Source of the DNA: a virus
Taxonomy: Duplodnaviria > Caudoviricetes
Length of the DNA stretch: 64,000 nucleotides
IMG/VR virus record: IMGVR_UViG_3300035182_002389
Span: 138,519 to 202,518 of that record
Reading direction: 5' to 3' (one strand)
How positions within the stretch are numbered: the first letter of the stretch is position 1; each line of letters opens with the position of its first letter. A program made the position numbers and the translations under genes. This document shows positions 1 to 64,000 of this stretch, piece by piece. The notes beneath the pieces are model-generated. The model saw nothing but the letters and a program-made list of their open reading frames with translations. It did not search any database and had not been told where the DNA came from.

Positions 1-156
1 ACCAAGCGCCCCGACGGCACAACCTACGAAAAGGTCGACGAAGACGGCCTGCTCTCTTCGCCCCTCGTGCGCGCTTTGCGTCAGTTCCAGGCGGATTACA
101 ACCTGCCCGTGACCGGCCGACTCGATCTTTTGACGCTCAACGCGGTACAATGCTGA
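1..156 (+). CDS. 3' end of peptidoglycan-binding domain protein (5' truncated)
   Basis: Frame 1 reads ...DGLLSSPLVRALRQFQADYNLPVTGRLDLLTLNAVQC*, a PG_binding_1-type motif. Confidence 0.75.
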   Translation, partial: TKRPDGTTYEKVDEDGLLSSPLVRALRQFQADYNLPVTGRLDLLTLNAVQC

Positions 157-202
157 GCGCTGCGGCGACGAGCCGAAACGCACCCTGATCTGGAGCTACA
201 CC

Positions 203-1192
203 ATGGGCCCTCTTCCTATCATTCTCGGCGGCGGCGCTGTGCTCCTTGCGCTCGCGTTCGGCAAGAAGTCCTCGGTTGCGTCGCTGACCAGCAACCCTCA
301 GCCGACCCCCTACACGCCGCCGAACATCCTCCCGCCGGGGCCCACGCCGCCGAAGCCAGTCCCTCCCCAGGATTTGCCCATGGGCACTTCCGGCGGCGCG
401 AGCAAGGCCGAGATCACCTGCTTGCAGACGCAGCTCAGCATGCTCCGGTCGCCCGACGGCGCCGGATACAACACGGGCGGCATCGACGGCGTCTGGACGA
501 GCGGAACGTCCTCCGCGCTCGCGAAGTTCCAGAAAGATGCCGGCCTGCCGGTCACCGGAAGCATCGACGCGGCGACCCGATCGGCCGAAGCCTTCGCCAT
601 GTGCTTCTCGGCCAGCGCGCCGCAGCCTTCGAGCGGCCCCGACATGACCGGCGGCGCCACCGCGTACCAAATCCGCTGCCTCCAAAGCGCTCTGAACAAC
701 CGCTACAACGATCAGAACGTCAAGGAAGACGGTCTCTGGTCAAGCGCGCTCGGCACCGTCGTCTCTCGCGCGCAAACCGACGCGGGGCAGGCCGTCACCG
801 GCCGCATCACCCCCGAGCTGCTCGCGCAAGCCGGATGCTCTGCTGCCGCGCCGACCGTGTATCCGTCGACCTTCGGCGACACCATCGCGTGCGACGTCAA
901 CGGCAACATGCCTGACGCGAAGAAGACGGCGGACCTCAAGGCCGCCATCAACGCGTCGACCAGCGAAGCCGACCTCAACGAGTTCGCGAACTTCTGCCTC
1001 TCGCTCGACAAGCCCTGCACGGGTCTGCACGACTACGCGCTCGCCCGCATCGTCGGGATGCGCGAGAACAAGACCACCGAGCAAGTCCTGCAAGAGCAGC
1101 ACGACGCCGCCGTCGCTGCCGCGCAACAAGCGGGAGGCGTCGTCAAGGACGCTGCTGGCAACGTCATCGACACCTTCAAGAACATGTTCTGA
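203..1192 (+). CDS. Membrane-anchored protein with Pro-rich linker and two PG-binding domains
   Basis: N-terminal helix IILGGGAVLLALAFGKK; CLQTQL..GGIDGVW..SALAKFQKDAGLPVTGSID and CLQSAL..EDGLW..AQTDAGQAVTGRIT. Confidence 0.8.
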   Translation: MGPLPIILGGGAVLLALAFGKKSSVASLTSNPQPTPYTPPNILPPGPTPPKPVPPQDLPMGTSGGASKAEITCLQTQLSMLRSPDGAGYNTGGIDGVWTSGTSSALAKFQKDAGLPVTGSIDAATRSAEAFAMCFSASAPQPSSGPDMTGGATAYQIRCLQSALNNRYNDQNVKEDGLWSSALGTVVSRAQTDAGQAVTGRITPELLAQAGCSAAAPTVYPSTFGDTIACDVNGNMPDAKKTADLKAAINASTSEADLNEFANFCLSLDKPCTGLHDYALARIVGMRENKTTEQVLQEQHDAAVAAAQQAGGVVKDAAGNVIDTFKNMF

Positions 1193-1205
1193 TCGGGAGA
1201 GTGAA

Positions 1206-1433
1206 ATGCGAGTCTCGATCGGAAATCGTGTCGCCCTCGACGTGCAGACCGGCAAGGAGGGCGAGACCCTCCTGCTCCTGCTCACGGTTCAAACCCCGTG
1301 GGGCCCCATCTCCAACGCGACGAGCGTGAGCGCGCAGACGCTTCGCGCCATGCTTGTGTGGCTCCGCTCGAACTACGGCACGCTCGCGTACGATTTCGTT
1401 GCCGCGCGCAGCGGCCTGCTCCGTCGCCGCTGA
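1206..1433 (+). CDS. Hypothetical protein (75 aa)
   Basis: Fills gap between co-oriented genes; GGGAG upstream. Confidence 0.6.
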   Translation: MRVSIGNRVALDVQTGKEGETLLLLLTVQTPWGPISNATSVSAQTLRAMLVWLRSNYGTLAYDFVAARSGLLRRR

Positions 1434-1445
1434 ACCAACATTCCC

Positions 1446-1460
1446 GGCTTACCGCAAGCC
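1446..1460. promoter_or_regulatory. Palindromic operator copy 1, GGCTT-ACCGC-AAGCC
   Basis: Intergenic, 21 nt before ATG 1482. Confidence 0.75.
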
Positions 1461-1481
1461 TTCATCCAAGAAAGCACGATC

Positions 1482-2126
1482 ATGTCGCACACCCGTGAAG
1501 AAGTTCTGACCCGCGCGATGGACGTCAACGCGCAGATGCAGGAAGTCGGCAAACTCGCCTTCTCGCTCTGCTTCGACCTTCAAGGGGCGGTCGCTACGGG
1601 CATGGCAGCCATCGCCAACATGAGCCCGACGCTCACCGAGGTCGCCGCCGTTCAGGCCTCGTTGCTCGGCGACATGATCCCGCAAATCGCCGTCAGCGTT
1701 CGGCGATGCAAGTCGCTGAACACGGTTCAGGCCGGCGGCGACGCCGCTTTCGTCTCGAAGTTCACGTCGCTGCTCGCGCGCTGGAAGCTCTTCACCCGCC
1801 GCATCCAGGTGTTCAACCTCTTCGGCCAAGGTCCCGACAGCGCGTGGGACACCGTCGGCGTCTACGAGAACATCCTCGCGAAGTATCGCCAGGAAGTGCA
1901 GCTCCTCGCGCCGACGACCGTGGCCAACATCGTCGAGCAGGAGGCGACGCCTCCGAACGTCCTGCCCGAGCCCGTCGACGCGAGCGCGGCTCCTTCGACC
2001 CAGATCGTCGCAGGCGCCGCAGGCGCAAGTGTGCCGGTCGCCGGCACGCCGTGGGCTCTCATCGGCGGCGCGGCCATCGGCGGCGCAGCGCTCACCTATC
2101 TGCTGACGAAGCGTTCGTCCCGATAG
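1482..2126 (+). CDS. C-terminally anchored membrane protein, paralog 1 of tandem triplet
   Basis: HTREEV.., FTRRIQVFNLFGQGPDSAW motif; C-terminal WALIGGAAIGGAALTYLLTKR. Confidence 0.8.
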   Translation: MSHTREEVLTRAMDVNAQMQEVGKLAFSLCFDLQGAVATGMAAIANMSPTLTEVAAVQASLLGDMIPQIAVSVRRCKSLNTVQAGGDAAFVSKFTSLLARWKLFTRRIQVFNLFGQGPDSAWDTVGVYENILAKYRQEVQLLAPTTVANIVEQEATPPNVLPEPVDASAAPSTQIVAGAAGASVPVAGTPWALIGGAAIGGAALTYLLTKRSSR

Positions 2127-2166
2127 GCGACCGAAACCTCGACCCTTCACGCGAAAGAACAAGACC

Positions 2167-2883
2167 ATGCCTTTGCTCGACACCCACTCGCGTGAAGAGG
2201 TCCGCGCCAAAGCGGCGAACGTCGACGCCTCGATGAAGGAGTTCGAGAAGATCGTCCTCTCGCGGATGGCCTTCGACCCGAGCGCCATCGGTTCGGCGGT
2301 CAATGCCGCGCTCGCTCCCGACGCTCCCAACGCCGGCGAGTCCGCCAGCATCCTCGCTGCCAACCTCTCCGATACGGCGCCGTACATCGGCCCCTCCGTT
2401 CAACGCCGCGCCACCATCAGCGCTGCCCAGGCGACCAAGGAGACCGACTTCGCCACGAAGTTCATGGCCTTCTACGCGCGATGGAGCCTCTTCTACAAGC
2501 GCATCCAAGGGTTCGATCTCTTCGGGCCGTCCCCCGACGCCGCGTGGAAGATCGTGACCGACTACGAGACGAACCTCGGCACCTACAAGCAGGAAGCCGC
2601 GCAGATCATGGCCGCGTCGGCCGCTACGCCCGGCCCTGTGTTCGGGCCGCCCATCAACCCGACTCCGGTCGTTCCCGGCCAACCTGCACTGCCGGGGCAG
2701 CCTGCGACGCCCGCGCTCCCCGGGGCAGGGCCCGCCCTGTCCTCGGGCATCCCGTCGTGGCTCCTCATCGGCGGCGTGGCTGTCGGCGGCGTCCTGCTCG
2801 CCCACTACCTGACCAAGTCGAAGGGGCCGACCAGCGGCCAGTCCCTGCCTTCCGCGAGCTTCGCGAGCTACCGAGGCCGGTAG
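2167..2883 (+). CDS. C-terminally anchored membrane protein, paralog 2 of triplet
   Basis: HSREEV.., FYKRIQGFDLFGPSPDAAW; TM WLLIGGVAVGGVLLAHYLTK. Confidence 0.8.
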   Translation: MPLLDTHSREEVRAKAANVDASMKEFEKIVLSRMAFDPSAIGSAVNAALAPDAPNAGESASILAANLSDTAPYIGPSVQRRATISAAQATKETDFATKFMAFYARWSLFYKRIQGFDLFGPSPDAAWKIVTDYETNLGTYKQEAAQIMAASAATPGPVFGPPINPTPVVPGQPALPGQPATPALPGAGPALSSGIPSWLLIGGVAVGGVLLAHYLTKSKGPTSGQSLPSASFASYRGR

Positions 2884-2927
2884 CCCGAACTTCGCCACCG
2901 AACCTTTCGAGCCCTTCGAGGAGACCC

Positions 2928-3662
2928 ATGGCCGACTATCAGAACGCGCTCTTCAACACCCACGAACGCGGAGAGGTGAGGGCGCGAGCGTCGACCGTCG
3001 ATGCGGCGATCTCGACCTACAATCGAGACCTGCTCGCGCAGATCGCGTTCGATGCGGCCGACGTCGGAACGAACCTCTCAAAGTACCTCACGAACGATCT
3101 CGGCGCGTCCGACGGCGAAGCTTCGCTCATCGTGGAAGAGAGCGTCGCCGTCGCCGCTCCCTTCCTCGTGCACGCAGGACAGCGCGTCGCCATCGTCCCG
3201 GTCGACACCGCACAGAGCGAGAAGACCTTCTACCAGGGATGGTCGAAGTTCTACGGCAAGTGGAAGCTCTTCTTCACGCGCATCCAAAGCTTCAGCCTGC
3301 TCGGCCCGTCCCCCGACGACGCCTGGAACATGCTCATGCAGTTCGAGACCGATTTTGCCGCGTGGAAGAAGCAGGGCGAGACCCTGCTCCACGTCAAATC
3401 GACGGCCCCCGACGTTCCCGCTCTCCCGCAGCCGGATCCGGGCGCCGTCGAGAAGTTCGGCTCCTCCGTCGAGTCGGTCGCGAAGACGGTCCTGCTCTAC
3501 GGCGCGCTCGCGGGCGGCGGGTTCCTTCTCTACAAGTACCTCTCCTCGCGTGTCGAGGAGCGCAACATCGGCCTTGGCGAACGACGCGCTGGCGGCTCCA
3601 TGGGCGGCTCGATGATCGGGTCTGCCGAGCCCTACGGCTACCTTCCTTCAGGCCGGCGCTGA
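2928..3662 (+). CDS. C-terminally anchored membrane protein, paralog 3 of triplet
   Basis: GAGGAG RBS before ATG 2928; HERGEV.., FFTRIQSFSLLGPSPDDAW; TM VLLYGALAGGGFLLYKY. Confidence 0.8.
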   Translation: MADYQNALFNTHERGEVRARASTVDAAISTYNRDLLAQIAFDAADVGTNLSKYLTNDLGASDGEASLIVEESVAVAAPFLVHAGQRVAIVPVDTAQSEKTFYQGWSKFYGKWKLFFTRIQSFSLLGPSPDDAWNMLMQFETDFAAWKKQGETLLHVKSTAPDVPALPQPDPGAVEKFGSSVESVAKTVLLYGALAGGGFLLYKYLSSRVEERNIGLGERRAGGSMGGSMIGSAEPYGYLPSGRR

Positions 3663-3696
3663 GGCAAGACGAGATCGGGAACGCGCCTTCGGCGCT

Positions 3697-3732
3697 GGGA
3701 ACGGGAACGGGAACGGGAACGGGAACGGGAAC
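3697..3732 (+). repeat. (GGGAAC)6 microsatellite
   Basis: Six perfect copies ending 7 nt before ATG 3740. Confidence 0.95.
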
Positions 3733-3739
3733 GGACAAG

Positions 3740-4561
3740 ATGCTGCCAATCCTTGCCGCTGTTGGAGCTTGGGAAGGGGCCTGGTGGCTCCGTCGCCGCA
3801 ACGCGCGCACGTCGATGTACGCGGAGGCCGCTGCCAAAGCGCGCCAGCTCGGCAAACCGTTGCTCGTCATCGGCGCGCCCGACGGGGGCGTCACGGCGGG
3901 CTACGGATGCGGAGACGTCACCATCGACCTGCAAGAGTCCTCGTGCCCCGTCAGCATCAAGGCCGACATCACGAAGACGCTCCCGTTCGACGACAACTCC
4001 GCGGTCGTGTTCGTGTCCTGCGTCCTCGAATACGTGAACGACGCCGAAGCGGCCATGCGCGAGCTTCGCCGTGTCGCAGGGCCGAACCTCTACATGGTTC
4101 GTGTCGAGCCGTGGACGCTCACGGCCTACCTCTACCCAGGCGCTCAGCGCACCTTCCCACGAAACGTCACCCCCGAGTCTGAGGCCGCCGTGCTCAAGCT
4201 CCGACCTTCCGGCCACGCTCTTCTCCGCCGCCACAACGAAACACTCGCGCCCTCGCGCGAAGGCCCGACTGCCATCGTGCGCACGGGCGCCGTCGCCGAC
4301 CCTTCCGCGCCCGCCCCCGGGTTCAACTGGATGCTCGCGCTCGGCGCCCTCGGAGCCATCGGCGTCGCGCTCTACATCGTGAAGAAGAGCGGCGAGAAGG
4401 TCGAGGTCACGCACCGCCAGGCTTCGTACGAAGACCTTTGGAGCGATGCGACGCGTGCGACGCGCGACCCGCAGCGCGCCAAGAAACAGAAATCTCGCCT
4501 CGAAGCGTGGGAAGCGCGCAAGGCGATGAGCGCCATCGCGCGCCGAGAGAACGAGTGGTGA
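3740..4561 (+). CDS. Class I SAM-dependent methyltransferase-like protein with N- and C-terminal hydrophobic segments
   Basis: LLVIGAPDGG, DITKTLPFDDNSAVVFVSCVLEYVNDAEAAMRELRRV resembles Methyltransf_11 core; TM WMLALGALGAIGVALYIVKK. Confidence 0.6.
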   Translation: MLPILAAVGAWEGAWWLRRRNARTSMYAEAAAKARQLGKPLLVIGAPDGGVTAGYGCGDVTIDLQESSCPVSIKADITKTLPFDDNSAVVFVSCVLEYVNDAEAAMRELRRVAGPNLYMVRVEPWTLTAYLYPGAQRTFPRNVTPESEAAVLKLRPSGHALLRRHNETLAPSREGPTAIVRTGAVADPSAPAPGFNWMLALGALGAIGVALYIVKKSGEKVEVTHRQASYEDLWSDATRATRDPQRAKKQKSRLEAWEARKAMSAIARRENEW

Positions 4562-4776
4562 TGTACGCTCGGCCCATCCTCGCGCGACGGAAGACGTCTG
4601 CCGCTGTTGGCGCCGCCGCCGACGACGGCGACAAGCTGTCGACGAACACGATCGCGGTTCTCGCCGTCGTATGTCCTCTCGCGGGCTACCTTGCCTATCG
4701 GGCCTTCGGCGAGCCGCCTACAGAATCCGCGCGATCCACATCCACGCCCGCCCACCGATTGAGCTGGAACTCATGA
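4561..4776 (+). CDS. Small membrane protein with RPxL...VGA leader
   Basis: TGATG coupling; MYARPILARRKTSAAVGA; TM IAVLAVVCPLAGYLAYR. Confidence 0.7.
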   Translation: MYARPILARRKTSAAVGAAADDGDKLSTNTIAVLAVVCPLAGYLAYRAFGEPPTESARSTSTPAHRLSWNS

Positions 4777-5015
4777 GCTTTCTTCGACCCTGCGGACGTT
4801 CTCTGTTGAGCGCGCCTACGTGGCCCACCGCACAAGCCCAGGTCGGCGGCACCGCCGAAACCGTCGCCGCCACCGCAACAGGTCTGCTCGTCGCAGGGTT
4901 CACCATCGCCCTTGGCGCCATGGCCGTCTACGATCGGGGTTTCACCAAGGGCTGCAACGACTGCCGAAACCAAGACCGAAAGTGGGCCCTCGAAGGCAAG
5001 TCGAAGTTCATCTGA
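4773..5015 (+). CDS. Small membrane protein with ..VGG leader and CxxC tail
   Basis: ATGA overlap; TM GLLVAGFTIALGAMAVY; KGCNDC. Confidence 0.65.
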   Translation: MSFLRPCGRSLLSAPTWPTAQAQVGGTAETVAATATGLLVAGFTIALGAMAVYDRGFTKGCNDCRNQDRKWALEGKSKFI

Positions 5016-5047
5016 CAAGACACATAACGAGCTGCTACTATCTTCCC

Positions 5048-5248
5048 ATGCCCCGACCGAACATCGTCCTCGAACCCGGCCACGTTTTTCTCTACAAAGC
5101 CCTCGGCAAGACGAACGAGACCATCAAGGTCTCCGCCGAAGACGCGAAGAAGGCGAACTTCATCAAGCTCTTCGACGTGCACGGGCGAACCTTCGCCGCG
5201 TTCTCCATCAAAGGGACGCTCTACGCGCAGCCCTACCGGCACGGATAG
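5048..5248 (+). CDS. Hypothetical protein (66 aa), probably leaderless
   Basis: TG-C-TACTAT 6 nt before ATG; coding-like composition. Confidence 0.6.
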   Translation: MPRPNIVLEPGHVFLYKALGKTNETIKVSAEDAKKANFIKLFDVHGRTFAAFSIKGTLYAQPYRHG

Positions 5249-5256
5249 GAGACGTC

Positions 5257-6099
5257 GTGGCCGAAACCCTCGCCGACACGCTTCGCCAGCTCGGCGCCCG
5301 CATGCTTCGGATTCTCACCGAAGAGAAGCATCGAAACCGATCGCCGCTCGAAGTCATTCGCGAAGAGCTGGCTCGGCAGGGGATCGACCCGAGCGGGGAG
5401 AAGCAGAACGCGATCACGCTCTTGTTCGCTGCTTTCTGGGCGATGAGCGGGTTCGCCTACGTCGCGGTCGGCCACACGCTCTCGGCCTCGCTCATGGCCA
5501 CCGATCCGCCCGAGGACGTCGAAGACCTCGACGTCCCATGGCCCGCGTTCATCGTCGGCGTGCCCAACGGCCTCATCCCGGGCGATCCTGCCGAGTTCAT
5601 CGGCATCGCTCGAAGATCCGATTCCAGCGACGCCATGGTTCTGATCGGATGGCGCGCCGGCAACCGCTACTCCGCATGGTTCGGAAGCATTCGCGAACTC
5701 TCAGAGAACGCCAGGCACGCGGGCGCCGACGTCATCCTGCTCTACCGTTTGCTCATCGGCGTCATTCTGGAGCTGGACGCCCCCAAGGCCTCGGGGACCT
5801 TGCAGTCGCCACCGAAGCAGCCGAAGACTCGTCGGCAAGGGGAGCTGCCTCGCGTGTGGGTCTACCGCCTCGTGCGCGACGTCAAGGTCGACTGCCGCCC
5901 GTGGGTGCAGGCGTTCGTGCAGAGCGGAGGCAAGTCGCCGTCCGTGCAGCGCCTCACGCGAGGGCACCAACGACGCGTCGCAGTCGGACCTGGGCGCGCA
6001 GGACGGCGTTGGCAGCGCATCGAGCCCTATTGGAAGGGAAGCGTCGACGCTCCGATTGCGACGAGTCGACACGTCCTTGCGACCAAGCGGCGTCCGTGA
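5257..6099 (+). CDS. Phage-type hypothetical protein with C-terminal RGHxRxxxxGPGR...IEPYWKG motif
   Basis: GTG start after AGGAG; motif recurrent in uncharacterised phage/MGE proteins (from memory). Confidence 0.65.
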   Translation: MAETLADTLRQLGARMLRILTEEKHRNRSPLEVIREELARQGIDPSGEKQNAITLLFAAFWAMSGFAYVAVGHTLSASLMATDPPEDVEDLDVPWPAFIVGVPNGLIPGDPAEFIGIARRSDSSDAMVLIGWRAGNRYSAWFGSIRELSENARHAGADVILLYRLLIGVILELDAPKASGTLQSPPKQPKTRRQGELPRVWVYRLVRDVKVDCRPWVQAFVQSGGKSPSVQRLTRGHQRRVAVGPGRAGRRWQRIEPYWKGSVDAPIATSRHVLATKRRP

Positions 6100-6112
6100 C
6101 TTGTCGAAAGTC
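6098..6112. promoter_or_regulatory. Palindromic operator copy 2, GACTT-GTCGA-AAGTC, followed by TAGGAT -10 (6119-6124)
   Basis: Overlaps upstream stop codon; -10 is 9 nt before ATG 6134. Confidence 0.75.
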
Positions 6113-6133
6113 CAAGCGTAGGATGGTGGCACC

Positions 6134-6721
6134 ATGAGTTCCAAGCTCCCGTACATCCTCGGCGGCGCCGCGGTCCTCGGCATCGGCTACTTCCTCTACA
6201 AGAAGAGCCAGACGCCTACCGCAACCGGAGCAAAGAGCACCGCGGGAACGCCGCAGGGATCTGCTGGCACGCCGCAGGGAGCCGCCGGAACACCGCAAGG
6301 GCCTGCCGCTCCAGAGCCGACAAGACCGATTCTCGTGAGGAGCCCGGGGCCGCTCAACACGAACGCCATTCGTCTTCGCCCGGAACTCTTCGCGACGCAG
6401 CCCGAGCCGGCGCCTCAGCCGGAGCCCCAGCCCAAGCCAGAGCCGGAGCCACAGCCCAAGCCAGAGCCGGAGCCTCAGCCCCAAGAGCCGGTCGACACCG
6501 CCGATCTGGACGCGTGCTCTCAGGCCGTGGAAGACATCTCCAACAGCACCCTGCGGATGGCGGTCAAAGCCGGAATTTCTCAGGCTGCCAAACTTGGCGG
6601 TCCCAAGGGAGCTTCGGAGCTTCAGACGGCGATCTCCGCGCTTCGGATGGCCGCGTTCCTCGACGACTCCATGACCGACATCGCAGACTGCTTGCAAGCG
6701 GCGGCCGACAAGATGAAGTAA
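6134..6721 (+). CDS. N-anchored membrane protein with GTPQG and EPQP/EPEP repeats
   Basis: YILGGAAVLGIGYFLYKK; Pro/Glu/Gln stalk at ~6398-6490; helical C-terminal domain with 2 Cys. Confidence 0.8.
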   Translation: MSSKLPYILGGAAVLGIGYFLYKKSQTPTATGAKSTAGTPQGSAGTPQGAAGTPQGPAAPEPTRPILVRSPGPLNTNAIRLRPELFATQPEPAPQPEPQPKPEPEPQPKPEPEPQPQEPVDTADLDACSQAVEDISNSTLRMAVKAGISQAAKLGGPKGASELQTAISALRMAAFLDDSMTDIADCLQAAADKMK

Positions 6722-6793
6722 GACGTCCGAACGAATGTTTCAGGCTCACGTCCACGGACCATTCGGACGCTTTTTCACCCGAGGCGCAAAAGC

Positions 6794-7315
6794 ATGAGCG
6801 CAAAAGTCCAGCTTCTTCAGCTCGGCGTGCCAGAGCGACTCGTCGAGAAGACGGGGGCGCTCATCGGCAAGGGCACCGAAGGCGTCATCTACGCGCTCTC
6901 GGAGCACCGCATCCTCAAGGTCAACCTCACCGCTCCGCGCACGCAATCCATCGCCGCCGTCGCCAAACGTGCGAACAAGAGCAAGTGGTCCGCGCACATC
7001 TACGAGTACGGCCGGTGCGAACCACGAGGGTTCTGGTACACGAGCGAGCGACTCTACAAGGTGCCTGAGAGAGCGCGCGTGCTGCTCAACGTCATCGGCC
7101 TGTCCTACGTCGCGTGGAAGCGCGGGCGGATGACCAAAGCGGAGCACGACGAGCGCGTGAAGGGGGCCATCGAACGGATGCCTCCGCAGCTTCAGAGCAT
7201 CGTGAAGAGCGCTCGCAAGGCGGGGTACGTCGACGTGCACGGCGCGAACGTCATGATCACAAAAGACGGCATCTACAAGTTCATCGACCCGGAATCGATC
7301 TCACGCGTCGTCTGA
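6794..7315 (+). CDS. Minimal atypical protein-kinase-like enzyme
   Basis: Gly loop IGKGTEGVIY, ILKV lysine, catalytic loop DVHGANVM, metal-binding FIDP. Confidence 0.75.
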   Translation: MSAKVQLLQLGVPERLVEKTGALIGKGTEGVIYALSEHRILKVNLTAPRTQSIAAVAKRANKSKWSAHIYEYGRCEPRGFWYTSERLYKVPERARVLLNVIGLSYVAWKRGRMTKAEHDERVKGAIERMPPQLQSIVKSARKAGYVDVHGANVMITKDGIYKFIDPESISRVV

Positions 7316-7346
7316 CCGACCTTCAAACCGCACAATCGGTTCCTGC

Positions 7347-7418
7347 TGGGACGTAGCCAAGTTGGTAAGGCAGGGGATTTTGATTCCCCCACCGCGGGTT
7401 CAAGTCCCGCCGTCTCTA
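7347..7418 (+). tRNA. trnQ: tRNA-Gln (anticodon TTG), CCA not encoded
   Basis: D arm AGCCAAGTTGGTAAGGC, anticodon stem GGGGA/TCCCC with TTG at 7380-7382, T arm GCGGG-TTCAAGT-CCCGC, acceptor TGGGACG/CGTCTCT. Confidence 0.92.
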
Positions 7419-7431
7419 CTGCCGCCGAGGC

Positions 7432-7446
7432 GGCTTTCCACAAGCC
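7432..7446. promoter_or_regulatory. Palindromic operator copy 3, GGCTT-TCCAC-AAGCC, with embedded -35 (TTTCCA) 17 bp from TACTCT
   Basis: TACTCT at 7458-7463, 6 nt before ATG 7470. Confidence 0.8.
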
Positions 7447-7469
7447 AACGAGAAGGGTACTCTTCCACC

Positions 7470-7727
7470 ATGTCGCCCCGCCCCATCCTTTCTCGCCGCG
7501 CCATCACCGGCGCCGTCACCACCGACGTCGCGGCTGCCGCCGCCGCAGCCGCGCCGCCCGTCGCGCCCGCGCCCATCGTCACCACCGAGCCGTCCACCGG
7601 GCAGAAGATCGTCGGCACCGCAGGCGCGGCCGTCGGCCTCGCGGGCATCGGCGCCATGCTGCTCATCCCCGTCGCCGTGCTCGCGCTCATCGGCACCGGC
7701 GCCTACTACCTCTACAAGAAGGCCTGA
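7470..7727 (+). CDS. Small membrane protein with RPxL...TGA leader
   Basis: MSPRPILSRRAITGA; long TM ending GAYYLYKKA. Confidence 0.75.
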   Translation: MSPRPILSRRAITGAVTTDVAAAAAAAAPPVAPAPIVTTEPSTGQKIVGTAGAAVGLAGIGAMLLIPVAVLALIGTGAYYLYKKA

Positions 7728-7730
7728 ACC

Positions 7731-7931
7731 GTGATCGGGCGAGCGCTGCTTTCAAGGCGCGCTACGGTCGGCGCTGAATCTGCCACGCCCGCCACGCCGC
7801 AGGCTGCGAGCAGCGCGGTCTTGTGGACGTCGGCCATTACGCCCATCGCCGTTCTCGCGATCGCGGGCGGCATCGCCTACTACATCGTCAAGAGCGAGCC
7901 GGATCGTCGCGCGGGACACACGCTCTTCTAG
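7731..7931 (+). CDS. Small membrane protein with RALL...VGA leader
   Basis: MIGRALLSRRATVGA; TM ending GGIAYYIVK. Confidence 0.7.
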   Translation: MIGRALLSRRATVGAESATPATPQAASSAVLWTSAITPIAVLAIAGGIAYYIVKSEPDRRAGHTLF

Positions 7932-7943
7932 TCGAGGCCCGTC

Positions 7944-9098
7944 ATGAATCTCGACCAAAAGCTTCGCGTCCTCGTTGCTGGGGATTCCATCGTCGCGGGC
8001 TATCCGACGACCTCCGGGTTTCGCAAGAAGCTGCGCGAGTCGCTGCCGGAGAGCGTCGTCGAGTTCGTGGGGCCGAACGTCGACGCGGCCGGGCTCAGGC
8101 ACGGCGGCTATCATGGGCACCCATCAAAGAGCCTCGTCAAAAAGCTCCCAGAGCTGCTCGCTGATCGCCCCGACATCGCCATCATCATGGTGGGGGGCAA
8201 CGGCATCCCCGATACGACCCCCGAGGACGTGGGCCAAGAGGTTTCAGCCCTCGCCAAAGGTCTCGTCGACGGAGGCGTGCGCGTCGTCTACGTCTCGAAG
8301 ATTGCCGACGTCTCCCTCTTCAGCGAGCACGTGCGCGCCTACAACGAGCAGATCGCGCTTCAGTGCCTGCTGCCGAACGTGCACGTCATCGACATTGGCG
8401 GCGCAGTCGGTCCTGCCGATCGTGGATCGCCGTACTACGCTGACGACTGCCATCCGAACGAACTCGGATACGATCGCATGGCCGACGTTCCGCTCGCTCA
8501 GGTTTTCGGGCAAACCCCGCAGCCCATCACACGCGTTGGCGCGAGCGGTGAAAGCCCGACCTCACTCCTTCAGAGAGCCGACCAAGAACTGAAGTCTGCG
8601 TACCCCGAGATGACCTCGGAGATGCGCGCCGTCTTCATCAAGTCGTGCCACGAAATCACAGGCCTCGGCCAGTCGGGCGATTGGGCTCCGTTCGGTGTCG
8701 CGTCCAACAACGTCGGCGCCATCGTCTATCGCCCAGGCCACGACGCGACCTACTTCATGGGCCGCGACGGCGTGAAGTACGCGAAATACCCGACGCTCAA
8801 GGAAGGCCTTATCGCCGCTGTCGAAGCTTACGAGCACATCATCTCGCCCGACGTGCCCGAGCGACCGTCCTTTCGCCGTCCGGTGCTCACGCGCCCCTAC
8901 CCGGAAGCGACGGCGAACTTCAACCTGCACGGCGGCAAGCCCATCCTCCGCATCAGCGTTCGAGGTTCCTCGGACGCAGAGCCCACCGGCAACCCCTTCT
9001 CCTACGCCAACCTCGGCGTTCTCGTCATCGCAGGCGCCCTGTTCGCGGGCACGCTCGCGCTTCGACCCGGGCACAACGCGCCTCCGAGCCACCGATGA
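7944..9098 (+). CDS. SGNH/GDSL esterase fused to GH73-like glucosaminidase domain, C-terminal TM
   Basis: AGDS, VGGNG, DDCHP SGNH blocks; then HEITGLGQS..SNNVGAI..YAKYPTLKEG; TM LGVLVIAGALFAGTLALR. Confidence 0.7.
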   Translation: MNLDQKLRVLVAGDSIVAGYPTTSGFRKKLRESLPESVVEFVGPNVDAAGLRHGGYHGHPSKSLVKKLPELLADRPDIAIIMVGGNGIPDTTPEDVGQEVSALAKGLVDGGVRVVYVSKIADVSLFSEHVRAYNEQIALQCLLPNVHVIDIGGAVGPADRGSPYYADDCHPNELGYDRMADVPLAQVFGQTPQPITRVGASGESPTSLLQRADQELKSAYPEMTSEMRAVFIKSCHEITGLGQSGDWAPFGVASNNVGAIVYRPGHDATYFMGRDGVKYAKYPTLKEGLIAAVEAYEHIISPDVPERPSFRRPVLTRPYPEATANFNLHGGKPILRISVRGSSDAEPTGNPFSYANLGVLVIAGALFAGTLALRPGHNAPPSHR

Positions 9099-9415
9099 GC
9101 ACTGAGAGCTTGCGCGAGGTCTTCGCACGCGTGAAGCGCGAGAAAGCCGAACGCGAAGCGATCGTTCAAGCGTTCATCGCTCAGATCGGCGAGAGGCCCT
9201 TCTCCGTCGTCGTTCCTGCCCACGGCATATTTACGGACGACGTCACCTTCTACGTTCACCGGGACACACACGAGAAGTATCTCGGGCAGTGGCGCGTCAC
9301 TCGCTTCATCAACGGCGAGCCTTGGGGCCACTACACCCACGCATCCTACGCCGACGTGCTCCGTCAGGTTGTCGGCGAGTATCACGCCGATCTGCACAAA
9401 GCCAAACTGCGCTGA
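9095..9415 (+). CDS. Hypothetical protein (106 aa)
   Basis: ATGA overlap with upstream gene; GC3-biased codons. Confidence 0.65.
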   Translation: MSTESLREVFARVKREKAEREAIVQAFIAQIGERPFSVVVPAHGIFTDDVTFYVHRDTHEKYLGQWRVTRFINGEPWGHYTHASYADVLRQVVGEYHADLHKAKLR

Positions 9416-9501
9416 CATCTCCAACGAGCATGGAGATTTGACGGAGGCGTCTCTACGATGACCTCCGCCACGAGATTTCAACCAAGAACGAGAGAAACAC
9501 C

Positions 9502-10281
9502 ATGCACGACCCGAAGTCCCTTCTGCACGACCCGAGCCTCCTCCGACTCGGCAAGAAGGCCGTCCGCCACGACGACCGCACCCTGCAACTCGTCAAGTAT
9601 CTCGGCGCGGCCCTTCCGCCGGCTCCCGCGAGCCTCGTCTGGTCGACGAAGACCGACAACAAGTGGCCGATGTTCCTCAACGACTCGCTCGGCGACTGCA
9701 CGTGCGCCGCGGCCGGCCACATGGAGCAGCTCTGGAGCGCCGCCGGGATCAAGAACGAGATCACTGTCGCCGACGCCGACGTGCTCGCGATGTACGAAGG
9801 CGCTGCCGGGTACAACCCGAAGGATCCGTCGACCGATCAGGGAGCCGTCGAGCTGGACGTCCTGAAGTTCTGGCAGAAGACCGGCCTCGCGGGGCGCAAG
9901 ATCGGCCCGTACGCCTCGGTTTCGGTGCAGAGCAAGACCATCACGAAGGACGGCATCTACCTCTTCGGCGGCATCTACACCGGGTTCGCGCTGCCCGTCA
10001 GCGCGCAGTCGCAGGCCGTGTGGGACGTTCCCGCCCGCGGCGCCGTCGGACGCGGCGCGCCCGGGAGCTGGGGCGGCCACGCCGTGCCCGTCATCGACTA
10101 CGACACGCGCGGCCTCACGTGCGTGACCTGGGGTACGCTGAAGCGCATGACCTGGGCCTTCTACCAGACCTACTGCGACGAGGCGTACGCCATCCTCAGC
10201 CCGGACTTCCTGTCCGCCGGCAAGTCCCCCGCCGGGTTCGACGCGGCGACGCTCGCGGCCGACCTCGCGAAGCTTCACTGA
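9502..10281 (+). CDS. Papain-like (C1-type) cysteine peptidase
   Basis: NDSLGDCTCAAAGH catalytic Cys region; SWGGHAVPVIDYD catalytic His; VTWG. Confidence 0.8.
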   Translation: MHDPKSLLHDPSLLRLGKKAVRHDDRTLQLVKYLGAALPPAPASLVWSTKTDNKWPMFLNDSLGDCTCAAAGHMEQLWSAAGIKNEITVADADVLAMYEGAAGYNPKDPSTDQGAVELDVLKFWQKTGLAGRKIGPYASVSVQSKTITKDGIYLFGGIYTGFALPVSAQSQAVWDVPARGAVGRGAPGSWGGHAVPVIDYDTRGLTCVTWGTLKRMTWAFYQTYCDEAYAILSPDFLSAGKSPAGFDAATLAADLAKLH

Positions 10282-10308
10282 TCTCGCGAAGCTCCAACGA
10301 TTCCTAGA

Positions 10309-10342
10309 GCGGAGGGACTCGCTATCCCTCCGTTCGCCTTTT
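10309..10342 (+). terminator. Rho-independent terminator after peptidase
   Basis: GCGGAGGGA-loop-TCCCTCCGT followed by TCGCCTTTT. Confidence 0.65.
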
Positions 10343-10350
10343 GTGCTCTT

Positions 10351-10365
10351 GGCTTTTCACAAGCC
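10351..10365. promoter_or_regulatory. Palindromic operator copy 4, GGCTT-TTCAC-AAGCC, with embedded -35 (TTTTCA) 17 bp from TACGAT
   Basis: TACGAT at 10377-10382, 6 nt before ATG 10389. Confidence 0.8.
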
Positions 10366-10388
10366 AGTGTCCGGGGTACGATCTCTTC

Positions 10389-10901
10389 ATGGCCCGACGC
10401 AAGATGACGATCGAAGAGTTCTCCACCGAAGAGCGTCGCCGGCGCGACGCGAAGATCATGAGCCTTCGCGCGCAGCACGAAGCCCACGAGCGCGCGCACG
10501 AGAGCGTCCTCGGATCGCCTCGCTACCAGAAGCTTCGCGCGAAGGGCGGGAGCATCTCTGCCGAAGAGAGCGCGCGCATCTCCTCGATCGCACCCATGAG
10601 CAACGAGCAGCGCGGGGAGCTGGAGCTGGAGGAGATCCTCCGCGATCTGCCGAGCATGTTCGTCGCCTATGCAAAGGTCCACGGGCCGTCCAAGCACGAG
10701 TCGCGGCCCCAATCGGTCACGCTGACCACCTGGCCGGGTCAGGTCATCGCCGAAGGCGTCGCTGGGAGCATCTACAAGTCGCCGGGGTTCGGCGGTCCCA
10801 TCCGCCGACGTCAGGTCGTGGCCAAGATCCGCGGCGTCACCTACGTCGGCATCTGGTCGTTCGACAGCGCCGACGCGGTGCGGATGCGGCGGAGGGGCTG
10901 A
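10389..10901 (+). CDS. Phage-type hypothetical protein
   Basis: LTTWPGQVI..SPGFGG..RGVTYVG C-terminal module; likely leaderless. Confidence 0.65.
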   Translation: MARRKMTIEEFSTEERRRRDAKIMSLRAQHEAHERAHESVLGSPRYQKLRAKGGSISAEESARISSIAPMSNEQRGELELEEILRDLPSMFVAYAKVHGPSKHESRPQSVTLTTWPGQVIAEGVAGSIYKSPGFGGPIRRRQVVAKIRGVTYVGIWSFDSADAVRMRRRG

Positions 10902-11224
10902 TGGTCGGCATCCTCGCGCTCTTGCCCGCGAGCAAGCGGTACTACAGGGCTGGCGCGAGCCCCGGGTTCGCGCAGTCTTCTGCAACCACAGGGTTCTGCG
11001 CGCCGTGCATGCTCGCGCTCATTGCGGGCACCGACGCCGCCGTGCCTGCCGCGCCCGCTCCATCTGCGCCCGCGTCAGGGCCAAGCGCGCTCACCATCGT
11101 CGGCATCGCTGGCGCCGTCGGCCTCGTCGGGTTTCTTGCCTACGGCGCGCTCAACCCGCCGAGGAGCAACGAGTTCGATCGGCCGGGCCACGTTCGCGCC
11201 ATGCGCAACTCCTTCGATCGCTAA
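10901..11224 (+). CDS. Small membrane protein with CxxC
   Basis: TGATG coupling; FCAPC; TM LTIVGIAGAVGLVGFLAYGAL. Confidence 0.7.
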   Translation: MVGILALLPASKRYYRAGASPGFAQSSATTGFCAPCMLALIAGTDAAVPAAPAPSAPASGPSALTIVGIAGAVGLVGFLAYGALNPPRSNEFDRPGHVRAMRNSFDR

Positions 11225-11235
11225 CACGAGGACCC

Positions 11236-11574
11236 ATGCCCCACGACGACGACTTCATTCCTTCTTGGGCCGGCCGCACGAGCTACCGAGACATCGGCAA
11301 CGCGGAACGGCAATCAGCCAGGCTTCACGAGACGACGGACGCTCTCGTGAGACTCGATCCGTCGCTGACGCCGCGCATGGCCTACGTTCTATGCAGGGCC
11401 TACGCGGGCAGCATCAGCGGTGAAGATGCCGCAGACGATGCAAAGAGCGTCCTTGGCGCCGCGCGACGGAACAAGGCTCGCACCGAGAAGCTCCTCGACC
11501 AAGTCCGGCGCGAACCCATGTCCCTCGGTGGGCGGACGCCGAAGTCCAGCGTCGTTCGCCGCAAGAAGGCCTGA
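11236..11574 (+). CDS. Hypothetical protein (112 aa)
   Basis: GAGGA RBS before ATG 11236. Confidence 0.6.
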   Translation: MPHDDDFIPSWAGRTSYRDIGNAERQSARLHETTDALVRLDPSLTPRMAYVLCRAYAGSISGEDAADDAKSVLGAARRNKARTEKLLDQVRREPMSLGGRTPKSSVVRRKKA

Positions 11575-11576
11575 CC

Positions 11577-11765
11577 ATGCTCACCGTGCAGGGGCTCCTC
11601 GACGAGACCAAGCGCTATCGTGCAACCACGGCCACGGGCGCGACCATCGAAGAGGAGACCGCCAAGACGGCCATCTCCTCCGCTCTGCCGCTCATCGCTC
11701 TCGGAGGCCTGCTGCTCGTCGGTCTCTACGCGGCCAGCGCGCCGTCTGCGACCCGCCCACGCTGA
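11577..11765 (+). CDS. Small membrane protein
   Basis: ..ATGATIEE..; TM LPLIALGGLLLVGLYAA. Confidence 0.65.
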   Translation: MLTVQGLLDETKRYRATTATGATIEEETAKTAISSALPLIALGGLLLVGLYAASAPSATRPR

Positions 11766-11768
11766 TCG

Positions 11769-12347
11769 TCAAGGCGCATTGCGACGCGCCTCGAACGTAA
11801 TCAGGAGCTTGTCGAGCAGATCCTTCATGCGCTTGCGAAGGGCCCCTTCCTTGACGCCGAAGATGACCGCGATCTCCTTGTATTCGAGGCCATCGTCGAG
11901 ACGTAGGGTCAAGAGGTTGCGAGCGTCGTCGCTCAGCTCGCTCGCGATCTCACGGAGAAGCGCCACGTCGCGATGATGTTGAAGTCCCGTCCCCGGGCCT
12001 GCGAGGCTTCCGATCCAACGCTCGCTCGCGACGCCGGAGGTCGGCAAGGTGCGCCGACGCGCTCTCTTCGCCGACTCCGCCGAGTCGAGCGCCTTGTGAC
12101 GAGCGATGCCGCACAGCCACGAGTGCATCGTGCTCTGCCCCGCAAAACCGCCGATCTTTTCGGACGCCGCCGCGAACGTCACTTGCGCCACATCTCGGGC
12201 GCGCTGGTCGTCGCGCACGTAGCGCATCGCGAAGCGGACGATGCTCTTGTAGTAATGGCGGGCGGCAAGGTTCAACGCGCGATGTCGATCGCCCGCCTGA
12301 AGCGCCTGCCGAATCTGAGCCTCGACGGCCGCGATGTCTTCCGCCAT
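11769..12347 (-). CDS. ECF-family RNA polymerase sigma factor
   Basis: Region 2 (ARDVAQVTF..SWLCGIARHKALD) and region 4 (LSDDARNLLTLRLDDGLEYKEIAVIFGVKEGALRKR). Confidence 0.9.
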   Translation of the reverse strand: MAEDIAAVEAQIRQALQAGDRHRALNLAARHYYKSIVRFAMRYVRDDQRARDVAQVTFAAASEKIGGFAGQSTMHSWLCGIARHKALDSAESAKRARRRTLPTSGVASERWIGSLAGPGTGLQHHRDVALLREIASELSDDARNLLTLRLDDGLEYKEIAVIFGVKEGALRKRMKDLLDKLLITFEARRNAP

Positions 12348-12353
12348 GGCGTC

Positions 12354-12402
12354 AGCCTACTCCATCGACGATTGCGGAAGAAGAGAGAGGGCGTGCTACG
12401 AT
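12354..12402. promoter_or_regulatory. Divergent promoter pair: TAGGCT (- strand, 12359-12354) and TG-C-TACGAT (+ strand, 12397-12402)
   Basis: Each -10-like hexamer lies 6-7 nt before its ATG (12347 and 12410). Confidence 0.55.
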
Positions 12403-12409
12403 TGCCGCC

Positions 12410-12661
12410 ATGGCCTACCAGCGCCCCGCGCTCGCCGCTGCGTCTCGACACGTCGCCCCGCGCGCAGCCGTAGGAGGCATCGCCGATGCGGCGCCGCTCG
12501 GCGTTCCCGTTCCCATGTGGCTCATCGTCGCTGGCGGCGCCATCGGCGCCATCGGTGCAATCGAGCCTACCGCTGCGCCCTATCGAACGCCCGTTCTTCT
12601 CGCCGGTCTGCTCACTGCGTGCGCCGGCGCTGGCCTGACCGTCCTCAAGGGGTTCCAATGA
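12410..12661 (+). CDS. Small two-TM membrane protein with RPAL...VGG leader
   Basis: MAYQRPAL..AAVGG; two hydrophobic helices. Confidence 0.7.
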   Translation: MAYQRPALAAASRHVAPRAAVGGIADAAPLGVPVPMWLIVAGGAIGAIGAIEPTAAPYRTPVLLAGLLTACAGAGLTVLKGFQ

Positions 12662-12885
12662 ACTGCCGGCGTCCCGTGCTTGCCCGCATTTCTGGCGCTC
12701 CCGTCGTTCACACGGGCGGAACCTCGTCCGGCGTTCCTGCTACGGGACTCGCCGTCGCGGCAATGTTCGGAGGCATCAGCGTCCTCAGCGCTGCCAGCCT
12801 TCACGATCGGGCTACCGCCAACAGCCTCCTCTACCCGGTCGGCGGCGTTCTCGCTGTGGTCGGGGCCTTGAACCTGCTCTTCTGA
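12658..12885 (+). CDS. Small two-TM membrane protein with RPVL...TGG leader
   Basis: ATGA overlap; MNCRRPVL..HTGG; two helices. Confidence 0.7.
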   Translation: MNCRRPVLARISGAPVVHTGGTSSGVPATGLAVAAMFGGISVLSAASLHDRATANSLLYPVGGVLAVVGALNLLF

Positions 12886-12894
12886 GAGGCTTCC

Positions 12895-13134
12895 ATGAGC
12901 TACCAGCGACCCTCCCTCTGTTCTTCGCCTTCTCGGCCCGCCCTTGCGAGCGTTGGAGGTTCGGACACCTCTTCCGGCGCAAGCGAATGGATCCTCCCCG
13001 TACTGCTCGTCGGAGGGGGCGCTGCACTCTACATGGAGATGCGTCGAGAACGCGCAAAGGAAGAGGCGTCTGTTGTCCAGGGCAGGGCCTTCTACGCGAG
13101 TCGCCACCCTGAGAGGTCGCGCGCCGCGCGATAG
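12895..13134 (+). CDS. Small membrane protein, paralog of 13138
   Basis: RPSLC..SVGG; WILPVLLVGGGAALYMEMRRERAKEE..QGRAFY. Confidence 0.75.
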   Translation: MSYQRPSLCSSPSRPALASVGGSDTSSGASEWILPVLLVGGGAALYMEMRRERAKEEASVVQGRAFYASRHPERSRAAR

Positions 13135-13137
13135 ATC

Positions 13138-13686
13138 ATGGACTACCGTCGCCCCGCCCTCTGCTCTCGGCCCGATCTCGGGCCTGCGGCTACGCATGTC
13201 GGCGCAGACGTTCCTGCGACCTCAAGCCCGACGGGGTGGATACTGCCGGTCTTGATTCTTGGCGGAGGCGCCGCGCTCTACTTCGAGATGAAGAAGGAGC
13301 GCGCGAAAGAGGATTCGCAGACGGCGCAAGGGCGCGCCTTCTACGAGAAGCGTCGCTCTGAGAAAGAGCGCGAACGCGCCCTCCGAGAAGAGCGTTTTGG
13401 CCCCACCACTCCAAGGACCGGAGCTGCCTTTCACGGACCGAAGGCGCCATCCATCGCCGATCGTCCGATGACAACTGAGGAGGCCGCCAGGGTTCAGCGC
13501 GTGCTCCACCCTGTTCCGCCGCTTCGCCCGGACGCCTTGCCCGAGGTTCAACACGTACCCCGTGAGGCTCGGGAACGGGCCGGGTTCAAACCCCTGCACA
13601 TCGAGAAGATGCGCAAAGAGCTGGAGGCCCTCCGGCGCGAGTTCGGCCCTTCCACGGAAGGTCCGAAAACCGAGCGCAGGCCGTGA
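13138..13686 (+). CDS. Membrane protein, paralog of 12895 with C-terminal extension
   Basis: RPALC..HVGA; WILPVLILGGGAALYFEMKKERAKED..QGRAFY. Confidence 0.75.
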   Translation: MDYRRPALCSRPDLGPAATHVGADVPATSSPTGWILPVLILGGGAALYFEMKKERAKEDSQTAQGRAFYEKRRSEKERERALREERFGPTTPRTGAAFHGPKAPSIADRPMTTEEAARVQRVLHPVPPLRPDALPEVQHVPREARERAGFKPLHIEKMRKELEALRREFGPSTEGPKTERRP

Positions 13687-13711
13687 TTGTTTGCGCGTAG
13701 GAGCAGGGCCC

Positions 13712-13726
13712 GACTTACGCTAAGCT
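13712..13726. promoter_or_regulatory. Variant operator GACTT-ACGCT-AAGCT whose right half doubles as a -10 box (TAAGCT)
   Basis: One mismatch to consensus; 7 nt before ATG 13734. Confidence 0.6.
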
Positions 13727-13733
13727 GACTCGC

Positions 13734-14315
13734 ATGGCGTCTGTCCGCGGCCTGCTCGCACACAAGCCCCAAGCCCACGTTCCGCCGGCCAACGTCGGCG
13801 CACCTCTCCCGGCCGGACCTGCCCCCGCATCGAGCGGACCGAACCTGACGACTCTCCTCGTCATCGGCGTCGTCGGCGCAGGCGCGTACGTCTACTGGAA
13901 GAAAAAGAAGGAAGGCGAGAAGGCGGAAGCTAGCTATCGCAACCGCCAACCCGTCCAATACGACGCCTCCGTCGTTCGGACTCCGCACAGGCAGATGTCC
14001 GCCGTCGCCGGAACGAGCAAGAGCCCGGTTGGGTTCTTGGCACCGCCCTCGTCTGTCTCCGGGTCGACAGAGAGGGCCTCTCCGCGCCATACGGAGGGAG
14101 GCGTCATCTCTCGCGAGGCGTACTCCTACCCCGACGTGCCGCGTTTCCCCGACGCCCAAGCTTCGTCGTTCCGTTGGCGCCCACCCGTCGACCAGCCGCC
14201 CTCTACGGTTCCGGGAACTGAGCGAGACATGCCGCCCTTCACCGTCGTCTCGGGGGACGCTCCCTTCGCACCCGAGTCCATGAGCGAGTCTCTCTCCAAC
14301 CGCCGCAGCTTCTGA
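13734..14315 (+). CDS. Membrane protein with RGLL...VGA leader and Pro/Ser-rich tail
   Basis: TM LLVIGVVGAGAYVYWKKKK. Confidence 0.75.
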   Translation: MASVRGLLAHKPQAHVPPANVGAPLPAGPAPASSGPNLTTLLVIGVVGAGAYVYWKKKKEGEKAEASYRNRQPVQYDASVVRTPHRQMSAVAGTSKSPVGFLAPPSSVSGSTERASPRHTEGGVISREAYSYPDVPRFPDAQASSFRWRPPVDQPPSTVPGTERDMPPFTVVSGDAPFAPESMSESLSNRRSF

Positions 14316-14332
14316 GAGAACGGGGCTCGACG

Positions 14333-15055
14333 ATGGCGCAGAAGCAGTGGATCAATCTGCCGACCGGGCAGGTGCTCGTCGACGGCGTCGCCGTCACGCC
14401 CACCGATCCGCTACGCATCAAGCAGATTCAAAACGACGTCATCGAAAAGTGGGGCGTCGTATTCGCAAAGGCGGCAATCAAGACTGGCGTGCCGTGGTGC
14501 TGGCTCATCGGGTTCTGCGCGTCGGAGAGCTATCCTGTCGGCGATCCGAACAGCCTCTCTGGCATGGGCGCCATCGGGCTCATGCAGCTTTTGCCGAGCA
14601 ACTTTGCAAAATTCATGGGGCGCCCCGTGAGCCGCGCGGAGATGTTCAGCCCCGAGATCAACGCGTTCGTCGGCGCCTCCTTCATCGCGGACCTTCGCAA
14701 GCACAACGGCAACGATCTGGTCGCGACCGCCTCGATGTACAACGCGTGGATCGATCACAGCGACAAGTCGGGCCTCTACTACCCGAAGACGTGTGCCAAC
14801 CATCCGTGTTCAGACACGAGCTGGGGCCCCACGCCGAACGAGGCGATGTACGCGGAAGACAGCTACATCGAGAAGGTCGTGACCGCGACCAACTTCGCCT
14901 ACCCGCAGACGGCGCGGTTCATCGCCCAAGCTCAGACCGAAATCCAAACGTCCTCCACGGGACGCACACTCGCCATCGGCGCAGGATCGCTCCTGATCTG
15001 CGCCGGCGGCTATTTCGCCTACAAGCAATACGCCGCGAGGAAGAAGAACGCATGA
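14333..15055 (+). CDS. Lytic transglycosylase (SLT/GH23) with C-terminal membrane anchor
   Basis: ASES catalytic Glu, GAIGLMQL, PEINAFVGA, SMYNA; TM LAIGAGSLLICAGGYFAYK. Confidence 0.85.
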   Translation: MAQKQWINLPTGQVLVDGVAVTPTDPLRIKQIQNDVIEKWGVVFAKAAIKTGVPWCWLIGFCASESYPVGDPNSLSGMGAIGLMQLLPSNFAKFMGRPVSRAEMFSPEINAFVGASFIADLRKHNGNDLVATASMYNAWIDHSDKSGLYYPKTCANHPCSDTSWGPTPNEAMYAEDSYIEKVVTATNFAYPQTARFIAQAQTEIQTSSTGRTLAIGAGSLLICAGGYFAYKQYAARKKNA

Positions 15056-15462
15056 ACCTCCTCATCCTCGACGACGAGCCTGCACGCCACACATTCTACG
15101 AGACGCGTTACGGCAGGATGCACCACATCCGCCACGCAACTCGCTACCTCGATTTCGCAAAAGCGCTCGGGGAGCGCCGCTGGGACTACATCTTCCTCGA
15201 CCGCGATCTCGACAACCCCGAGTTCGCCCCGCGCCCCGATCGGTATCGCGGGCTTGACGGCGAAGTGCGCACGTACAACGGCGTCGACGCGGCCGTGCTC
15301 GTCGGCAAGCTGCCACGCCGTCTTCGCCCGCGCGGCGTGGTCGTCCAGTCCATCAACGAGGTCGGCTCGCACGACATCGCCGCCGTGCTCCAATCCTTCG
15401 GCGTTCGCTTCATTCGCGAGCCGTTCAACGAACTCGTCGAGCGCGTCGCCAAGACAGGGTGA
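15052..15462 (+). CDS. Stand-alone receiver-like domain (cyclic-phosphate-processing receiver type)
   Basis: LILDDE, YIFLDRDL, NGVDAA, VVQSINEVG match the LDHDL / HSxN pattern of that family. Confidence 0.7.
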   Translation: MNLLILDDEPARHTFYETRYGRMHHIRHATRYLDFAKALGERRWDYIFLDRDLDNPEFAPRPDRYRGLDGEVRTYNGVDAAVLVGKLPRRLRPRGVVVQSINEVGSHDIAAVLQSFGVRFIREPFNELVERVAKTG

Positions 15463-15467
15463 AGATC

Positions 15468-16079
15468 ATGAACAAGGAACTCCTGCTCGGAATCGGCGTC
15501 GGGAGCCTCATTGCTCTCTGCATCGTCGCAAAACGAAGCAGCGCAGCATCCTCGCTCACGCCTTTCAGCCCGCTCGCGAAGGGCTCCAAGATCCTCCTCG
15601 TCGGCGACTCGCTCGCTGTCGGTCTTCAGACTCGCCTCGGCGTCAACGCCAAGGACAACGGATACGCATTCGCTGCGGACGCCGTCGGTGGAACCAAGGC
15701 CGACCAATGGGCCCAGCGCATCGGCAGCGTTCTCGCGCGCGAGAGGCCTCAGCTCGTACTCGTCTCGCTCGGAACCAACGACGCGCTCAACGCTCCGGTC
15801 GAGAAGGAGGCGCCCGACGTCGCAAGCCTCGTCAAGCAGATCCGTGATGCGGGCGCCGTCCCCGTCTGGATCTTCCCCATCACGATGCCCTCGAACTTCA
15901 CGAACGGCCTCACCACGTTCCGGTCTCTCGTACGCTCCCAAGGCGTCGAGGCCCTCGACTCCTCCGTCGTGCTCATTCCGAGGCCAGCCGCCGATCCCAT
16001 CCATCCTGGAGGCGGCGGCTACGCCACCTGGGCCGACTGGATTTGGGGTACGCTGCAATCGCGCAACATCGTCTACTAG
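15468..16079 (+). CDS. N-anchored SGNH/GDSL hydrolase
   Basis: TM LLLGIGVGSLIALCIVAKR; VGDSL, SLGTND, DPIHP; alternative GTG at 15459. Confidence 0.85.
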   Translation: MNKELLLGIGVGSLIALCIVAKRSSAASSLTPFSPLAKGSKILLVGDSLAVGLQTRLGVNAKDNGYAFAADAVGGTKADQWAQRIGSVLARERPQLVLVSLGTNDALNAPVEKEAPDVASLVKQIRDAGAVPVWIFPITMPSNFTNGLTTFRSLVRSQGVEALDSSVVLIPRPAADPIHPGGGGYATWADWIWGTLQSRNIVY

Positions 16080-16097
16080 ACCCGCGGGAGTTCGCTC

Positions 16098-16706
16098 ATG
16101 TCGCACAGCCCCGTCCGCAACCAAATCTCCGCTGCCGATCCTGCTGCCCTCACCGCGTACGTGGGCAAGTTCCAAGCAGGCGATACGGCCTATGTCGCGT
16201 CTCCGTCCGCCGAGTTCATCTTCAGCGCTACCAACCCATACCCTGCCGGCGCTCTCAACCTCGCCTACGTCCTCGCCAGCGGCGGCGGCTTCTGGCTCCG
16301 AAACATGCCGAACGCTGCCACGTTCCTGTGCGACGCGATCTTGCCAGCGTCTCTCGCCGTGCCGGCATTGACGTACCTGACGCCCGGATATGGAGCGACC
16401 ACGGTCGATCCGCTTCCGTCTTCTGTTTCCCTCTTCGGCGTGATGCAGGCAACCAAGAGGACCGTCACGTCTCTCAGGGTTAGTCACGACTCCACCGCGG
16501 CAGAAGTCCCCACTATCCAGTACACCATCACGCTCAATGGCGCTCCCATCGTCACAACGGCGCTGTCTCTCGACGCCGGGATGGATGCTGGCGAAATCTA
16601 CTTCGGACCGCTTCCCGTCGTTCCTGGCGACGTCATCGGCGTTACGGCGCTTCCGACCGGCGTCGTCGTCAACACTCCGAGGTCCATCGTTGCCACGGTG
16701 AACTGA
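16098..16706 (+). CDS. Putative virion structural protein, beta-rich, shared N-terminal module
   Basis: MSHSPV..AALTAYVGKFQAGDTAYV matches N-terminus of 32670 and 42548. Confidence 0.6.
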   Translation: MSHSPVRNQISAADPAALTAYVGKFQAGDTAYVASPSAEFIFSATNPYPAGALNLAYVLASGGGFWLRNMPNAATFLCDAILPASLAVPALTYLTPGYGATTVDPLPSSVSLFGVMQATKRTVTSLRVSHDSTAAEVPTIQYTITLNGAPIVTTALSLDAGMDAGEIYFGPLPVVPGDVIGVTALPTGVVVNTPRSIVATVN

Positions 16707-16708
16707 AC

Positions 16709-17107
16709 ATGCACTGCAAAACCGCCGACGCTCAGCGCCTGTACATGCAGATCGCCATGACGCAAGCGGACGTGCGCGTGCTTAGTCGCATCGCGTACGA
16801 GACCAACGGCGAAGCGGGCCCCGTCGAGGCCTTCGCGCAGAAGCTCGTCGCCACGCGGTACGCCGGACTCCTTGCCCAGCGTGGAGAAGACGTCGCGCTC
16901 GATTTCTACGTCACGCCTTCGGAGCGCCAGGCGGTCGCGAAAGATGTCCGGGACATGGCCATCCAGAGCTACAAGGACGCCACGGGACTCAGTTCCATCG
17001 CTCGCGAGAGCGTGCGGAGCGGGCAAGAGCGCCTCGCCCGAGAGAAGCTCCGCCAGAACCCGCCCAAGCTGTCGCTGATCCTCGGCGGGAAGCCGAAAAC
17101 GCGATAG
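16709..17107 (+). CDS. Hypothetical protein (132 aa)
   Basis: Co-oriented, 2-nt gap, GC3 bias. Confidence 0.65.
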   Translation: MHCKTADAQRLYMQIAMTQADVRVLSRIAYETNGEAGPVEAFAQKLVATRYAGLLAQRGEDVALDFYVTPSERQAVAKDVRDMAIQSYKDATGLSSIARESVRSGQERLAREKLRQNPPKLSLILGGKPKTR

Positions 17108-17122
17108 GCTTCTGCTTGCACC

Positions 17123-17137
17123 GGCTTGTCGCAAGCC
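17123..17137. promoter_or_regulatory. Palindromic operator GGCTT-GTCGC-AAGCC
   Basis: Intergenic, 22 nt before ATG 17160. Confidence 0.75.
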
Positions 17138-17159
17138 AACCAGTAAAGGAAACCACACC

Positions 17160-17630
17160 ATGAACAAGGCTCTCCCGCTCCTCGTTGGCGGCGGCATCAT
17201 CCTCGCCGCCGTCCTGTTGTCCTCGAAGAAGGCCAGCGCCGCCACGACTGCGGGCGGTGGCGGCGGAGGGGGCGGCGCGCCTCCGCCCCCGAACAACGGC
17301 GGAGGCGGGGCCACGCCCTACAACGTCCCGCCGCAGCCCCAGCCGCAGCCGCAGCCTGCTCCGACGCCCGCCCCGAGGCCTACCAACGTGGCCAACACCC
17401 CGGGCAGCGCCAGCGGCATGTACTCCGCGACGCAGATCAAGTGCGTTCAGGCCTACCTGCTCGCCAACGGGTTCTACGCCGGCAAGACCATCGACGACAC
17501 GAACACCATCGTCGACGCTGCGGTTGGTCCGCAGACGGAAGCTGCCATCAAGGCCTTCCAGCTCGCGAACGGTCTCACGCCGACCGGCTTCATCAACGCC
17601 GACGTCATGAGCGCCACGGGCTGCCCGTAG
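17160..17630 (+). CDS. N-anchored protein with Gly/Pro-Gln linker and PG-binding domain
   Basis: LLVGGGIILAAVLLSSKK; CVQAYLLANGF..DAAVGPQTEAAIKAFQLANGLTPTG. Confidence 0.8.
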   Translation: MNKALPLLVGGGIILAAVLLSSKKASAATTAGGGGGGGGAPPPPNNGGGGATPYNVPPQPQPQPQPAPTPAPRPTNVANTPGSASGMYSATQIKCVQAYLLANGFYAGKTIDDTNTIVDAAVGPQTEAAIKAFQLANGLTPTGFINADVMSATGCP

Positions 17631-17636
17631 TCTCCG

Positions 17637-18635
17637 ATGGGGTCAGGGCCAAAAGACGATCGTGAGGAGGTGCCGGATACTTTGCCGGCACCGCCGCCCG
17701 ATCGCGCCCATGGTCCGGCCCCAAAGCCTTCTCGCGGAGCCAATACGAGGCCGTCCAGCCCCCACGCGATTCGCATCTCCGACCTCTTGCGCGAAGCTCG
17801 CCAAGAGGCCGGCCTTGCGGACCTGCCGCACGAGCCGCCCCGAGCGCCCGGCGGCCCTGAACGCGACATCAGGAGGCGCCTGCATATGCCCTACATCCTC
17901 CCCACCATCGTGAAGGACAACATTCGAGGCGTCGACGTCTCGAAGTGGAACGGGCGCATCGACTGGAAGCGCCTCTATCAAGAGGCGGGGCCTTCCACCG
18001 AATCGCGCATCTGCATGGTGTCCATCCGGTGCGGAGAAGCGGCGTGGGGCACGCCCGATGACGAATGGGAGAACAACTGGAAGGGCGCGCATGACGCGGG
18101 CTTCCAGTTCATCGACGCCTACCACGCGTTTCATCCGAGCGCGGACCCCATCGTCCAGGCCGATCTCTTCGCAGAGCGCCTCGATAAAATGGGAGGCGTC
18201 ACGCAGTTCGACTCCATCTCGAACGACTTCGAGGTCTTCGACATCCCTCGCCAGCAACATGCGCCTGCCGACGTCCACGACCGCGCGTGCCGATTCGCCG
18301 ATCGCGTCGAAGCGAACACGAAGCGCGTCTGCAAGACGTACACGGGGACCTACTTCTGGATCGACGTCGGAAATCCCGACGATGCCTCCCCGCTCGCTCG
18401 ACGCCCGCTGTGGCTCGCGGCCTATCCCAACGCTGCAACGCAAGCCGCGGCCGACGCTGTGCAAGCCCCCATCGTGCCTCGCGCGTGGCTCGCACAAGGA
18501 TGGATGTTCTGGCAGTGCATCGGCACCGACGCTGGCACACTTCCCGGGATTCCCGGCAAGGACGTCGACCGCGACGTCTTTCGGTCTTCTTCCATGACCG
18601 AGCTGGTCGACTGCTTCGCGTCCGCGAAGCTCTAG
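17637..18635 (+). CDS. GH25 muramidase (endolysin); true start may be ATG 17886
   Basis: GVDVSKWNGRIDW, YHAF, NDFE, YTGTYFW, LWLAAYP, WMFWQ, VDRDVF. Confidence 0.88.
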   Translation: MGSGPKDDREEVPDTLPAPPPDRAHGPAPKPSRGANTRPSSPHAIRISDLLREARQEAGLADLPHEPPRAPGGPERDIRRRLHMPYILPTIVKDNIRGVDVSKWNGRIDWKRLYQEAGPSTESRICMVSIRCGEAAWGTPDDEWENNWKGAHDAGFQFIDAYHAFHPSADPIVQADLFAERLDKMGGVTQFDSISNDFEVFDIPRQQHAPADVHDRACRFADRVEANTKRVCKTYTGTYFWIDVGNPDDASPLARRPLWLAAYPNAATQAAADAVQAPIVPRAWLAQGWMFWQCIGTDAGTLPGIPGKDVDRDVFRSSSMTELVDCFASAKL

Positions 18636-18642
18636 GAGCTGC

Positions 18643-19011
18643 ATGCCCTCGTCGAGCCCGTGGATGAAGGTCTTTCTCAGGCGCCTTGCCGATCGCGACG
18701 CAAGAGCCTCGTCCATCCACAGCGTCACCGGCGCGGACATGCACCGATGGTCCTTCGCTTCGTCGACCAAACGAGCCGACTTGCGGCAAGCCTGGGCCAC
18801 GTCCGAAGGCCGCGCTTTCATCCGAGAAGTCGAAGGTCCGCTGCGCGAGTACCTTGCGTGGCGCTATGAGAGACGCCGGTTGCGGCCCACGCAGGGAGAC
18901 GTCAAGAGGCTCGTTGAAGACGTTCTGCTCGAACAGCTCGACGCGTTCAAGGACCCCACACTCAACTTCCATCGCCTCGCCCGACTCATCGTCGACATCT
19001 ACGGAGAATGA
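18643..19011 (+). CDS. Hypothetical protein (122 aa)
   Basis: AGGAG upstream; coupled to next gene. Confidence 0.55.
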   Translation: MPSSSPWMKVFLRRLADRDARASSIHSVTGADMHRWSFASSTKRADLRQAWATSEGRAFIREVEGPLREYLAWRYERRRLRPTQGDVKRLVEDVLLEQLDAFKDPTLNFHRLARLIVDIYGE

Positions 19012-19256
19012 TCATGCGCGGCCCGTTCAAGATGTTCATGAAGCCGAAAGAGACCGCCGACGATCTCAAGGTCGGGCAGGTTCGCATCGTCACCGACGGC
19101 GCCCACTACGGCATGCCGTTCGTGATCAAAATGATCCGATCGGGCAGCAACGGAAAAAAGCAAGCGCTCATGAAGTCGTACTTCGACGGCGGCCCCACGG
19201 GATTCGTCGATCTCGAAGAGGTGCTTCGCTCCACGCGTCCGAGACACGATCACTGA
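19008..19256 (+). CDS. Hypothetical protein (82 aa)
   Basis: ATGA overlap; GGAG upstream. Confidence 0.6.
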   Translation: MIMRGPFKMFMKPKETADDLKVGQVRIVTDGAHYGMPFVIKMIRSGSNGKKQALMKSYFDGGPTGFVDLEEVLRSTRPRHDH

Positions 19257-19342
19257 TTTGGCACAAGAGAGTGAAGACTCTTTCATTTTCCACGTTCTGA
19301 CCGCACCATGAAGAAGGGGCAGAAAGGTCTGCGGAATCGCCC

Positions 19343-19831
19343 ATGAACATCCTCGCCTTTGCTGCCGATGGGGCTCCGTCCGTTGAAGCGGCGGCTGCCG
19401 AGCTGATCAAAACAGGCGTGCTTGGAGCCGTCCTCGTTCTCGTCGGCGCGTACGCGTTCTGGGTCACTCGACAGTCGAACCAAGCGCAGGCCGACCGAGT
19501 CGCCGATCAGCAGAAGGTCACCGACACGCTCCTCAAGTTCTCCACGTCCATGGGAGACGTCATGCGCGACCTCAAGGGCGCCATCGACAGCCTCAAGAAC
19601 GCCACAGACGAAGAGCGCAAGGCCATCGGGATCATCGACGCGGGCCTCACCGAGATCGGCCGAAACGTCGACAAGGCCGTCGATACTGCGGGCAAGGTCG
19701 CCGATCAGGTCAAGAACCTCGTCGACGATACGAAGAGGGCTCACGACGTGCATGCGGATGATAGTCGCCGCGCACACTCACAAATCCAAACCACCGTCGA
19801 CGATGTCCTTCGACGGCTGCCAAAAAGCTGA
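19343..19831 (+). CDS. Holin-like single-TM coiled-coil protein
   Basis: TGVLGAVLVLVGAYAFW helix then heptad-rich tail; downstream of endolysin. Confidence 0.5.
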   Translation: MNILAFAADGAPSVEAAAAELIKTGVLGAVLVLVGAYAFWVTRQSNQAQADRVADQQKVTDTLLKFSTSMGDVMRDLKGAIDSLKNATDEERKAIGIIDAGLTEIGRNVDKAVDTAGKVADQVKNLVDDTKRAHDVHADDSRRAHSQIQTTVDDVLRRLPKS

Positions 19832-19852
19832 TCTCGCGCGAGGGAGGCCATC

Positions 19853-20203
19853 ATGCGCTGGTTGCGTCTCATCCCTCTGCATCGACAGCAGCAGTCTGCT
19901 GACGATCTCGACGCTGCTCTCAAGAGCGTCGACTCCACGCAAGAGGTTTTCAACGAGCTGCGAGCCAAGCTCCAAGAAATCCAGCGAGATGTGCACGACG
20001 CTGCGCAGAGGGCGACGCCCACGCCAGAACCCTCCAAGGTTTCTGTTGCTCTCAAGACTCCCGCCCCGACCTACGTGAAGCCGACGATTCCAGGAGAGAA
20101 GACCGATGAGCGTGCCCAACGACCCGATGTCGCTCAAAATCGAGGAGACCCCGGCCGAGGAACGCCCGTCCCAGACCTCCGCCGAAAGGCAGGAGCGGCA
20201 TAA
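19853..20203 (+). CDS. Coiled-coil hypothetical protein overlapping next gene by 98 bp
   Basis: GGGAGG RBS; LDAALKSVDSTQEVFNELRAKLQEIQ. Confidence 0.55.
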   Translation: MRWLRLIPLHRQQQSADDLDAALKSVDSTQEVFNELRAKLQEIQRDVHDAAQRATPTPEPSKVSVALKTPAPTYVKPTIPGEKTDERAQRPDVAQNRGDPGRGTPVPDLRRKAGAA

Positions 20204-20651
20204 AGACCTCGTCGACAGCTTCGACAGGCTCGTCAAGCCGCTCGATCAGATCCTCGCACTCATGCAGGGGCACGCGACGGCCCAACGAAGGCTTTTTGCC
20301 ATCACCGCGAGCATCGCTCTGCTCGTCATCGTTGCGGCCGTCTATCAATTTCGCACCGCCCTGCGCATCAGCGCTCTCGAACAGCAGCTCGCCTCGCTCA
20401 GCAAAACCGGCGAAGAGACCAAGACTAAGGTCGCCGAAACCGAAAAAAAGCTCGACGAGGACAAACTGCGGGCCTTGCTCGCTCCCGAAGTCCGCGTTCG
20501 CCCGGGGTCCAACGGATCTCCGAACCAAGCCGTTCTCATCGTCAAGTCGGCCCCGAGCGCTCAGGCGTCCGCACAACCATCGTCTTCCTGGACGCCCGCC
20601 TCGCACGTCCCGCACGAATACGCCTTCGAGATCGGACAAGTCGAGCCCTGA
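20106..20651 (+). CDS. Single-TM coiled-coil protein (possible spanin-like lysis accessory)
   Basis: AGGAG RBS; TM LFAITASIALLVIVAAVY then ISALEQQLASL coiled coil. Confidence 0.55.
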   Translation: MSVPNDPMSLKIEETPAEERPSQTSAERQERHKDLVDSFDRLVKPLDQILALMQGHATAQRRLFAITASIALLVIVAAVYQFRTALRISALEQQLASLSKTGEETKTKVAETEKKLDEDKLRALLAPEVRVRPGSNGSPNQAVLIVKSAPSAQASAQPSSSWTPASHVPHEYAFEIGQVEP

Positions 20652-20661
20652 CCGTTCGACC

Positions 20662-20676
20662 GGCTTTTCATAAGCC
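20662..20676. promoter_or_regulatory. Palindromic operator GGCTT-TTCAT-AAGCC (extends to CCGGCTT..AAGCCGG)
   Basis: Intergenic upstream of 20767; TAGGAT at 20713-20718. Confidence 0.75.
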
Positions 20677-20766
20677 GGCGCCGCTTTGATCGCCTCGAAG
20701 GTCGGAAGCGGGTAGGATGGTCGCCATCCCGCTCTTCGCGGACAACCCAAAGCAGGAAACTTCACC

Positions 20767-21336
20767 ATGAAGAACTCGACCCTCCTTCTGCTCGGCGGTA
20801 CGGCCGCGATCGGCGGCTACCTCCTCTACACCAAGGTGTACAAGGCGACTCCGCCGGCAGCCGGTGCGCTCCCCGCAGGCGGCGCTCCCGTTTCCCTGGT
20901 CACCACCCCGCCCGCAAAGCCGCTGATGGCAACGGATCAGGCCGCGAAGTCGCGCACGATCTCGGGCGACGAGAAGACCGCGTGGTACGCCGCGCTCAAC
21001 AAGTATTATGCGATCTCGGGCGCCGACCTGGAGAAGCAGGCTGGCACCGTGAACGGTCCGATGACGGCCGTCAGCAACGTGGACCAGTCGCCCGCCGTCC
21101 TCATGACTGCGCCCGACGCGATCCCGGACAACATGACCCAGAACGTCGCCGGCAACGCCCTGAAGGCGCTCGTTCGCCAGGGCTTCACCGTCATGGTTCC
21201 CCTGGAGACGCAGGCCAAGTTCCTCGCCGGCACCTCCCTCAACGGCGCGCCCCTCTGGGTCGGCCGCAACAGCGGCATCTCCAACGGCATCAACGCCGGC
21301 ATGGCGATCCTTCTCACGCCGGAGCTGGACGCGTGA
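20767..21336 (+). CDS. N-anchored membrane protein, family with 22997
   Basis: LLLLGGTAAIGGYLLYTK; AWYAALNKYYAIS; C-terminal NAGMAILLTP. Confidence 0.8.
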   Translation: MKNSTLLLLGGTAAIGGYLLYTKVYKATPPAAGALPAGGAPVSLVTTPPAKPLMATDQAAKSRTISGDEKTAWYAALNKYYAISGADLEKQAGTVNGPMTAVSNVDQSPAVLMTAPDAIPDNMTQNVAGNALKALVRQGFTVMVPLETQAKFLAGTSLNGAPLWVGRNSGISNGINAGMAILLTPELDA

Positions 21337-21851
21337 ACCCCGTCCTCCTGCTCGCCCTCGGGATCGCGACCGCCGCGGCCGTCGTCGGCCTTGCAGGGGG
21401 AAAGAAGGCGAACTCTCAACCCGTCCCCGCGCCGCCGCCTCCCGCGCCCCCGACCGGCCCTCGAACCCTCACGGATTCGACAGGGCTTGCCGGCATGACC
21501 AAGGAAGCGGCGGCGCAGCTCTACACGTGGTTGCAGAACGACTACTCGATGGGCATGGGCACGCCCCTGCGTCTGGGAGGCTACGGACCGCTCGTTGCGA
21601 GCACGGTTAGCCACCAAGCCGGTCCAAAGGACCCGGCTCTCATGGGATCGACCAACGGGACTTGGTTTGTCGATCCGCAGTCGGGCTACTACACGTTCGT
21701 GCCGCCCGAGGTCGCTGCGGCCACGTCCAGCGCAGCGCTTCCGAGCCAGTTCTCCTACGTGAACGTGAAGCCCGAGTCGATCGCCGCGTTCCGTACGTCC
21801 AACCCCACGTGGGTGCTCGCGTTCTCGCCAGACACCACCGTCACGATCTGA
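21333..21851 (+). CDS. N-anchored membrane protein, Pro-rich linker
   Basis: GTGA overlap; VLLLALGIATAAAVVGLAGGKK. Confidence 0.75.
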   Translation: MNPVLLLALGIATAAAVVGLAGGKKANSQPVPAPPPPAPPTGPRTLTDSTGLAGMTKEAAAQLYTWLQNDYSMGMGTPLRLGGYGPLVASTVSHQAGPKDPALMGSTNGTWFVDPQSGYYTFVPPEVAAATSSAALPSQFSYVNVKPESIAAFRTSNPTWVLAFSPDTTVTI

Positions 21852-21858
21852 GGAGACG

Positions 21859-22974
21859 ATGCGCTGGAGCGATTTTGTCGCGCAGATGCGGGCTGGCAAC
21901 GTTCGAGGACAAGCTCTCGACGATGCCGGCCTCGCCGCCATGCTCGCTGGGAACGTTCCCGAATGGATGGCCGCTGCCCCGCGCATCCCGTGCCAAGTAT
22001 CGGCGTCCATCGACGGGCTCACGTACTACTGCGTCTACTACGTCAAGCAGAACTACCTCACCATCGGCGAAGATGACGATTGGGGCACCTTCCCGCTTTC
22101 GGAAGTGAACCTGCAAGCGTGGTGCGACAAGACCGGATGCTTCATCCCCCCGAAGAAGATCATCCGCGACACGTGGGACCGCACCGACTGCAAGATCGCG
22201 CCGCAGAACATCTATCGGCCACCGGCGGGGTATCCGGGACCACTCGACGCAGGCATCGAGCCCATTGCCGCCGAACAGCAGATGATCAACGAGGCGATGC
22301 AGCAAAAAGGCTGCTCCGTCAACTCGTTCTCGCGCGCGAAGAAGGCGTACATCACCGCGCCGAACATGGACGGCGGCAACCTCCACTTCACCGGCTGGTA
22401 CTCGGACGGCATCACAGGCTACAAGGCCGCCGACCCCGGCCTCGCCAACAGCAAGGGCGTCGTGCAGCCTCCGCGCACGCCGTACGGGCGCGCATGGCAG
22501 GACGGCGATGACGCCTCTCATCCGGCTCGCTACGCCGACTACTCGCACGGCTGCGACGTCGTGGGCCCGACCGTCAGCATCAACGATCAGGAGTACAGCT
22601 TCGCGGATGTGTGCGCGCATCCGAAGCTCCACGTGCTCGTCTCGGACCAAGGACCCTTCGTCCCTCGCTTTCCCAACGCGAACTTGAAGCCGCCGTCGCC
22701 TCCCGCGCCCATGCCCAACGCGCCCGAGACGCTCGCGAGCTTTGCAGGGCCCATCTACAAGACCAACAGCGCGGGAATCGCCGTTCTCTCCAAGGCAGGG
22801 CAGCCTCTTGTCCGCTACAGCGTGCCCAACGCTCCCGCGACCACGAACTCTTCAACCTCGCCCGCCTCTTCACCACGCGGTCTCTTGACCATTCTCGGTC
22901 TTGGAGCTGTCGCGATCGGGGCGTATTGGTACTGGAAAGAAAGCGTTCGGCGCCCTCGCCTGGTTCGCGCATAG
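21859..22974 (+). CDS. Membrane-anchored enzyme-like protein with HxxxYxDYSHGC motif, paralog of 57154
   Basis: GAGGAG RBS; MLAGNVPE, YLTIGEDDD, KKAYIT, HPARYADYSHGCD; C-terminal TM ILGLGAVAIGAYWYWK. Confidence 0.75.
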   Translation: MRWSDFVAQMRAGNVRGQALDDAGLAAMLAGNVPEWMAAAPRIPCQVSASIDGLTYYCVYYVKQNYLTIGEDDDWGTFPLSEVNLQAWCDKTGCFIPPKKIIRDTWDRTDCKIAPQNIYRPPAGYPGPLDAGIEPIAAEQQMINEAMQQKGCSVNSFSRAKKAYITAPNMDGGNLHFTGWYSDGITGYKAADPGLANSKGVVQPPRTPYGRAWQDGDDASHPARYADYSHGCDVVGPTVSINDQEYSFADVCAHPKLHVLVSDQGPFVPRFPNANLKPPSPPAPMPNAPETLASFAGPIYKTNSAGIAVLSKAGQPLVRYSVPNAPATTNSSTSPASSPRGLLTILGLGAVAIGAYWYWKESVRRPRLVRA

Positions 22975-22996
22975 ACCTCACCCCAAGGGAAACCTC

Positions 22997-23638
22997 ATGA
23001 AGACCTCGCACATGGTTCTGCTCGGACTCGGCGCTGCCGGCGTCGCGTACCTCGTCTACACGAAGACCAAGACCCCCGCTCCTACCACGGGCGCAACGCC
23101 GGGCACGCCGCCCGCACCAGGCACCACGCAGCTCACGACGGGCCCCGGCGTGCCCGCACCGACCCACGTCGTGTACAAGCCGACGCCCGTCGTTGCGACG
23201 CCGGGAAGCGTCCCTCTGACGCCCACGCCCGCGACGCCTGCCGCGCCGCGCACTGCCCCGACGCCCGACCAGGCCATGAACGATGCGGACTCCGCCGCGT
23301 TCCTCTCGAAGATGGCCTCATACTACGTCCCCAGCAGCGCCGACGACTTCACCTCGATGTCGGGGGCCTTCACCGCGGCGGCCGTCGACGGCACCACGGA
23401 CACGTCCAAGATCGGCGCAAACCTCGCGGCCGGCCTTCCGTACGTGTACGCGAGCGGGGTCATCGACGACGCCAAGAACGCCGGCAAGGCGCTCTACGTG
23501 TCGAAGAGCGATGCTCTGGCGATGGGCCCGAGCGTCGCTTTCCAGTTCGGCGACACCGGCGACATCGGAACCTTCCTGATCGACAACGCCGGCATGGCAA
23601 TCGTCTACCCGAAGATCGCCATCGCTCCACAAGCCTGA
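22997..23638 (+). CDS. N-anchored membrane protein with Pro/Thr stalk, family with 20767
   Basis: VLLGLGAAGVAYLVYTKTK; AFLSKMASYYVPS; NAGMAIVYP. Confidence 0.8.
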   Translation: MKTSHMVLLGLGAAGVAYLVYTKTKTPAPTTGATPGTPPAPGTTQLTTGPGVPAPTHVVYKPTPVVATPGSVPLTPTPATPAAPRTAPTPDQAMNDADSAAFLSKMASYYVPSSADDFTSMSGAFTAAAVDGTTDTSKIGANLAAGLPYVYASGVIDDAKNAGKALYVSKSDALAMGPSVAFQFGDTGDIGTFLIDNAGMAIVYPKIAIAPQA

Positions 23639-23658
23639 TCAGAAGTACCGTTCTTCGA

Positions 23659-23695
23659 GGGGCGCGCTTCTTCGGAGGCGCGCCCTTTCGTTTTA
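23659..23695 (+). terminator. Rho-independent terminator
   Basis: GGGGCGCGCTTC-TTCG-GAGGCGCGCCC followed by TTTCGTTTT. Confidence 0.85.
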
Positions 23696-23810
23696 TCCAT
23701 CAGATTCATCCATCAGCCAGACCCACAAAAAGTAGTGGGTTGCTCGTGGAGAACACTTGTCATGGAGTTCACTGCGAAGGAGACTCGACGACGGGGAAGG
23801 AACGGGAAAC

Positions 23811-24170
23811 ATGAAAGAGTTGACCAACACCGAGAGACTTTGCGCAACGCTGCTCTACTACTTCACGAGCGGCATGGAAGCGCAGCAGGTCATCGCCTCC
23901 GATCCGAAAGCGAAGAGCATCGGGGTCGAAGCGCCGACCGACCAGAACCTCGAAGAGATCCGACACAAGACTCCCATCGCCGTATGGGAAGCTGTGATGC
24001 CTGCCGCCGAAGACGTTGTCCGACGCATCGTCGAGACGGAGCCGCGCGACGCCGGCGTCGTCGCACGAGAAGCGCTCGGCGCCGTGCGCAAGATCCAGAA
24101 GAACGTCGAGTCCTTTCTCGGCTCGCGCTCCGTTCGCCCCATGAGCGAAACGACTCGTCGTAAGTCCTAG
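23811..24170 (+). CDS. Hypothetical protein (119 aa)
   Basis: Purine-rich RBS region before ATG 23811. Confidence 0.65.
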   Translation: MKELTNTERLCATLLYYFTSGMEAQQVIASDPKAKSIGVEAPTDQNLEEIRHKTPIAVWEAVMPAAEDVVRRIVETEPRDAGVVAREALGAVRKIQKNVESFLGSRSVRPMSETTRRKS

Positions 24171-24275
24171 CCGCCACTCTCGCGCAAGATGCGTGCGCGA
24201 TCGATTGAGGTGGTTATGGTCTTGACTCGGTCCGAGGCATGTGCGCCTCGATGACTGTATGAAGAGATTTGTCCC

Positions 24276-24770
24276 ATGGCCGTCAAGAAGATCGCGAAAG
24301 CCTCGGAGACTCTGACCATCCAGCTCCGCCGCCACCTCGAAATCGTGAACCGGATCACCCACGAGCACACCGCTTCGGTGATTCAGACCCTTCGAGACGA
24401 AAACGACTCTCTGCGCAGGCAGATCAAGGACGATCGAAGCGAGCAGAGCGAACGGCTGCGAAATAGGGATCGGGCCATGGAGAGCATGCTCCAGTCGCTT
24501 CTCCCCATGCTCCCCATCGTCATCTCGCGCTTCTCTGGACCCTCGAACGAGTCCGGCGTCCCGCACACGGTCGCTCAGCAGGCCGTCTTCGACGTCGCCA
24601 TCTTCAAGAGCTTCCTCGGCACCATCAACGAGGAGGAGTTCAACGTGCTCATCAACACCTTCGGCGGACGCCTCGCGGGCATCATGGATCTCGCGGCTCG
24701 ATACAAGCGCGAATACGAAGAAGCCCAGGGCTTCAAGAGCGACGCAAAGAAAGACCCGACCTCTCACTGA
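24276..24770 (+). CDS. Coiled-coil protein, paralog of C-terminal half of 24825
   Basis: LQSLLPMLPIV..FKSFLGTINEEEFNVLINTFGGRLAGIMDLAARYKREYE. Confidence 0.8.
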   Translation: MAVKKIAKASETLTIQLRRHLEIVNRITHEHTASVIQTLRDENDSLRRQIKDDRSEQSERLRNRDRAMESMLQSLLPMLPIVISRFSGPSNESGVPHTVAQQAVFDVAIFKSFLGTINEEEFNVLINTFGGRLAGIMDLAARYKREYEEAQGFKSDAKKDPTSH

Positions 24771-24824
24771 CTTGGCAGACGGGGCTGGGCGAGATTTCAA
24801 CGCGAAACATCAGGAGGACGGGGC

Positions 24825-25733
24825 ATGGTCAACAAGGCGGATCTCATCAAGTGGGTGCGCAAGGCAGTCGAGGTCGGCCGCAACGGAGTCGTCGCCAACG
24901 CCTTCAAGATCATCCACGCATCGGTCGGCAACTCCGGCACCGAGGTCGAGGAGTGGAGCAGGCCGTTCGGCGAGATCGGCGATCTTGCCCAGCAGATGAT
25001 CGACACGATCAACCGTGACTCCGAAGGCATGGAGGAGCACACGGTCACGTACCACATCCTCCCCTTCTTCGGAGAGTCGACCAAGCCGCTCGGCCGCTAC
25101 CCGGTCAAGATCGACAACATCAACTACAACGACCCGGAGACCAGCTCCCTTCTCCCCCAAGAAGGAGCGCACCCGAAGGGGCTGCTCGCCCAGAACCAGC
25201 GCCACCTCGAAGGGCTCTGGAAGCTCACGGCAGGCAGCATTCACGAGGCCATGCGTCGCCTCTCCGAAGAGAACGCGTCCTTGCGCGAGCAGGTCAAGAG
25301 CATGGGCGACATGCACCTCCAAATGGTGCAGATGCGAGAGGATCTCCTCGATCGCAAGCAGGAGCGCCAGATCAAGGCCGAGAGAGCTGCGTCTGCCGAG
25401 CACATGAAGACCATGCTCATCCAGCAGCTCCTGCCGTTCCTGCCCATCGTCGTGAACAAAATCCAAGGCAAACGAGTTCTGCCCGAAGCCATCCATCCCG
25501 ACGTCGAGCAGTTCAAGGTCTTCCTCAGCGGAATCAAGGAGGACGAGCTGGGCGTCCTCGTTCAGACCTTCGGCCCGCGTCTCGCTCCGCTCATGGATCT
25601 CGCCATCAAGTACAAGAAGGAATACGAAGACAAGGCCAAGGCCCACTCCGATCGCGCAAGCGAGCTGATGCCTTCCATGCCCGGACCGGGACCTCTTCCT
25701 GGCTTCCCTGCGCCTCGGGGCCTCGGGAGCTGA
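24825..25733 (+). CDS. Coiled-coil protein, paralog of 24276 with extra N-terminal domain
   Basis: AGGAGG RBS; IQQLLPFLPIV..FKVFLSGIKEDELGVLVQTFGPRLAPLMDLAIKYKKEYE. Confidence 0.8.
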   Translation: MVNKADLIKWVRKAVEVGRNGVVANAFKIIHASVGNSGTEVEEWSRPFGEIGDLAQQMIDTINRDSEGMEEHTVTYHILPFFGESTKPLGRYPVKIDNINYNDPETSSLLPQEGAHPKGLLAQNQRHLEGLWKLTAGSIHEAMRRLSEENASLREQVKSMGDMHLQMVQMREDLLDRKQERQIKAERAASAEHMKTMLIQQLLPFLPIVVNKIQGKRVLPEAIHPDVEQFKVFLSGIKEDELGVLVQTFGPRLAPLMDLAIKYKKEYEDKAKAHSDRASELMPSMPGPGPLPGFPAPRGLGS

Positions 25734-25757
25734 CAGATCGGCTACCATGAGGAGGCC

Positions 25758-25961
25758 ATGTCCAAGGTCACCTCGTACTACGCGCAGCGTCCCGCCCTCA
25801 CCCACCTCGTGAGGACCGGGGCGCTCGCCGATTTGGGCGATCAGGACCCTCTTGGGATTCCTCGCAGGTCCAACGGCGACGCGGTCGGACTGCTCGTCCT
25901 CACCACGGCGACCTCCATCGCGGGAGCTTTGCTCCTCTACCAGCTCACCCGCCACGACTGA
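25758..25961 (+). CDS. Small membrane protein with RPAL...TGA leader
   Basis: GAGGAGG RBS; TM GLLVLTTATSIAGALLLYQL. Confidence 0.75.
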   Translation: MSKVTSYYAQRPALTHLVRTGALADLGDQDPLGIPRRSNGDAVGLLVLTTATSIAGALLLYQLTRHD

Positions 25962-25968
25962 AATGTCC

Positions 25969-26018
25969 CGAATACAGCAGGTATTGCCCCGAATACCTCA
26001 GAACAGCGCCTCGAATAC
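25969..26018 (+). repeat. Three phased CGAATAC heptamers (25969, 25990, 26012)
   Basis: Direct repeats 21 and 22 bp apart in intergenic DNA. Confidence 0.7.
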
Positions 26019-26031
26019 CTTCCGACGCCCC

Positions 26032-26046
26032 GACTTTCGACAAGCC
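26032..26046. promoter_or_regulatory. Palindromic operator GACTT-TCGAC-AAGCC
   Basis: Intergenic upstream of the H1-like gene cluster. Confidence 0.75.
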
Positions 26047-26159
26047 GACGCCTTAGACGTTGTGCTTGACAGCCGAAAATCATGTATCGTGGTCCTCGTG
26101 CTGAGGCCAAAGGCCTCGCCTCCTTCCAAACCCGGAAGGCAAAGAAGGGACGGCCTCTC

Positions 26160-26702
26160 ATGGCGTGGACACTCGAAGGCACCAAGAAGGCAATCGCGAC
26201 GATCACCAAGCAGCTCAAGACGGGCAAGAACAAGGCGGGCAAGAAGCTCACCGCGTCCGGCCGCATGATGCTGGAGTGCGCCCTCGTCACGCAGCAGAAC
26301 AACTTCGCGAAGCTCACGGGCCACCCGAAGGCCGCCCTCGCCGTCGGCGCCGGTAAGAAGTCGGCCAAGAAGAAGACCACGAAGAAGGCCGCGAAGAAGA
26401 AGGCCGCGAAGAAGAAGGCCGCGAAGAAGAAGGCCGCGAAGACCGTCGCCGGATCCTTCTCGGTCCCGAAGAAGACCGCGAAGAAGGCCGCGAAGAAGCG
26501 CCCGGCGAAGAAGACCGCGAAGAAGACCGCCAAGAAACGTCCGGCGAAGAAGACCGCGAAGAAGACCGCCAAGAAGCGTCCGGCGAAGAAGACCGCCAAG
26601 AAGCGTCCGGCGAAGAAGGCCGCCAAGAAACGCCCGGCGAAGAAGGCCAAGAAGAGCGCGAAGAAGACCAAGAAGAGCGCGAAGAAGTCGGCCAAGAAGT
26701 AG
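26160..26702 (+). CDS. Histone H1-like Lys/Ala-rich DNA-binding protein 1 (alternative start 26082)
   Basis: KKAAKKK, KKRPAKKTAKK repeats fill the C-terminal two-thirds. Confidence 0.8.
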   Translation: MAWTLEGTKKAIATITKQLKTGKNKAGKKLTASGRMMLECALVTQQNNFAKLTGHPKAALAVGAGKKSAKKKTTKKAAKKKAAKKKAAKKKAAKTVAGSFSVPKKTAKKAAKKRPAKKTAKKTAKKRPAKKTAKKTAKKRPAKKTAKKRPAKKAAKKRPAKKAKKSAKKTKKSAKKSAKK

Positions 26703-26746
26703 TCCAGGCCCCGCGCGTTCCACCCTCCCACGAAAGAGAGATCACG

Positions 26747-26983
26747 ATGGCGGCGAAGAAGAAGACGACGAAGAAGAGCGCGAAGAAGAGCCCCAAGCGC
26801 GCCAAGAGCGCCAAGGCGCCGCACGCTGCGAAGAAGGCCGCTGCGGCGAAGGTTCTGGAGAAGAACGGCGCGTCCAAGAAGACGATGGCCTATCTCCAGA
26901 AGATGATCGGCAAGCTCCCGGCTGCGCACTCGGTCATCATCATCGAGTCCTGGCGGCGCCCCGCGAAGAAGCGCGCGAAGTAG
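26747..26983 (+). CDS. Small basic H1-like protein 2
   Basis: MAAKKKTTKKSAKKSPKRAK.. Confidence 0.75.
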   Translation: MAAKKKTTKKSAKKSPKRAKSAKAPHAAKKAAAAKVLEKNGASKKTMAYLQKMIGKLPAAHSVIIIESWRRPAKKRAK

Positions 26984-27035
26984 CTCGCGCCCCGAAACCC
27001 TCAGAGTCTGCCCTTACCGGCGCAAGGAGACGTTC

Positions 27036-28028
27036 ATGGCTGCGAAGAAGAGTGCGAAGAAGGCGAAGAAGGCGAAGAAGCCCGCCAAGGCCCGCAAGCC
27101 CGCCAAGGCCCGCAAGCCCGTCAAGGCTCACAAGACGGCGAAGAAGACCGCGAAGGCTCGGAAGCCTGCGAAGAAGACCGCGAAGCGCTCGAAGGCCACC
27201 ATGAGCAAGCGCGACGCGCAGCTCAAGCGTCTGCTCGGCCTGCGCGCCTTCCACAAGCGTCAGGGCCACGACACGTCCGACATGGACGCGAAGCTCGCCA
27301 AGATGATGCCGGGCAAGTGGGACGAGGCGGTCACCATCGCGAAGGTCGGCAAGCCGGCGAAGGCTCGCAAGCCGAAGTCGCGCAAGCCGAAGAAGGCCGC
27401 GAAGAAGTCGGCGAAAAAGTCCCCCAAGAAGTCGGCCAAGAAGAAGGCGCACCTCGGCTACACGCCGACCGGACGCCCGAAGCAGAAGCTCGACAAGAAG
27501 AGCCGTCGCTACAAGGCGGCCGTCATCAACGTCGCGAAGGCTCGCCTCTTCCGTCACACGAAGAAGCTCGTCGACGCCGGCGTCCTCACCCCCGACGAGG
27601 GGCGCAAGCTCGCGGGCGACATCGAGCTGGACTTCAGCAAGCTCGGCGCCGACCACCCGCTCGCCAAGGAAGCGGCGGCCAAGCTCGCGGCCCAGGAAGA
27701 GGCTCGCCTCAACTCCATCGCCGCCGAAGCGAAGCGTCGTGAAGGCATCCGCACCGGCCGAGCCGCACACGGTTCCGGCCGCATGGCGACCGGCGGCAAG
27801 CGTGCTCTTCCGGCACGCCCCACGCGCCACCGCGGACCGAACGTCTCGGCGTCCTTCGGGCGCAGCGCGTCGACGGGCGTTCCGAACGTCTCCGCCGCGG
27901 CTCCCCACGGCCGTCTCATGACGAAGGCCGAGTTCGAGATCATGGACCGCAAACGTCGGGAGGCCGAGCGCCTGCCGCACTTCAAGATGGAAGGTGAGGA
28001 AAGCGAGCCCGTCACCATCCGCCGCTGA
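27036..28028 (+). CDS. H1-like protein 3 with interspersed globular segments
   Basis: AAGGAG RBS; KPAKARKP repeats; KKAAKKSAKKSPKK; Arg-rich C-terminus. Confidence 0.8.
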   Translation: MAAKKSAKKAKKAKKPAKARKPAKARKPVKAHKTAKKTAKARKPAKKTAKRSKATMSKRDAQLKRLLGLRAFHKRQGHDTSDMDAKLAKMMPGKWDEAVTIAKVGKPAKARKPKSRKPKKAAKKSAKKSPKKSAKKKAHLGYTPTGRPKQKLDKKSRRYKAAVINVAKARLFRHTKKLVDAGVLTPDEGRKLAGDIELDFSKLGADHPLAKEAAAKLAAQEEARLNSIAAEAKRREGIRTGRAAHGSGRMATGGKRALPARPTRHRGPNVSASFGRSASTGVPNVSAAAPHGRLMTKAEFEIMDRKRREAERLPHFKMEGEESEPVTIRR

Positions 28029-28047
28029 TCCAATCGGATCTCACAAC

Positions 28048-28080
28048 GCGCCCTGCTCTTCTTCTTGGAGGGCGGGGCGC
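28048..28080 (+). terminator. GC-rich hairpin after H1-like cluster (no clear U tail)
   Basis: GCGCCCTGCTCTT...GAGGGCGGGGCGC. Confidence 0.45.
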
Positions 28081-28098
28081 AGTGCTATCATCTGACGC

Positions 28099-28287
28099 AT
28101 GGACGCAGCCGATCGGCCCATCCTTGCGCGGCTCATGGATGGAACTCGTATGACCCCGAACGGCTTCTTTCTTGGCGCCGTGTCTGGCAGCGTCCTCGCC
28201 GTCCTCGGACTGCTCCTCCAACGCAAGCGCATCCTCGAACGCGAGCGAGACGTCGAAGCCTCCATCGAGGCCTCCGTTCCGCGGTGA
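28099..28287 (+). CDS. Small membrane protein, probably leaderless
   Basis: TG-C-TATCAT 7 nt before ATG; TM FFLGAVSGSVLAVLGLLLQRKR. Confidence 0.65.
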   Translation: MDAADRPILARLMDGTRMTPNGFFLGAVSGSVLAVLGLLLQRKRILERERDVEASIEASVPR

Positions 28288-28318
28288 CGTTCGATAAAGA
28301 GGTGATTAGGATGGCGAG

Positions 28319-29446
28319 ATGACCATCTTCCGCTGCGTCGCGTGCGAGGCGCTCACGCAGGTGTCGTTCCCTCACTGCCGCACGTGTGGCACGACCAACG
28401 GCTACCACAAAGCGCCGAAGGGGACACGGATGCCCAGACCCAAGCCCGAAGGCGCCGGCGGAGCGCCCGGCATGGGAGGATTCGGCGATTTTGGCGGAGG
28501 GTTTGGCGGCGTCGATGACGCGCCCCTTGACCTCGATCCGGTGGGCGGCGCTCCTGGGTTCGATCCGCCCGGACTTGGCGGACCGCCCGGCCCAACCGGC
28601 AAGAAGATCCGAAACACAGCAGGCTACGAAGAGCCCGACAAGAAGCCGCGCGCCGTATCCATCGGCCGCGTCGCCGTGCAAAAGCGAAGGCGCCTCGCGA
28701 CCGGAATCAAGCAGCTCGATCGCGTTCTCGGAGGCAGCGAGCAGAAAGGGTTCGGCATCGTCACCGGGTCCTCTGTCATGGTCGATGGAAGCCCCGGCAT
28801 CGGTAAATCCACGCTGCTCCTTCAAGCGGCTGCGAAGCTTGCGCTGCAAGGACCCGTCCTCGTCGCAACCGGCGAGGAGGCCATCGACGACATCAAAGAG
28901 CGCGCGCTGCGTCTGAAGATCCTCAAGGATCCGACGGTCCGAAAGAACCTGCTCCTCGTCGAGATGACCGACACTGACGATCTCATCGAGATCATCGAGA
29001 AGCGAAAGCCCATCGCCGTCATCATGGACTCGGTGCAGATGTTCATCTCAGAGAATGCCGTCGGTCAAGCCGGCTCCGAACCTCAGTGCAAGTACATCCT
29101 GAATGAGCTGATCAAGAAGACGACAAAGCCCATGGGCATCGCTCTCTTCATCGTCTCGCAGGTGACCAAGGACGGCGATGCGCGAGGTCCCAACACCATC
29201 GCGCACATGGTCGACGCACACCTCAAGTTCGACCGCGAGAACCCCAAGGATCTCTCCGACGTGAAGCGCCGCCTCTGGCAAAAGAAGAACCGCAACGGCA
29301 ACATCGCCATCACGGGCCGCTTCTGGATGACCGACAAGGGGCTGCGAGGTCTCAAGCACAAAGACGTTGTCGACTTCACAGCTCCGCGCAAGGAGCCGAA
29401 GATCAAAAAATCCGCGCGCGATCACGGACACAGCAAGGCGGCTTGA
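28319..29446 (+). CDS. radA: RadA/Sms-like recombination ATPase lacking the C-terminal S5/Lon-like domain
   Basis: N-terminal CxxC..CxxC finger; TGIKQLDRVLGG; Walker A GSPGIGKST; IMDSVQ; GPNTIAHMVD; KNRNG. Confidence 0.85.
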   Translation: MTIFRCVACEALTQVSFPHCRTCGTTNGYHKAPKGTRMPRPKPEGAGGAPGMGGFGDFGGGFGGVDDAPLDLDPVGGAPGFDPPGLGGPPGPTGKKIRNTAGYEEPDKKPRAVSIGRVAVQKRRRLATGIKQLDRVLGGSEQKGFGIVTGSSVMVDGSPGIGKSTLLLQAAAKLALQGPVLVATGEEAIDDIKERALRLKILKDPTVRKNLLLVEMTDTDDLIEIIEKRKPIAVIMDSVQMFISENAVGQAGSEPQCKYILNELIKKTTKPMGIALFIVSQVTKDGDARGPNTIAHMVDAHLKFDRENPKDLSDVKRRLWQKKNRNGNIAITGRFWMTDKGLRGLKHKDVVDFTAPRKEPKIKKSARDHGHSKAA

Positions 29447-29454
29447 GACAAGCC
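29440..29454. promoter_or_regulatory. Palindromic operator GGCTT-GAGAC-AAGCC
   Basis: Overlaps radA stop, upstream of the structural module; TAGGAT at 29519. Confidence 0.75.
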
Positions 29455-29549
29455 AGCGCGATCTGACCGAGCCGATCAGGCCCAACCATCGCTGCTAGGA
29501 AGCTCTGACGAACAGCGGTAGGATACGCTTCTAGGAGAGAAGCCGCCCG

Positions 29550-30317
29550 ATGTCCGTCACCATCGTCAAGCCGAACGTCACGGACGACCCGCTCCCCAGC
29601 GTCGTGCCGCCGCCTGGCTACCGCCTCTTTCCCGTCGCCAACTTCTCGCCAAGCGGAAACGTTGCAGGGCAGATCGTCATCGAGGGACAGATTCTCAACG
29701 CGGCAGGTCGACCTGTCGCAAGCGGATCCACCTACGACGCAGAGCTTTTTCTCTTCGTTCAGGGACAGTGGATGCTTGCCGGTCGCCCGGTCATCAGCGC
29801 ATCGGGAGGGGACGGCCCCTCCGCGCCTTTCGGGTCGGGCGGCGGGCACAAGTCTGCTCGCTACATCAGCTTCCTGTTCGGGGGACTCATCGACGTCGTT
29901 GCGCAAGGATTTCTTCGCATCACCAACGTGCAGTCGCCCACCGAACTGGCCGGCAGCATGGTCTTCAACATCCACGCGGCCGAGCCGACGGCGACCAATC
30001 CGCGAAGCTTGTCGGGCACGCCGGAGGCTTCTCTCACGGCCCCAAGCAACTGGAGAACGCTTCCGACGTTCTCCAACACCACCGCCATCGATCCGCTCGT
30101 CACTGTTCCTACGCCCGTCGAACAGTACGTCCTTCTTCAGACCGACCCGCTGAGCCCGAGGCCTGCCTTCATTTGCAGCGCCGCGACACCTGCCGGCGAC
30201 GGATACCTGCTTCTTCAGGGTGAAGAAATCCAGTGGCCCACGCGCGATGCGAGCGAAATCTACATTCGCTCCAACGGCATTCCGACCAACGTCATCGTCC
30301 GGGCCACCAAGTTCTAG
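29550..30317 (+). CDS. Beta-rich putative virion protein, paralog of 30346
   Basis: IVKP..PGYRLFP..GQILNAAGRPV..VPTPVEQYVLLQ..IQWPTRDA. Confidence 0.75.
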   Translation: MSVTIVKPNVTDDPLPSVVPPPGYRLFPVANFSPSGNVAGQIVIEGQILNAAGRPVASGSTYDAELFLFVQGQWMLAGRPVISASGGDGPSAPFGSGGGHKSARYISFLFGGLIDVVAQGFLRITNVQSPTELAGSMVFNIHAAEPTATNPRSLSGTPEASLTAPSNWRTLPTFSNTTAIDPLVTVPTPVEQYVLLQTDPLSPRPAFICSAATPAGDGYLLLQGEEIQWPTRDASEIYIRSNGIPTNVIVRATKF

Positions 30318-30345
30318 TTCGCAGGCGACACGGGAGAAACACGAG

Positions 30346-31110
30346 ATGATCACGCCCATCGTCAAGCCCGACGTTCTGCCCGATCCGGTTCCGGGTCTTG
30401 CGCCCTCCGTTCCAGGGTATCGGCGCTTCCCTGCCTCGAACTTCGTTCCCCGAGGGGGATTCGCAAACCAGATCACCGTCGAAGGACAGATTCTCGACGC
30501 CAACAAGCAGCCCGTCGCAGGCTCCTCCTACGACGCCATCCTGTACCTGCTCATCGACGGCATTTGGCGACAGGCAGGAAAGCCCGTCACAAACATCGCG
30601 GGCGGAAGCGGGCCGCAGCCCGCGCTTGGATCGGGCAGGGGATACACGTCCGCGCGCGTCGTCAGCTTTCTTTACGGGGGCATCGTCGATGTTGCCGCCG
30701 AGGGCTACATTCAGGTCGTCAACATCGTCCCGCTCACCGGCGTCTCGATGCTCTTCAAGGTGCAGAGCCCCGAACCTTCTGCCACCGTTTCTCGAAGCCT
30801 CTCTGGCGCACCGGAGGTATCCCTCGCTCCGCCTGCGACCTGGAAGACGCTGCCCACGTTCGTGAATGCTGGCGCTCTCGGTCCTCTCGTCCCCGTTCCT
30901 ACGCCGGTCGAGCAGTACGTTCTCCTTCAAGCGGACGCTGGCAACCCGGGCCAAACCGTCATCGTTAGCCAGGGCATCGGCAGCCTCAGCCAAGGCTTCG
31001 AGCTTGCTGCTGGCAAATCTATCCAGTGGCCGACGCGCGACGCCGGCAACATCTACATCCTCACCGACCAAGCGGCGGGCGCCATCACCATCCGCGTGAC
31101 GAGGTTCTAA
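30346..31110 (+). CDS. Beta-rich putative virion protein, paralog of 29550
   Basis: IVKP..PGYRRFP..GQILDANKQPV..VPTPVEQYVLLQ..IQWPTRDA. Confidence 0.75.
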   Translation: MITPIVKPDVLPDPVPGLAPSVPGYRRFPASNFVPRGGFANQITVEGQILDANKQPVAGSSYDAILYLLIDGIWRQAGKPVTNIAGGSGPQPALGSGRGYTSARVVSFLYGGIVDVAAEGYIQVVNIVPLTGVSMLFKVQSPEPSATVSRSLSGAPEVSLAPPATWKTLPTFVNAGALGPLVPVPTPVEQYVLLQADAGNPGQTVIVSQGIGSLSQGFELAAGKSIQWPTRDAGNIYILTDQAAGAITIRVTRF

Positions 31111-31112
31111 AC

Positions 31113-32603
31113 ATGCCCGTTTCCCGATCGGCCAAACTTCCCGTCGTCGAAGCCAAAAACAAGAAGGCTCCCACGGCCTCCAATCCCGCGCTCGAACCTG
31201 CGCGAACGATTCCCCTCGCCATTGGGGGACCTCCCGTTCGCGGACCTGTCGGCGAAAAAGGTCTGGTCGGCGAGCGAGGGGCAAAAGGTCTCCTTGGCGA
31301 CAAAGGACCCAAGGGCGACGCGGGGCCTCTTGGCTCTCCCGGACCCAAGGGCACGATCGGCGACAAGGGGCCGAAAGGTCCGCTTGGCGATCCTGGGCCG
31401 ATCGGTCGGCAGGGGCCTGAAGGCGTGCAAGGCCCGAAGGGCGTTCAAGGACCCGTCGGCTCTCCAGGACCTATCGGGCCCGCGGGCAAAGAAGGGCCTA
31501 CCGGACCGAAGGGCGAGATAGGCGCTCGCGGAGACAAGGGGCCGATGGGCGACGTCGGTCCCCAAGGTCCCCTCGGCTCGCCAGGACCCAAGGGCGACAA
31601 GGGGCCGGCCGGCGACAGGGGGGCGGTCGGGGACAAAGGGCTGATCGGCGACAAGGGGCCGATCGGTGACAAGGGGCCGGTCGGTGACAGGGGGGCGGTC
31701 GGGGACAAAGGGCCGATCGGCGACAAGGGGCCGATCGGTGACAAGGGGCCGGTCGGTGACAAGGGGCCGGTCGGCGAGCAAGGTCCGCAAGGTCCGCAAG
31801 GTCTCCGAGGCGAGCAGGGCCCTCTCGGCGACGGGGGGCCGATCGGGGACAGGGGGCCGATCGGGGACAAGGGCGCCACCGGCGACCAAGGCTCCACCAT
31901 CCTGTTTCCCGCGACGCGACGAGCCTTCCAGGGCGCTTCGCACGTCTACTACCTCGACGAGTCTGCGCTGCCGCTCAAGAACGCCGCAGGGCCCGACGGC
32001 ATTCTCACCTCCGACGAGCCGAAGGGGCTCATCTTCCGCGACACGTCCCTCTTCAACCGAGGGACGCCGGCGCTGCGCATCCAAGGGCGCACCCCTTCAC
32101 AGGGTGTCTACTCGACCGACGTCAACGCAGACGTGAGCCGTGGCGCCACACTCGAAGTCGTCTTCGAGCCGAGCGAGATGACCCCCGACGTTCGGTGGAT
32201 CGCCGAGCTGATCGGCGTCATCCCCCAGGGCGGCAAGCTCAACGCGTTGTCCATCGCGTTTTTCCCGAACACCCTGCGAGCCCAAGTCATCCTCGGAGGC
32301 GTCAGCGGCGAACACGCGCAGTTCACCGCCAGCGTCCCCTGGACCAACGGACGACGCACGGTGTTTGCGCTCAGGTTCGACCCCGCTCGCGGTACGCTCG
32401 ACGCCATCCTCAACGGATTCGTCGAGTCCTCTGTCGCGACCCGTGGAATCATCGAGGTCCCGCTCTCTCAAATCGCCATCGGGCGCGCCATCAACAAGAG
32501 CGCGGCCTCGTGGAAGGGCACCATTTCCGAGGTCCGCTTGACCCCGTTTGCACAACCTGACGAATACTTCGTCGAAGGAGTGCGCGCGATGGGCTTGCTG
32601 TAG
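31113..32603 (+). CDS. Collagen-like fibre protein with C-terminal LamG/ConA-like head
   Basis: 73 uninterrupted Gly-X-Y triplets (31242-31898); C-terminal TLEVVF..WTNGRRTVFALRFD..LNG..IAIG..KGTISEVRL. Confidence 0.85.
   Translation: MPVSRSAKLPVVEAKNKKAPTASNPALEPARTIPLAIGGPPVRGPVGEKGLVGERGAKGLLGDKGPKGDAGPLGSPGPKGTIGDKGPKGPLGDPGPIGRQGPEGVQGPKGVQGPVGSPGPIGPAGKEGPTGPKGEIGARGDKGPMGDVGPQGPLGSPGPKGDKGPAGDRGAVGDKGLIGDKGPIGDKGPVGDRGAVGDKGPIGDKGPIGDKGPVGDKGPVGEQGPQGPQGLRGEQGPLGDGGPIGDRGPIGDKGATGDQGSTILFPATRRAFQGASHVYYLDESALPLKNAAGPDGILTSDEPKGLIFRDTSLFNRGTPALRIQGRTPSQGVYSTDVNADVSRGATLEVVFEPSEMTPDVRWIAELIGVIPQGGKLNALSIAFFPNTLRAQVILGGVSGEHAQFTASVPWTNGRRTVFALRFDPARGTLDAILNGFVESSVATRGIIEVPLSQIAIGRAINKSAASWKGTISEVRLTPFAQPDEYFVEGVRAMGLL
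31242..31898 (+). repeat. Collagen Gly-X-Y coding repeat including 18-bp GDK-GP(I/V) units
   Basis: 657 nt = 73 triplets counted in the translation. Confidence 0.9.
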
Positions 32604-32617
32604 TGCGACAAGGGTCC

Positions 32618-32632
32618 GGCTTATGATAAGCC
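32618..32632. promoter_or_regulatory. Palindromic operator GGCTT-ATGAT-AAGCC
   Basis: Intergenic, upstream of 32670. Confidence 0.75.
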
Positions 32633-32669
32633 TGCCATCCACAGACCTTCGACCACACGCAGGTACGTG

Positions 32670-33254
32670 ATGTCGCACTCGCCCGTTCTCTACTGTGTGT
32701 CCTTCCCCAACGCAGCGGCGTTGTCGACGGCGCACGGGCGCTTCAACGACGGCGACTTCGGGTACGTGAAGTCGACGGCGATCTACTACACCTACTTCGA
32801 GATTCCGCCGGGAGTGCCACCCCCCGGCACCATCTTCAGCGTCGAAGGCGGCGCCTGGGTTCCGTTCTCGGGAGGCGGACCTCCGCCTCCTGCGACCACC
32901 GCCTACGTCGAAGAGTCCTTCACCTGCGACCCATCTGTCCTCGTTCGAGACGTCGTCTTCATCAGCCCGCTCGGCATCGTGGATCGAGCCAGCGCCGCGA
33001 CTCTCGGAACGACCGCCGCCGTCGGCGTGGTGTCTGCAAAACCTGCGGGCAACATCGCCACCGTGCGTTACACCGGCGCGCTTTCAGGATTCGCAGGGCT
33101 AAACCCTGGACAGGTGTACTATCTTGGCGTCAGTCCAGGCGCATTGCTCTCGACCCCAACGGATGCGCCGGGGTACGTTGTTCAGAAGATCGGCGTCGCT
33201 CTCGACGCGATCACCCTCATGATCAGTGTCGGGCCGAACACCACCGTTCTCTGA
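32670..33254 (+). CDS. Putative virion protein: shared N-terminal module plus cement-like C-terminal domain
   Basis: MSHSPV..AALSTAHGRFNDGDFGYV; AVGVV..TVRYTGAL..GLNPGQVYYL..VVQKIGVA (DUF2190-like, from memory). Confidence 0.65.
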   Translation: MSHSPVLYCVSFPNAAALSTAHGRFNDGDFGYVKSTAIYYTYFEIPPGVPPPGTIFSVEGGAWVPFSGGGPPPPATTAYVEESFTCDPSVLVRDVVFISPLGIVDRASAATLGTTAAVGVVSAKPAGNIATVRYTGALSGFAGLNPGQVYYLGVSPGALLSTPTDAPGYVVQKIGVALDAITLMISVGPNTTVL

Positions 33255-33269
33255 TCCCACGGAGTTCTC

Positions 33270-33494
33270 ATGGCGCGATTCAAGTACCTTGGACCGAACC
33301 CGCCGCCCAAAGGCGTCGTTTGGGGACCGCTCACCAAGATCGGCCTCATCACCAAGATGCAGGGCGTGGTGAGCTACCTTCCCGTCCCTCCGAACACCGA
33401 GTTCGTGATCGGCGAAGACATCGGGTACGACATCACCGACCAGTTCTCCCTTCAAGCGCTCGACGCCGACCCTCGCTACCAGCGGATCGTCTGA
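33270..33494 (+). CDS. Hypothetical protein (74 aa) in structural module
   Basis: GGAG RBS; co-oriented. Confidence 0.65.
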   Translation: MARFKYLGPNPPPKGVVWGPLTKIGLITKMQGVVSYLPVPPNTEFVIGEDIGYDITDQFSLQALDADPRYQRIV

Positions 33495-33522
33495 TTCCGC
33501 AGCCGTCTGAAAGGAATCGATC

Positions 33523-35703
33523 ATGTCCGCACAGCTCAAAGCACTCACGATTCAAAGCGGCGTCACCCAGCGCATTGGGTCGACGTCCAGCCTCGAAGTC
33601 GGCAACGGCATCAACTCGACGTCGGGCAACAACCTCGCCATCACGGGCGGCGCCGCCGCCGACAGCATCAGCATCGGTTCGACGACGACCAGCGGATCGA
33701 TCAGCATCGGCGGAACAGTCACCACCGGCACGATCAACATCGGTGACGCGTCGGTCGCCGGTCTGAACATCAACATCGGCACCAACATGGGGGCGCCGGG
33801 AACGATCACGATCGGCACCGCAGGCCAAGGCACCGTTCAGTTTCCCGGCGTCGTGAACTTCACGTCGGCGACCGCCTCCCCGGACGTCTCGTTCACCGGC
33901 AACGTGCAGATCGGCAGCAACCCGTACGACGGCGACCAGCTCTCGATCTACTCGCACGTCACGACCAGCATCACGTTCGATGGTGCGGGCGCGCACAGCG
34001 TCCTCCAGTTCGCGAGCGCGACCGGCCAGAACCTCACCTTCGCAGGCGGTCAGGGCACCGCCGGTGCTGGCGGGCAAGCAATCTTCGTCGGCGGCGCAGG
34101 TACGACCACAGGCGGTCTTGCCTCGGTCACCGGCGGCGCAGGTGCAGGCGGTCTCGGCGGTGGAGCGTCCCTCATCGGCGGCCTCGGCTCGACCACCGGC
34201 GGCGCAGTCACCGTCACCGGCGGCGCCGGCACGGCGACTGCGGGCGGCGCGGTCAACATCACGAGCGGCAACGGCGCCACGGCAGCCGGCGACGTCACGC
34301 TCGGAGTCGGCACCGGCGGCACCGGCACGATCACCATCGGCGGAACCAACCCGACCACGACCACGATCGGTCTGTCGAGCGTGTCGAGCCTCCTCGACCT
34401 GCTCTCGATCATCATCACGCCGACCGTCCACTTCCTCAAGGAAGTCAACCACACGCTCCTCGTCGACCCGTCGACCACGGGCGGCGCTGCTGGCGGCAAC
34501 TTCACCTCGCAGGCGGGTGCGGCCGAAGCTGCCGGCGCCGGCACGGGCGGCGTCATCCGCCAAACGGCTGGCGCGGGCGGGGATACTGGCATCGGCGGCG
34601 CGGCGTTCGTCACTGGCGGCGCCGGCGGCGCAACCAGCGGGGCGGGCGGAGCGGTCACCTTCACAGGCGGCGCTGCCACCAGCGGCGCGGGCGGGGCTTC
34701 GTCCCTCGTCGGCGGCGCAGGCGGCACGGCTGGAGCTGGCGGCGCGACCTTCGTAACTGGAGGTGTCGCAGGCGTCACGGGCATCGGCGGCGCAACCAAC
34801 ATCGCCGGCGGACTCGGCGGCGCAACCAGCGGCAACGGCGGCGCGGTCAACCTGACCGGCGGCGCAGCGGCAACGGAAGGCGTCGGCGGCTTCGTCACCA
34901 TCGCAGGCGGCGCGGCAGCGACTGCTACCTCGCAGAACGGAGGCAACGTCGCCATCAACGGCGGCGCGCTCGCCGGCGGCGGCACCAACGGTCTGGTCCT
35001 CATCGGCCAGGCGAACACCTCCGCGATCAACCTGTACGCGAACACCACCGCACAGGCAGGCGTCGCTATCGGGGCTACGGGCACCGGCTACATCAACCTG
35101 CCGAACAACACAGCGCCCAGCACGGTGTTCTTCAGGATTGGTGGGACCGCCGTCGGAACTGGCGCCGCAGGCGCAAATATCACGGCTGCGAACTTCGACG
35201 TCCTATTCGCGGGCCCGACCTCGGACGCCTCGAACCTCCACACCCACACGAGCCTCTCGGCCGCAGTGACCATCCCGGTCAAGGCCGGTGAAGCCATCGT
35301 TGCCGTCGGCTCGCCGATCTTCACGAAGTTCTCGACGACATCGCGAGGCTTCAACATCGACGAAACCAACAATGTGGGAGCCCGCGGCGCTGCCGCAGGC
35401 AACGCCATTGGTCTCGCAGCGACACTGCCGGCACCGAACGCGGCAGGCAACAACTTCAACGTGCAGGTCGCCGGAGAGCTGACCGTTGCCGACGCCGTCT
35501 TCGTAACCGCTCCGGTCGCGGCCACGGACACGGGCAACGTCATCTGGGGCGCCAAGACCAGCGGCAAGCTCACCATGGACGTCTCGGCCTTCGTTGCCGG
35601 CGACGTCGTGCAGAAGATGGGCATCCTCGGCGCCAGCCAGGGGCCCGGCACCCCGAACGCCAACGTCGTGGTCGTGCAGATCGGCGACGTCGTCCTGCTC
35701 TGA
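33523..35703 (+). CDS. Gly/Thr-rich fibre/spike protein with GGAVxxTGGAG repeats
   Basis: Two blocks of ~13-16 aa repeats; C-terminal domain similar to 32670 C-terminus (AIGLA..VQVAGEL..VVQKMGIL). Confidence 0.75.
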   Translation: MSAQLKALTIQSGVTQRIGSTSSLEVGNGINSTSGNNLAITGGAAADSISIGSTTTSGSISIGGTVTTGTINIGDASVAGLNINIGTNMGAPGTITIGTAGQGTVQFPGVVNFTSATASPDVSFTGNVQIGSNPYDGDQLSIYSHVTTSITFDGAGAHSVLQFASATGQNLTFAGGQGTAGAGGQAIFVGGAGTTTGGLASVTGGAGAGGLGGGASLIGGLGSTTGGAVTVTGGAGTATAGGAVNITSGNGATAAGDVTLGVGTGGTGTITIGGTNPTTTTIGLSSVSSLLDLLSIIITPTVHFLKEVNHTLLVDPSTTGGAAGGNFTSQAGAAEAAGAGTGGVIRQTAGAGGDTGIGGAAFVTGGAGGATSGAGGAVTFTGGAATSGAGGASSLVGGAGGTAGAGGATFVTGGVAGVTGIGGATNIAGGLGGATSGNGGAVNLTGGAAATEGVGGFVTIAGGAAATATSQNGGNVAINGGALAGGGTNGLVLIGQANTSAINLYANTTAQAGVAIGATGTGYINLPNNTAPSTVFFRIGGTAVGTGAAGANITAANFDVLFAGPTSDASNLHTHTSLSAAVTIPVKAGEAIVAVGSPIFTKFSTTSRGFNIDETNNVGARGAAAGNAIGLAATLPAPNAAGNNFNVQVAGELTVADAVFVTAPVAATDTGNVIWGAKTSGKLTMDVSAFVAGDVVQKMGILGASQGPGTPNANVVVVQIGDVVLL

Positions 35704-35818
35704 TCCGTAGTTCTGACCTGTAGCGGCGATGGGAAATCGGGTATCCTCGCCACGCCCCGCTGTCGAGCCGGGCGTGATGGGGAACTCGACGAACCATTCG
35801 CCGATACAGGAGAACACC

Positions 35819-36184
35819 ATGGCCAAGAAGCCGAAGGCGACCAAGTCGCCCGTGAAGGTCTCGAACGTTCGAGCCTTTCCATCGCCGCCCGCAGCCTTCA
35901 AGGGCAAGGCGGCGAACGCTACAGTGCCCGCGGAGCTGAAGCTCTCGGACGAGCAGATGAACGAGCTTCGCGCGATGGATCAGAACATCGCCAAGCTCAA
36001 GAACGAACTCGGCCACACGACCATGCAGTCTCGGATCAACGAGGCTCGCCTGATCAACGCTCTCATCGAGGCTCAGAAGAGCATCGAGGAGAAGGCTAAG
36101 GCGCACGGCGCTTCGCTCGGCATCGATCTGGACAAGGAGCGCTGGAGCCTCGATTTCCAGACGGGCCTCTTCACCAAGTCGTAG
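35819..36184 (+). CDS. Coiled-coil protein, possible fibre assembly chaperone
   Basis: AGGAG RBS; LKLSDEQMNELRAMDQNIAKLKNEL heptads; follows fibre gene. Confidence 0.55.
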   Translation: MAKKPKATKSPVKVSNVRAFPSPPAAFKGKAANATVPAELKLSDEQMNELRAMDQNIAKLKNELGHTTMQSRINEARLINALIEAQKSIEEKAKAHGASLGIDLDKERWSLDFQTGLFTKS

Positions 36185-36267
36185 TCGGCGACACCCGGTG
36201 GTAGCATGAGGGCGGCGCTCCAGAAGCTTGGGGTGGCCGCCCTCGAAGTTGTTGGGAGCCTTCATCC

Positions 36268-36729
36268 ATGACCACCCGCAAAGTCCTCGTCGAAGTCAGC
36301 GGACTCACGCGAGAGATCGCGGACGCGGACAGCGCAGGCGTCGGCGCAGGGCTCGTGTTCACGAACACGGCCGCACACATCGACGCGGCCGGCGGAACGA
36401 TCAGCTTCACCGACACCAACGGAACCAAGAACCTGAGCGCGATGCCCGTCATGGGCACGATCATCCTCGACTTCGGCGCCTTCCCAGGATCTTCCAACGC
36501 ATCCGTCGCCGTTGCGGACGCCGGCATCAAAGCCGGTTCTGTGACAACCGCCCAGATCGAGCCAATCGCAACCGCCGATCACTCGGCCGACGAGCACATC
36601 GCCGATCCGCCGGCTGTCTACGCAGACAGCGTTGTTGCTGGCGTAGGGTTCACTGTTCGAGGCAGCTACACGCAGCAAGATGGCGCACGGACTTACGGTA
36701 AGTGGACGGTCGCCTGGTCGCGGACGTAG
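36268..36729 (+). CDS. Beta-rich putative virion protein (153 aa)
   Basis: Thr/Gly/Val-rich, in structural module. Confidence 0.65.
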   Translation: MTTRKVLVEVSGLTREIADADSAGVGAGLVFTNTAAHIDAAGGTISFTDTNGTKNLSAMPVMGTIILDFGAFPGSSNASVAVADAGIKAGSVTTAQIEPIATADHSADEHIADPPAVYADSVVAGVGFTVRGSYTQQDGARTYGKWTVAWSRT

Positions 36730-36780
36730 CCTTCTTTCCAACGATTTTTCGCCGATCTACGCACGCAAGAGGAAACGAAC

Positions 36781-38280
36781 ATGGGCCTGCAAATCATCGG
36801 AACCTCGGGCATTGGCTACATCGCCGACGTCAACATCGATCAGCAGTTGCAAGTCAACACGCCCATCACCATCACGGGCCTCGCTGTTGGACGCGGTCCC
36901 GGATTTCTTGCGCTGGTATCCGAAAACGATCCGGGCACCATCACGGGCGAGCGCTACCTGCTGCCGCCGGAGACGGATGACGACTACCGTCTGCGCGTCG
37001 GCGTCGACTCGCTCAAGTTCTTCGAGCCGTGGGCGCAGTCGACCATCAACTCGGGCACGTGGTCGCTCGTGTCGACGACGCTCCTCACCACCGTGACCGG
37101 CGGATACTGCAAGCTCAACAGCTCGGGACTCACGACGGCCAACGGCGTCGCGCGCATCATGACGCTGCGCACGTTTCCGTCCTACTCGACCTACCCGATC
37201 TACGTCACCTTCCAGTTGCAGGTGAACGCTTCGGCCCTCGGCATCCCAAACACGCAATGGGAGGCCGGGCTCTGCCTCAACGGCACGACTGCAAACACCG
37301 CAACACCAACCGACGGCATCTACCTGCGCATGTCGAGCTTGAGCGTGCTTACGCTCGTCTCGAACTTCGCCGGTGCAGAAACGACATCGGCACCCATCAA
37401 CTACGCCGGACTCGCGGTCAACACCAACTACGAAGTCCTCATCACCGTCACCCCGGGCAGCTTGGAGCTGTGGATCAACAACGTCCTCTACGCAGAGGTC
37501 GCTACACCAACCGCGCTCCCCGACTTCACGCAGTCACTCGCGCTGCCGTTCAACGCTCGTATCTACAACACAGCGACACCGCCCGCTTCTGCAACGACCC
37601 TCGCCATCGGCGCCATCGAGGTCTCTTACGGTGGCATGAACAACGCTGCGAGCTTCCCCGATCGCGTCGCGATGAGTGAGCAGGGTGGCTATCAGACGCA
37701 GTCGGGAACCATTGCTCCTGCACAAACTGCGCAGTGGGCCAACAACGCTGCTCCTGCCACCATCACCCTCGCTTTTCCCGGCTCCAACACAGCCGCGGCG
37801 TACACCACCTTCGGAGGCGCATTCATCGTGGCCGCGCCCGCAGGATCGGAAAACGACGCGCTCCTGTTCGGATTTCAGGTTCCCGCCAACGCTGCGGGAG
37901 CCATGAATCGAAATCTACTCATTCGAGGCGTGCGCATCCGAACCGTCAACATCGGAGCTGCGGTCGCGACGACCGCAACCGTCTTGCAGTGGGGCATTGC
38001 CGTCGGTTCCTCCGTGGTATCTCTCGCCGCCACAAGCGATACGACCACGACGTCCTCGGCAGTCAAAAGCCCGCGTCGCAAAGCGCTCGGCATGCAGGGC
38101 TTCATCGTCGGCGCTGCCATTGGCACCGAAGCTCAGCTCATCGACTGCTACTTCGGCGATTCGCCCCTCTTCGCAGAACCGGGAAGCTTCGTGCAGATCA
38201 TGATGCGCATCCCTGTCGGCACTGCGACGGCATCGCAGCTTCTGCGCGGCATCGTCGACATCGACGCGCAGTACGAGTGA
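36781..38280 (+). CDS. Putative spike / receptor-binding protein, paralog of 38311
   Basis: GAGG RBS; ETDDDYRLRVGVD, LELWINNV lectin-like core, MSEQGGYQTQSG, ends DIDAQYE. Confidence 0.75.
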   Translation: MGLQIIGTSGIGYIADVNIDQQLQVNTPITITGLAVGRGPGFLALVSENDPGTITGERYLLPPETDDDYRLRVGVDSLKFFEPWAQSTINSGTWSLVSTTLLTTVTGGYCKLNSSGLTTANGVARIMTLRTFPSYSTYPIYVTFQLQVNASALGIPNTQWEAGLCLNGTTANTATPTDGIYLRMSSLSVLTLVSNFAGAETTSAPINYAGLAVNTNYEVLITVTPGSLELWINNVLYAEVATPTALPDFTQSLALPFNARIYNTATPPASATTLAIGAIEVSYGGMNNAASFPDRVAMSEQGGYQTQSGTIAPAQTAQWANNAAPATITLAFPGSNTAAAYTTFGGAFIVAAPAGSENDALLFGFQVPANAAGAMNRNLLIRGVRIRTVNIGAAVATTATVLQWGIAVGSSVVSLAATSDTTTTSSAVKSPRRKALGMQGFIVGAAIGTEAQLIDCYFGDSPLFAEPGSFVQIMMRIPVGTATASQLLRGIVDIDAQYE

Positions 38281-38310
38281 GGCGTCGCGGACGACCCGAG
38301 GGCTTCATTC

Positions 38311-39819
38311 ATGGCACTAAAAATCACCGGAACGTCGGGATATACTGCCGACATTGATGCAGACGGCCGACTCCTAATCAACGGCCCCATTGTTGATTTT
38401 GGAGGACCAAGTCCGCTCCTTCCCGGACGTGGTCCGGGATTCTTCGCTATCGCCGCCGAAACCGATCCGGGAGCGTACACCGCGTCTCGCTTGATACTTG
38501 GTTCCGAAACGGACGATGACTACCGCCTGCGAACTGGCGTCGATTCTCTTCAGTTCTTCGAGCCGTTCGCGCTCATCACGATCAACAGCGGCACGTGGTC
38601 GCTCACGACCTCGAACATGACCGTGGTCGTGGGAAGAGGATCGGCGACGCTCAACAGCAACGCAATCCTCACTTCCGGTTCCTACGCAGTCCTCAACACC
38701 CTGCGAAGCTTCGCGCTCTACAGCTCGTTCGAGACGCGAGTTGTCTTCCAGATGATGATCCAAACGGGCGCCGCCGCAGGATCGGCGGCGCCACTCTTCA
38801 TCGCAAATACCGTCTGGGAGGTCGGACTCTACATCGCCTCGGGCGTCAGTGCCCCGACCGACGGCGTCTTCGTCCGCATGAATGATGTGGGACAGATGTC
38901 TCTCATCGCGAGCTTCAACGGCACAGAGACTAGCGCAGTCGTTACGACCACGGACATGCTCCCGTTCACCAGCTATCAGTACGAAGTCAACATCCTGCCA
39001 GAGCACATCGAGTTGTGGATCGATAACGTTCTTCGCGCATCCATTCGCGTGAACGTTCCAGCTCCTTTCACCGTACCGGGCCCAACCATCTCGCCCGCTC
39101 TGCCGTTCACAGCCCGCGTCTACAACAGCGGCGTCGCAACGCAGTTCACAAGGCTCGCTATCGGCCCCATCGAAATCAGCACAGGAGCGATGCAAAACTC
39201 GACACGATTTTACGATCGTGTCGCGATGAGCGAGCAGGGCGGCTACCAAACGCAGTCTGGCAACACCACGCCCGCGCAAACTGCGAACTGGACCAACAGC
39301 CTCGTTCCGGGCACCGCGGCGCTCGCCAACGCAACAGCCAGCTACACGACCATGGGCGGCGCGTTTCTCTTTGCCGCTATTGCAGGCGCGGAAACCGACT
39401 ACTGCCTCTTCGGGTTTCAGGTTCCCGCCGACTCTGTCGGCGGCATGAACCGGGATCTCGTCATCCGAGCCGTGCGCATTCGGACGGAAGCAACCGGCGG
39501 AAACGTCGCCGCAGCCGGGGCTGTTTTTCAGTGGGGCATCGCCGTCGGGTCAAACGCCGTCTCGCTCGCAACCGTGGAGACCACCACTACTGCATCCGCC
39601 GTCAAAGGGCCGCGCCGCAAGGCGCTCGGGATGCAGGGCTTCCCCGGCTCCTCCGTCATCGGCACCCGAGCACAAATGATCAACTCCTTCTTCGGCGATT
39701 CGCCGTTGTACTGCGAGTCGGGAGCGTTCGTGCAGATCATTCTCCGCGTCATCGTTGGGACAGTCGGAGGCGGATCGTTGTTTCGCGGCACCGTCGACAT
39801 CGACGCGCAGTACGAGTGA
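38311..39819 (+). CDS. Putative spike / receptor-binding protein, paralog of 36781
   Basis: ETDDDYRLRTGVD, IELWIDNV, MSEQGGYQTQSG, ends DIDAQYE. Confidence 0.75.
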   Translation: MALKITGTSGYTADIDADGRLLINGPIVDFGGPSPLLPGRGPGFFAIAAETDPGAYTASRLILGSETDDDYRLRTGVDSLQFFEPFALITINSGTWSLTTSNMTVVVGRGSATLNSNAILTSGSYAVLNTLRSFALYSSFETRVVFQMMIQTGAAAGSAAPLFIANTVWEVGLYIASGVSAPTDGVFVRMNDVGQMSLIASFNGTETSAVVTTTDMLPFTSYQYEVNILPEHIELWIDNVLRASIRVNVPAPFTVPGPTISPALPFTARVYNSGVATQFTRLAIGPIEISTGAMQNSTRFYDRVAMSEQGGYQTQSGNTTPAQTANWTNSLVPGTAALANATASYTTMGGAFLFAAIAGAETDYCLFGFQVPADSVGGMNRDLVIRAVRIRTEATGGNVAAAGAVFQWGIAVGSNAVSLATVETTTTASAVKGPRRKALGMQGFPGSSVIGTRAQMINSFFGDSPLYCESGAFVQIILRVIVGTVGGGSLFRGTVDIDAQYE

Positions 39820-39875
39820 TCTAAACAGGCATTGCGACCGCGAAACGTTGCGCCCGAACATCGAGGACCAGACCC

Positions 39876-40712
39876 ATGAGCAAGCAGATCGTCTCGTTCA
39901 ACGCCAACGTCACCGTCGAGTGCCGCTGGGCCGACTTCAAAGCCACGATCGCGGCCAAGAGCCTGTTCCACCAGTTCGCAGAGGATGCGGACACGTACAC
40001 GATCTTCGCCATCGACGGGCAGGTCGCCTACAAGACGATCCTGATCAAGAGCCCGGAGGCGAACGTCTACCCGTTCACGCCCGACTACGACCAGGCGGCC
40101 AACGACGCCGACCTCGCGGACTTCGAGACCAACTTCAAGCCAAGTGCGAACCACGTCCTCGATCCTCGGGCCGCTGACGGGCGCCTCACCGTGCGCCAGT
40201 CAACGGCCAACCGCATGGCGAACTTCAAGCTTCGCGCCGTCTCCTTCACCACGGCAAAGGCCGGCAGCGTCCACAACGTCAGCCCCATCACCAACAGCGC
40301 CTACGGAGATGTGACGCTGACGCTCTACGACGCCGCGGGAAACGCCACCGCCGTCGAAGCGGAGGCGGTCAAGACCGTCGTCGACTTCGAGCCGACATAC
40401 GACTACGAAATCATCGGAGGGTTCATCGACCTTCCTTCGGTCTTGAGGGACGGCACGACGAACCAGTGGTTCATCTCCGCGGTCGGCGTCCCGGACTATC
40501 CGCCCGTCTTCTTCGGGCAGGTCGACTTCGTGTCCGAAGTGAACCTCGAAGCCGTCACGAACCAGCGCGTCATCTCGGACGGTCGAGCGGTCTCCTTCAT
40601 GCCGTACAACTACGGCGGCAACCCGCACACCAACAGGATGCGCTTCACGATCAAGCATCCGGCCGGCGCGCAGCAGCGCTTCCAGTGCTACCTCGAACAC
40701 TTCACGAAGTAA
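39876..40712 (+). CDS. Putative virion structural protein (278 aa)
   Basis: GAGGA RBS; DLADFETNFKPSAN N-terminal module then beta-rich domain. Confidence 0.65.
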   Translation: MSKQIVSFNANVTVECRWADFKATIAAKSLFHQFAEDADTYTIFAIDGQVAYKTILIKSPEANVYPFTPDYDQAANDADLADFETNFKPSANHVLDPRAADGRLTVRQSTANRMANFKLRAVSFTTAKAGSVHNVSPITNSAYGDVTLTLYDAAGNATAVEAEAVKTVVDFEPTYDYEIIGGFIDLPSVLRDGTTNQWFISAVGVPDYPPVFFGQVDFVSEVNLEAVTNQRVISDGRAVSFMPYNYGGNPHTNRMRFTIKHPAGAQQRFQCYLEHFTK

Positions 40713-40718
40713 GCTTCC

Positions 40719-41138
40719 ATGGCCCACTTGAACCAGGCCTCGATGCCGCAGGCCGCGTGCGTGCTCGTCTTCGAGCCCACGACCCATCGCATCCTTGCGG
40801 TCTCTCGCCGGAACGACCCGACCGCCTTCGGGCTGCCTGGCGGAAAGGTCGACCCCGGCGAAACGCCCATTCACGCCGCAAGGCGCGAGATGCTCGAAGA
40901 GACGGGCTTCATCGTCAGGCTCGACCAACACGTCCTGACCGCGGTTTGCTTCGGAGAAGTCCCCCACCTCACGACCACCTACCTCGCCACCATCACTGGA
41001 TGGAACGGGCCATCGAACGAGAGCGGTCGCGTTGCGTGGGTCACGTGGGGCGATCTCTTTCAAGGGCCTTTCCGCGACTACAACCGGCAGCTCTACGAGA
41101 TCGTTCGCAGACTTTTTCCGAACCTTCGGCAAGCGTGA
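40719..41138 (+). CDS. NUDIX hydrolase
   Basis: Nudix box GLPGGKVDPGETPIHAARREMLEETG. Confidence 0.93.
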   Translation: MAHLNQASMPQAACVLVFEPTTHRILAVSRRNDPTAFGLPGGKVDPGETPIHAARREMLEETGFIVRLDQHVLTAVCFGEVPHLTTTYLATITGWNGPSNESGRVAWVTWGDLFQGPFRDYNRQLYEIVRRLFPNLRQA

Positions 41139-41145
41139 GGATCGT

Positions 41146-41448
41146 ATGACCTGGCTCTACGGCAAGACGGGCACGTCCTTCTTCGACGTCTGGTCGATCG
41201 TCCACTTCTGCTTTTGGGTATTCGCAGGCTCCGTCGCTTGGGGTGCGAAGGTGCAGAAGTGGTGGGCGCTCGCTGCGGGCGTCCTCTTCGCGCTCGCGTG
41301 GGAGTGCTTCGAGCGATACGCGGAAAAGCGCTGGCCGCAATATTGGCTCCACCCCGAGAGCTGGTGGAACTCGTGGATCAGCGACATCCTCATGTGCGTC
41401 CTCGGCGTCCTCTTCATCTGGGCGCTCCTAGACAGGTACGCGCGGTGA
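41146..41448 (+). CDS. Multi-pass membrane protein with H..G / WExxE / ND-like conserved polar residues
   Basis: SIVHFCFW..G, LAWECFE, NSWISDI; three hydrophobic helices. Confidence 0.7.
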   Translation: MTWLYGKTGTSFFDVWSIVHFCFWVFAGSVAWGAKVQKWWALAAGVLFALAWECFERYAEKRWPQYWLHPESWWNSWISDILMCVLGVLFIWALLDRYAR

Positions 41449-42053
41449 CCGTCGAGGCGTGGGCGGACATTGCGGGAAAACCGAACGACGCCGTCTACGT
41501 CGGCTTTTCCACAGTCCCAAGCAACCCTATCTCCAGGATCGTTCGGGCCGTCACTGGATCGGACGCGAGCCACGTCTGGCTCGTGGTAAGCCTCTTCGGC
41601 GTCAGGTGCGTCGTTGAAGCCGGAGATTTCGGATTCTTTCCCTCGATGACCTTCGATCGTTTCAGGAAAAAGAATCAGGTCGTCGACTTTTTCCCAATCC
41701 GGCACGACCTCCGCGCCGGCCTTCATTGGGCGGCAAACCACTTCGGAGAGAAGTACGACTACGGCGGCCTAATCGGCATGGCGCCCGTCATGCTCGGACG
41801 CTTCTTTCACCGACGATGGCGCAACCCGTTCGGCTCGCGTAATGCCCTGTTCTGCTCCGAAGCCATCTCAGAAATCTTCAAGCGATCCAGGGTGCCCGGC
41901 TTCCAGAAGTTTGTTCCAGAGGAAACCACCCCAGAACAGATTCGGACCGTGCTCCGCAACGCCGAGTTTCAGAGGCTCAGCGAAAGCGTTCGCCAGACTC
42001 GCGACAAGTCGAAGGTTTTGGTAGCATCACGAGCTAAGGAGGACCGCACATGA
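41445..42053 (+). CDS. Permuted papain-like amidase (YiiX/YebB-type NlpC/P60)
   Basis: GTGA overlap; ASHVW (His), EKYDY, LFCSEAI (Cys) in permuted order. Confidence 0.8.
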   Translation: MTVEAWADIAGKPNDAVYVGFSTVPSNPISRIVRAVTGSDASHVWLVVSLFGVRCVVEAGDFGFFPSMTFDRFRKKNQVVDFFPIRHDLRAGLHWAANHFGEKYDYGGLIGMAPVMLGRFFHRRWRNPFGSRNALFCSEAISEIFKRSRVPGFQKFVPEETTPEQIRTVLRNAEFQRLSESVRQTRDKSKVLVASRAKEDRT

Positions 42054-42115
42054 TCGGGAAAATGCTCGAATGGCGTTCGGGGTTGCTGCGTCGCTGCGGC
42101 AACGGGTGCAGATGA
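42050..42115 (+). CDS. 21-aa mini-ORF MIGKMLEWRSGLLRRCGNGCR
   Basis: AAGGAGG RBS 7 nt upstream; ATGA overlap at start and TGATG coupling to next gene. Confidence 0.45.
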   Translation: MIGKMLEWRSGLLRRCGNGCR

Positions 42116-42492
42116 TGGCCGTCGGAGGGGTCCTTGCCGCTTTGCTCCCGTGGGCGCTCGCCGTCTTCGGGCTGACCGTGATCATTGCGATCTCGCGCGT
42201 CATGCGGCCCCTCCGGCGGCTCTTTCGCCCCGTCGCGCCCGACGGCGTCACCGAGCTGCCCGTTGGCCGCGTCCGCGCGTTCTTCGGCCATCTCATCCAC
42301 TGCTGCATGTGCGTTGGAACCTGGGTTGGGTTCGTCTACGCCCTCCTGGGCTTCCAGATCATCCCGGAGCTTCCTCGCCTTGGCGTCATCCACATTCCCG
42401 GGCTCCACTACGCGCTCAACGCGTTCGCCGCAACGGGTGTATGCTGGTGCCTGCACGTGATCCTCACCAGGCTCGGCGCCGACAAGCTCTAG
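42115..42492 (+). CDS. DUF1360-like membrane protein
   Basis: IAISRVMRPLR..FFGHLIHCCMCVGTWVG motif; several TM helices; starts 42070/42112 also possible. Confidence 0.65.
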   Translation: MAVGGVLAALLPWALAVFGLTVIIAISRVMRPLRRLFRPVAPDGVTELPVGRVRAFFGHLIHCCMCVGTWVGFVYALLGFQIIPELPRLGVIHIPGLHYALNAFAATGVCWCLHVILTRLGADKL

Positions 42493-42547
42493 CCGGTCGT
42501 CTGCTCCTCGATCGCGACCGCGGTCGCCCGCCACAAGGAACTCCGCC

Positions 42548-44185
42548 ATGACCGAAGGCTACAATCCGTTCACAGGCTTCTTCCTGTCGCCGAACCTCTG
42601 CTCCTTGTCCAACGAGGACACGAGCGGCCTTCAGAACGGCTGCCTCGCGTACGTGGAGGATGTCAACCGCTACTACCGCTACGCGGCCAACGGGACCGAC
42701 GCGCCGCTCGACGGCGTCTACGTGGTCTCGACGTGGACGGGCCCCATCAACCCGGGCTGCGACCCGCTGCCGCCCGGCCTCAACGCGCACGGTACCGACA
42801 AGCCGCGATGGGTCCTCACCAACCTCGCCGACGCGATCGGGACCACGGCCAACTCGACCAAGTGGTTCATCGACGCCGTCTTCGGCAACGACAACAACAT
42901 CGGCACCGTCCCGAGCAAACCGCTCCAGACGTTCCGCGAGCTGGGTCGGCGCTGGAGGAACGGCGCGACCTACAACACCGACTACATCTTCGTCACGATC
43001 CTCTCGGATCACTTGCTCGACGACGACGTCATCGACATCTGCCGACCGCTCGGCGACCCCAACCAGAGCCAAAACTTCCCCATCATCATCCAGGGAAAGC
43101 GTCAGGATCCTGTCAGTTCCGGCGTCATCGGACCAGTCTCGGTCGGCGTCTACCACGCCGCTCCCGTGTCTCCTGGCATCGCAGCCGGAGGCCACGGCGT
43201 TCTGCTCGACATCGGCGCTCTCGGCGCGGCGTATCCGAACAGCTTCCTGCAAATCACCCGCCCCGGCGTTCTCCTCAATGCGTGGATGTGCTTGGTCGGA
43301 GTCTACAACTCCGGCACACCCCCGCTCGACTACTCGACTCCCATCGTTCTGCAAGCGGTCGCTCCGTCGCCTGCCATCCCACCGGACCCCGCCCTCAACC
43401 AAGACTCTCCCGTTCCAGGCGACACCTTCAACGTTCTCGGGGACGGATGCAGCATCCCCGACACCATCGTGCTCGACATTCCGTCGTTCGCCGAGGTCTG
43501 GTTCTACGACGTCGAGCTGCGGCAGGGGACGCCCACCACGCCGACCGCCGTGCAGAACCTTCAGTCTGGCGCGATGCGCTTCTACCGTTCTTCGGGATCC
43601 TCGGCGAATCCTGCACGGCTCTACACCGGGCCGAACTCCCAGGTGTCCCTCTACTTCATGGGGAGCACCACCAAGGACATCCAGGTCCTCATGCGAAACC
43701 CGGCCACCTCGGCCGGACAAAGCAGCTACTCGATCAGCGGCGGGCTTCGCCTGGACGCTTCCCTCTACGACAACAATCAGGGCATCGACGCCAACGCCGT
43801 CGACTTCTGGAACGATTCCGTCTTCGCGCCAGGCGCCTACGTCACCCTCCAAAGCGGGCGCATCCTCACGGTCGTCGACCTGTGGATCCAGTACAACGTC
43901 GCAACGAGCATCCGCAGCTCTGGCGGCGTCATCTTCTTCAACAACGCGCTCTACGGCAGCGGCAACCTTGCCGACATCATGCAACTCGGCGAGTACACCA
44001 AGGGCGTGTACAGCAGCGCTGCGCAACTCACCGTCGCTGCCAACCTTGGCGCCGCTCAATCGGGCGGCATCAACTACCTCAACGGCGTCTCGAAGACGTT
44101 CGTTCCCGCCGACCTGCCGTTCGTCTCCATCGCCACAGGTGCCGACTCGCAATCCGGCATGATCAAGCGAGGCGGCGGCATCTAA
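42548..44185 (+). CDS. Putative tailspike-like beta-helix protein with shared N-terminal module
   Basis: LSNEDTSGLQNGCLAYVED; WFIDAVFGNDNNIGTVPSKPLQT beta-helix cap motif; Gly/Ser/Asn-rich C-terminus. Confidence 0.65.
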   Translation: MTEGYNPFTGFFLSPNLCSLSNEDTSGLQNGCLAYVEDVNRYYRYAANGTDAPLDGVYVVSTWTGPINPGCDPLPPGLNAHGTDKPRWVLTNLADAIGTTANSTKWFIDAVFGNDNNIGTVPSKPLQTFRELGRRWRNGATYNTDYIFVTILSDHLLDDDVIDICRPLGDPNQSQNFPIIIQGKRQDPVSSGVIGPVSVGVYHAAPVSPGIAAGGHGVLLDIGALGAAYPNSFLQITRPGVLLNAWMCLVGVYNSGTPPLDYSTPIVLQAVAPSPAIPPDPALNQDSPVPGDTFNVLGDGCSIPDTIVLDIPSFAEVWFYDVELRQGTPTTPTAVQNLQSGAMRFYRSSGSSANPARLYTGPNSQVSLYFMGSTTKDIQVLMRNPATSAGQSSYSISGGLRLDASLYDNNQGIDANAVDFWNDSVFAPGAYVTLQSGRILTVVDLWIQYNVATSIRSSGGVIFFNNALYGSGNLADIMQLGEYTKGVYSSAAQLTVAANLGAAQSGGINYLNGVSKTFVPADLPFVSIATGADSQSGMIKRGGGI

Positions 44186-44200
44186 CCAGCCTCCAGGGCA

Positions 44201-44246
44201 AACGAAAGGAGGGAAGGGCGTTCGCCCGACCCTCCTTCGTTGTTTT
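44201..44246. terminator. Bidirectional terminator between convergent genes
   Basis: AACGAAAGGAGGG..GGGC-GTTC-GCCC..CCCTCCTTCGTT then GTTTT. Confidence 0.75.
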
Positions 44247-44306
44247 GATGGCCGACTTCTACCGCCCTCGCCGCCACCATTTCACCTTCTGATCATCCGT
44301 TCGCCG

Positions 44307-44630
44307 TCAGCCAATCACCTCGACGCCTTCGTTCTGTGCGCGGACGCGGAAGAACCACGTCTCGTTCCGGCGGGACGCGACGTACTCCTTGCCCTTGAAG
44401 ATGAACGGGCCGTTCTTCTTGAGGCGGTCGACGAGACCCTTCACGTGCACGCTCATCTGCTCGCGAACGGTCTTGATCCGAACCTCCAGCGTCTCGATTT
44501 CGGCGGACATTTTCTCGTAGGAAACGAAGAGCGCCTCCTTCTCCACCGCCGTCAAGGGCGGCAGCTCCGGGACGTCCGTCTTCTCTTCCGCCGTCTTCTT
44601 CTCGTCCGTTTTCTCGGCCGTATCGTTCAT
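44307..44630 (-). CDS. Coiled-coil hypothetical protein (107 aa)
   Basis: AAAGGAG RBS before ATG at 44630. Confidence 0.7.
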   Translation of the reverse strand: MNDTAEKTDEKKTAEEKTDVPELPPLTAVEKEALFVSYEKMSAEIETLEVRIKTVREQMSVHVKGLVDRLKKNGPFIFKGKEYVASRRNETWFFRVRAQNEGVEVIG

Positions 44631-44681
44631 GGTGCTCTCCTTTGGGCCGTCCACGACCCATGCCTGTGATAGCATTTTCTC

Positions 44682-44945
44682 ATGGGCGACTGGCAAGAAG
44701 ATGCGAGAAAACCGATCAAGCAAGGCAAGTGCGTCTGGTGCAATGGCTCTCGACTAAGCATAACTCTTTCCCAAGAACGCCAGACCATCCTGGCGAAGCA
44801 ATGGGATCAGAAAATCCTCTCGATGCCTCCCTCCGCTACGCGCGCCGAAGCGTCCAGGCTCCGAGAAATGCGCAAGAGGGTCGACCAGGCCAAGGCCGGC
44901 AAGTTGTGCGAGACGTGCGTCGGCTGGCTCGAAAAGGGCGCGTAG
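44682..44945 (+). CDS. Small Zn-binding protein (CxxC..CxxC), probably leaderless
   Basis: CVWC and CETC; TG-A-TAGCAT 6 nt before ATG. Confidence 0.6.
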   Translation: MGDWQEDARKPIKQGKCVWCNGSRLSITLSQERQTILAKQWDQKILSMPPSATRAEASRLREMRKRVDQAKAGKLCETCVGWLEKGA

Positions 44946-45022
44946 TCGAAGCGTCGGCGGTGCTTCGCGCGAGGAAGCGTAGACCTCCCACCGAATACGC
45001 GTGGTAGTCTCAGCCCAGGCTC

Positions 45023-45517
45023 ATGCTCCTCCGCAAGTGTCAGGCGCCAGGCTGCGAGCACACGTTCATCGTGGGCGCACGCAACGCGCATCAGAAGTAC
45101 CACTGCCGAAGTTGCGGAGAGGCCGACCGGAAACGGTGGATGCGCCCCGAGCGGCAGCAATACATGCGCGGATACATGCGCGACTACCTTGTCGGCTACG
45201 TTCGTCCTGAAGACCGGGCCAACGACGGCGAGGAGATGCCCAGCGCCATGGTTGCCGGCGCGGAGCCCGTCAGCGAACAAAAGGCAACGCCCAATCAGGA
45301 GATCCTGATCGAGTCGCCCATCCTGACAACGCACCATCTAACAATCGCGCCTTCGACCAAGCCCGACCTCAGCCTCTCGTTTCTCAAGACTTCGAGCGCA
45401 CGAGAAAAAGATTCAGAGCCCGCCACGGAGGCCGATTCTGCGCCCAAGACCTACGATGACGAAGCGTCGGGGCACGTCCTGCTCTCGCGCAAGAAGCGGC
45501 TTGTCAAAAGTCGCTGA
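45023..45517 (+). CDS. Zn-finger hypothetical protein
   Basis: CQAPGC..HCRSC then charged helix YMRGYMRDY. Confidence 0.6.
   Translation: MLLRKCQAPGCEHTFIVGARNAHQKYHCRSCGEADRKRWMRPERQQYMRGYMRDYLVGYVRPEDRANDGEEMPSAMVAGAEPVSEQKATPNQEILIESPILTTHHLTIAPSTKPDLSLSFLKTSSAREKDSEPATEADSAPKTYDDEASGHVLLSRKKRLVKSR
45498..45512. promoter_or_regulatory. Palindromic operator GGCTT-GTCAA-AAGTC
   Basis: In last codons of 45023 gene, 14 nt before ATG 45527. Confidence 0.7.
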
Positions 45518-45526
45518 AAGACGCCC

Positions 45527-48109
45527 ATGCTCATTCGCGTTCGCCACATCCCCATCACGCCGTACGCCATGCTTCCCGCAGGAGCTGCCGTCGGGGTTTA
45601 CATCCCCGGCGTCAGCGAAATCGGTCACGCGCTGGAGAAGGGGTACAACGCTGCAAAAAGCGCACTCAATAAAATCGGCGACGCATTCGAGAGCGCCGGC
45701 AAATGGATCGGGGAGAACGTTGGGGCCGGAGGCAAGTGGCTCTGGGAACACGACCCGATCATGCAGCTCGGGTACAAGATCGCGAAGGGCGAAAACGTCT
45801 GGCAAGCGCTCAAGGAGGTCGGCGCCATCATCGGCGAAGACATCCGCATCTTCGGGCCCTACCTCGCCTACATCCCCGGCGTCGGAACGGCGGCGGCGAT
45901 GGCCATCGCGGCAGGCCTTGCGCTCGCCAACGGCAAGAGCCTCACCGAGATCGCCATCGAGACCATGCGCGGAGCCATTCCGCCAGGGCCGTTCCAGACC
46001 GCATTCGATACCGCCAACGCGCTCCTCCACGGCAAGAGCATCACGGACGCCGCACTCGAAGCGCTCCACAAGGAGTATCCGGCGGCCTACGACGTCGCAA
46101 AAGCGGCCATCGACGTCGCCAAGGGCGGCAGCATCACCGAAGCTGCGCTCTCGGCCCTCCGCGACCAGTTGCCGCCCGAAGCGCAAGGGGCCCTGGACGC
46201 AGGCATCGCCATCGCGAAGGGCAAGCGCGTCCAAGACGCTCTGCTCGACGGCATCCGCACGGCCCTGCCGCCCGACTATCAGGAAGCCTTCGACGTTGCC
46301 CGCGACGTCGCCAACGGCAAGAACATCGTCGACGTCGCGATCGCCGAAGCCAAGAGGCAACTGCCTCCCGAAGCGCAGGCGTACGCGGACGTCGCCATCG
46401 CGCTGATCAAGGGCGCGAAGGTTTCCGACGTTCTCATTCAGGCCGCGCGCGCCGCCATTCCCGCCGAATACCTCAAGTATTTCGACATGGCGATGAATCT
46501 CAAGAGCGTCGACGCATCCGCCGTCATCGCCGCTGTCAAGGCGCAAGTTCCTGCGAACACGCCCATCGATCAGGTCTACGCCATCGCGAAGAACTTGCAG
46601 ACGACGGGCGCTGCAACCGGAGGCGTGCGCGCGGTTGTTCGCGGAAACTCCATCGCGTTCGAGGCCAGACCACACATCGCGCTCGGAGGCCTCTTTCCGA
46701 CCCGTCCGCCGCAGTACCGACAAGTGTCCGTCGGCGCAGGGGCCATCGTCAACGCTGCCCTCAACGTCGCGATCGAAGAGCTGCGCCAACGGCTCCCCAG
46801 CGAACCTGCCGCGCAGGCTGCGTTCCAAGCCGCCGTCGATCTCGTCAAGGGAAAGAGCCTCGAAGACGTCGCCATCGAGGTCTCCAAGAGCTTCGTCCCG
46901 CAAGAATACCAAGACGCATACGGCAAGGCTGCAAAGGTCGCCGACGACGTCATTCACGGTGCCAACCTCGGCGACGTTGGCATGGACGCAATCCGCGCCA
47001 ACCTCCCCGATGGAGCTGCCGGATACGCCGATCTCGCACTTCGCTTCGTTCAAGGCGAAAAATCAACCGATGCGGCGCTGGCTGCCGCTCGCCTGCTCCT
47101 CCCCGCAAACGCGCAAGGCGCATTCGATCTCGCCATGAGCCTCGCCAGCCAGAGCGCGAGCTTCCGGCAAGCGGCCATCGACGCCGTCAAGGCTGCCATG
47201 ACCCCAGGCCAAGACCTCAACACGGCCTTCGACCAGGCCGTCTCGCTCGCGAAGGACCAGATCCCACAAAGCTTCATCGACGATCTCAAAACGAAGGCGG
47301 CCATCGGAGACGAACTCAAGGCCGCTTTCGATCAGGTCATCGAACTTGCCAAGGGAAAGGCCATTCAGAGCATCGCGACCGAGATCGTGAAGGGATACAT
47401 CCCCGACGATTTCAAGGCCTCATACCAAAAGGTCGCGGATTTTGCGAACCAAGCGCCCACGAGCGACGCTGCGCTCAACGTCTTTCGACAGAAAGTGTCT
47501 CCAGCCGGACAACACGTCGTCGACAGCGCCACCGCTTTGTTCAAGGGAGCGGCGCCAGAGAACATCGCCAACGACGCCGTGGTCCAGGATGTCGTTGCAC
47601 GGGTCGTCGCCTACCAGAAGAGCGCCGCTGCCTACCAAAAGGTCGCCGCACCCAGAACGGCCGTTCCTGCCCCGATCCTCGCCCGCGTGACAAGGCTTCG
47701 GTCCAACATGCTCGCCTCCGTCAACGGAACGTCTGATCCGGCGTCCGACCCTCTGCGGTCCCCAGACTTGATCGTCGTCGTTGCACCCGGCGAAGAAGAC
47801 TGGACCGCATACAACCAGGCTCTCGAAGACATTGCTCGACGACGGGCCGCGCTCGGCCAGTCCAACCCGTACCTCGGATCGCCCATCGATCCAGATTTTC
47901 AGAAAGCGATCGACGCCAAAACTGCGCAATACCAGGCGGAGATGGCTCCCAAGATCAACGCGCGCCGTTTTCTTCGTCTCGAAGGCGCAGTCGAAGAATC
48001 GGCCGAGGGCGCAACTAAGGGCAAGAGCACGATCAAAACCGTCGCCCTCGTCGCCGGCGGAGGAGCCCTCGCCTACTATTTGATCAGGCGCCGCAGGCAC
48101 GCTCCCTAG
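45527..48109 (+). CDS. 860-aa alpha-helical repeat protein with C-terminal membrane anchor
   Basis: ~15 units of ~32-33 aa (GKSITDAALEAL..LPP..QxAFDxAxxxxK); TM VALVAGGGALAYYLIRRRR. Confidence 0.8.
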   Translation: MLIRVRHIPITPYAMLPAGAAVGVYIPGVSEIGHALEKGYNAAKSALNKIGDAFESAGKWIGENVGAGGKWLWEHDPIMQLGYKIAKGENVWQALKEVGAIIGEDIRIFGPYLAYIPGVGTAAAMAIAAGLALANGKSLTEIAIETMRGAIPPGPFQTAFDTANALLHGKSITDAALEALHKEYPAAYDVAKAAIDVAKGGSITEAALSALRDQLPPEAQGALDAGIAIAKGKRVQDALLDGIRTALPPDYQEAFDVARDVANGKNIVDVAIAEAKRQLPPEAQAYADVAIALIKGAKVSDVLIQAARAAIPAEYLKYFDMAMNLKSVDASAVIAAVKAQVPANTPIDQVYAIAKNLQTTGAATGGVRAVVRGNSIAFEARPHIALGGLFPTRPPQYRQVSVGAGAIVNAALNVAIEELRQRLPSEPAAQAAFQAAVDLVKGKSLEDVAIEVSKSFVPQEYQDAYGKAAKVADDVIHGANLGDVGMDAIRANLPDGAAGYADLALRFVQGEKSTDAALAAARLLLPANAQGAFDLAMSLASQSASFRQAAIDAVKAAMTPGQDLNTAFDQAVSLAKDQIPQSFIDDLKTKAAIGDELKAAFDQVIELAKGKAIQSIATEIVKGYIPDDFKASYQKVADFANQAPTSDAALNVFRQKVSPAGQHVVDSATALFKGAAPENIANDAVVQDVVARVVAYQKSAAAYQKVAAPRTAVPAPILARVTRLRSNMLASVNGTSDPASDPLRSPDLIVVVAPGEEDWTAYNQALEDIARRRAALGQSNPYLGSPIDPDFQKAIDAKTAQYQAEMAPKINARRFLRLEGAVEESAEGATKGKSTIKTVALVAGGGALAYYLIRRRRHAP

Positions 48110-48158
48110 ACCGCTCGTCCAACGAAGAAAAGACGTGTACGCTACTGCTCGTCAGCGC

Positions 48159-48173
48159 GACTTTCCGTAAGCC
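48159..48173. promoter_or_regulatory. Palindromic operator GACTT-TCCGT-AAGCC
   Basis: Intergenic, 18 nt before ATG 48192. Confidence 0.75.
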
Positions 48174-48191
48174 ACCGTCGGGAGACACCGC

Positions 48192-48548
48192 ATGCCCCCG
48201 CGCACCAGCCCAAGCATCGATCCGAAGAGCATCCCCTACGACGTCTACGCTCTCGCGTATGCGCTGGCCGACGCTCTGATCCCCAAGTTCACGTGGGTGC
48301 TCACGACCATCGACCAGAACCAGCAGATCACCGTGAGCACGGAGCTGCTCGACGACGTCAACCTGTTCGTCGAATGCGGATCGGCCGGCATCGTCGAGTT
48401 TCAGCTCGAAAAGGACGGGGGCGCCAAGTACACCCAACAAAGCGTCGTTGCGGGGCAGAGAATCTTCGGGAGGTTCAAGAGAATCGGCCCGAACACCAAC
48501 GTCTACCCGCTCATCGGCTACGGCAACTCGTCGCAGCGGTCGCGCTGA
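48192..48548 (+). CDS. Hypothetical protein (118 aa)
   Basis: GGGAG RBS. Confidence 0.7.
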   Translation: MPPRTSPSIDPKSIPYDVYALAYALADALIPKFTWVLTTIDQNQQITVSTELLDDVNLFVECGSAGIVEFQLEKDGGAKYTQQSVVAGQRIFGRFKRIGPNTNVYPLIGYGNSSQRSR

Positions 48549-48558
48549 AGGATTTCGC

Positions 48559-48756
48559 ATGAGCCCTCGAAACCACATCCTCCCCGTTCTTCCGCTTGCC
48601 CTGTCGGTTCTCACCGCCGGAGGCGTTCTCAGCTCCTACGTCGGGTGTTCCGGGGCCAACGGCGGCAAGGATGCGCGGGCCGAAAGCGCCACGGCACAAC
48701 CGTCCGCTCCGACTTCCAAGATCCTCACGGCGCCGAGCGCGTCGACCTCCAAGTAG
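48559..48756 (+). CDS. Small putative lipoprotein
   Basis: Hydrophobic signal LPVLPLALSVLTAGGVLSSYVG|C, Ser/Ala-rich tail. Confidence 0.45.
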   Translation: MSPRNHILPVLPLALSVLTAGGVLSSYVGCSGANGGKDARAESATAQPSAPTSKILTAPSASTSK

Positions 48757-48807
48757 TTCGCGAGCCTCGGCCCGCCCCAACGCCCCCACATCCACGAGGA
48801 GATCCAC

Positions 48808-50256
48808 ATGCACCGTCATTCCTGCGGCCGAGGCTTCTGCTCCGGCGAATGCAACACGCAAGACCCGCGCGAGCGCGACCGGAAGAGCCCCGCGTTCCCC
48901 AGCCGTTTCGACGGCATGGTTCCGATGCCTCCGCAGATGGCTCCCCCGCCCGCTGCTCCGCCGGCCGACATCAACGCGAACCCGCTGAACCAGCCGCCCT
49001 CGGACGTTCCCCCGTACATCCCCGGAGGGTTCACGTCCGACACCAACATGCCGTTCACGCCCGACCAGGGCGGCGGCAACACGGACATGACCTTCAACCC
49101 CGACCAGGGCGGCGGCGACGCCAACATGCCGTTCACGCCCGACCAGGGCGGCGGCGACGCCAACATGCCGTTCACGCCCGACCAGGGCGGCGGCGACGCC
49201 AACATGCCGTTCACGCCCGACCAGGGCGGCGGCCAAGTCATGACCCCGCAGCAGCCCGACATGCCGGCCTACAACCCCGCGCCCGACACCTCGAACGTCA
49301 TGCGCCCCGTCGATCAGGGGGGTCAAGACGGTCAAGGAACCGTCGTTCAACCGCAGGGCCAAGGCGACCAGGGCGGTTTCACGACCAACATCATGATGCC
49401 CGATCAGAACACGTCGACGTCGGTCAACGAACCCATCGCGACCGAGCCTGCGCCCCCGCAGTACACGATCTCGAACCCGGGCATGATCAACGTCGCCTAC
49501 ACGCCTCCGGCTCCAGTTCTCGACGAGAAGGACCTCTGGGAGAAGCGACAGCGCGAAGCTGCCGCAGCCGCCCCGGCCCCGCAGGAGTTCTTCGGCATGA
49601 TGCGTCTCCCGCCTCCCACCTCCACGATCCAAGGAACGGCGTCGACGGGCGCGTGCCCCGGATGCGGCCGTTCGTACACGGGGGCTTCTGCGCGCAGCGG
49701 CACCGTCGCGCGCTGCCCGTACTGCGGCACGGCCATGTCCGCCTCTCTCGGCGGCATCACCCGCCCGTCGAGCCGTGTCGAGCGCACGCCCGCGGACAAG
49801 CTCGTCGAACGCCTCGTGAAGAACATCCAGGGCACCGCCCACACCTCCGGCGTCGGGCAGACCTACCTGCCGGGAGGCCCGCGCGTCTCCTCGACCCCCG
49901 CCGAGGACCTCATCGCGCGAGGCCTCAAGAACTCGCAGCTCAACTGGCGCGGCGGCCAGTCGGCCGGCGTTCACGGCGCCATGCACGCGGACATGCGCGG
50001 CGCGACGAAAACGCACGCCGACCACCTCGTCGAGCGTCAAATCGCGATGGCCCACATCCGGCGCAACCCTGCGGCCGTGCACGCCCACGTCTCCGGGATC
50101 GTCAACCATCCCGCGTCGACGGCCGGCGTCTCCATCGCCGATCCGGCCCTCGTCGAGTACCGCAGCGGCGGCATCTCGTACGGCGCCATGTACCAGAGCC
50201 TCCGGGGCCGCGGGTACACCGACGCGCAGATCGCTGTCGCGCTGAGGATGCGATGA
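48808..50256 (+). CDS. Pro/Gly-rich protein with 13-aa repeats, Zn ribbon and His-rich C-terminus
   Basis: GAGGAG RBS; NMPFTPDQGGGDA repeats; CPGC..CPYC. Confidence 0.75.
   Translation: MHRHSCGRGFCSGECNTQDPRERDRKSPAFPSRFDGMVPMPPQMAPPPAAPPADINANPLNQPPSDVPPYIPGGFTSDTNMPFTPDQGGGNTDMTFNPDQGGGDANMPFTPDQGGGDANMPFTPDQGGGDANMPFTPDQGGGQVMTPQQPDMPAYNPAPDTSNVMRPVDQGGQDGQGTVVQPQGQGDQGGFTTNIMMPDQNTSTSVNEPIATEPAPPQYTISNPGMINVAYTPPAPVLDEKDLWEKRQREAAAAAPAPQEFFGMMRLPPPTSTIQGTASTGACPGCGRSYTGASARSGTVARCPYCGTAMSASLGGITRPSSRVERTPADKLVERLVKNIQGTAHTSGVGQTYLPGGPRVSSTPAEDLIARGLKNSQLNWRGGQSAGVHGAMHADMRGATKTHADHLVERQIAMAHIRRNPAAVHAHVSGIVNHPASTAGVSIADPALVEYRSGGISYGAMYQSLRGRGYTDAQIAVALRMR
49045..49233 (+). repeat. Five 39-bp in-frame tandem repeats
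   Basis: Units start 49045, 49084, 49123, 49162, 49201. Confidence 0.9.
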
Positions 50257-50543
50257 TCTGCGGCGGTTGCGGGCGCGAGTACCGAGGCGTGTCGAGCCGT
50301 AGCGGCACGCCGCGGTGCCCGTACTGCGACAAGCCGTACGGACAAGCGGCAACCGGCGCGACGAGGGTCGCCCCCGTCATCACCGCAGATCAGCGCGTCG
50401 TATTCCTGCCGAACCCGCTGAAGGACCGCCCGTTCTACCTCAAGCGCATCTACGACGCACCCACCAGCGACTCACCGATGGGTCCGATCGATCAGCAGAC
50501 CACCGCGCAGATTCGCGCGAGGATCATCGGACAGAAAGGGTAG
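50253..50543 (+). CDS. Zn-ribbon protein sharing its finger with 48808
   Basis: ATGA overlap; CGGCGREYRGVSSRSGTPRCPYC. Confidence 0.7.
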   Translation: MICGGCGREYRGVSSRSGTPRCPYCDKPYGQAATGATRVAPVITADQRVVFLPNPLKDRPFYLKRIYDAPTSDSPMGPIDQQTTAQIRARIIGQKG

Positions 50544-50545
50544 CC

Positions 50546-50893
50546 GTGTCGCCCTACGCCATGTCTCCGTACGCCTACGTCATCGAATACGGGCTCGCGC
50601 TCGGCACCATCACGCCCAGCGAAGTCCGCGACATCGGGCTCGACCCGAGAGACTTCTGGCCCGACTTCTCGCAAGTCGTTCCGAAGCCCGGCGTTCGGCA
50701 GACCAGCTACAAGGGCTCCAAGGTCACGACTCCGATGAAGCCGCCCTACCCCGCGAACGATCCCGTCCTGCAAGCCGTCGCGTACGGCTTGCAGAACGGA
50801 ATCATCGCGATCAAGCAGGTCGACTGGCTCGGGCTTCACCCTGCCTACTTGGTTCCGTCGAACGTTCACTTCCCGAAGCTGCGGACCGAGTAG
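50546..50893 (+). CDS. Hypothetical protein with two ~28-aa internal repeats
   Basis: YGLALGTITPSEVRDIGLDP / YGLQNGIIAIKQVDWLGLHP. Confidence 0.65.
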   Translation: MSPYAMSPYAYVIEYGLALGTITPSEVRDIGLDPRDFWPDFSQVVPKPGVRQTSYKGSKVTTPMKPPYPANDPVLQAVAYGLQNGIIAIKQVDWLGLHPAYLVPSNVHFPKLRTE

Positions 50894-50969
50894 GCCCGTC
50901 AGTCCTCCGCGCTCGTCGCTCTTGTGCGGCGACGACCAGAAGAAGATCATCGCCTTCACAGGAGACATC

Positions 50970-52019
50970 ATGGACTCGAAGACTCCCTACATCATCGGCG
51001 GCCTGGCCGTGCTCGGCGTCGGCGCCTACTTCCTGCTCCGCAAGACCCCGGTCACCGCTGCGGCGACTCCGGGAACTACCGCGCTGCCCGCCGGTGGAAC
51101 TCCCGTCGCCGGAACGCCCGCCACGACCGTCCCGCAGGCCATGCCTGCCGGGTGGCCGACCAGCATTCCGTGGCCGCCGCCCGGCCTGCCCGCCGGCACG
51201 GCGCTGCCGACCGCCAAGCCTGCATGGTGGCCCGCCGGCATCACCTACCCGCCGACCGTTCCGACGAACGTCTCGAACGTCCCGAGCAGCCTGCCCGGCA
51301 CCACGACGTCTCCCCAGCCGCCGGCCGAAGCCAAGTTCAACCGCCTCGGCGCGACCCCCGATCAGGAGGCGCAGGCCAAGCAGAACATGTGGCACGTGCT
51401 TCAGATGGTCGCGCTTGCCGACGCAACCGCGAATCCTGCCACGCTCGACGCGACGCACACCGTCGGCCTCGGTTCGAGCGACCCGAGCGGCACCTCCGCA
51501 GCGCAGAGCATCGCAATGCTCAACGACGCTCTCAACGGCGGCGGACAGTACGTCCTCATCAGCGTTCCCCCGACCGACGGATCGGGCAACGCCATGCCTC
51601 CGACCTTCCTGTTCACGAACCTCGAAGGCGCCATGTCTTCCGGTCTCGGCGCGGGCGTCGGCGGCCCGTGGACGCTCTTCCTCACCCCGAACGAGTGGCG
51701 CACCGTCGAAGCCGCCGTCGTCGCACAGGGAGCGCCTCCCGCCGTTCCGACTCTTCCGCAGAGCGCTCCGACGGGGTGGCCGGCGGGCGTCGCATGGCCC
51801 CCGACCGGATGGACCCCGGGGCAGCCCGTTCCCTCGACGGCTCCCTCGGGCTGGCCGGCCAGCATCCCCTGGCCTCCGACCTCCGCGAGCATCCCGGGAT
51901 TCACCCCGCCCGCCGGAACGCCCCAGATCCCGCCCAGCATCCCGACCGATCCGACGCAGTACGCCGCCTACATCGCCCAGCTCAAGGCCATGGGCCTCCC
52001 GGTCCCTCCCGGCGCCTGA
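50970..52019 (+). CDS. N-anchored membrane protein with GWP..WPP repeats flanking a globular domain
   Basis: AGGAG RBS; YIIGGLAVLGVGAYFLLRK; QYVLIS; WTLFLTPNEWRTV. Confidence 0.8.
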   Translation: MDSKTPYIIGGLAVLGVGAYFLLRKTPVTAAATPGTTALPAGGTPVAGTPATTVPQAMPAGWPTSIPWPPPGLPAGTALPTAKPAWWPAGITYPPTVPTNVSNVPSSLPGTTTSPQPPAEAKFNRLGATPDQEAQAKQNMWHVLQMVALADATANPATLDATHTVGLGSSDPSGTSAAQSIAMLNDALNGGGQYVLISVPPTDGSGNAMPPTFLFTNLEGAMSSGLGAGVGGPWTLFLTPNEWRTVEAAVVAQGAPPAVPTLPQSAPTGWPAGVAWPPTGWTPGQPVPSTAPSGWPASIPWPPTSASIPGFTPPAGTPQIPPSIPTDPTQYAAYIAQLKAMGLPVPPGA

Positions 52020-52038
52020 TTCGACCACGCGTTTTCGG

Positions 52039-52080
52039 TGGAGCCCTCGACGTCGCGCTTTGCGGCGTCGCAGGGCTCCA
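52039..52080. other. Long intergenic hairpin
   Basis: TGGAGCCCT-CGACGTCGC-GCTTT-GCGGCGTCG-C-AGGGCTCCA. Confidence 0.6.
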
Positions 52081-52115
52081 TGATGCTGCGGGGTTCGCCC
52101 GCCAAGAGAAACCTC

Positions 52116-52727
52116 ATGGCCGACAGCTTCGAGTCCATCCCAGCATCCGCCCGCAAGGAAGCGTCGAACACGCTGCTCTACGTTTTGCTCGGCGGCGCCG
52201 CTCTTGCCGGCGTCGCTTGGTTTCTCACGAAGAAAGAACCGCCGCTCGTTGCTGGGCCGGACAACCAAACCAGACCGCTGCCGCCGCCTTCCGTGCCAGC
52301 GCCGCCAAGCGTTCCCGAGATGACCAACGCCGAGAAGGTGTTGCTCTGGCGGCAGCTCGCCTCTGCGCAGCTCGAAAACGGATCTGCTCCGAACACGACC
52401 AACATCATCGGGCGAACGCCCGCGTCCAACGAAGCGACCACCTCCGCGCTTCGCGACATCGTCTACCGAAATCGATCCGTCGCCGAAACTACGGCGGATG
52501 CGCAAACCGTCACGATGTCGGCGCCGAACCTTGCGCCTGCTGCGGCCCAGCCTGGCAAATACGTTCTTGTCTCCTTGAACGGACTCGTCTTGTGGTTCGC
52601 CACCCTCGACGAAATCAAGAACGAAGTGCTCACGGCATCGAAGAACTACCGGATCTTTCTCAAGCCTGACGAATGGAGCACTGTTCAGGCTCTCGCTGGC
52701 GCCCCGTACGCGGCGGTCCTCCCATGA
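52116..52727 (+). CDS. N-anchored membrane protein, paralog of 50970 globular domain
   Basis: LLYVLLGGAALAGVAWFLTKK; KYVLVS; YRIFLKPDEWSTV. Confidence 0.75.
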   Translation: MADSFESIPASARKEASNTLLYVLLGGAALAGVAWFLTKKEPPLVAGPDNQTRPLPPPSVPAPPSVPEMTNAEKVLLWRQLASAQLENGSAPNTTNIIGRTPASNEATTSALRDIVYRNRSVAETTADAQTVTMSAPNLAPAAAQPGKYVLVSLNGLVLWFATLDEIKNEVLTASKNYRIFLKPDEWSTVQALAGAPYAAVLP

Positions 52728-52903
52728 AAGCCCCCTCGCTCACTCGCCGAGTCGGAACCGAAAGCACGGCCCACACGGGCGCGTGGACCATGGGCTGCGA
52801 AGAAACCGTCTCCACGCCAGTCATGCTCATTCACGTGGGCGCAGCTCTCGTTCTTTACGCAATCGCCTATGAGCGCGGCGCGGCTTCTGAGAAAAAGACC
52901 TGA
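52724..52903 (+). CDS. Small membrane protein
   Basis: ATGA overlap; RRVGT..HTGA; TM VMLIHVGAALVLYAIAY. Confidence 0.6.
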   Translation: MKAPSLTRRVGTESTAHTGAWTMGCEETVSTPVMLIHVGAALVLYAIAYERGAASEKKT

Positions 52904-52950
52904 CCAAACTTCGGCGCACTTCCAACGCCCACGACTGACGGAGTTTTACG

Positions 52951-53376
52951 ATGCCCTGCCCCAACCCGAGCTGCCCGTACGCAAACGACCCAAGCCACTT
53001 CTGCCCATGCTCCTCGGCTGCTGTCGGTAGGGGCGGCGGGGGAGGGGGCGGAGGACATGGAGGCGGCGGAGGAGGCCATGGAGGCGGCGGAGGCGGCGGA
53101 GGCCACGGCGGCGGAGGGCATGGCGGAGGTGGAGGCCGCGGGTGGGGCGGCGGAGGGTGGGGAAACTACGGGCTGAGGCCCAGGCCGCACGGGTACTACG
53201 GCTGGTACGCAAACGGATACTGGTGGCCGGGCTGGTGGGACTACCCGAACGAGCTGAACGATACGAGCAGCCTCCTCGCACTCGCCAGAGCCTTGCAGAA
53301 CGGCGCCATCACAGGCGCGCAGGTGCGAGCCATGGGGATCAGCCCCAACGCCCTCATCGCCATCCTCAGCCCGTAG
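52951..53376 (+). CDS. Cys-rich leader, Gly/His-rich and Trp/Tyr-rich protein
   Basis: MPCPNPSC..AAVG, GHGGGGG repeats, YYGWYANGYWWPGWW, C-terminal ALQNGAITGAQVRAMGISP. Confidence 0.7.
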   Translation: MPCPNPSCPYANDPSHFCPCSSAAVGRGGGGGGGGHGGGGGGHGGGGGGGGHGGGGHGGGGGRGWGGGGWGNYGLRPRPHGYYGWYANGYWWPGWWDYPNELNDTSSLLALARALQNGAITGAQVRAMGISPNALIAILSP

Positions 53377-53385
53377 CGGCTCGCC

Positions 53386-53400
53386 GACTTACCGCAAGCC
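53386..53400. promoter_or_regulatory. Palindromic operator GACTT-ACCGC-AAGCC
   Basis: Intergenic, 18 nt before ATG 53419; same spacer as copy at 1446. Confidence 0.75.
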
Positions 53401-53418
53401 CGCCAGAGTCCAAAGAGC

Positions 53419-53868
53419 ATGATCCTCTTCTCATACGGCTCCAATCACCCGGCCCAGCTCGCTGAAAGGCTTGGCCGCGCCATCAAGAGGACATGGCCGG
53501 CATTTTTGCCGGGACACGAACGAGTGTTTCGAGGGCGGTCCGTGCGGTGGAACGGAGGCGTCGCGAGCCTCAAAGCACATCCGAAGGCCACGACCTACGG
53601 GTACGCCGCCGAAGTCAACCGCGCAGACATCGAAAAGCTCGACGTTTACGAAGGGATTGCCCAAGGCAAGTACAAGCGCGTCGAACTGCCCATCGTCATC
53701 GAGGTGCACGGCGCTCACAAGGAGACGCTCGCATCGCTCTACGTCAGCACCAGCGAAGAGTTCAACGCGCCGAGCAGGGAATACCTCGACGCCGTGGCGA
53801 AGACCATCGCGTCTTTCTGGGTCGGATCTAAGGGTACGATCACGCGCAAAGACATCCCCATCCGCTGA
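53419..53868 (+). CDS. Gamma-glutamylcyclotransferase (GGCT/AIG2-like) family protein
   Basis: LFSYGSN, GVASL, KLDVYEG, YKRV, PSREYL. Confidence 0.85.
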   Translation: MILFSYGSNHPAQLAERLGRAIKRTWPAFLPGHERVFRGRSVRWNGGVASLKAHPKATTYGYAAEVNRADIEKLDVYEGIAQGKYKRVELPIVIEVHGAHKETLASLYVSTSEEFNAPSREYLDAVAKTIASFWVGSKGTITRKDIPIR

Positions 53869-53876
53869 GGAGTCCG

Positions 53877-54188
53877 ATGGCCGCCAAAAAAGCGAAGAAG
53901 TGGTCGAAAAAGATCAAGACGTCCTGGGAACCGCCGGAGGGTCTTTTCAAGCAAGACCCGAAGACGATCGCGTACGCGGTCGCGTCCGATTCCAAGGACT
54001 TGCGGCAAGCCGTCCAGAGGATCCAGTTCTACGTGAACCGCGCCGGATCGAATCTGTCCACCGAGCGCAAGCGTACAATGGACAGGGCCAAGGACTACGT
54101 TCGGTTCCTCTTCGACAACCCGTCCTCGCTCGCGCAAGTGCGACGTTCGTCGATCGCCCCATCCTCCACCTTCCTGTCCCTCGCTTGA
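53877..54188 (+). CDS. DUF3175-like protein
   Basis: KKWS..EGLFKQDPKTIA..QFYVNRAGSNL..RAKD pattern (from memory). Confidence 0.65.
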   Translation: MAAKKAKKWSKKIKTSWEPPEGLFKQDPKTIAYAVASDSKDLRQAVQRIQFYVNRAGSNLSTERKRTMDRAKDYVRFLFDNPSSLAQVRRSSIAPSSTFLSLA

Positions 54189-54198
54189 CGAGAACCCC

Positions 54199-54396
54199 AT
54201 GAAGGCTACGAGCTGGTTCTTTCTTGGTGGCGGAGCCCTCGCCGTCACCTACCTCGTCCTCCGATCTCGGGAAGAGGCCGCCAAGAGCCAAATCGCGAAC
54301 ATTCAGGCGCCGATTCAGACCGTAGAGCCGAAGACGTCTTCCGACGTTCTCAACCAAGGCCCGCCGCCAAGCGATGTTCGGCGAACCTCTACCTAG
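54199..54396 (+). CDS. Small N-anchored membrane protein
   Basis: WFFLGGGALAVTYLVLRSR. Confidence 0.7.
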   Translation: MKATSWFFLGGGALAVTYLVLRSREEAAKSQIANIQAPIQTVEPKTSSDVLNQGPPPSDVRRTST

Positions 54397-54435
54397 CCAG
54401 ACGGCACGATCTTCATCTAACCTTCGACGAGGACC

Positions 54436-55119
54436 ATGAACAACACGTCGCGCGAGTGGGTCATCACCTTCCAAAAAGGAGCCAAGAGCGAGCCGGTCCA
54501 GCTCGTTCGATTGTCTGCCACGAGCGCCGACATCGCGAAGAAGACGTTCCTGTCGCTCGTCCCTCATGCGAAGGTCTACAACGTAGGTCTCGGCATCGGC
54601 GACGAGAGGATTCCACGCATCGACCAGATCCTCGACGCTTCGGAGCTTTCCTCCGCGGCGAAGAAGAACACGCCCCGGAGAAGCACCATGCCCAAGGCAA
54701 AGAAGGCCGCGAAGAAGAGCACGAAGAAGGCCGCGAAGAAGAGCGCGAAGAAGCGCCCGGCCAAGAAGCACGTGGCCAAGAAGGTCGCCAAGAAGCACAC
54801 GGCGAAGAAGCACACGGCGAAGAAGACCGCCAAGAAGCGTGCACCGAAGAAGGCTGCCAAGAAGCGTGCGCCGAAGAAGGCCGCCAAGAAGCACGCGCCG
54901 AAGAAGGCCGCCAAGAAGCACGCGCCGAAGAAGGCCGCCAAGAAGCACGCGCCGAAGAAGGCCGCCAAGAAGACCGCCAAGAAGTCGGCGAAGAAGTCGC
55001 CGGCCGATCGCGTCGCACGCCGCAAAAAGTGGAACGCGTTCCAGAAGTCGCACGCGGGCAAGGGCCTCACCAAGAAGCAGCTCGGCGAGAAGTTCAAGAA
55101 GGCCCACCCGGAGAAGTGA
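54436..55119 (+). CDS. Histone H1-like protein 4 with N-terminal globular domain; second in-frame start at 54688
   Basis: GAGGA RBS; KKAAKK repeats; GGAG 7 nt before internal ATG (MPKAKKAAKK). Confidence 0.8.
   Translation: MNNTSREWVITFQKGAKSEPVQLVRLSATSADIAKKTFLSLVPHAKVYNVGLGIGDERIPRIDQILDASELSSAAKKNTPRRSTMPKAKKAAKKSTKKAAKKSAKKRPAKKHVAKKVAKKHTAKKHTAKKTAKKRAPKKAAKKRAPKKAAKKHAPKKAAKKHAPKKAAKKHAPKKAAKKTAKKSAKKSPADRVARRKKWNAFQKSHAGKGLTKKQLGEKFKKAHPEK
54844..54972 (+). repeat. Five 27-bp units encoding PKKAAKK(R/H)A
   Basis: Units start 54844, 54871, 54898, 54925, 54952. Confidence 0.9.
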
Positions 55120-55140
55120 TCTCCGAGGTCGGCATCGACC

Positions 55141-55173
55141 GGGAGCGCGGAGACGTCGTCTCCGCGCACTCCC
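55141..55173 (+). terminator. Strong hairpin after H1-like gene 4
   Basis: GGGAG-CGCGGAGAC-GTC-GTCTCCGCG-CA-CTCCC; weak U tail. Confidence 0.5.
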
Positions 55174-55202
55174 GCCTTCAACATTTACGCTAGGAGGCGG
55201 AC

Positions 55203-55592
55203 ATGAACACCGTCGAGCATCTTCACCTGCTCATCTCCAACGACGCGGTCCTGTACCGCAGCCGCGTTCTTCCCATTCAAAAGAACCTTGCGAACCGTAT
55301 GGCGAAGGGCGAGTACGACCCCGCCAAGGCCGCGATTCTCTTCCGCTACCTCGTCGACGAAGCTGCGAAGAAATACCAGTCCATCGTCGGCCGTCTGAGT
55401 GGACGCGAGCGCAACCAAGTCGCCGAAATGTTCGAGAGAAGCTTCCGCGCTGAATGGTCGCTCGGCAACCACCGCGAAAGCCTCAGCAAAATGGCCGCGA
55501 CCTCGCTCGGAAACCAAGAGACGTCGCTGCCCACGACCTCCCTCGACGACACGTCCATCTCGATTCGACCACGACGGTCAAGTCTCCGCTAA
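55203..55592 (+). CDS. Phage-type hypothetical protein
   Basis: AGGAGG RBS; LISND..LY..PIQKNL..KGEYDPAKA..Y..DEAAKKY pattern seen in phage proteins (from memory). Confidence 0.7.
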   Translation: MNTVEHLHLLISNDAVLYRSRVLPIQKNLANRMAKGEYDPAKAAILFRYLVDEAAKKYQSIVGRLSGRERNQVAEMFERSFRAEWSLGNHRESLSKMAATSLGNQETSLPTTSLDDTSISIRPRRSSLR

Positions 55593-55611
55593 CACAAACT
55601 CAACGTGCCAA

Positions 55612-55626
55612 GGCTTACGGTAAGCC
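55612..55626. promoter_or_regulatory. Palindromic operator GGCTT-ACGGT-AAGCC followed by TG-A-TAGGAT (55640-55645)
   Basis: -10 lies 9 nt before ATG 55655. Confidence 0.78.
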
Positions 55627-55654
55627 CCGACGCCCGTGATAGGATCAAGACACC

Positions 55655-55930
55655 ATGTTCGACTACAACCCGCACGTCTTCACCGGAGCCGAAACGACCG
55701 CCACGGGCCCGACGCAGCCCGGTCTCACCACGCCTCCGGGCACGCCCCCGTCGACGTTCTTCAGCGACAACAAATACTACATCATCGGCGGCGTGGCCGT
55801 CGTCGGCGTGGCCGCGTACATGCTGATGGCCAAGAAGGGCGACAAATCCATCTCGGGCTCCGACTCCAGCGTCGGCGGCTACCATCGCGACAGCTACGCC
55901 GGCATCCAGCACGCCGCCCGTCGACGCTAG
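55655..55930 (+). CDS. Small membrane protein
   Basis: YYIIGGVAVVGVAAYMLMAKK. Confidence 0.75.
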   Translation: MFDYNPHVFTGAETTATGPTQPGLTTPPGTPPSTFFSDNKYYIIGGVAVVGVAAYMLMAKKGDKSISGSDSSVGGYHRDSYAGIQHAARRR

Positions 55931-55939
55931 AAGGCCTCG

Positions 55940-56293
55940 ATGAGCGCATGCACGCACAGTCTCCGGGTTCGTAAGAACCGATTCGGACGCGGCATCTACG
56001 CGAAGCGCGACTACGCGCGGGGAGAGACCATCGAGGTCTCCCCCGCGGTCATCGTCAAGAAACGCGACATTCGCGACGACGATCGCCTCGCCGACTACGC
56101 GTTCGAGTGGGCGCGCGGAAAGTACGCCATCGCGCTCGGCTACGGATCGCTCTTCAACCACTCCGAAGAACACCAGAACGCCACGTGGCGCAATGATCTC
56201 GCCCACAACCGCCTCGTCTTCTACGCCATCCGGCCGATCAAGAGAGGGCAGGAAATCTTCACGAACTACGGGTACGACCCGGCGAGACGCTGA
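55940..56293 (+). CDS. Minimal SET-domain lysine methyltransferase
   Basis: GRGIYAKRD..GETIE; GYGSLFNHS; AIRPIKRGQEIFTNYG. Confidence 0.9.
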   Translation: MSACTHSLRVRKNRFGRGIYAKRDYARGETIEVSPAVIVKKRDIRDDDRLADYAFEWARGKYAIALGYGSLFNHSEEHQNATWRNDLAHNRLVFYAIRPIKRGQEIFTNYGYDPARR

Positions 56294-56301
56294 GGAGACC
56301 G

Positions 56302-56526
56302 ATGACGCGTAAGCATGCCATGAAACACAGCGCGGCCAGCATCGCGACGAGCGCCGATCTCGACCCCGATGATCGTCTCGGCATCGAGCTGAGCCACGCC
56401 ATCATGCGCGTCCTCTCTCAACACTCACGCGTCGGGCAAGCTCACGCCGATCGCGTCTCGCGAGCCGCCTCTCGATACGTCCTCAAATCGCTCAAAGAAG
56501 CGGGCAAGTCCTCCGTCCCGTTCTGA
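56302..56526 (+). CDS. Hypothetical protein (74 aa)
   Basis: GAGGAG RBS. Confidence 0.65.
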   Translation: MTRKHAMKHSAASIATSADLDPDDRLGIELSHAIMRVLSQHSRVGQAHADRVSRAASRYVLKSLKEAGKSSVPF

Positions 56527-56533
56527 GGTCAGC

Positions 56534-57136
56534 ATGGCGTCCAGGAAGTTCAACGCGAAAGAAGCCAGGAGCATCGGAACGTCGATCGGCGTCGACTTCC
56601 AGAAGTTCAGCCTCGACGAGTTCCGAAAGGGTCTCAGCGCGGAGCTGGAACACAAGGACGTCACCAAGGGCAATCTCTCCATCACCGGCAAGATCGCGAT
56701 GGCCCACCTACGCGAAATGCCGGACTACTACACGAAGCTCGATCTCATGGAACGAGGGGCGTGCTGCCCTTGCTCGCCGCTCCACAAAAAGCTCCAGCGC
56801 ATCGAAAAGAAAACCGGCTCCGCGCCGAAGACAAGCTCAAAAAAGCATGTCGCACCAGCAGCCGTCGCACGCGTTGCTCGACGCGCTCTCGAATGGCGGC
56901 GTGAGTTCAAGCGCGGAGGAACCGCCATCGGCGTGCGTCGAGCTGTGCAGCTTGCGGACCGACAAAACTTGTCGGACGACACCGTTCGGCGCATGAAGGC
57001 GTACTTCGCCAGACATGCCGTAGACAAGAAGGCCAAAGGGTTTCGGGAAGGCGAACAAGGATTCCCTTCCGCCGGCCGCGTTGCGTGGGACCTGTGGGGA
57101 GGCGATCTCGGGCGTACGTGGGTACGGGGGCTTTGA
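56534..57136 (+). CDS. DUF5661-like domain fused to a phage-associated RGGT..YFARH..AWDLWGGD domain
   Basis: EFRKGLSAELEH..GKIAMAHLREMPDYYTKL; LSDDTVRRMKAYFARH..PSAGRVAWDLWGGD. Confidence 0.7.
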   Translation: MASRKFNAKEARSIGTSIGVDFQKFSLDEFRKGLSAELEHKDVTKGNLSITGKIAMAHLREMPDYYTKLDLMERGACCPCSPLHKKLQRIEKKTGSAPKTSSKKHVAPAAVARVARRALEWRREFKRGGTAIGVRRAVQLADRQNLSDDTVRRMKAYFARHAVDKKAKGFREGEQGFPSAGRVAWDLWGGDLGRTWVRGL

Positions 57137-57153
57137 GGCCGGCCCAGGACCCC

Positions 57154-58281
57154 TCAACGAATCGACGACGAAGGACGTGAAAGGAAATACGCCACGGCCG
57201 CACCGGCGAGCATTGCTCCGCCGGCCATGAGGACCTTCGTCGACGTCGATGTCGAGGCTCCACCGCCGGCATCCATGACGAAAGGTTCGGGGTCAGGGCC
57301 CTGCACGTAGTCTGTGCGACCTTCGACGCCCGGCGGGTTTGACGCCGGATCGGGGATCGCCACGCCGTCGGAACCCGTCACGTAGCTCACTCTCTTCGCT
57401 CCGCTCGTCCCCGACATGGGAGGGGGCATCAGCGTCTTCTTCGACCCGTTGTTGAGCACCGGCAGAGCGTTCGTTCCCGCGTTGGGGAACCGAGGGTTGA
57501 ACGGCCCGTCGTCCGAAACGAGCACGTGCAGCTTCGGATGCAAGCACACCTCGTCGAACGAAAACGGAACGCCGTTGACCGACACCTGCCAATAGACGAG
57601 GTCGCAACCGTGCGAGTAGTCCTCGTAACCAGCTTCGTGAAATGACCAGTCCCACGGCTGGATCTGCGAGCCGTTCGGCCAAAACCAGCCACCGAACGCC
57701 ATGTTCTTGCCGTCCAGGTTCGGCCTCGTGATGTACGCCTTCTTCGTTCGCGTGAACGCGCTGTAGTTCGCGCCGAAGATGACGCCGGCCTTCGCGAGAG
57801 CTTCGTTGACCCGCTCGTTCTCTTTCGCAATGACCGACGTTGCGAGCCCAGGATGGCAAATGCCGAGAGGATTCTTCTCGGTCTTCTCACAGGGCCTGGA
57901 GAGGGCCTGCGGATCGATTTTGAACGACGTCGACTGCCACGTGTTCTTCACGATCTTCTTCGACGGAATGTAGAACTTCGAGGTTCGGTCCGTTGGATCT
58001 GAAGCGCTCACGAGCATTCGAGCGTCGCAAAACGATTGCAGACTTGGCTGTATGAGCGGCCATCGAACGAAGTCCTCGTTCGTGCCGATCGACAAGTAGT
58101 CGGGCGGCGTTAGGTACGTCAGCTCGTAGTCACCTCCGTCGATGACCGCAGACGTTCGGCACGTCTGAAGATGCTCCATGAACTCCGGCGTATTGCCGGC
58201 GAGCATCGTGGAGAGCGCAAGCGCATCGCGCTTCGGATCGCTCATGTCCCAGACAAGCTTCAGGAACTCGGAGCCCTTCAT
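57154..58281 (-). CDS. Membrane-anchored HxxxYxDYSHGC protein, paralog of 21859
   Basis: MLAGNTPE, YLSIGTNED, KKAYIT, HEAGYEDYSHGCD, VCLHPKLHVLVSD; TM LMAGGAMLAGAAVAYFLSR; TG-G-TAGGCT 7 nt upstream. Confidence 0.8.
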   Translation of the reverse strand: MKGSEFLKLVWDMSDPKRDALALSTMLAGNTPEFMEHLQTCRTSAVIDGGDYELTYLTPPDYLSIGTNEDFVRWPLIQPSLQSFCDARMLVSASDPTDRTSKFYIPSKKIVKNTWQSTSFKIDPQALSRPCEKTEKNPLGICHPGLATSVIAKENERVNEALAKAGVIFGANYSAFTRTKKAYITRPNLDGKNMAFGGWFWPNGSQIQPWDWSFHEAGYEDYSHGCDLVYWQVSVNGVPFSFDEVCLHPKLHVLVSDDGPFNPRFPNAGTNALPVLNNGSKKTLMPPPMSGTSGAKRVSYVTGSDGVAIPDPASNPPGVEGRTDYVQGPDPEPFVMDAGGGASTSTSTKVLMAGGAMLAGAAVAYFLSRPSSSIR

Positions 58282-58317
58282 GAAAGGGAGCCTACCACCG
58301 ACGCTGGATGTAGAAAA

Positions 58318-58539
58318 TCATGCGCGCAGACGCTGGATCGCTTTCACAACACCGACCACGATCATGTCCGCGTCATCCACAGAGAAAGACACAGAACCGA
58401 TTCTGGACCACTCCTCGGAGGACGCTGCACGACGCTCCTCTACGAGAACCACCTCACGACGGTCAGCGTCGACGACGACAGAAACGCGATCTTCAGCGCC
58501 CACCACCGTCGCCACCCTGCACGACGAGCGATCCGTCAT
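58318..58539 (-). CDS. Hypothetical protein (73 aa)
   Basis: AGGAGG RBS on - strand. Confidence 0.6.
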   Translation of the reverse strand: MTDRSSCRVATVVGAEDRVSVVVDADRREVVLVEERRAASSEEWSRIGSVSFSVDDADMIVVGVVKAIQRLRA

Positions 58540-58724
58540 CAGAACCTCCTACGAGTCAGGAACCTCGTACGTCCAGACGAGGGCGGCTTCCGACAAGTCG
58601 GGGGAGCAGTCGCGCTCCGCCGGGGCGTCAACAAGAGGATACCTCGCGCCAACGGATCGCGCCCTTCGATCCGAAGGCTCGTTCAAGCTCGAACGATCCG
58701 AGACGCATTCTCTTGCTTCGCACG

Positions 58725-58913
58725 TCATCGCTTCCCCGCAATCACGACAGCAGCAGCAAGTGCTTCCATCGCCTTCTGCACTCGAAGATGGGCTCTCTGG
58801 ACATCGCCAGCGTTCGGCGAGTCGCCGCGTTTCTCACGGTGATCGAAGGCCTCTCTCAGCTCTTCCACCACTTTATCAGAAATCAAATACCAGCTCGCCG
58901 TTGCTTCGTCCAT
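58725..58913 (-). CDS. Hypothetical protein (62 aa)
   Basis: Helical charged composition; weak support. Confidence 0.45.
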   Translation of the reverse strand: MDEATASWYLISDKVVEELREAFDHREKRGDSPNAGDVQRAHLRVQKAMEALAAAVVIAGKR

Positions 58914-59031
58914 CGCAACCTTCTACCAGAGTCGCGAACGAAGTATCTGCGATATGGTTCGCAAGTCGATCTGACGACCGTTGTTCGAGGCCGAGTTCCA
59001 TTCCATCAGACTTCATGGTAAATGGCGAACC

Positions 59032-59619
59032 ATGACGAAAGTAGCCCTACTGGCCCTCGTGCCCTACATCCTCGTTGCCGGCACCCCCGCGAAGACGACG
59101 ATGAAACTGCCCGAGGACAGCCCTACCATGCAGCGAGCCGGAACCCGCGCCGAGGAGACCATCTCCGTCGTCGAGGCCATGGTCGCGGACCCCGTCGAGC
59201 GCGACATCTGGGAGCGCTCTCTCTTCGGCTGGGAGTATTGGGAGGCGTCTTGGCAAACGTCCCCGAAGGGCTGGAACGACGCTGGCACGGCCTGCGGCGT
59301 TCTTCAGGTCCACGCCCCCGAAAAGATCATCCCGGGCACCACGTGCGAGATGATGCGCAAGGACTCGAAGCTCGCCATCCGCGTCGCATTGACCTTTCTC
59401 CTGGAACGAGAGAAGACCTGCGGAAGTAAAGCGGCGGCGTGGACCGCCTTTTCGTGGGACGGCGGTTGCCACGACTTCTCCCTCGACCTCGTGAAGTTTC
59501 GCTGCCGATCGGTCGGGCTCACCACCTCGTGCGAATCGAAGAAAGCCGCCCTGCCCGCATCGACATCCGCCGTACCGACCACCGTCAAACCGGCCCCGAC
59601 AGCGAGCGTCAAGCCGTAG
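59032..59619 (+). CDS. Secreted lysozyme-like / lytic-transglycosylase-like protein
   Basis: N-terminal signal VALLALVPYILVAG; WEAS..NDAGTACGVLQVH; several Cys. Confidence 0.55.
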   Translation: MTKVALLALVPYILVAGTPAKTTMKLPEDSPTMQRAGTRAEETISVVEAMVADPVERDIWERSLFGWEYWEASWQTSPKGWNDAGTACGVLQVHAPEKIIPGTTCEMMRKDSKLAIRVALTFLLEREKTCGSKAAAWTAFSWDGGCHDFSLDLVKFRCRSVGLTTSCESKKAALPASTSAVPTTVKPAPTASVKP

Positions 59620-59622
59620 ACG

Positions 59623-59952
59623 TCAACCGCACTTCAGAATGATGGGGGTCGCTCGCATGATACGCGCAGCGGCCTTCTTCATGTCTTCGCGCAGGAACGG
59701 AGGCCGCGTCGGCATCGAAACGCCCTTGGCTTCCGCTTCTTCTCGCCAGGTCTCACGCATCCGAATCGCCGCAAGATTCACCACGGTATCCGCAATCTCG
59801 TCGCGGATCTGATTGTGGGTCCAACCCTCGCGCTGGCCCTTCTTGATCAGCTCGATCGCTTCCGATGTGAGCGCCTTGCTCTTGAGGATGGCCCGAGCAA
59901 GGTATCGCCCCGGAGGGACCGTCGTTTTTCCTGTCTGGGGATCGCGCGGCAT
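59623..59952 (-). CDS. Hypothetical protein (109 aa), probably leaderless
   Basis: TATTCT 6 nt before ATG on - strand. Confidence 0.65.
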   Translation of the reverse strand: MPRDPQTGKTTVPPGRYLARAILKSKALTSEAIELIKKGQREGWTHNQIRDEIADTVVNLAAIRMRETWREEAEAKGVSMPTRPPFLREDMKKAAARIMRATPIILKCG

Positions 59953-60005
59953 GGCTGAAGAATACACGAGGCCGACGAGCTACGCGAGCGTAAGCCGAAG
60001 ACGAC

Positions 60006-60020
60006 GACTTTTCATAAGCC
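60006..60020. promoter_or_regulatory. Palindromic operator GACTT-TTCAT-AAGCC with embedded -35 (TTTTCA) 17 bp from TACACT
   Basis: TACACT at 60032-60037; upstream of 60070. Confidence 0.8.
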
Positions 60021-60069
60021 ACAGACGCGCGTACACTTGCCGGCAGACGTCTACACCGAGGAACAGCTC

Positions 60070-60624
60070 ATGCCCTTCTGCCCATCTTGCGGTAAGAATC
60101 ACGCCGCCGTTGGCGCTCTCGTCGGGGCGAACCCGTACCGCTCCAACGTGCAGAAGCTCCACACCGTCATGCAGCAGGTCATGCACCGAGCCAGCATCGG
60201 CGATCCCGGGACTCTCAGCGTCACACTGGCAAAGGCTCTCCCCCTCGCCAACGGCGGTCGCGGCAAGACGCAGAACGTGCAAGCGCTCGGCCCGCTCAAC
60301 CTCGTCGGGCTCCACATTGGAACCGCTGAAGGCGTGGCTAGTGGGCTCAAGGTCACGAGGGTCCAGATCGGCCGACACGACATCCTTCCAATGGATCAGT
60401 CGGGCCGACTCATCGACCCGAATCCTGCCAAGAAGAACGCCTTCGGCAACCAACCGATCATCGCCGGATGGGACATTGGCCAGACGATCCCGCTCGACCC
60501 TCAAGGGCTGATGTGGAAGGCCTCCACGCCCAGCGACTACGCCTACCAAGATCAGGTGCTCTGGATCACGTTCTGGAATCGGTCAGGACAAACGGTCACG
60601 CCAAACGGCATCGCCATCTACTGA
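60070..60624 (+). CDS. CxxC/VGA-leader protein with all-beta domain; candidate single-jelly-roll capsid-type protein
   Basis: MPFCPSC..AAVGALVGA; alternating beta-strand pattern (LSVTL, LNLVGLHI, LKVTRVQIG, LWITFWN); fold unverified. Confidence 0.4.
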   Translation: MPFCPSCGKNHAAVGALVGANPYRSNVQKLHTVMQQVMHRASIGDPGTLSVTLAKALPLANGGRGKTQNVQALGPLNLVGLHIGTAEGVASGLKVTRVQIGRHDILPMDQSGRLIDPNPAKKNAFGNQPIIAGWDIGQTIPLDPQGLMWKASTPSDYAYQDQVLWITFWNRSGQTVTPNGIAIY

Positions 60625-60637
60625 GACCACGAGCAAA

Positions 60638-60671
60638 GCCGCACTCCGCCTCCAAAGAGCGGAGCTGCGGC
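60638..60671. terminator. Hairpin between convergent genes
   Basis: GCCGCA-CTCCGC-loop-GCGGAG-C-TGCGGC. Confidence 0.6.
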
Positions 60672-60684
60672 CGTCCTCGTTCTT

Positions 60685-61842
60685 CTACACCGACTCCAGA
60701 AGCTCCACGACCTCTCCCAGTGTTACGCCGAGGTCCCTCGCCAGCTTCAGAAACGCCTCCACCTCCGGGGCCATGTGACGCTTTGCGGATAGCGTTGCTC
60801 GCGTCAGTCGAACCGTCGTCGCAATGCCCTCCGTCTCCGGCGGCGGCGAGGCCTTCGGAGGCTGAACGGAAGGTGCTGAGACCGGCAAGTCCTTGACCAT
60901 GGGAGCCAGACGTCCGGCACCAATGGACGGTGCGGACTGATTGCGAGACGTGTTCAAAGGATCCTCCTCATTCGTTGGCGTACCGCGAAGATTCAACTGT
61001 CCAATCGGCGGGGAAATATTACGGACCTTGGGAGGCCCCACGTCTCGGATCTCTGGAAACAGATCACAGAGGGCCGCGTAGTGCTCTTGCACCGGAACAG
61101 AACTTCCGGCCTCCCATGCGGTAACAGCCGTCCGGTTCAGACCGCGACCGATCAGTTCGCCCAGATCCTCCTGCGTCAAACCATGCTTTTCTCGCAGCGA
61201 TCGCAACGCATCCGCGAAACAGAGATCGACGAGGGCTCCGTGGACCTTAGAGATCGGCGGGGCGCGCGATTCCGAATGAACATCGCTCGCCAAAGGTGCC
61301 AAGCCGGGAAGAGGAACCTGAACGCTCTTTGGGGGGACGGGCCTGAGCCCAAAACCTGCGAGATCGTTCGCCACGCTCACTGCAACGCCCGCCGCCGCAC
61401 CAGCGAGGTCTGGAGTAATCGCGGCTCCTCGTTCGCCGACCATATCCAAAAGCTTCACAGCAATCTCGCCCGCCGCGTGACCGCCAACATTTCTGGCGAA
61501 GCGACGCGCCAGCTCTACGGTCTCTCCCTTTGCCGTGAAGATGGTCGGCATGGGCTCATTGGATGAAGAGGAGACCAACACCTTTCGGCGCGACGGGAAA
61601 AGATGAAGGTGGGCCTTGAGCTGCTTGAAGACGTGGAGGAGGCGCGATAGCTGAGGGCCTGTAGGCTCACGCTCTCCTTCCTCCCAACACCTCACATCAT
61701 CTTGCGAGGCTCTGGTCTTCTCCGCGAGCTTCTTGAACGAGGTTCCGCTTCTCTCTCGCTGTTCTCGTAACATGTCGCCAAACGTCTTTCGCTCAACACG
61801 AAAATCCGGCGGATCAACCACGCGAACATGTGCAGTGCCCAT
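60685..61842 (-). CDS. Transcriptional regulator with two XRE-family HTH domains
   Basis: FGDMLREQRERSGTSFKKLAE..WEEGEREP and FADALRSLREKHGLTQEDLGE..TAVTAWEAGSSVP. Confidence 0.85.
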   Translation of the reverse strand: MGTAHVRVVDPPDFRVERKTFGDMLREQRERSGTSFKKLAEKTRASQDDVRCWEEGEREPTGPQLSRLLHVFKQLKAHLHLFPSRRKVLVSSSSNEPMPTIFTAKGETVELARRFARNVGGHAAGEIAVKLLDMVGERGAAITPDLAGAAAGVAVSVANDLAGFGLRPVPPKSVQVPLPGLAPLASDVHSESRAPPISKVHGALVDLCFADALRSLREKHGLTQEDLGELIGRGLNRTAVTAWEAGSSVPVQEHYAALCDLFPEIRDVGPPKVRNISPPIGQLNLRGTPTNEEDPLNTSRNQSAPSIGAGRLAPMVKDLPVSAPSVQPPKASPPPETEGIATTVRLTRATLSAKRHMAPEVEAFLKLARDLGVTLGEVVELLESV

Positions 61843-61856
61843 CAGCCGACCTCCCG

Positions 61857-62399
61857 TCAGAAACCGATCAAGTCGTCTTCATCGCCTTCCACTTGGGGAA
61901 GCACCACGTCGCCCTCGTCGCCGTAGAGAGGCGTGCCGTGATCTGCGACCACCGCTCGATCGCGCAGCTCGAACCAGAACTCCCGCAGGCGCATCTGCTT
62001 GCGCTTGAGCATTCCTTCCCGTTCCAAGGGAACACCGGCCTGCCAGATCGCCAACCTCGACTCCTCGCGCGTCATTTGTCGCGTCTCCAGAAGGCGAGCC
62101 CCATGTACAACCACGGGGAAGCGGTAGTAGCGACGAAGAGCCGGCAGCAGATCGTTTCCAGGAATGTCGAGGGGATTGGCTCCCTTCAGGACCCTCTGAA
62201 TCCTCGTGCCAGGACGAAACGAACTTGTCTCGAACAGCGAGAGATACAGCCACTCCGACCTCAGAACAGGGCGCGCCAAATAACCACGAGTGTTTCGTCG
62301 CCCATCCGCAGCGCCTTCTGTCAAACGATCAGGGTCGGCAAAAAGATTGCGCAACTCCTCCAGGAGAGGCACGTACGACGGCAGAAGAGACTTCCTCAC
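61857..62399 (-). CDS. Hypothetical protein (180 aa)
   Basis: GTG start overlapping upstream stop; part of leftward operon. Confidence 0.55.
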   Translation of the reverse strand: MRKSLLPSYVPLLEELRNLFADPDRLTEGAADGRRNTRGYLARPVLRSEWLYLSLFETSSFRPGTRIQRVLKGANPLDIPGNDLLPALRRYYRFPVVVHGARLLETRQMTREESRLAIWQAGVPLEREGMLKRKQMRLREFWFELRDRAVVADHGTPLYGDEGDVVLPQVEGDEDDLIGF

Positions 62400-62668
62400 T
62401 TCCTCTTGCGCCCTTTCTTGCGCGCCTTACGGGCCGACTTGGCCCGAACCCGTTCTTCCGGGTCCGCATCGCCGTGACCAAACTGAGCGCGAAGCCACAC
62501 CTCTCTTCGTTCAAAGGCCAACTCGGCCGCCGACTTGTGAGAAGTGTTCTTCGGAGAAGAAGGAAAGTTGTCATACGTCGCCGTCGCGGTCCAAACCTCG
62601 ATAACCTGTGGGGTCTGCGGCGTGATCGCGCCGTAAGGCAAAATCGTGTAGTCCCAGATTCGGTTCAC
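62396..62668 (-). CDS. Hypothetical protein with basic tail (90 aa)
   Basis: Coupled in leftward operon. Confidence 0.55.
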   Translation of the reverse strand: MNRIWDYTILPYGAITPQTPQVIEVWTATATYDNFPSSPKNTSHKSAAELAFERREVWLRAQFGHGDADPEERVRAKSARKARKKGRKRK

Positions 62669-62671
62669 GAC

Positions 62672-62950
62672 CTACCACCGTTTCTTCGCGAGCCATTCCG
62701 GGAAAAGCTGCTCGATTCGGCCCAAGACTCGAACACGCATCTCCAACTCGTCCGACAACAGGCCGTCGCGACGATTGCCGCGCATCGTCAAAATCCCACG
62801 ACGCCCATTCAGCTCGATCTCGTCACGAACCATTCGCAACACCACGTCCTTGCGCGTCGGGAGCGAGAGGCCGCTCCCGACGAGCAAGTAGGTGACGAGA
62901 TCGACAACATCGTCCGTCGTAAGACGATGTCGGATCTGCACCGTCAGCAT
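62672..62950 (-). CDS. Hypothetical protein (92 aa)
   Basis: GGAG upstream; leftward operon. Confidence 0.6.
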   Translation of the reverse strand: MLTVQIRHRLTTDDVVDLVTYLLVGSGLSLPTRKDVVLRMVRDEIELNGRRGILTMRGNRRDGLLSDELEMRVRVLGRIEQLFPEWLAKKRW

Positions 62951-62955
62951 GGCCG

Positions 62956-63699
62956 CTACGAACGCTCCGCGATCGCCTTGAAGAGACGCTTCACGAGCTT
63001 CTGCTGCGCGAAGAGGACCTTGAGGAGCTTCTCATCGAAGTTGATGCTGCTCGGAATCGGGGGCAGATCGATGATCTCGCTCTCCGCTTCCGGCCGAGCC
63101 CCGCCGCAAGACCCGCCTCCGTCACAAGCTCCGCCGCAGCCGGGCTGAACGACGCGAGACGTCTCCTCCGAGACCTTCGCCTGAGCGTCGGCGAGCGATC
63201 CGTGCTCCTTGAGCAGCTCGGTCACGGTCGCCGGAATCTGCTCGTACAGGCGAGCCTCCAGACCGAGCAGTCCGCCGATCTCCGACAGCAACGACTCGAA
63301 GTGATCGGAGCTTTTCGTCTCGTCCTTCAAGTGCTCCACGACTTCGGCCACTCGTTCCGGGAGCGCCATCACGGTCGCGTAGTCGGGCGTCAAGCCGAGT
63401 GCAGACGCGATCCGATCGAGAGCATTGCGGAACTTCAGCTCGGCGATCGTGCAGCGAACATCCCCCTCCACCATGTAGATGACCGCGTAGGCCTTGACGC
63501 CTTCGCCCTTGCTCACCGTGTCGACCGTCTCCTCCGCCTCGGCGCGCGTCGCGTACTTCACGATGCGCCCCATCTGCTCGACGGGGCTCCCGTTCGCTCG
63601 GCACACTGCCCACGCCACCGGCACCCGAAGCGCATCGCGATCTCCGATCGAACCACGCGGCTCGCTCGCCGACTCCGCGTCCGTCTTGTCGCTCTCCAT
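62956..63699 (-). CDS. Coiled-coil hypothetical protein (upstream TTG at 63765 possible)
   Basis: GGAGGG RBS before ATG 63699; repeated LGL..Y..xPxxVxEL segments. Confidence 0.65.
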   Translation of the reverse strand: MESDKTDAESASEPRGSIGDRDALRVPVAWAVCRANGSPVEQMGRIVKYATRAEAEETVDTVSKGEGVKAYAVIYMVEGDVRCTIAELKFRNALDRIASALGLTPDYATVMALPERVAEVVEHLKDETKSSDHFESLLSEIGGLLGLEARLYEQIPATVTELLKEHGSLADAQAKVSEETSRVVQPGCGGACDGGGSCGGARPEAESEIIDLPPIPSSINFDEKLLKVLFAQQKLVKRLFKAIAERS

Positions 63700-63717
63700 C
63701 TCGCCCTCCGCTGCCAG

Positions 63718-63732
63718 AACTTGCCGTAAGCC
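63718..63732. promoter_or_regulatory. Near-match operator AACTT-GCCGT-AAGCC in leader of leftward operon
   Basis: One mismatch to consensus. Confidence 0.45.
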
Positions 63733-63795
63733 GAACCGCAAGACCTTTCCCGCAATCCGCGCCAACGAACCATAAGAACTCGCCCTAGAAAGGAA

Positions 63796-63833
63796 ACCAT
63801 ATCAACAAAGACGGTTCGTGTCAACATTGACAC
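63796..63833 (-). promoter_or_regulatory. Sigma70-type promoter TTGACA-17-TATGGT, with -35 inside palindrome GTGTCAA-CA-TTGACAC
   Basis: -35 at 63824-63819, -10 at 63801-63796, exact 17-bp spacer; palindrome 63818-63833. Confidence 0.75.
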
Positions 63834-64000
63834 GACCGCTGAACGGAAGGGCAGATGAACCGCGAGCCGTCGGAGGCAGCCACCCCCACCGCCGCCCCAT
63901 CCTTATCCCCCATCGTCTCCCCCTCGACCTCCTCGCCAGGTCCAGCATCCCCGCCAACATCCGGTCCAGGCAGCCCTTGTCGCGATCGTGGTGAGGCCGA

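Follow-up and report, generated by a model that had tools for sequence, protein, structure and literature searches.

A palindrome of the form G(G/A)CTT-N5-AAG(C/T)C is repeated over the whole of a 202,518-bp virus record, and from its sequence and distribution we suggest that it is probably the dispersed operator of one two-fold symmetric DNA-binding dimer, likely a repressor. Its sequence pattern supports a non-random, symmetric, protein-type putative binding site that is concentrated at the heads of transcription units. The palindrome offers a first handle on the control of a 202-kb virus whose genes mostly have no known relatives.

The stretch of DNA analysed, referred to here as the window, is 64 kb long (G000:C1:138519-202518) and is the end part of this single record, which is 94% complete and derives from sediment and mat metagenomes. 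Positions are those of the window unless the genome is named. Rough gene calls were made in this analysis and were compared with independent calls for 113.6-125.5 kb only. They give ~324 genes in the 202-kb record, among which just four recognisable DNA-binding proteins are found. Almost all of the virus genes are without known relatives.

Copy number, symmetry and conservation of the palindrome

The window holds 18 exact copies, compared to 0.22 ± 0.44 in dinucleotide-preserving shuffles, none of which (0/100) reached 18. The initial annotation, made by eye, had listed 14 exact copies and expected well under one by chance. The shuffles bear out that expectation, and all 14 copies lie exactly where it placed them, but four more (18778, 50663, 53997 and 58585) had been missed. 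The two near matches it gave (13712 and 63718) each carry one mismatch. The sites in the window are as follows, with no strand assigned.

1446-1460: exact, GGCTTACCGCAAGCC; in an intergenic gap, 12 nt 3' of the stop at 1433 and 21 nt 5' of ATG 1482; TAnnnT absent within 30 nt
6098-6112: exact; on the stop of the upstream ORF; -10 box TAGGAT at 6119-6124; ATG 6134
7432-7446: exact; 12 nt 3' of tRNA-Gln (7347-7419); leaderless-type promoter TTTCCA, 17 nt, TACTCT (7458-7463), 6 nt, ATG 7470
10351-10365: exact; directly 3' of a terminator-like hairpin (10307-10335, then a T-run); promoter TTTTCA, 17 nt, TACGAT (10377-10382), 6 nt, ATG 10389
13712-13726: one mismatch, GACTTACGCTAAGCT; the right half makes TAAGCT, 7 nt before ATG 13734
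17123-17137: exact; 15 nt 3' of a stop and 22 nt 5' of the Shine-Dalgarno-led ATG 17160; downstream -10 box absent
18778-18792: exact, earlier missed; within ORF 18643-19011 (GC3 0.76), reading D-L-R-Q-A
20662-20676: exact; 10 nt 3' of a stop and 90 nt 5' of ATG 20767; TAGGAT at 20713
26032-26046: exact; TTGACA box (26067-26072) 20 nt downstream; 113 nt before the rough-called start 26160, the same ORF starting at ATG 26082 in the ORF list
29440-29454: exact; on the stop of a RadA/DnaB-like ATPase gene (28319-29446); 95 nt before ATG 29550
32618-32632: exact; 14 nt after the stop of a collagen-like fibre gene (31113-32603); 37 nt before ATG 32670
45498-45512: exact; within 20 nt of the end of the preceding ORF; ATG 45527 follows 14 nt later
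48159-48173: exact; intergenic, 18 nt before the Shine-Dalgarno-led ATG 48192
50663-50677: exact, earlier missed; deep within CDS 50546-50893, reading D-F-S-Q-V
53386-53400: exact; 9 nt 3' of a stop and 18 nt 5' of ATG 53419
53997-54011: exact, earlier missed; within CDS 53877-54188, reading D-L-R-Q-A
55612-55626: exact; extended -10 box TGaTAGGAT (hexamer 55640-55645); ATG 55655
58585-58599: exact, earlier missed; in a 777-nt stretch without clear coding signal
60006-60020: exact; halfway along the 117-nt gap that separates the divergent genes 59623-59952 (minus strand) and 60070-60624 (plus strand); rightward promoter TTTTCA, 17 nt, TACACT (60032-60037); leftward TACGCT, 21 nt from the site centre
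63718-63732: one mismatch; in the 5'UTR of the leftward XRE operon, 18 nt before ATG 63699 (minus strand)

The proposal of an element-wide regulon has a real motif behind it, and one that reaches beyond the window: 54 exact copies occur over the whole 202.5-kb record, and a symmetric PWM with a 12-bit threshold gives 75 sites in the genome versus ~3 in Markov-simulated sequence. Genome-wide, ~0.7-3 sites are expected by chance.

The consensus, cGRCTTGYSRCAAGYCg, is a true dyad of 15-17 bp, with flanks of near-zero information content and no conserved column downstream. When sites are oriented by the downstream gene, half-site degeneracy is equal on both sides (G20/A10 on the left, C19/T11 on the right; flank C19 vs G15). 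The R1/Y13 combinations fit independence of the two halves, with A.C mismatches in 12 of 45 oriented sites where ~10 are expected. That the halves vary independently speaks for a site read by a symmetric protein dimer and against an RNA hairpin.

The 95%-identical contig L002 retains the 45498 site, where the degenerate R position has changed from G to A. One site is also common to the genome and a 48% relative, and a conserved peptide may explain that sharing. As a control, 45 unrelated IMG/VR loci were seeded with one 17-mer variant, and these gave one further copy in total, with no multi-copy use of the motif; a further virus carrying the motif was not found.

Placement relative to genes

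According to the rough gene calls, 35 of the 54 exact copies are intergenic, two lie on a stop codon and 17 lie in a CDS. It had been claimed that each copy is intergenic or on an upstream stop region, which is accurate for the 14 originally listed but not genome-wide. A full scan for CDS copies, specified in advance as a test, places 35-37 of the 54 in non-coding DNA, which makes up 13% of the genome and has a 14-fold higher site density, and the 17 CDS copies are themselves above the 1.55 ± 1.09 expected from synonymous-codon shuffles. These in-ORF copies use rare codons (TTG, 6% of Leu; CAA, 25% of Gln), and they too are selected.

Between 80 and 202 kb, 44 of 106 transcription-unit heads have a site, compared to 4 of 66 internal genes, and ~45 heads are marked by the palindrome altogether. 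The position of site 10351, just after a terminator-like hairpin, likewise marks the head of a transcription unit. In seven divergent gene pairs, one central site is common to both genes. The remaining sites lie at boundaries between genes, shortly before ribosome-binding sites, or within the opening ~100 nt of ORFs. The site itself is real, symmetric, selected and placed as described.

Nearly all genes downstream of the sites are ORFans without assignable function. A regulon of membrane, structural and DNA-packing operons, as first suggested, does not emerge from these data: the sites are genome-wide, their targets are mostly ORFans, and membrane proteins make up 5 of 20 directly downstream genes versus 30 of 87 window genes, which is no enrichment.

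Relation to promoters

The palindrome exposes a promoter grammar in which virus promoters comprise a -10 box only, often gTGnTAnnnT, and the mRNA often starts at the ATG. It points to a high-GC host in which leaderless mRNAs are abundant. Early genes have separate TTGACA-type promoters. At around 19 sites, many of them on leaderless genes, a TAnnnT -10 box follows 10-27 nt after the site centre (mode 19-22), so that these sites cover the -35/spacer region. No -10 box is seen from 45 to 5 nt upstream of a site centre. A TAnnnT at 8-30 nt accompanies 16 of 37 intergenic sites, versus 14% of random intergenic positions, and ~60% of sites have no recognisable -10 box nearby. No site was found between a -10 box and +20, a position often used by a purely steric repressor.

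The initial annotation saw a TTnnCA exactly 17 bp from a TAnnnT at 7432, 10351 and 60006, and this is correct; an embedded TTG lies exactly 17 nt from the -10 box in 4-5 cases. The palindrome overlaps the -35/spacer region at a subset of sites, whose promoters have a clear -10 box, but there is no fixed -35 register. A sigma-70 -35 box or ECF-sigma promoter element was rejected, as the distance to the -10 box is not a fixed 16-18 nt and no downstream column is conserved. There are also 46 comparable -10-only promoters without a site, whose -35 boxes are no better, which indicates that the site is an added control element and not a part of the core promoter.

Protein binding, a repressive effect and the identity of the protein are what we infer from this pattern. 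The two reading heads of the dimer would sit in successive major grooves, 10 bp apart, one at GRCTT and the other at AAGYC, while host RNA polymerase would transcribe the virus from -10-only promoters. At about one third of sites the operator would overlap the -35/spacer region, with its centre between about -22 and -39 (mode -32), and in the seven divergent gaps a single site would cover two promoters. The bound dimer may occlude RNA polymerase at promoter sites and act as a roadblock at sites away from promoters, such that one protein could hold down ~45 transcription units together. The distance to the -10 box varies over 17 nt, which is easier to reconcile with occlusion than with a fixed activator contact. 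Against a repressor, a modal centre near -32 could also be that of an activator or a -35 stand-in.

A positive promoter element is possible but rather unlikely. Here a viral dimer at the palindrome would work like a class II activator or the T4 MotA box: it would replace the missing -35 contact and bring host RNA polymerase, recruited or re-targeted, to middle/late promoters that have a -10 box only, serving both directions where a gap is divergent. Wherever a site accompanies a -10 box it precedes the box, without exception, its modal centre and the embedded TTG fit such a role, and sites are concentrated at unit heads in the non-early 80-202 kb. In addition, no match to integrase, resolvase or ParA profiles (PF00589, PF00239, PF13614) was found in the 94%-complete record, leaving a lysogeny-type master repressor without an obvious role. 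However, the spacing falls on every helical phase and brings centres as near as -22, comparable promoters do without the site, and many sites lie in ORFs or against a ribosome-binding site with no -10 box. We would be surprised, though not greatly, if the palindrome proved to be a bidirectional promoter-specificity element licensing host RNA polymerase at -10-only, often leaderless middle/late promoters. If so, a symmetric equivalent of the T4 MotA-box system would have arisen independently in an unrelated giant virus lineage, and the in-ORF copies would be internal start points.

Candidate binding proteins

The binding dimer of the proposed operator is most likely encoded by the virus itself, and the search for a master regulator can be narrowed to a few candidate proteins: a MarR-family protein, a double-XRE protein, or an unrecognised ORFan. 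Features in the window that bear on this are listed below.

60685-61842, minus strand: double-HTH XRE protein, 385 aa, both HTH_31 domains above the curated cut-off
63796-63824, minus strand: sigma-70-type promoter (TTGACA, 17 nt, TATGGT) driving the leftward operon 63699 to 60685
11769-12347, minus strand: ECF-type sigma factor (Sigma70_r2 + r4_2), the only Sigma70_r2 match in the genome

The earlier idea that a dimeric regulator controls a large regulon is still the best reading; the double-XRE protein, then named as the candidate, is not specifically supported. It is one of the four recognisable DNA-binding proteins and the only XRE protein in the genome, no homologues are detectable, and its AF2 model is poor. 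The two HTH domains share 27% identity and differ in their recognition helices, a poor fit to one chain reading a perfectly symmetric site. The gene is at the end of the leftward operon, which has no exact site and two one-mismatch sites, at 63718 (5'UTR) and 62532. We place both of these near-sites between the operon promoter and the genes.

The MarR-family gene lies outside the window, at genome 12550-13083 (HTH_27 25.7 vs a cut-off of 22.2; MarR_2 28.9 vs 27 in a six-frame search), with PDB matches to PcaV, HosA, SlyA and MepR. By analogy, this homodimer-type candidate would fit the 5-N5-5 geometry at least as well as the double-XRE protein. A search for an autoregulatory site found none of 9 bits or more in genome 8568-13090, and the nearest begins 7 nt after the stop of the gene. 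A site just after the MarR gene and none before it was counted against a repressor. The ECF-type sigma factor is not tied to the motif, as no conserved box stands at a fixed distance from the motif.

Alternative roles for the site

The sites could serve as loading or anchoring points along the chromosome for a genome-organising, condensing, partition-like or packaging protein, a role we consider unlikely. Their spacing is more even than random (CV 0.73 vs 0.97, p about 0.009), a regularity that roughly one site per operon would also produce. Copies in ORFs are selected and most sites lack a nearby promoter signal, as such anchoring would allow, and a histone-H1-like KKAAKK-repeat protein is encoded at 54436-55119. 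The preference for non-coding DNA and unit heads and the directional placement upstream of -10 boxes argue against it, as does the lack of any ParB or ParA above threshold in the genome.

Recruitment by the virus of a host global regulator, in place of a viral protein, is doubtful. No viral binder is tied to the site and recognisable DNA-binding proteins are few, which would favour it; yet the virus does encode dimer-type regulators, the 45 other motif-seeded viral loci are without multi-copy use, and the motif presumably matches none of the SOS, CRP/FNR, HAIR and CIRCE consensus sequences.

An RNA-level role, in which a small hairpin would serve as terminator, processing site or translational operator, is very improbable, even though the site can be drawn as a 5-6 bp stem and many copies stand 14-22 nt before start codons, because there is no covariation, A.C mismatches are at chance frequency on the transcribed strand, the site is symmetric relative to gene direction with one copy serving divergent genes, no T-run follows it, no site was called as a terminator and there is no Rfam match. 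An intrinsic terminator or REP-type hairpin repeat was rejected on the same lack of covariation and T-run, together with the near-zero flank information.

Comparison with known systems

With its probable dispersed operator, this virus adds one more case to the known class of phage-wide operator regulons, and no new class. The C1 repressor of phage P1 and KorA/KorB of IncP plasmids act through operators scattered among many operons of a large mobile element; those of P1 are asymmetric 17-mers, and KorB is a ParB-family protein. As proposed, our system resembles these in having one element-encoded repressor and many dispersed operators, and differs in its symmetric site and in the absence of a ParB-type protein above threshold and of plasmid-maintenance genes from the genome. 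SOS consensus forms are CTGT-N8-ACAG, GAAC-N4-GTTC and TCGAAC-N4-GTTCGA. The palindrome shares neither half-site nor spacing with these, in agreement with the earlier remark that it does not match LexA boxes.

The immunity repressor of Cluster A mycobacteriophages (L5 gp71 type) is one phage protein that binds operators and stoperators, and the sites within or between genes block elongation (PMC9283540, PMC6550527). Our virus likewise has tens of genome-wide copies, far above chance, some at promoters and others at junctions or within ORFs. Stoperators are asymmetric, monomer-read and transcription-oriented, whereas the site here is a dyad that stays symmetric after orientation by gene. Cluster A phages are also temperate, with integration or partition genes, unlike this record, in which no integrase, resolvase or ParA match was found.

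One homodimer of MexR, a repressor of the MarR family, occupies two consecutive major grooves at GTTGA-N5-TCAAC, and sites of this family usually overlap promoters to repress (PMC9892617). The 5-bp inverted half-sites, 5-bp gap and ~10 bp centre-to-centre distance are shared by our palindrome, and the virus has a MarR-family gene. However, the MarR norm is one or a few local operons plus the protein's own promoter, compared to 54-75 sites here, none of them upstream of the MarR gene.

Cluster O mycobacteriophages (Corndog) have a 17-bp palindrome, TGTTCGGNNNCCGAACA, with 14 sites between ORFs, 10 just inside ORF 5' ends and 10 inside ORFs (PMC4351075). Both systems have a short perfect dyad repeated more than 30 times over a phage genome, with the same three-way placement, no orientation bias and separate SigA-type promoters. 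They differ in sequence and in half-site geometry (5-N5-5 here, 7-N3-7 in Corndog). Further differences here are the degenerate (R/Y) half-sites, the 202-kb genome without detectable relatives, and a measurable link to the -10 boxes of leaderless genes.

Abundance of the palindrome in an isolated virus

The palindrome GRCTT-N5-AAGYC occurs 18 times exactly in the window, compared to a chance expectation of 0.22 copies. The initial annotation had listed 14 of these, all at correct coordinates, and had rightly placed the expectation well below one copy per window. It overlooked the copies at 18778, 50663, 53997 and 58585, and the two near matches it gave (13712 and 63718) do each carry one mismatch. 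The virus record is a single contig of 202,518 bp with 65% GC, of which the window forms the final 64 kb (138519–202518); IMG/VR types it as a linear virus, with 94% completeness as estimated by CheckV. Across this whole genome there are 54 exact palindromes. A scan with a symmetric weight matrix yields 75 sites at 12 bits or above, where simulated sequence gives about 3. A control set of 45 unrelated viral loci, all seeded with a single 17-mer variant, contained just one additional copy between them; the motif is thus peculiar to this virus.

The viral lineage itself is very isolated, judging by sequence searches. For one protein of 545 aa, a search of 5.8 billion proteins gave only three homologues, and protein searches with a 431-aa protein and with the double-XRE protein each returned no homologue except the query itself. 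Scans of IMG/VR and GTDB genomes for relatives were empty, and scans of IMG/VR, GTDB and JGI metagenomes gave one 2-kb contig, from metagenomes, and one 3-kb contig in all. A Logan contig (L058) matches the genome at 100% identity, and the virus is absent from the RNA runs searched. In the DNA of one relative (L001) a site aligns with that at window 41578, but within a conserved WLV(V/T)S peptide, and comparative footprinting across relatives yielded almost nothing. Relatives at ~92% occur in runs X5 and X6, and GCA_041643055.1 includes contigs at ~48% protein identity. Most large proteins of the record have no Pfam or PHROG match; Terminase_6N, FtsK, tyrosine integrase, resolvase, ParA and viral RNA polymerase were not detected in the whole record.

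The nearest described case is found in Cluster O mycobacteriophages, which carry 34 copies of a 17-bp palindrome in intergenic, 5'-ORF and internal positions, with no known binder (PMC4351075). The mode of action that we propose below would resemble the combination of operators and stoperators in Cluster A mycobacteriophages, although the viral site differs in being symmetric. Phage-wide operators are already known as a kind. The interest of the palindrome comes mainly from its unusual viral carrier.

Sequence and symmetry of the site

The consensus c-GRCTT-(G/T)-Y-S-R-C-AAGYC-g is a 17-bp dyad with a non-random spacer. Outside the dyad the flanks hold virtually no information and are unique sequence, which rules out a mobile or REP-like repeat. 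The degenerate positions are independent between halves (GG/CC 19, A/C 16, G/T 14 and A/T 5, where 21, 14, 12 and 7 are expected), and base frequencies are equal in both halves when sites are oriented by their downstream gene. On the transcribed strand, A.C 'mismatches' have the frequency expected by chance (12 of 45), none of the sites has a T-run 3' of it, and Rfam gave a tRNA as its sole match, with none for the palindrome. Because of these properties, the site is a DNA element with two-fold symmetry, its half-sites centred 10 bp apart, and not an RNA hairpin or terminator; an RNA element of any sort is extremely improbable. An ECF-sigma promoter or fixed −35 box is ruled out by the lack of any element at constant distance from the palindrome. 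A restriction or modification site is unlikely, as the partly conserved spacer and the bias towards non-coding DNA both speak against it.

Placement relative to genes

Placement was assessed using our own rough gene calls (324 genes, 87% coding), which match independent calls across 113.6–125.5 kb; almost every gene of the window is on the plus strand. By these calls, 35 of the 54 copies are intergenic, 2 lie on stop codons and 17 lie in ORFs. The initial annotation had weighed the possibility that a full scan would reveal similar copy numbers inside coding sequences; we see instead a 14-fold greater density in non-coding DNA. The copies in ORFs are also under selection, as within-gene synonymous-codon shuffling gives only 1.55 ± 1.09 copies (never more than 5 in 300 rounds) where 17 are observed. 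They are built from rare TTG and CAA codons, and nine of them fall within the first ~115 nt of the ORF, typically in early operons with little room between genes.

Between 80 and 202 kb, a site is found within 150 nt at 44 of 106 transcription-unit heads, compared to 4 of 66 internal genes. The sites are spaced a little more evenly than chance would give (CV 0.73 against 0.97), which fits approximately one site per operon. The site at 10351 is directly 3' of a terminator-like hairpin and therefore marks a unit head. In seven divergent gaps, one central site faces both genes.

Divergent gaps with a central site
Genome 45100, 94960, 99437, 115560, 120049 and 123224
Window 60006

Two further features of the genome were recorded. 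A single-copy tRNA-Gln(TTG) gene at window 7347–7419 ends 12 nt 5' of the palindrome at 7432; the rarer Gln codon in this virus is CAA (25%). The early half also contains long hairpin and simple-repeat elements between genes, of the (GGGAAC)n/(GTTCCC)n family and its relatives, none of which overlaps the palindrome.

Intergenic hairpin/simple-repeat elements
Genome 3.7, 11.3, 19.9, 27.9, 36.4, 47.4, 55.2 and 58.9 kb

Promoters and the predicted mode of action

Profile searches of the genome for T7 RNAP and Rpb2 found no viral RNA polymerase, so the host polymerase must transcribe it. The genome-wide promoter grammar is a −10 box alone (TAnnnT, often as gTGnTAnnnT), 6–7 nt 5' of the ATG. Genes arranged in this way are predicted to be leaderless, and the grammar suggests a host in which leaderless mRNAs are common.

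Examples of −10-only promoters
Window 7458–7472
Window 10377–10391
Window 55637–55657

Among 64 such candidates adjoining gene starts, a palindrome is centred 8–30 nt upstream in 18 and absent in 46, and the −35 boxes are equally poor in both sets. A TAnnnT hexamer lies 8–30 nt from 16 of 37 intergenic sites, compared to 14% of random intergenic positions. The −10 boxes concentrate 10–27 nt downstream of the site centre (mode 19–22), with none from 45 to 5 nt upstream; placing the hexamer at −12 to −7 puts the site centre between −22 and −39, with a mode of −32. The promoter arrangement first read from the sequence, TTnnCA and TAnnnT separated by 17 nt, is present at 7432, 10351 and 60006, but as one register among many. 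Sites at window 1446, 17123, 48159, 53386, 45498 and 63718 lie 14–22 nt 5' of start codons led by a Shine-Dalgarno sequence, without a −10 box.

On balance, we favour the palindrome as a predicted operator, at which a bound regulator would occlude polymerase at promoter sites and block it at sites elsewhere. This is favoured because otherwise similar promoters dispense with the site, because its distance to the −10 box spans all helical phases, down to −22, and because selected copies occur in ORFs and 5' leaders. A role of the palindrome as an activator site, or as a substitute for the −35 box, is less probable; in its favour, no site lies 3' of the −10 box, the sites cluster at non-early genes, and lysogeny genes were not found. 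A structural role in the DNA is quite unlikely, and a host regulator's site slightly more so; like an RNA element, both are less likely than operator or activator.

Early genes (0–70 kb) have separate promoters of the TTGACA type, whose spacer often includes ATGTAC(G/A)T; these may form a second class of operator or promoter serving the early genes.

Examples of TTGACA-type promoters
Genome 16621, 28030, 51397, 66993 and 67431
Window 26067

At the right end of the record (window 63815–63830), back-to-back TTGACA boxes form a palindrome of their own, TGTCAATGTTGACA, which, were the genome circularly permuted, might serve as a control region for divergent transcription.

Candidate binding proteins

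Only four recognisable DNA-binding proteins are found in the genome. No regulator was detected by Pfam and PHROG scans among 60 site-adjacent genes; as these roughly sixty genes are ORFans, the binder may be unrecognisable by sequence. Searches of the genome with profiles HTH_17, RHH_1, MerR_1, GerE and TetR_N were negative, and ParB_N gave a weak match below threshold.

The four proteins, and a probable DNA condenser
Window 60685–61842, minus strand: double-XRE protein, both HTH_31 domains above cut-off
Genome 12550–13083, plus strand: MarR-family winged-helix regulator, 177 aa, in the early region outside the window
Window 11769–12347, minus strand: ECF-type sigma factor (Sigma70_r2 and r4_2) amid a plus-strand block
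Genome 51439–53148, plus strand: early ORFan of 569 aa with an RpoD region-4.2-like helix
Window 54436–55119, plus strand: 227-aa protein with a long (A/P)KKAAKK repeat tail, resembling histone H1 or AlgP

The two domains of the double-XRE protein, the binder first proposed, are 27% identical and differ in their recognition helices. Its gene is within a leftward operon with the promoter TTGACA-17-TATGGT and one-mismatch sites at 63718 and 62532; a single-sequence AF2 model was poor (pLDDT 47). The MarR-family gene is the sole one in the genome, and an exact palindrome begins 7 nt past its stop codon. MexR, a member of the obligately homodimeric MarR family, recognises GTTGA-N5-TCAAC, with the same 5-N5-5 layout as the viral palindrome (PMC9892617). 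The stretch FDRSRERVRQMETQGLTKLRH of the 569-aa ORFan is a close match to RpoD region 4.2 that extends to the residues recognising the −35 box, and the protein could be a sigma mimic or a −35-box-binding protein. The 227-aa protein with the repeat tail is probably a non-specific DNA condenser; in metagenomes, contigs of other organisms pile up on the same stretch to very high depth.

Follow-up and report, generated by a model that had tools for sequence, protein, structure and literature searches.

Small membrane proteins of this uncultured virus of bacteria carry a recurrent N-terminal leader that is far too regular for chance and represents a selected leader code. Judged from its sequence, the leader is most likely an assembly label, which may be clipped off. 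The window analysed here comprises 64,000 nucleotides, the final 64 kb of a virus record that spans 202.5 kb as a whole, with a genomic GC content of 65%. Across the whole record, the leader is found on 13 small membrane proteins. It is basic, 14–27 residues long and located at the very N-terminus, where a first element, (Y)-x-R-P-x-L (box 1), is followed by a second, A-x-[VT]-G-[AG] (box 2), a slightly acidic linker and a transmembrane (TM) helix. The members, named in the following by their first position in the window, are:

4561..4776 (+): leader member, 71 aa; M-Y-A-R-P-I-L-A-R-R-K-T-S-A-A-V-G, then an acidic linker; 1 TM
4773..5015 (+): leader member, 80 aa; M-S-F-L-R-P-C-G, a degenerate box 1; box 2 A-Q-V-G-G; 1 TM; start overlaps the 4561 stop (ATGA)
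7470..7727 (+): leader member, 85 aa; S-P-R-P-I-L-S-R-R-A-I-T-G-A; Ala/Pro-rich linker; TM
7731..7931 (+): leader member, 66 aa; GTG start, in-frame stop 1 codon upstream; G-R-A-L-L-S-R-R-A-T-V-G-A
12410..12661 (+): leader member, 83 aa; A-Y-Q-R-P-A-L ... A-A-V-G-G; 2 TM
12658..12885 (+): leader member, 75 aa; N-C-R-R-P-V-L ... V-H-T-G-G; 2 TM; start overlaps the stop of the 12410 gene
12895..13134 (+): leader member, 79 aa; S-Y-Q-R-P-S-L-C ... A-S-V-G-G; 1 TM; paralogue of 13138
13138..13686 (+): leader member, 182 aa; D-Y-R-R-P-A-L-C ... T-H-V-G-A; 1 TM; long charged C-terminal tail; no homologue found outside its own genome
13734..14315 (+): leader member, 193 aa; loose box 1 V-R-G-L-L; box 2 A-N-V-G-A; 1 TM, then K-K-K-K and a long tail
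25758..25961 (+): leader member, 67 aa; Y-Y-A-Q-R-P-A-L, box 1 displaced to residue 11; box 2 V-R-T-G-A; 1 TM
28099..28287 (+): box 1-only member, 62 aa; D-R-P-I-L-A-R-L; no [VT]G[AG]; 1 TM; directly upstream of a KaiC/AAA_25-type ATPase gene
genome 38337-38657 (-): leader member outside the window, with the leader motif
genome 45915-46271 (-): leader member outside the window, with the leader motif

The initial annotation had described an exact RPxL near the N-terminus of the 4561, 7470, 12410, 12658, 12895, 13138 and 25758 ORFs, variants (RALL, RGLL) in 7731 and 13734, and the order RPxL, [VT]G[AG], TM helix; all of these are indeed present, and the order holds in all nine ORFs, with a spacer of variable length (4–17 residues) between the boxes. 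Four members, 4773, 28099 and the two outside the window, come in addition to these nine. Box 2 is found in 12 of the 13 proteins, 28099 being the exception, and the TM helix begins 6–40 residues downstream of its Gly. We consider the start codons sound: a Shine-Dalgarno-like purine-rich sequence lies upstream of most of them, and an in-frame stop is found 1–4 codons upstream in five of the genes examined, namely the leader genes 7731, 12895, 13138 and 28099, as well as 52951 (see below).

When the composite motif was counted in all ATG ORFs of at least 45 aa in six frames, nine instances were found. With residues 2–50 shuffled 200 times, the count was 0.58 +/- 0.77 with a maximum of 4, which places the observed number about 11 SD above the shuffles. 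Likewise, 12 of 13 proteins have a [VT]G[AG] after box 1 and before the TM helix, where the composition of the individual proteins would give 2.06 (P = 8e-11, for a box 2 motif defined post hoc). By contrast, the single elements are at background in the same six-frame space, with 20 RP.L at N-termini (15.9 expected) and 127 [VT]G[AG] at residues 10–40 (124 expected). Counted proteome-wide over 276 proteins, there are 184 [VT]G[AG], 1.4x the value given by composition; similar tripeptides range from 0.8 to 1.26x. The VG sites at 'domain junctions' of 7944 (TRVGAS), 26160 (ALAVGAGKK) and 45527 (VSVGAG), which had also been pointed out, do exist, but are within the number expected for the length of these proteins.

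Leaders have a net charge of +1 to +4. Summed over the eight single-TM members, the charge is +19 for the leaders, -9 for the linkers and +5 for the stretches that follow the TM helix. Since leaders and linkers differ in this way, the charge changes sharply at box 2, whose Gly falls exactly where the basic leader turns into an acidic or neutral linker. Outside the leader, the members cannot be aligned with each other, save for the 12895/13138 pair (56% identity); the others have in common only the R and L of box 1, box 2 and the TM helix. These results support the notion of a recurrent, selected leader on many small membrane proteins.

The architecture is also found in L011, a syntenic relative on a 160.8-kb contig. 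There, small TM proteins that are otherwise built alike read H-x-x-L-[AS]-x-L-R at box 1 and then A/H-[VT]-G. The Leu is invariant in all 18 aligned leaders. The bodies in L011 show no significant similarity to those of the genome studied here (best tblastn E = 0.02). In other relatives, the small genes at the position of 28099 encode H-R-P-L-V (L032) or K-N-P-L-V (L033). Within the window, a further copy of the module may lie inside a larger protein, whose gene has a GDSL lipase counterpart in L011:

7944..9098 (+): GDSL/SGNH lipase-like protein with an internal leader-TM-like module at its C-terminus

Its C-terminal 80 residues (from ~8853) contain R-R-P-V-L, then S-V-R-G-S-S-D-A-E-P and a TM helix, which by sequence seems to be the leader-TM module repeated internally. 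Because the module is internal here, a free N-terminus would not always be needed.

A second N-terminal module, M-x-x-C-P-x-C-G-x-x-H-A-x-[VT]-G-[AG], is unrelated to the R-P-x-L leader and likewise ends in box 2. It is found on six non-membrane proteins without TM helices:

60070..60624 (+): CPxCG-class member, not a membrane protein; M-P-F-C-P-S-C-G-K-N-H-A-A-V-G-A
genome 47628-48452 (-): CPxCG N-terminus, outside the window
genome 48649-49131 (-): CPxCG N-terminus, outside the window
genome 49154-50464 (-): CPxCG N-terminus, outside the window
genome 50541-51281 (-): CPxCG N-terminus, outside the window
genome 122628-123197 (-): CPxCG N-terminus, outside the window

The bodies of this class include a LysM-like and a glutaredoxin-like domain, and homologues elsewhere keep the N-terminal module on differing bodies. 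In these homologues, conservation runs about 15 residues beyond box 2, a pattern equally compatible with a cleavage site and with a module that folds or docks. Of the Cys-rich or other VG-closed leaders proposed initially, 60070 thus belongs to a genuine class, while two others are loose matches only:

52951..53376 (+): doubtful relative; Cys-rich N-terminus ending in A-A-V-G-R, then a Gly/His-rich run; no alignment with the CPxCG class
45527..48109 (+): 860-aa protein; basic N-terminal stretch ending in A-A-V-G-V; membership in the leader class uncertain

Two enzymes had been put forward for processing:

9502..10281 (+): papain-fold (C1-like) cysteine protease, stand-alone, without signal peptide or TM helix
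41445..42053 (+): second candidate; an Atlas lead points to a permuted papain-like (YiiX/C92, NlpC/P60-type) amidase

The designation of 9502 as a cysteine peptidase is borne out by its AlphaFold model (pLDDT 90), which in the PDB matches xylellain, procathepsins and papain best, and by Cys66 and His193, which are invariant across 39 homologues. Its link to the leaders is positional: in this genome it lies within the cluster of leader genes, and so does its counterpart in L011, a protease 66% identical to it that is encoded immediately 3' of a leader gene. On the strength of this position, 9502 is the best available candidate for a leader peptidase. The family, however, numbers more than 3,000 members. 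Copies occur beside the terminase and portal genes of a tailed prophage, on a bacterial chromosome and in further phages, and no such leaders were found within 10 kb of these homologues. As the family is so widespread without nearby leaders, 9502 is not a dedicated leader partner, and cleavage is something we infer. The 41445 protein is probably such an amidase and a weak candidate for an endoprotease acting on leaders; C5, C48, C39 and A24 peptidases were not found in the virus genome.

The motif, its enrichment and N-terminal position, its attachment to unalignable proteins, its architecture in the relative and the fold of the protease are direct observations. We infer that the leader targets these proteins and is cleaved, which protease cuts it and that the proteins are components of the particle. 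Our preferred reading, which we hold tentatively and at somewhat less than an even chance, is that of a lineage-specific, portable two-box N-terminal tag with an address (box 1) and a processing site (box 2). In its basic stretch, box 1, (Y)-x-R-P-x-L-[A/S/C], would be the address element on fast-evolving small membrane proteins, most likely recruiting them to the site of virus assembly or to a putative particle membrane. Box 2 would most likely be a processing site for taking off the leader of 14–27 residues: V/T would occupy P2, G P1 and A/G P1', unless the cut falls one residue further on. The candidate enzyme for this cut is 9502. Papain-family enzymes select their substrates mainly via a hydrophobic P2 residue, so that a V/T-G site would fit 9502, and poxvirus I7 (A-G-X), ASFV pS273R (G-G-X) and adenain cut at small sites that contain Gly. 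The genomic context also speaks for this reading, as the region of the leader genes is rich in enzymes that degrade cell walls and in proteins that are fibre-like or all-beta. Against it stands 28099, which has box 1 without box 2. Furthermore, the particle membrane is putative: no match to terminase, HK97 capsid, A32 or FtsK was found in the virus genome, and the model of a capsid candidate reached a pLDDT of 41.

It is possible, if somewhat doubtful, that the leader stays uncleaved and, facing the cytoplasm, serves as a short linear motif by which the membrane proteins dock onto a capsid, a scaffold or an assembly factor, box 2 being a mere flexible Gly hinge. The variable spacer, the lack of box 2 in 28099, whose positional counterpart in L032 retains R-P-L-V, the internal copy in the lipase and the conservation of the CPxCG module past box 2 would all suit such a tag, and the vaccinia A17 tail, which tethers the D13 lattice (PMC10013923), offers a precedent by analogy. 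Yet a hinge needs no specific A-x-[VT]-G-[AG], which nearly every member has; the same pentapeptide ends the unrelated CPxCG leader, and a charge flip such as that at box 2 is typical of the boundary between propeptide and mature chain.

We find it unlikely that the leader genes are a plain paralogue family, which goes back to a single small membrane-protein gene, duplicated in tandem, and inherited the motif without dedicated recognition, the basic N-terminus being generically topogenic and keeping the N-terminal end in the cytoplasm. There are tandem runs (4561/4773, 7470/7731, 12410-14315) and one clear paralogous pair (12895/13138), and an invariant CCC codon in box 1 could stem from shared descent or gene conversion. 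However, the two boxes persist where everything else has diverged past alignment; as charge alone suffices for a positive-inside role, which calls for neither R-P-x-L nor A-x-[VT]-G-[AG], the boxes must be under specific selection. The variable third base of Arg beside this CCC speaks against recent copying, and box 2 also occurs on the non-homologous CPxCG module.

Very little probability attaches to a signal for host machinery, read by signal peptidase I, Tat or prepilin peptidase. For signal peptidase I, a leader with [VT] at -3 and with [AG] at -1 obeys the von Heijne -3/-1 rule; [AS]-R-R in 4561, 7470 and 7731 resembles the Tat-like S-R-R, and a Gly ahead of a hydrophobic segment recalls the substrates of prepilin peptidase. 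The leader resembles Sec and class III signal peptides in its basic N-terminus and in having small residues where the cut would fall. Unlike them, it has no hydrophobic core, with R, H and other polar residues continuing up to box 2. The RR motif is missing from 10 of the 13 members, the TM helix does not adjoin the Gly as in class III (pilin-type) signals, the virus encodes no A24 peptidase and the CPxCG class has no TM helices at all.

Equally improbable is a nucleic-acid signal, CGN CCC NNN CTY, that serves as a post-start translational or regulatory RNA/DNA element with the peptide as a by-product. In box 1, the Pro codon is CCC in 11 of 11 members, compared with 35% genome-wide (P <= 7e-5), and the Leu codon is CTC or CTT in 12 of 12, while the third base of Arg is free to vary. 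But the pairing predicted between box 1 and the Shine-Dalgarno region is no stronger than that in 99 control genes (3.50 vs 3.47, P = 0.40), L011 retains the peptide architecture without any Pro codon, and the codons of box 2 show ordinary variety. The invariant CCC hints at an additional nucleic-acid or decoding-level constraint outside the two-box model. Lastly, although a GC content of 65% makes for many R, P, L, V, G and A residues and the single elements and isolated internal sites are at background, chance is refuted for the core family by the shuffles (9 vs 0.58) and the box 2 statistics (12/13 vs 2.06), the true hits being without exception small TM proteins, and is left with a negligible probability.

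The two-box tag has parallels in known systems. In phage T4, the gp21 prohead protease cuts the capsid targeting sequence (CTS) off internal proteins, and the giant phages phiKZ and SPN3US remove propeptides with their own prohead protease (PMC5694885, PMC10052503, PMC9026906). As in T4 and phiKZ, several unrelated virus proteins bear a short N-terminal leader that is thought to join an address and a terminal cleavage motif. However, their sites end in Glu (L/I-x-E; S/A/G-x-E) and not in a Gly-based motif, their enzymes are serine proteases of the herpesvirus-assemblin-like S77/S80 type, whereas the sole candidate here is papain-like, and their cargo consists of soluble head-internal proteins of tailed phages, whereas it is mainly membrane proteins here, in a genome in which no tailed-phage head genes were detected.

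The initial comparison with adenovirus, poxvirus and ASFV proteases holds as an analogy only: I7, pS273R and adenain belong to clan CE (C57, C63, C5), while 9502 has a clan CA papain fold and no C5 or C48 match was found. In the vaccinia A17/D13/I7 system, the N-terminal tail of a membrane protein is cut at a Gly site by a viral cysteine protease, as may by analogy be the case here, and in all three virus groups several virion proteins share one site, as the putative particle proteins here would share box 2. Adenovirus protease sites read (M/I/L)-x-G-G-X or (M/I/L)-x-G-X-G. Box 2 differs in having V/T before its Gly and not Ala or Gly. In addition, the hosts here are bacterial, and box 1 is without counterpart in those systems.

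The double-glycine leaders of bacteriocins and quorum peptides are also 15–30 residues long, end in G-G or G-A and involve a clan CA cysteine peptidase, being cut by the C39 papain-like peptidase domains of ABC exporters, and the nearest Atlas neighbours of 9502, the candidate enzyme here, include C1/C39_2-annotated clusters. By contrast, the virus genome contains neither a C39 domain nor an ABC exporter. Moreover, double-glycine leaders are acidic or amphipathic with hydrophobics at -4, -7 and -12 (L-S-x-x-E-L-x-x-I-x-G-G), and their cargo is secreted peptides, whereas the leaders described here are basic with V/T at -3 and sit on membrane proteins.

In this virus, box 2 is not confined to membrane proteins. 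The CPxCG module may be an alternative address, a zinc-knuckle-like C-P-x-C-G-x-x-H peptide on six soluble proteins, and the fact that the same box 2 closes both address modules suggests that one processing step would serve two classes of cargo.

All nine open reading frames (ORFs) to which the initial annotation had assigned an RPxL...(V/T)G(A/G) leader carry these motifs in their translations. In the following, we refer to (Y)-x-R-P-x-L as box 1 and to A-x-[VT]-G-[AG] as box 2, and name genes by their start in the window. A strict expression (RP.L in the first 16 residues, [VT]G[AG] 3-22 residues later), run over the whole genome in six frames from each start codon, matched nine small transmembrane (TM) proteins and, apart from these, just two unrelated ORFs. 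Four members were added by looser inspection, which brings the RPxL class to 13, with 7731 and 13734 included:

4773-5015, window: added member
28099-28287, window: added member with box 1 only
38337-38657 of the genome, minus strand, outside the window: added member
45915-46271 of the genome, minus strand, outside the window: added member

The N-termini are well defined, because most leader genes have purine-rich ribosome-binding sites, four of them (7731, 12895, 13138 and 28099), as well as the window gene 52951, have an in-frame stop 1-4 codons upstream of the start, and two gene pairs of the class share ATGA start/stop overlaps.

When residues 2-50 of all 2,448 ATG ORFs were shuffled in 200 trials, keeping each ORF's own composition, the composite motif was expected 0.58 +/- 0.77 times (maximum 4), while it is observed nine times. 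Likewise, when shuffling was confined to the stretch from box 1 to the TM helix in the 13 members, 2.06 proteins with [VT]G[AG] were predicted, versus 12 observed (P = 8e-11, an optimistic value given that the motif was defined after looking). The halves alone are not enriched in six-frame space (RP.L 20 versus 15.9; [VT]G[AG] 127 versus 124), and [VT]G[AG] occurs 184 times in the 276 proteins of the proteome. The shuffle tests thus rule out chance or GC bias for the core family. By contrast, the sites previously placed at domain junctions in the lipase 7944, in 26160 and in 45527 exist as strings but are statistically unremarkable, and such peripheral examples do conform to a GC-driven background.

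From Met to the Gly of box 2, the leader comprises 14-27 residues with a net charge of +1 to +4 and nearly no acidic residues. Box 1, in its full form (Y)-x-R-P-x-L-[A/S/C] and with an adjacent Cys in five members, is separated from box 2 by 4-17 residues. A linker of 6-40 residues, rich in Ala, Ser, Thr, Pro and Asp, then leads to one or two TM helices, which in some members are directly followed by a Lys/Arg-rich segment. Over the eight single-TM members, charges sum to +19 in the leader, -9 in the linker and +5 after the TM helix. By the positive-inside rule, the leaderless mature part would adopt an N-out/C-in topology resembling that of coat proteins, and the leader would hold the N-terminus in the cytoplasm.

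Box 2 is also found in a second leader class, consisting of six larger non-membrane proteins that start with M-x-x-C-P-x-C-G-x-x-H-A-x-[VT]-G-[AG] (the CPxCG class):

60070, window: one member
47.6-51.3 kb of the genome: four tandem genes
122.6 kb of the genome: one member

A C-terminal domain is common to five of the six, one of which contains a LysM-like segment as well; the body of the sixth is glutaredoxin-like (the LysM and glutaredoxin Pfam hits are both just below the cut-offs). Among 1.84 billion representative proteins, a profile search identified no more than nine relatives. In the three examined (P0137, P0138 and P0140, which are neither own nor near-identical copies), the first ~30 residues are almost unchanged, and two have different bodies. 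Since the six copies are homologous, they count as one further independent occurrence of box 2, not six. Even so, box 2 appears to be a functional element in its own right, for which the best argument is that it closes two unrelated N-terminal modules. A search of IMG/VR with the degenerate DNA pattern for C-P-x-C-G-x-x-H-A-x-[VT]-G-[AG] gave three chance hits in non-coding-looking frames. Separately, we observed internal C-P-x-C-G-like knuckles at 49600-50300, inside the ORF 48808-50256 and the next ORF, which are followed by T-G-A or L-G-G (e.g. R-C-P-Y-C-D-K-P-Y-G-Q-A-A-T-G-A) and possibly represent degenerate versions of the CPxCG leader module.

One relative is L011, a soil contig of 160.8 kb and 64% GC. 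It is syntenic with the window and encodes a 66% identical homolog of the candidate leader peptidase 9502, a GDSL lipase, 19343-type and 24825-type proteins, and Lys-rich proteins. At least five of its small proteins (L011:1162, 1492, 1755, 9563 and 14151) start with M-x-H-x-x-L-[AS]-x-L-R, followed by A/H-[VT]-G; the TM helix comes soon after the leader in four and near the C-terminus in 14151. A [VT]-G-A site close to the N-terminus is also seen in two more ORFs (2828 and 6071). When 18 leaders were aligned jointly, Leu was invariant. In the more distant relatives L032 and L033, the small TM genes at the position equivalent to 28099 carry H-R-P-L-V and K-N-P-L-V, respectively, and further proteins have short N-terminal leaders ending in A-S-V-G-A or A-A-T-G-G. 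Small proteins of all three contigs gave no significant tblastn match to this genome, so individual orthologs are not established, and 9502 and a polymerase fragment returned nothing when scanned against IMG/VR. Judging by these sequences, the architecture is kept while box 1 drifts, which is the behavior expected of a short linear motif co-evolving with its reader.

Three other protein families were seen in passing. Members of one set start directly with an N-terminal TM anchor, approximately M-x-x-K-x-L-P-x-I-L-G-G-x-A-V-L-x-x-x-x-x-L-x-K-K, have varied bodies, and are of a type conserved in the relatives. A paralog family starts with M-S-H-x-P-V, followed by a conserved A-A-L ... G-x-F-x-D-G-D (window 16098 and 32667; genome 42514; L033:2878). 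Lastly, a duplicated family of ~370 residues, with two copies per relative, combines a conserved N-terminus (G-S-E-F-L-K ... M-L-x-G-N-x-P-x-F) with a C-terminal TM helix:

TM-anchor set: window 203, 6134, 15459, 17160, 20767, 50922; genome 114240, 134187, 135885; L011:583, 4142, 6596, 7120, 13658
Duplicated ~370-aa family: window 21859-22974, 57154-58281 (minus strand); L011:17088, 18283; L032:9613, 11276

The most economical reading of the two classes is a two-part leader, in which each class has an address box of its own and box 2 is common to both. Box 2 lies at a charge boundary, has small residues and recurs on the second module, all of which fits a processing site. By what is established of C1 specificity, such a site would suit a papain-type enzyme, with V/T in the S2 pocket. 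Address plus cleavage is the reading that we tentatively prefer, at a probability somewhat short of even.

The initial annotation had suggested the cysteine peptidase 9502 as the processing enzyme. Its peptidase nature is borne out by a papain fold in the AlphaFold model (pLDDT 90.4), by Foldseek matches to xylellain (3ois, E = 3e-9) and to procathepsins and papain (E about 1e-6, ranging to 1e-5), and by Cys66 and His193, which are invariant in 39 homologs and correspond to the papain arrangement of a catalytic Cys on the N-terminal helix and a His on the β-barrel lobe. There is no Pfam hit; the protein belongs to phrog_19005, and 3,397 homologs were found at E < 1e-5. On the basis of its model, 9502 is a cytoplasmic stand-alone C1-like (clan CA) cysteine protease. 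That it is encoded within the leader cluster, here and in L011, is at most suggestive. Members of the family are also found next to prophage terminase and portal genes, on a bacterial chromosome and on two further phage contigs, with no leader-type proteins within 10 kb of these copies. A complex prediction of 9502 with the 40-residue leader of the genome 46271 member, run without controls, scored 0.00, which speaks neither for nor against binding. For 41445, which had been proposed as a second candidate enzyme, an Atlas lead points to a putative permuted papain-like YiiX/C92 amidase.

The parallel drawn earlier to the adenovirus, poxvirus and ASFV proteases does not extend to the enzyme, as 9502 has the clan CA papain fold and is unrelated to clan CE (adenain C5, Ulp1-like C48, I7 C57 and pS273R C63); six-frame HMM searches found neither C5 (PF00770) nor C48 (PF02902) in the genome. 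What these systems have in common with ours is a Gly-containing consensus site in several proteins, present here as a sequence motif only (12 of 13 RPxL and 6 of 6 CPxCG members). Functionally, the closest systems are the T4 capsid targeting sequence, likewise a short leader common to unrelated cargo, which goes with a prohead serine protease of S77/S80 type and a tailed-phage head module, and the propeptides of giant phages (PMC9026906, PMC5694885, PMC10052503). Similarly close is the vaccinia A17/D13/I7 system: the N-terminal tail of a membrane protein acts there as the tether of the scaffold (PMC10013923), and the same article cites Ansarah-Sobrinho and Moss (2004) for the processing of this tail by I7. 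These systems contain no homologs of the leader system, and protease clan, site and cargo all differ.

Alternatively, the leader could be a docking tag that is never cleaved, which we regard as possible, if on balance doubtful. It would account for the member with box 1 alone, for the conservation past box 2 in the CPxCG class, and for an internal copy of the module in the lipase 7944-9098. There, the C-terminus (8853-9098) reads R-R-P-V-L ... S-V-R-G-S-S-D-A-E-P ... TM and serves as an anchor, instead of which the L011 lipase has an N-terminal TM anchor.

Less likely still is a paralog family whose N-termini have a generic topogenic role only. Full-length alignment is possible only for 12895 and 13138 (56% identity), a homolog search with 13138 returned itself alone, and across all members only Arg and Leu of box 1 are invariant. 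The survival of just two short boxes is not explained by simple common descent.

The small remaining probability falls to host signals or a nucleic-acid element. Among known signals, Tat, Sec, prepilin and double-glycine leaders were considered and rejected. In Tat signals, [ST]-R-R-x-F-L-K precedes a hydrophobic h-region and A-x-A; here, R-R is present in only 3 of 13 members, and F-L-K and an h-region are missing throughout. In contrast to class III (prepilin) signals, the TM helix starts 6-40 residues after the Gly, not directly, and the A24 peptidase (PF01478) is absent from the virus genome. Double-glycine leaders end in G-G, G-A or G-S, with conserved hydrophobic residues at -4, -7 and -12 and an acidic residue at -8, and an ABC exporter usually carries their C39 peptidase as a fused domain. 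Common to both systems are the G-G/G-A end and a clan CA peptidase; the leader pattern and exporter are not: our leaders are basic, with V/T at -3 and no L-x-x-E-L-x-x-I pattern, C39 (PF03412) was not found in the virus genome, and 9502 stands alone, with C1 enzymes as its nearest solved structures. At the nucleotide level, the box 1 Pro codon is CCC in all 11 members with this Pro, versus 35% genome-wide and 28-42% in matched contexts (P <= 7e-5); the Leu codon is always CTC or CTT, while the third base of Arg varies. Masking of the ribosome-binding site by these C/U-rich codons was rejected, as the predicted pairing equals that of 99 control genes.

The 202,518-bp record, of which the window forms the final 64 kb (138519-202518), has 65% GC and a CheckV-estimated completeness of 94%. 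The plus strand carries most of the genes, and Pfam and PHROG matches are lacking for the majority of the large proteins. Near the leader genes, we find:

7944: GDSL/SGNH lipase
14333: SLT transglycosylase
17637: GH25 muramidase
28319: KaiC/AAA_25-type ATPase
31026: collagen/LamG fibre-like protein
40719: NUDIX enzyme

Judging by the wall-degrading enzymes, the host would be a bacterium that has peptidoglycan. The genome gave no match in HMM searches for Terminase_6C, Pox_A32, HK97 capsid or FtsK, and a comparison of 30 large proteins with Pfam and PHROGs revealed no head genes. Two tandem all-β paralogs (36781-38280 and 38311-39819; 500 residues, 54% identity, ~2 x 8 predicted strands) are possible capsid or fibre proteins. 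An AlphaFold model of 36781 from eight sequences (pLDDT 41, all-β) is too poor for a fold search, and profile searches with the 36781 and 29550 alignments against PDB sequences gave nothing. Relatives of the pair occur only on short IMG/VR contigs, and those reached through 36781 carry no leader genes. From their gene neighborhood, we infer that the leader proteins are particle components. Directly upstream of the ATPase (28319-29446), 26082-28028 encodes three Lys/Ala-rich, histone H1-like proteins; this arrangement is kept in L011, L032 and L033, and may be a genome-condensing and packaging unit.

The leader code covers ~6% of the proteome (at least 13 membrane and 6 soluble proteins). With considerable reservation, we propose that it belongs to an unrecognized lineage of very large soil bacterial viruses (160-200 kb) with addressed delivery and papain-fold removal. 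Class-specific address boxes (R-P-x-L or a C-P-x-C-G-x-x-H zinc knuckle) would deliver proteins to the assembling particle, where a papain-fold protease would then cut the basic leaders off at A-x-[VT]-G-[AG]; the acidic N-tails of the membrane proteins could be flipped or set free in this way, arming the particle membrane. To our knowledge, how small membrane proteins are selected into membrane-containing or otherwise complex bacterial virus particles is largely unknown, and we know of no common sorting or processing signal for them. If true, the proposal would describe a bacterial-virus counterpart of poxvirus and adenovirus maturation built on an unrelated protease, and thus a possible case of convergent evolution with eukaryotic large DNA viruses. 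The code would allow particle membrane proteomes to be predicted directly from metagenomic sequence, give a defined peptide-protease pair testable in E. coli without virus culture, and provide a portable tag to load foreign proteins into such particles. Even if never cleaved, the tag would still be a new short linear docking motif, pointing to a receptor among the structural proteins.

Follow-up and report, generated by a model that had tools for sequence, protein, structure and literature searches.

Within a 64,000-nt stretch of DNA from an uncultured bacterial virus (the window; positions 138,519 to 202,518 of record IMGVR_UViG_3300035182_002389), two genes encode proteins that combine the tetrapeptide S-H-G-C with a C-terminal membrane anchor. 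As this tetrapeptide occurs in the active site of L,D-transpeptidases, the locus raises the question of whether the virus carries peptidoglycan-remodelling Cys/His enzymes of the YkuD type, as a sequence-only reading had tentatively suggested, or proteins of another kind.

Both open reading frames are present where that reading placed them, 35.3 kb apart: paralog 1 (21859..22974, + strand; 371 aa and a stop codon) and paralog 2 (57154..58281, - strand; 375 aa and a stop codon), the latter being the sole minus-strand gene within a plus-strand region. Their relatedness is borne out by BLASTP (40% identity, E 2e-57), which pairs residues 21-274 with residues 19-268. The proteins had been said to align throughout; this holds for the paired residues and fails for the linker and anchor at the C-terminal end (~100 residues), which have a common architecture and no significant sequence similarity. 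Outside the window, at G000:C1:18457-19578, there is a third paralog of 373 aa (44% identical). The motif H-x3-Y-x-D-Y-S-H-G-C-D is found in both window copies (H221 to C232 in paralog 1, H215 to C226 in paralog 2), and in each of the three paralogs the His stands 11 residues before the Cys. Because [ST]HGC is expected 0.11 times in the virus proteome and observed in the three paralogs only, the motif has one origin by common descent rather than two chance origins. The GC3 of the window copies (0.78-0.80) is typical for genes of this genome. A comparison of paralog 3 to a strain variant gave a dN/dS of 0.28, which indicates purifying selection; seven of the ten changes are in the linker.

The ATG of paralog 1 begins 7 nt past the stop codon of an upstream membrane-protein gene and is preceded by GGAG 5-8 nt on its 5' side. 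Based on the structure model and fold matches, aa 1-315 (21859..22803, +) form a globular unit, predicted to consist of N-terminal helices, a C-type-lectin-like core and a Pro-rich segment, the last modelled as a β-hairpin (aa 299-312, pLDDT 93-94) packed against the core. The motif reads H221-PAR-Y-A-D-Y-S-H-G-C232-D233 (22519..22557, +). The globular unit is followed by a flexible Ser/Thr/Pro/Ala linker (aa 316-340; 22804..22878, +; pLDDT 41-44) and by a predicted membrane helix (aa 341-359; helix 341-364 in the structure model) with the basic tail KESVRRPRLVRA (22879..22971, +). Paralog 2 has D-Y-S-H-G-C at aa 221-226 (57604..57621, -) and a predicted membrane helix (aa 350-368) with the tail RPSSSIR (57157..57234, -). 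The C-terminal anchors recognized earlier, each a hydrophobic helix followed by K/R, were thus recovered in both proteins. The paralogs diverge chiefly in three loops, one of them located just N-terminal to the conserved motif in the sequence.

In YkuD enzymes the His is located 14-17 residues before (S/T)HGC, and the Cys motif reads S-H-G-C-[IV]-R. The paralogs share with this family (PF03734) the tetrapeptide and an upstream His only; the His-Cys spacing of 11 is wrong, the fold matches listed for the models are of another type and the Cys is not conserved in their own family. Across 189 aligned domains, the column of Cys232 contains I81, V67, C20, A11 and L7, i.e. I or V in 148 and I, V, A or L in 166 domains, and all but one of the 20 Cys occur in viral-type sequences. 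Since the column is aliphatic in most members, Cys232 is not a catalytic residue of the family and the likeness to the L,D-transpeptidase site is best regarded as chance; from its composition, the column would be a buried aliphatic position. Cys232 is also one of about seven Cys specific to the viral clade, the others replacing V, A, L or I elsewhere, and viral-type domains have 7.4 Cys on average, compared to 1.7 in the others. No YkuD domain was found by hmmscan of paralogs 1 and 2 at E≤1, and a six-frame search of the whole 202-kb genome with the YkuD HMM gave 0 candidates, while the positive control was found in 7/14 genomes. An acyl-enzyme like YkuD, or in a weaker form a His230-Cys232 dyad that is new in the viral clade alone, would nevertheless account for the presence of Cys232, two residues past the near-invariant His230, in every viral-type sequence except P0003, which has Q-G-V where the others have H-G-C and thus lacks both residues. 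Also, the cellular S-H-G-[IV]-R resembles the YkuD motif save for its Cys. Weighed against the column, the Cys enrichment, the HMM results, the spacing and the lectin-like fold matches, we consider this reading very unlikely, and a YkuD-like catalytic centre is not supported.

Both structure models point to a C-type-lectin/FGE fold. For a bacterial homolog (pLDDT 95.6, pTM 0.92), only 97 of the 48,161 chains searched matched at Z≥2, and ranks 1-30 consist almost entirely of lectin or FGE-type domains. The best match is the C-terminal domain of Bd2740 (8OKS; Z 8.6, rmsd 2.3 Å, 108/111 residues). The model of paralog 1 (pLDDT 80.8) returns the same match list, its top matches all having the C-type-lectin/FGE fold (best Z 7.6, to Bd2740); the matches listed for both models are all of this fold, and no YkuD chain is among them. 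In PDB and BFVD, Foldseek found nothing significant; its weak PDB rows are of the FGE/EgtB/Mtd type, with EgtB on top (E 5e-3). The domain of ~260 residues is accordingly modelled as a calcium-independent C-type-lectin/FGE-like fold. The Ca-dependent lectin motifs EPN/QPD and WND occur in 0/188 family sequences, and neither Pfam Lectin_C nor FGE-sulfatase matches the family proteins. Enzymes of the FGE-sulfatase fold (FGE/SUMF1, EgtB, OvoA, PvdO, CarF) match at Z 6-7.4 over 137-160 residues, but their conserved residues differ.

RegIII-type C-type lectins, which are secreted animal proteins with an EPN-type site, bind peptidoglycan. They may serve as a functional analogy, a lectin-fold domain aimed at a wall glycan, and share no detectable homology with the family. 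Closer in structure are Bd2740 of Bdellovibrio, a calcium-free lectin-fold adhesin tip that resembles phage Mtd, and Mtd of the Bordetella phage itself (Z 6.4-7.1), with which the family shares the lack of Ca/EPN/WND motifs. Such tips serve a predator or a virus on the surface of its prey (PMC10769870). A similar use is what we propose here. There is no sequence similarity to these proteins; N-terminal helices and insertions add about 150 residues to the lectin core, which also has a polar motif that is strongly invariant; and the viral protein is located on a membrane helix instead of a trimeric fibre and has no diversity-generating retroelement. A variable protein of the Mtd or TvpA type was considered and discarded: the genome has no RVT_1 and no template repeat, and the DNA repeats of the paralog genes are the paralogs themselves only.

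The family to which this domain belongs comprises 3,781 cluster representatives at E≤1e-3 (1,603 at E≤1e-30), with a homolog in at least 599 species genomes. Pfam, PHROGs and NCBIfam gave no match for the viral proteins or for six homologs from bacteria, sequence searches of the PDB (single protein and profile) gave no meaningful match, and the ESM Atlas returned unnamed clusters only, a bacterial homolog being without a named match. H221, D227, Y228, S229 and G231 (paralog 1 numbering) are invariant across the family. Among 83 cellular sequences that are only 37-55% identical, 26 columns are invariant and mostly polar (R, N, Y, T, K, D, Y, W, H, Q, H, D, Y, S, H, R). The cellular homologs appear from their sequences to be secreted: 112/156 have an N-terminal hydrophobic segment. 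PG_binding_1 is fused to 8/83 of them, and further partners are SH3_3, PG_binding_3, CBM_4_9, Ig, dockerin and a T9SS tail; PG-binding fusions make up only about one tenth of the multidomain homologs. Metagenomic loci of bacterial homologs have housekeeping neighbours, and in bacterial genomes many members adjoin a recurrent pair of FGE-sulfatase-like genes. These neighbours have no detectable homology to the family (hhalign profile-profile probability 0.1%), and no counterpart of them was found in the virus genome.

The viral-type copies form a monophyletic group (SH-aLRT 100, stem branch 1.16) in which sequences of other samples are nearer to each paralog than its own sister copies are. The tree topology indicates that the three copies are old paralogs of a viral subfamily, and all three are kept across related viruses. 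None of 21 viral-type sequences has an N-terminal hydrophobic segment, and all those examined have a C-terminal helix; set against the cellular counts, the signal peptide was lost and a C-terminal membrane anchor gained in the viral clade. The clade replaced three near-invariant cellular residues (D163 to A, H181 to Y/F and R233 to D). C232 and D233 are clade-specific; the rest of the family has I/V and R. Members of the clade were met in virus-like contigs only. A metagenome scan recovered three short viral-type contigs and nine bacterial contigs, an IMG/VR scan found none besides the record of the window itself, and INPHARED phages gave one match: an uncultured phage of 485 kb encodes a soluble homolog of 253 aa, whose neighbours are uninformative.

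Paralog 1 lies among membrane-protein genes. The upstream gene (20982..21851, +; start uncertain, GTG 20982 or ATG 21495) is probably co-transcribed with paralog 1, and its product combines a membrane helix with a Pro-rich linker. In the product of the downstream gene (22997..23638, +; 213 aa), an N-terminal membrane helix is followed by a basic stretch, then by a Pro-rich linker and finally by a C-terminal domain; neither neighbour belongs to a Pfam family. The virus also encodes an SLT transglycosylase that is not a family member (14333..15055, +) and, without a signal peptide, ends in an anchor similar to those of the paralogs (...GAGSLLICAGGYFAYKQYAARKKNA), as well as a GDSL esterase with a C-terminal anchor and a GH25 muramidase. 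In the window, the gene at 13701-13907 has a C-terminal tail similar to those of the paralogs (E about 1e-5); as this weak similarity lies in low-complexity/TM sequence only, a shared tail module was rejected.

A domain that precedes a C-terminal anchor with a basic tail, without a signal peptide, is by ordinary rules on the cytoplasmic side. The paralogs could accordingly be true tail-anchored proteins with a cytoplasmic or capsid-facing domain, linking membrane to shell or vertices during assembly and having no role at the host wall. The helix with its short basic tail is the classic layout, the genes sit among membrane-protein genes, and three paralogs are kept. We consider this improbable, given the descent from secreted, wall-associated proteins, a four-fold Cys enrichment that fits an oxidising location, and the same layout in the SLT enzyme, which is bound to reach peptidoglycan. 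Even less credence is given to non-virion proteins that reside in the host membrane during infection and alter the envelope, for example in superinfection block or lysis timing: the anchoring, the origin from bacterial envelope proteins and the position of paralog 2 as a lone minus-strand gene distant from the other copies would suit such a role, but three long-kept paralogs in a clade of virus-like contigs and the translational coupling of paralog 1 inside a run of membrane-protein genes argue against it.

Our preferred reading, held tentatively and with slightly less than even confidence, is that of a virion-membrane-tethered module that grips a host cell-wall or envelope glycan at entry, binding being likelier than cutting. 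PRD1 P7 is a membrane-anchored virion transglycosylase of a tectivirus. Bam35 P26 is a transmembrane transglycosylase that lacks a signal peptide (PMC8539640). The paralogs share with P7 and P26 a proposed wall-directed domain, the missing signal peptide and a transmembrane helix, and the SLT protein of the virus itself has this tectivirus-type layout; unlike in P7 and P26, the domain of the paralogs is neither SLT (no SLT match) nor a known lytic domain. The C-terminal helix would tether the proteins to the viral membrane, as in the anchored SLT enzyme and P26, and the conserved putative pocket (Y66, D74, K161/K162, W180, H221, D227-Y-S-H230) would grip the glycan during passage of the particle through the wall. 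Loop differences among the three paralogs would provide three specificities. A viral membrane is presumed from gene content and the virion location is putative; whether the anchored domain would face the wall hinges on the architecture of the virion membrane, and the tail-anchor layout counts against such exposure. A cell-wall link is plausible because the cellular homologs are secreted, some are fused to PG_binding_1, PG_binding_3 or SH3_3, and the SLT enzyme is anchored likewise. Of the earlier proposal of a peptidoglycan-remodelling family on a viral membrane, predicted membrane-anchored paralogs of a viral clade and this plausible link therefore survive, while the YkuD-like centre does not.

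Binding or positioning is judged likelier than catalysis because the viral clade replaced D163, H181 and R233. At the same time, the many invariant polar residues of cellular members (K, D, W, H, Q, H, D, Y, S, H and R among them) are more suggestive of an active site than of a lectin site, and the viral copies may therefore be enzymes after all. In that case they would be a new class of hydrolase, lyase or amidase acting on wall or envelope polymers, perhaps metal-dependent, with the invariant His/Asp/Ser/His/Lys cluster as its site and the viral copies as virion-associated wall-breaching enzymes. Besides the conserved columns, the nearly exclusive fusion to binding or sorting modules, as usual for catalytic domains, the enzymatic nature of the FGE/EgtB fold relatives and phage versions that lack a signal peptide, like endolysins, fit such a role. 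Conversely, the clade lost three near-invariant polar residues, SLT, GH25 and GDSL enzymes are already encoded by the virus, the lectin fold is used mostly for binding, and to our knowledge no family member has a tested function, known activity or known ligand. On balance, we regard this as a serious but unlikely option. Distinctly less probable is a variant in which the family comprises widespread, unnamed extracytoplasmic lectin/FGE-fold enzymes on peptidoglycan or another envelope polymer, and the viral clade rebuilt the active site (the same three replacements and a new Cys beside an invariant His) to a different chemistry on the viral membrane.

The analysis removes a tempting but wrong L,D-transpeptidase annotation and puts a testable one in its place. 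It exposes a very large family that has thousands of clusters in many bacterial phyla, a sharply conserved motif and no assigned function, and that is absent from Pfam, NCBIfam and the PDB. This family was captured, triplicated and re-engineered by one group of large bacterial viruses that apparently contain a membrane. Should the domain indeed bind or cut the wall, the entry toolkit of membrane-containing phages would be extended by a new module, and there would be a way into the function of the bacterial family and of its conserved FGE-like neighbours.

Paralog 1 (21859-22974, +; 371 aa) and paralog 2 (57154-58281, -; 375 aa) lie in the window, the final 64 kb of the 202,518-bp IMG/VR virus record, as two open reading frames at the positions where the sequence-only reading had placed them. 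A third copy outside the window, paralog 3 (G000:C1:18457-19578 in the full record, equal to L002:1501-2622; 373 aa), is 44% identical and shares both the DYSHGCD motif and the C-terminal anchor. Third-position GC of paralogs 1 and 2 (0.78-0.80) resembles that of the remaining genes in the genome, which has 64% GC. BLASTP demonstrates their homology (E 2e-57, 40% identity across ~255 residues). Both contain H-x3-Y-x-DYSHGCD, with a His-to-Cys spacing of 11 residues, and both end in a hydrophobic helix rich in small residues followed by basic residues. Their earlier description as membrane-anchored paralogs sharing this motif thus holds, except that the likeness does not run throughout: the final ~100 residues have a common layout and little sequence in common. 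The [ST]HGC motif, with 0.11 occurrences expected in this proteome, is seen only in the three homologous paralog genes and therefore has a single origin. The main difference among the paralogs consists of three indel loops, the largest of which lies between G-W-Y/F and H221 (paralog 1 numbering), adjoining the conserved motif in sequence. Between paralog 3 and its 97%-identical strain variant on a metagenome contig (L007), dN/dS is 0.28 and seven of ten changes fall in the linker.

None of Pfam, PHROGs, NCBIfam and the PDB sequences recognizes the paralog proteins. A word-indexed search matched 41 homologs, and of 1.84 billion representatives searched with a profile, 3,781 matched at E ≤ 1e-3, of which 1,603 also passed E ≤ 1e-30. 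With one peptide pattern, a homolog was found in at least 599 species genomes, from phyla and classes that include Acidobacteriota, Thermodesulfobacteriota, Alpha-, Beta- and Gammaproteobacteria, Myxococcota, Ignavibacteria and Cyanobacteriota. Across 189 aligned domains, G31, P34, Y66, G70, P79, K162, G179, H221, D227, Y228, S229 and G231 are invariant, H230 is kept in 188, and D74, K161 and W180 are nearly fixed. A metagenomic protein of 2036 aa (P0064) carries three partial or complete domain copies; its remaining regions are not recognized by Pfam.

The SHGC motif had been read as a Cys/His centre like that of YkuD-type L,D-transpeptidases. The YkuD profile has no match in the proteins of paralogs 1 and 2 or in the whole virus (the control was positive in 7 of 14 genomes), the spacing is 11 instead of 14-17 residues, the structural matches listed are of another fold and the Cys is not conserved. 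The position after G231 is I in 81 domains, V in 67, C in 20, A in 11 and L in 7. All but one of the Cys cases are viral-type, and the viral-type sequence P0003 has Q-G-V there. As most family members have an aliphatic residue here, this is a packed hydrophobic position and not a conserved nucleophile, which shows that the Cys is non-catalytic at the family level. L,D-transpeptidase identity is rejected, the likeness to YkuD being a four-residue coincidence. A Cys/His centre is very improbable; the little credit left to it comes chiefly from the retention of C232 in the viral clade and its joint loss with H230 in P0003.

AlphaFold models were built for paralog 1 (27 sequences; pLDDT 80.8, pTM 0.76) and for a bacterial homolog, P0168 (52 sequences; pLDDT 95.6, pTM 0.92). 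The paralog 1 model has low confidence in segments 186-209 and 320-342 and ends in a C-terminal helix (341-364). Foldseek gave no significant match for either model, the weak rows being FGE, EgtB and Mtd. With an exhaustive structural aligner, the C-terminal domain of Bd2740 was matched at Z 7.6 by the paralog 1 model and at Z 8.6 by the bacterial model, the latter with an rmsd of 2.3 Å across 108 of 111 residues. Both models further matched TvpA, PorK, CarF, PvdO, Mtd, EgtB, an FGE paralogue and invasin/intimin and, lower in the lists, several dozen C-type lectin and Link domains from animals. Of 48,161 chains compared with the bacterial model, only 97 reached Z ≥ 2. As modelled, the core is a C-type-lectin / FGE-like fold with ~150 extra residues. 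Since the Z values are moderate, they assign a fold and are no evidence on function. Canonical calcium-sugar motifs are absent from the family. Bd2740 forms the tip of a fibre that binds prey; this tip has a calcium-free lectin fold, and its authors liken it to phage Mtd (PMC10769870). In paralog 1, a short β-hairpin predicted to follow a Pro-rich segment (aa 299-312, window 22753-22794; pLDDT ~94) seems to belong to the globular unit; it is kept in the viral clade as Y-x-G-x2-F-x-T...G...L-x-K-A and absent from cellular homologs.

A tree built from 72 domains groups the 17 members that combine a missing signal peptide with the Cys-rich pattern into a single clade, with SH-aLRT 100 and a long stem (1.16 substitutions per site). 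The anchored protein P0016 has the cellular residues and branches between the viral clade and the cellular members. A hydrophobic N-terminus occurs in 0 of 21 viral-type versus 112 of 156 cellular members, the viral start being MKGSEF-type, and the C-terminal helix with K/R tail is the second mark of the clade. Cys residues number 7.4 per domain in the viral clade versus 1.7 in the others; those at 45, 58, 89, 111, 232 and 252 stand in place of V, A, L or I, and another is fixed at variable position 152. For each paralog, sequences found in other samples are nearer than its sister copies (P0122 for paralog 2, 62%; P0011 for paralog 3, 61%), so the duplications are old and every copy was kept. 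The many invariant polar residues of the cellular members favour an enzymatic function for the bacterial proteins, but three elsewhere near-invariant residues are swapped in the viral clade (D163 to A, H181 to Y/F, R233 to D). That the paralog domain is still an enzyme, of a new class, is rather unlikely.

Many bacterial members are a single secreted domain. Nevskia soli DSM 19509 and Pararhodobacter oceanensis (loci L028 and L083) are among the bacteria that have a homolog. The domain starts past residue 150 in 56 collected sequences, and several of those inspected have a membrane anchor at the very start and, after it, a long spacer rich in Ala and Pro. Among 83 multidomain members, fusions to PG_binding_1 (8), CBM_4_9 (5), a T9SS tail (4), SH3_3 (2) and dockerin (2) were found, as well as Ig domains in several; among the homologs, PG_binding_3 and a weak match to CHAP were seen as well. 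In 57 of 80 genome loci (L019-L098), the bacterial homolog adjoins, mostly in convergent orientation, a tandem pair of related genes encoding ~340 and ~600 aa (e.g. L021:3874-4920(-) and L021:4920-6749(-)), a conserved three-gene cluster in several phyla. The short protein of the pair is very Cys-rich, conserved and matches Pfam FGE-sulfatase at 34-43 bits; homology of the two neighbours to the lectin-fold family is not detectable, and they have no counterpart in the virus. The sole homolog among 50,697 deposited phage genomes (L018:2995-3756, in the 485-kb uncultured phage LR745208.1) is a soluble protein of 253 aa without signal peptide or anchor, which retains KKD and HGVR and has GWF replacing GWH.

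The viral gene for paralog 1 begins 7 nt past the stop codon of the membrane-protein gene before it and has a GGAG upstream of its start; 22 nt on, a gene for another anchored protein follows. The window also encodes a GH25 (17637-18635), a GDSL esterase that carries a helix at its C-terminus (7944-9098) and an SLT domain protein (14333-15055) that has no signal peptide and a C-terminal anchor very similar to those of the paralogs. Tectivirus Bam35 P26 has been described as a transmembrane transglycosylase without signal peptide (PMC8539640). A Gly/Ala-rich helix with an aromatic end followed by K/R recurs in 14333-15055, 7944-9098, 13734-14315 and 22997-23638. Such anchors are C-terminal in some proteins (SLT, paralogs) and near the N-terminus in others, so that in sequence the payload precedes the anchor in the former and follows it in the latter. 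A DUF5661 gene (56534-57136, +) adjoins paralog 2, and on metagenome contig L006 a related ORF (L006:1729-2055) likewise comes after the homolog; this adjacency may be conserved. Elsewhere in the window are a fibre-like candidate with collagen repeats and a Laminin_G_3/ConA-like C-terminal domain (31026-32603, +) and a KaiC/DnaB-like ATPase (28319-29446, +). For the anchored paralogs, a purely internal role in assembly is improbable, and a role at the host membrane more improbable still.

For the viral proteins we infer a binding/entry role. This virus group would have captured the domain from bacterial proteins that are secreted and wall-associated, removed its export signal and mounted it on the same anchor type as its wall-cutting enzyme; Cys enrichment and triplication would have come afterwards. 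The most likely role, proposed tentatively, is that the paralogs grip wall or envelope glycan at the putative viral membrane during entry.
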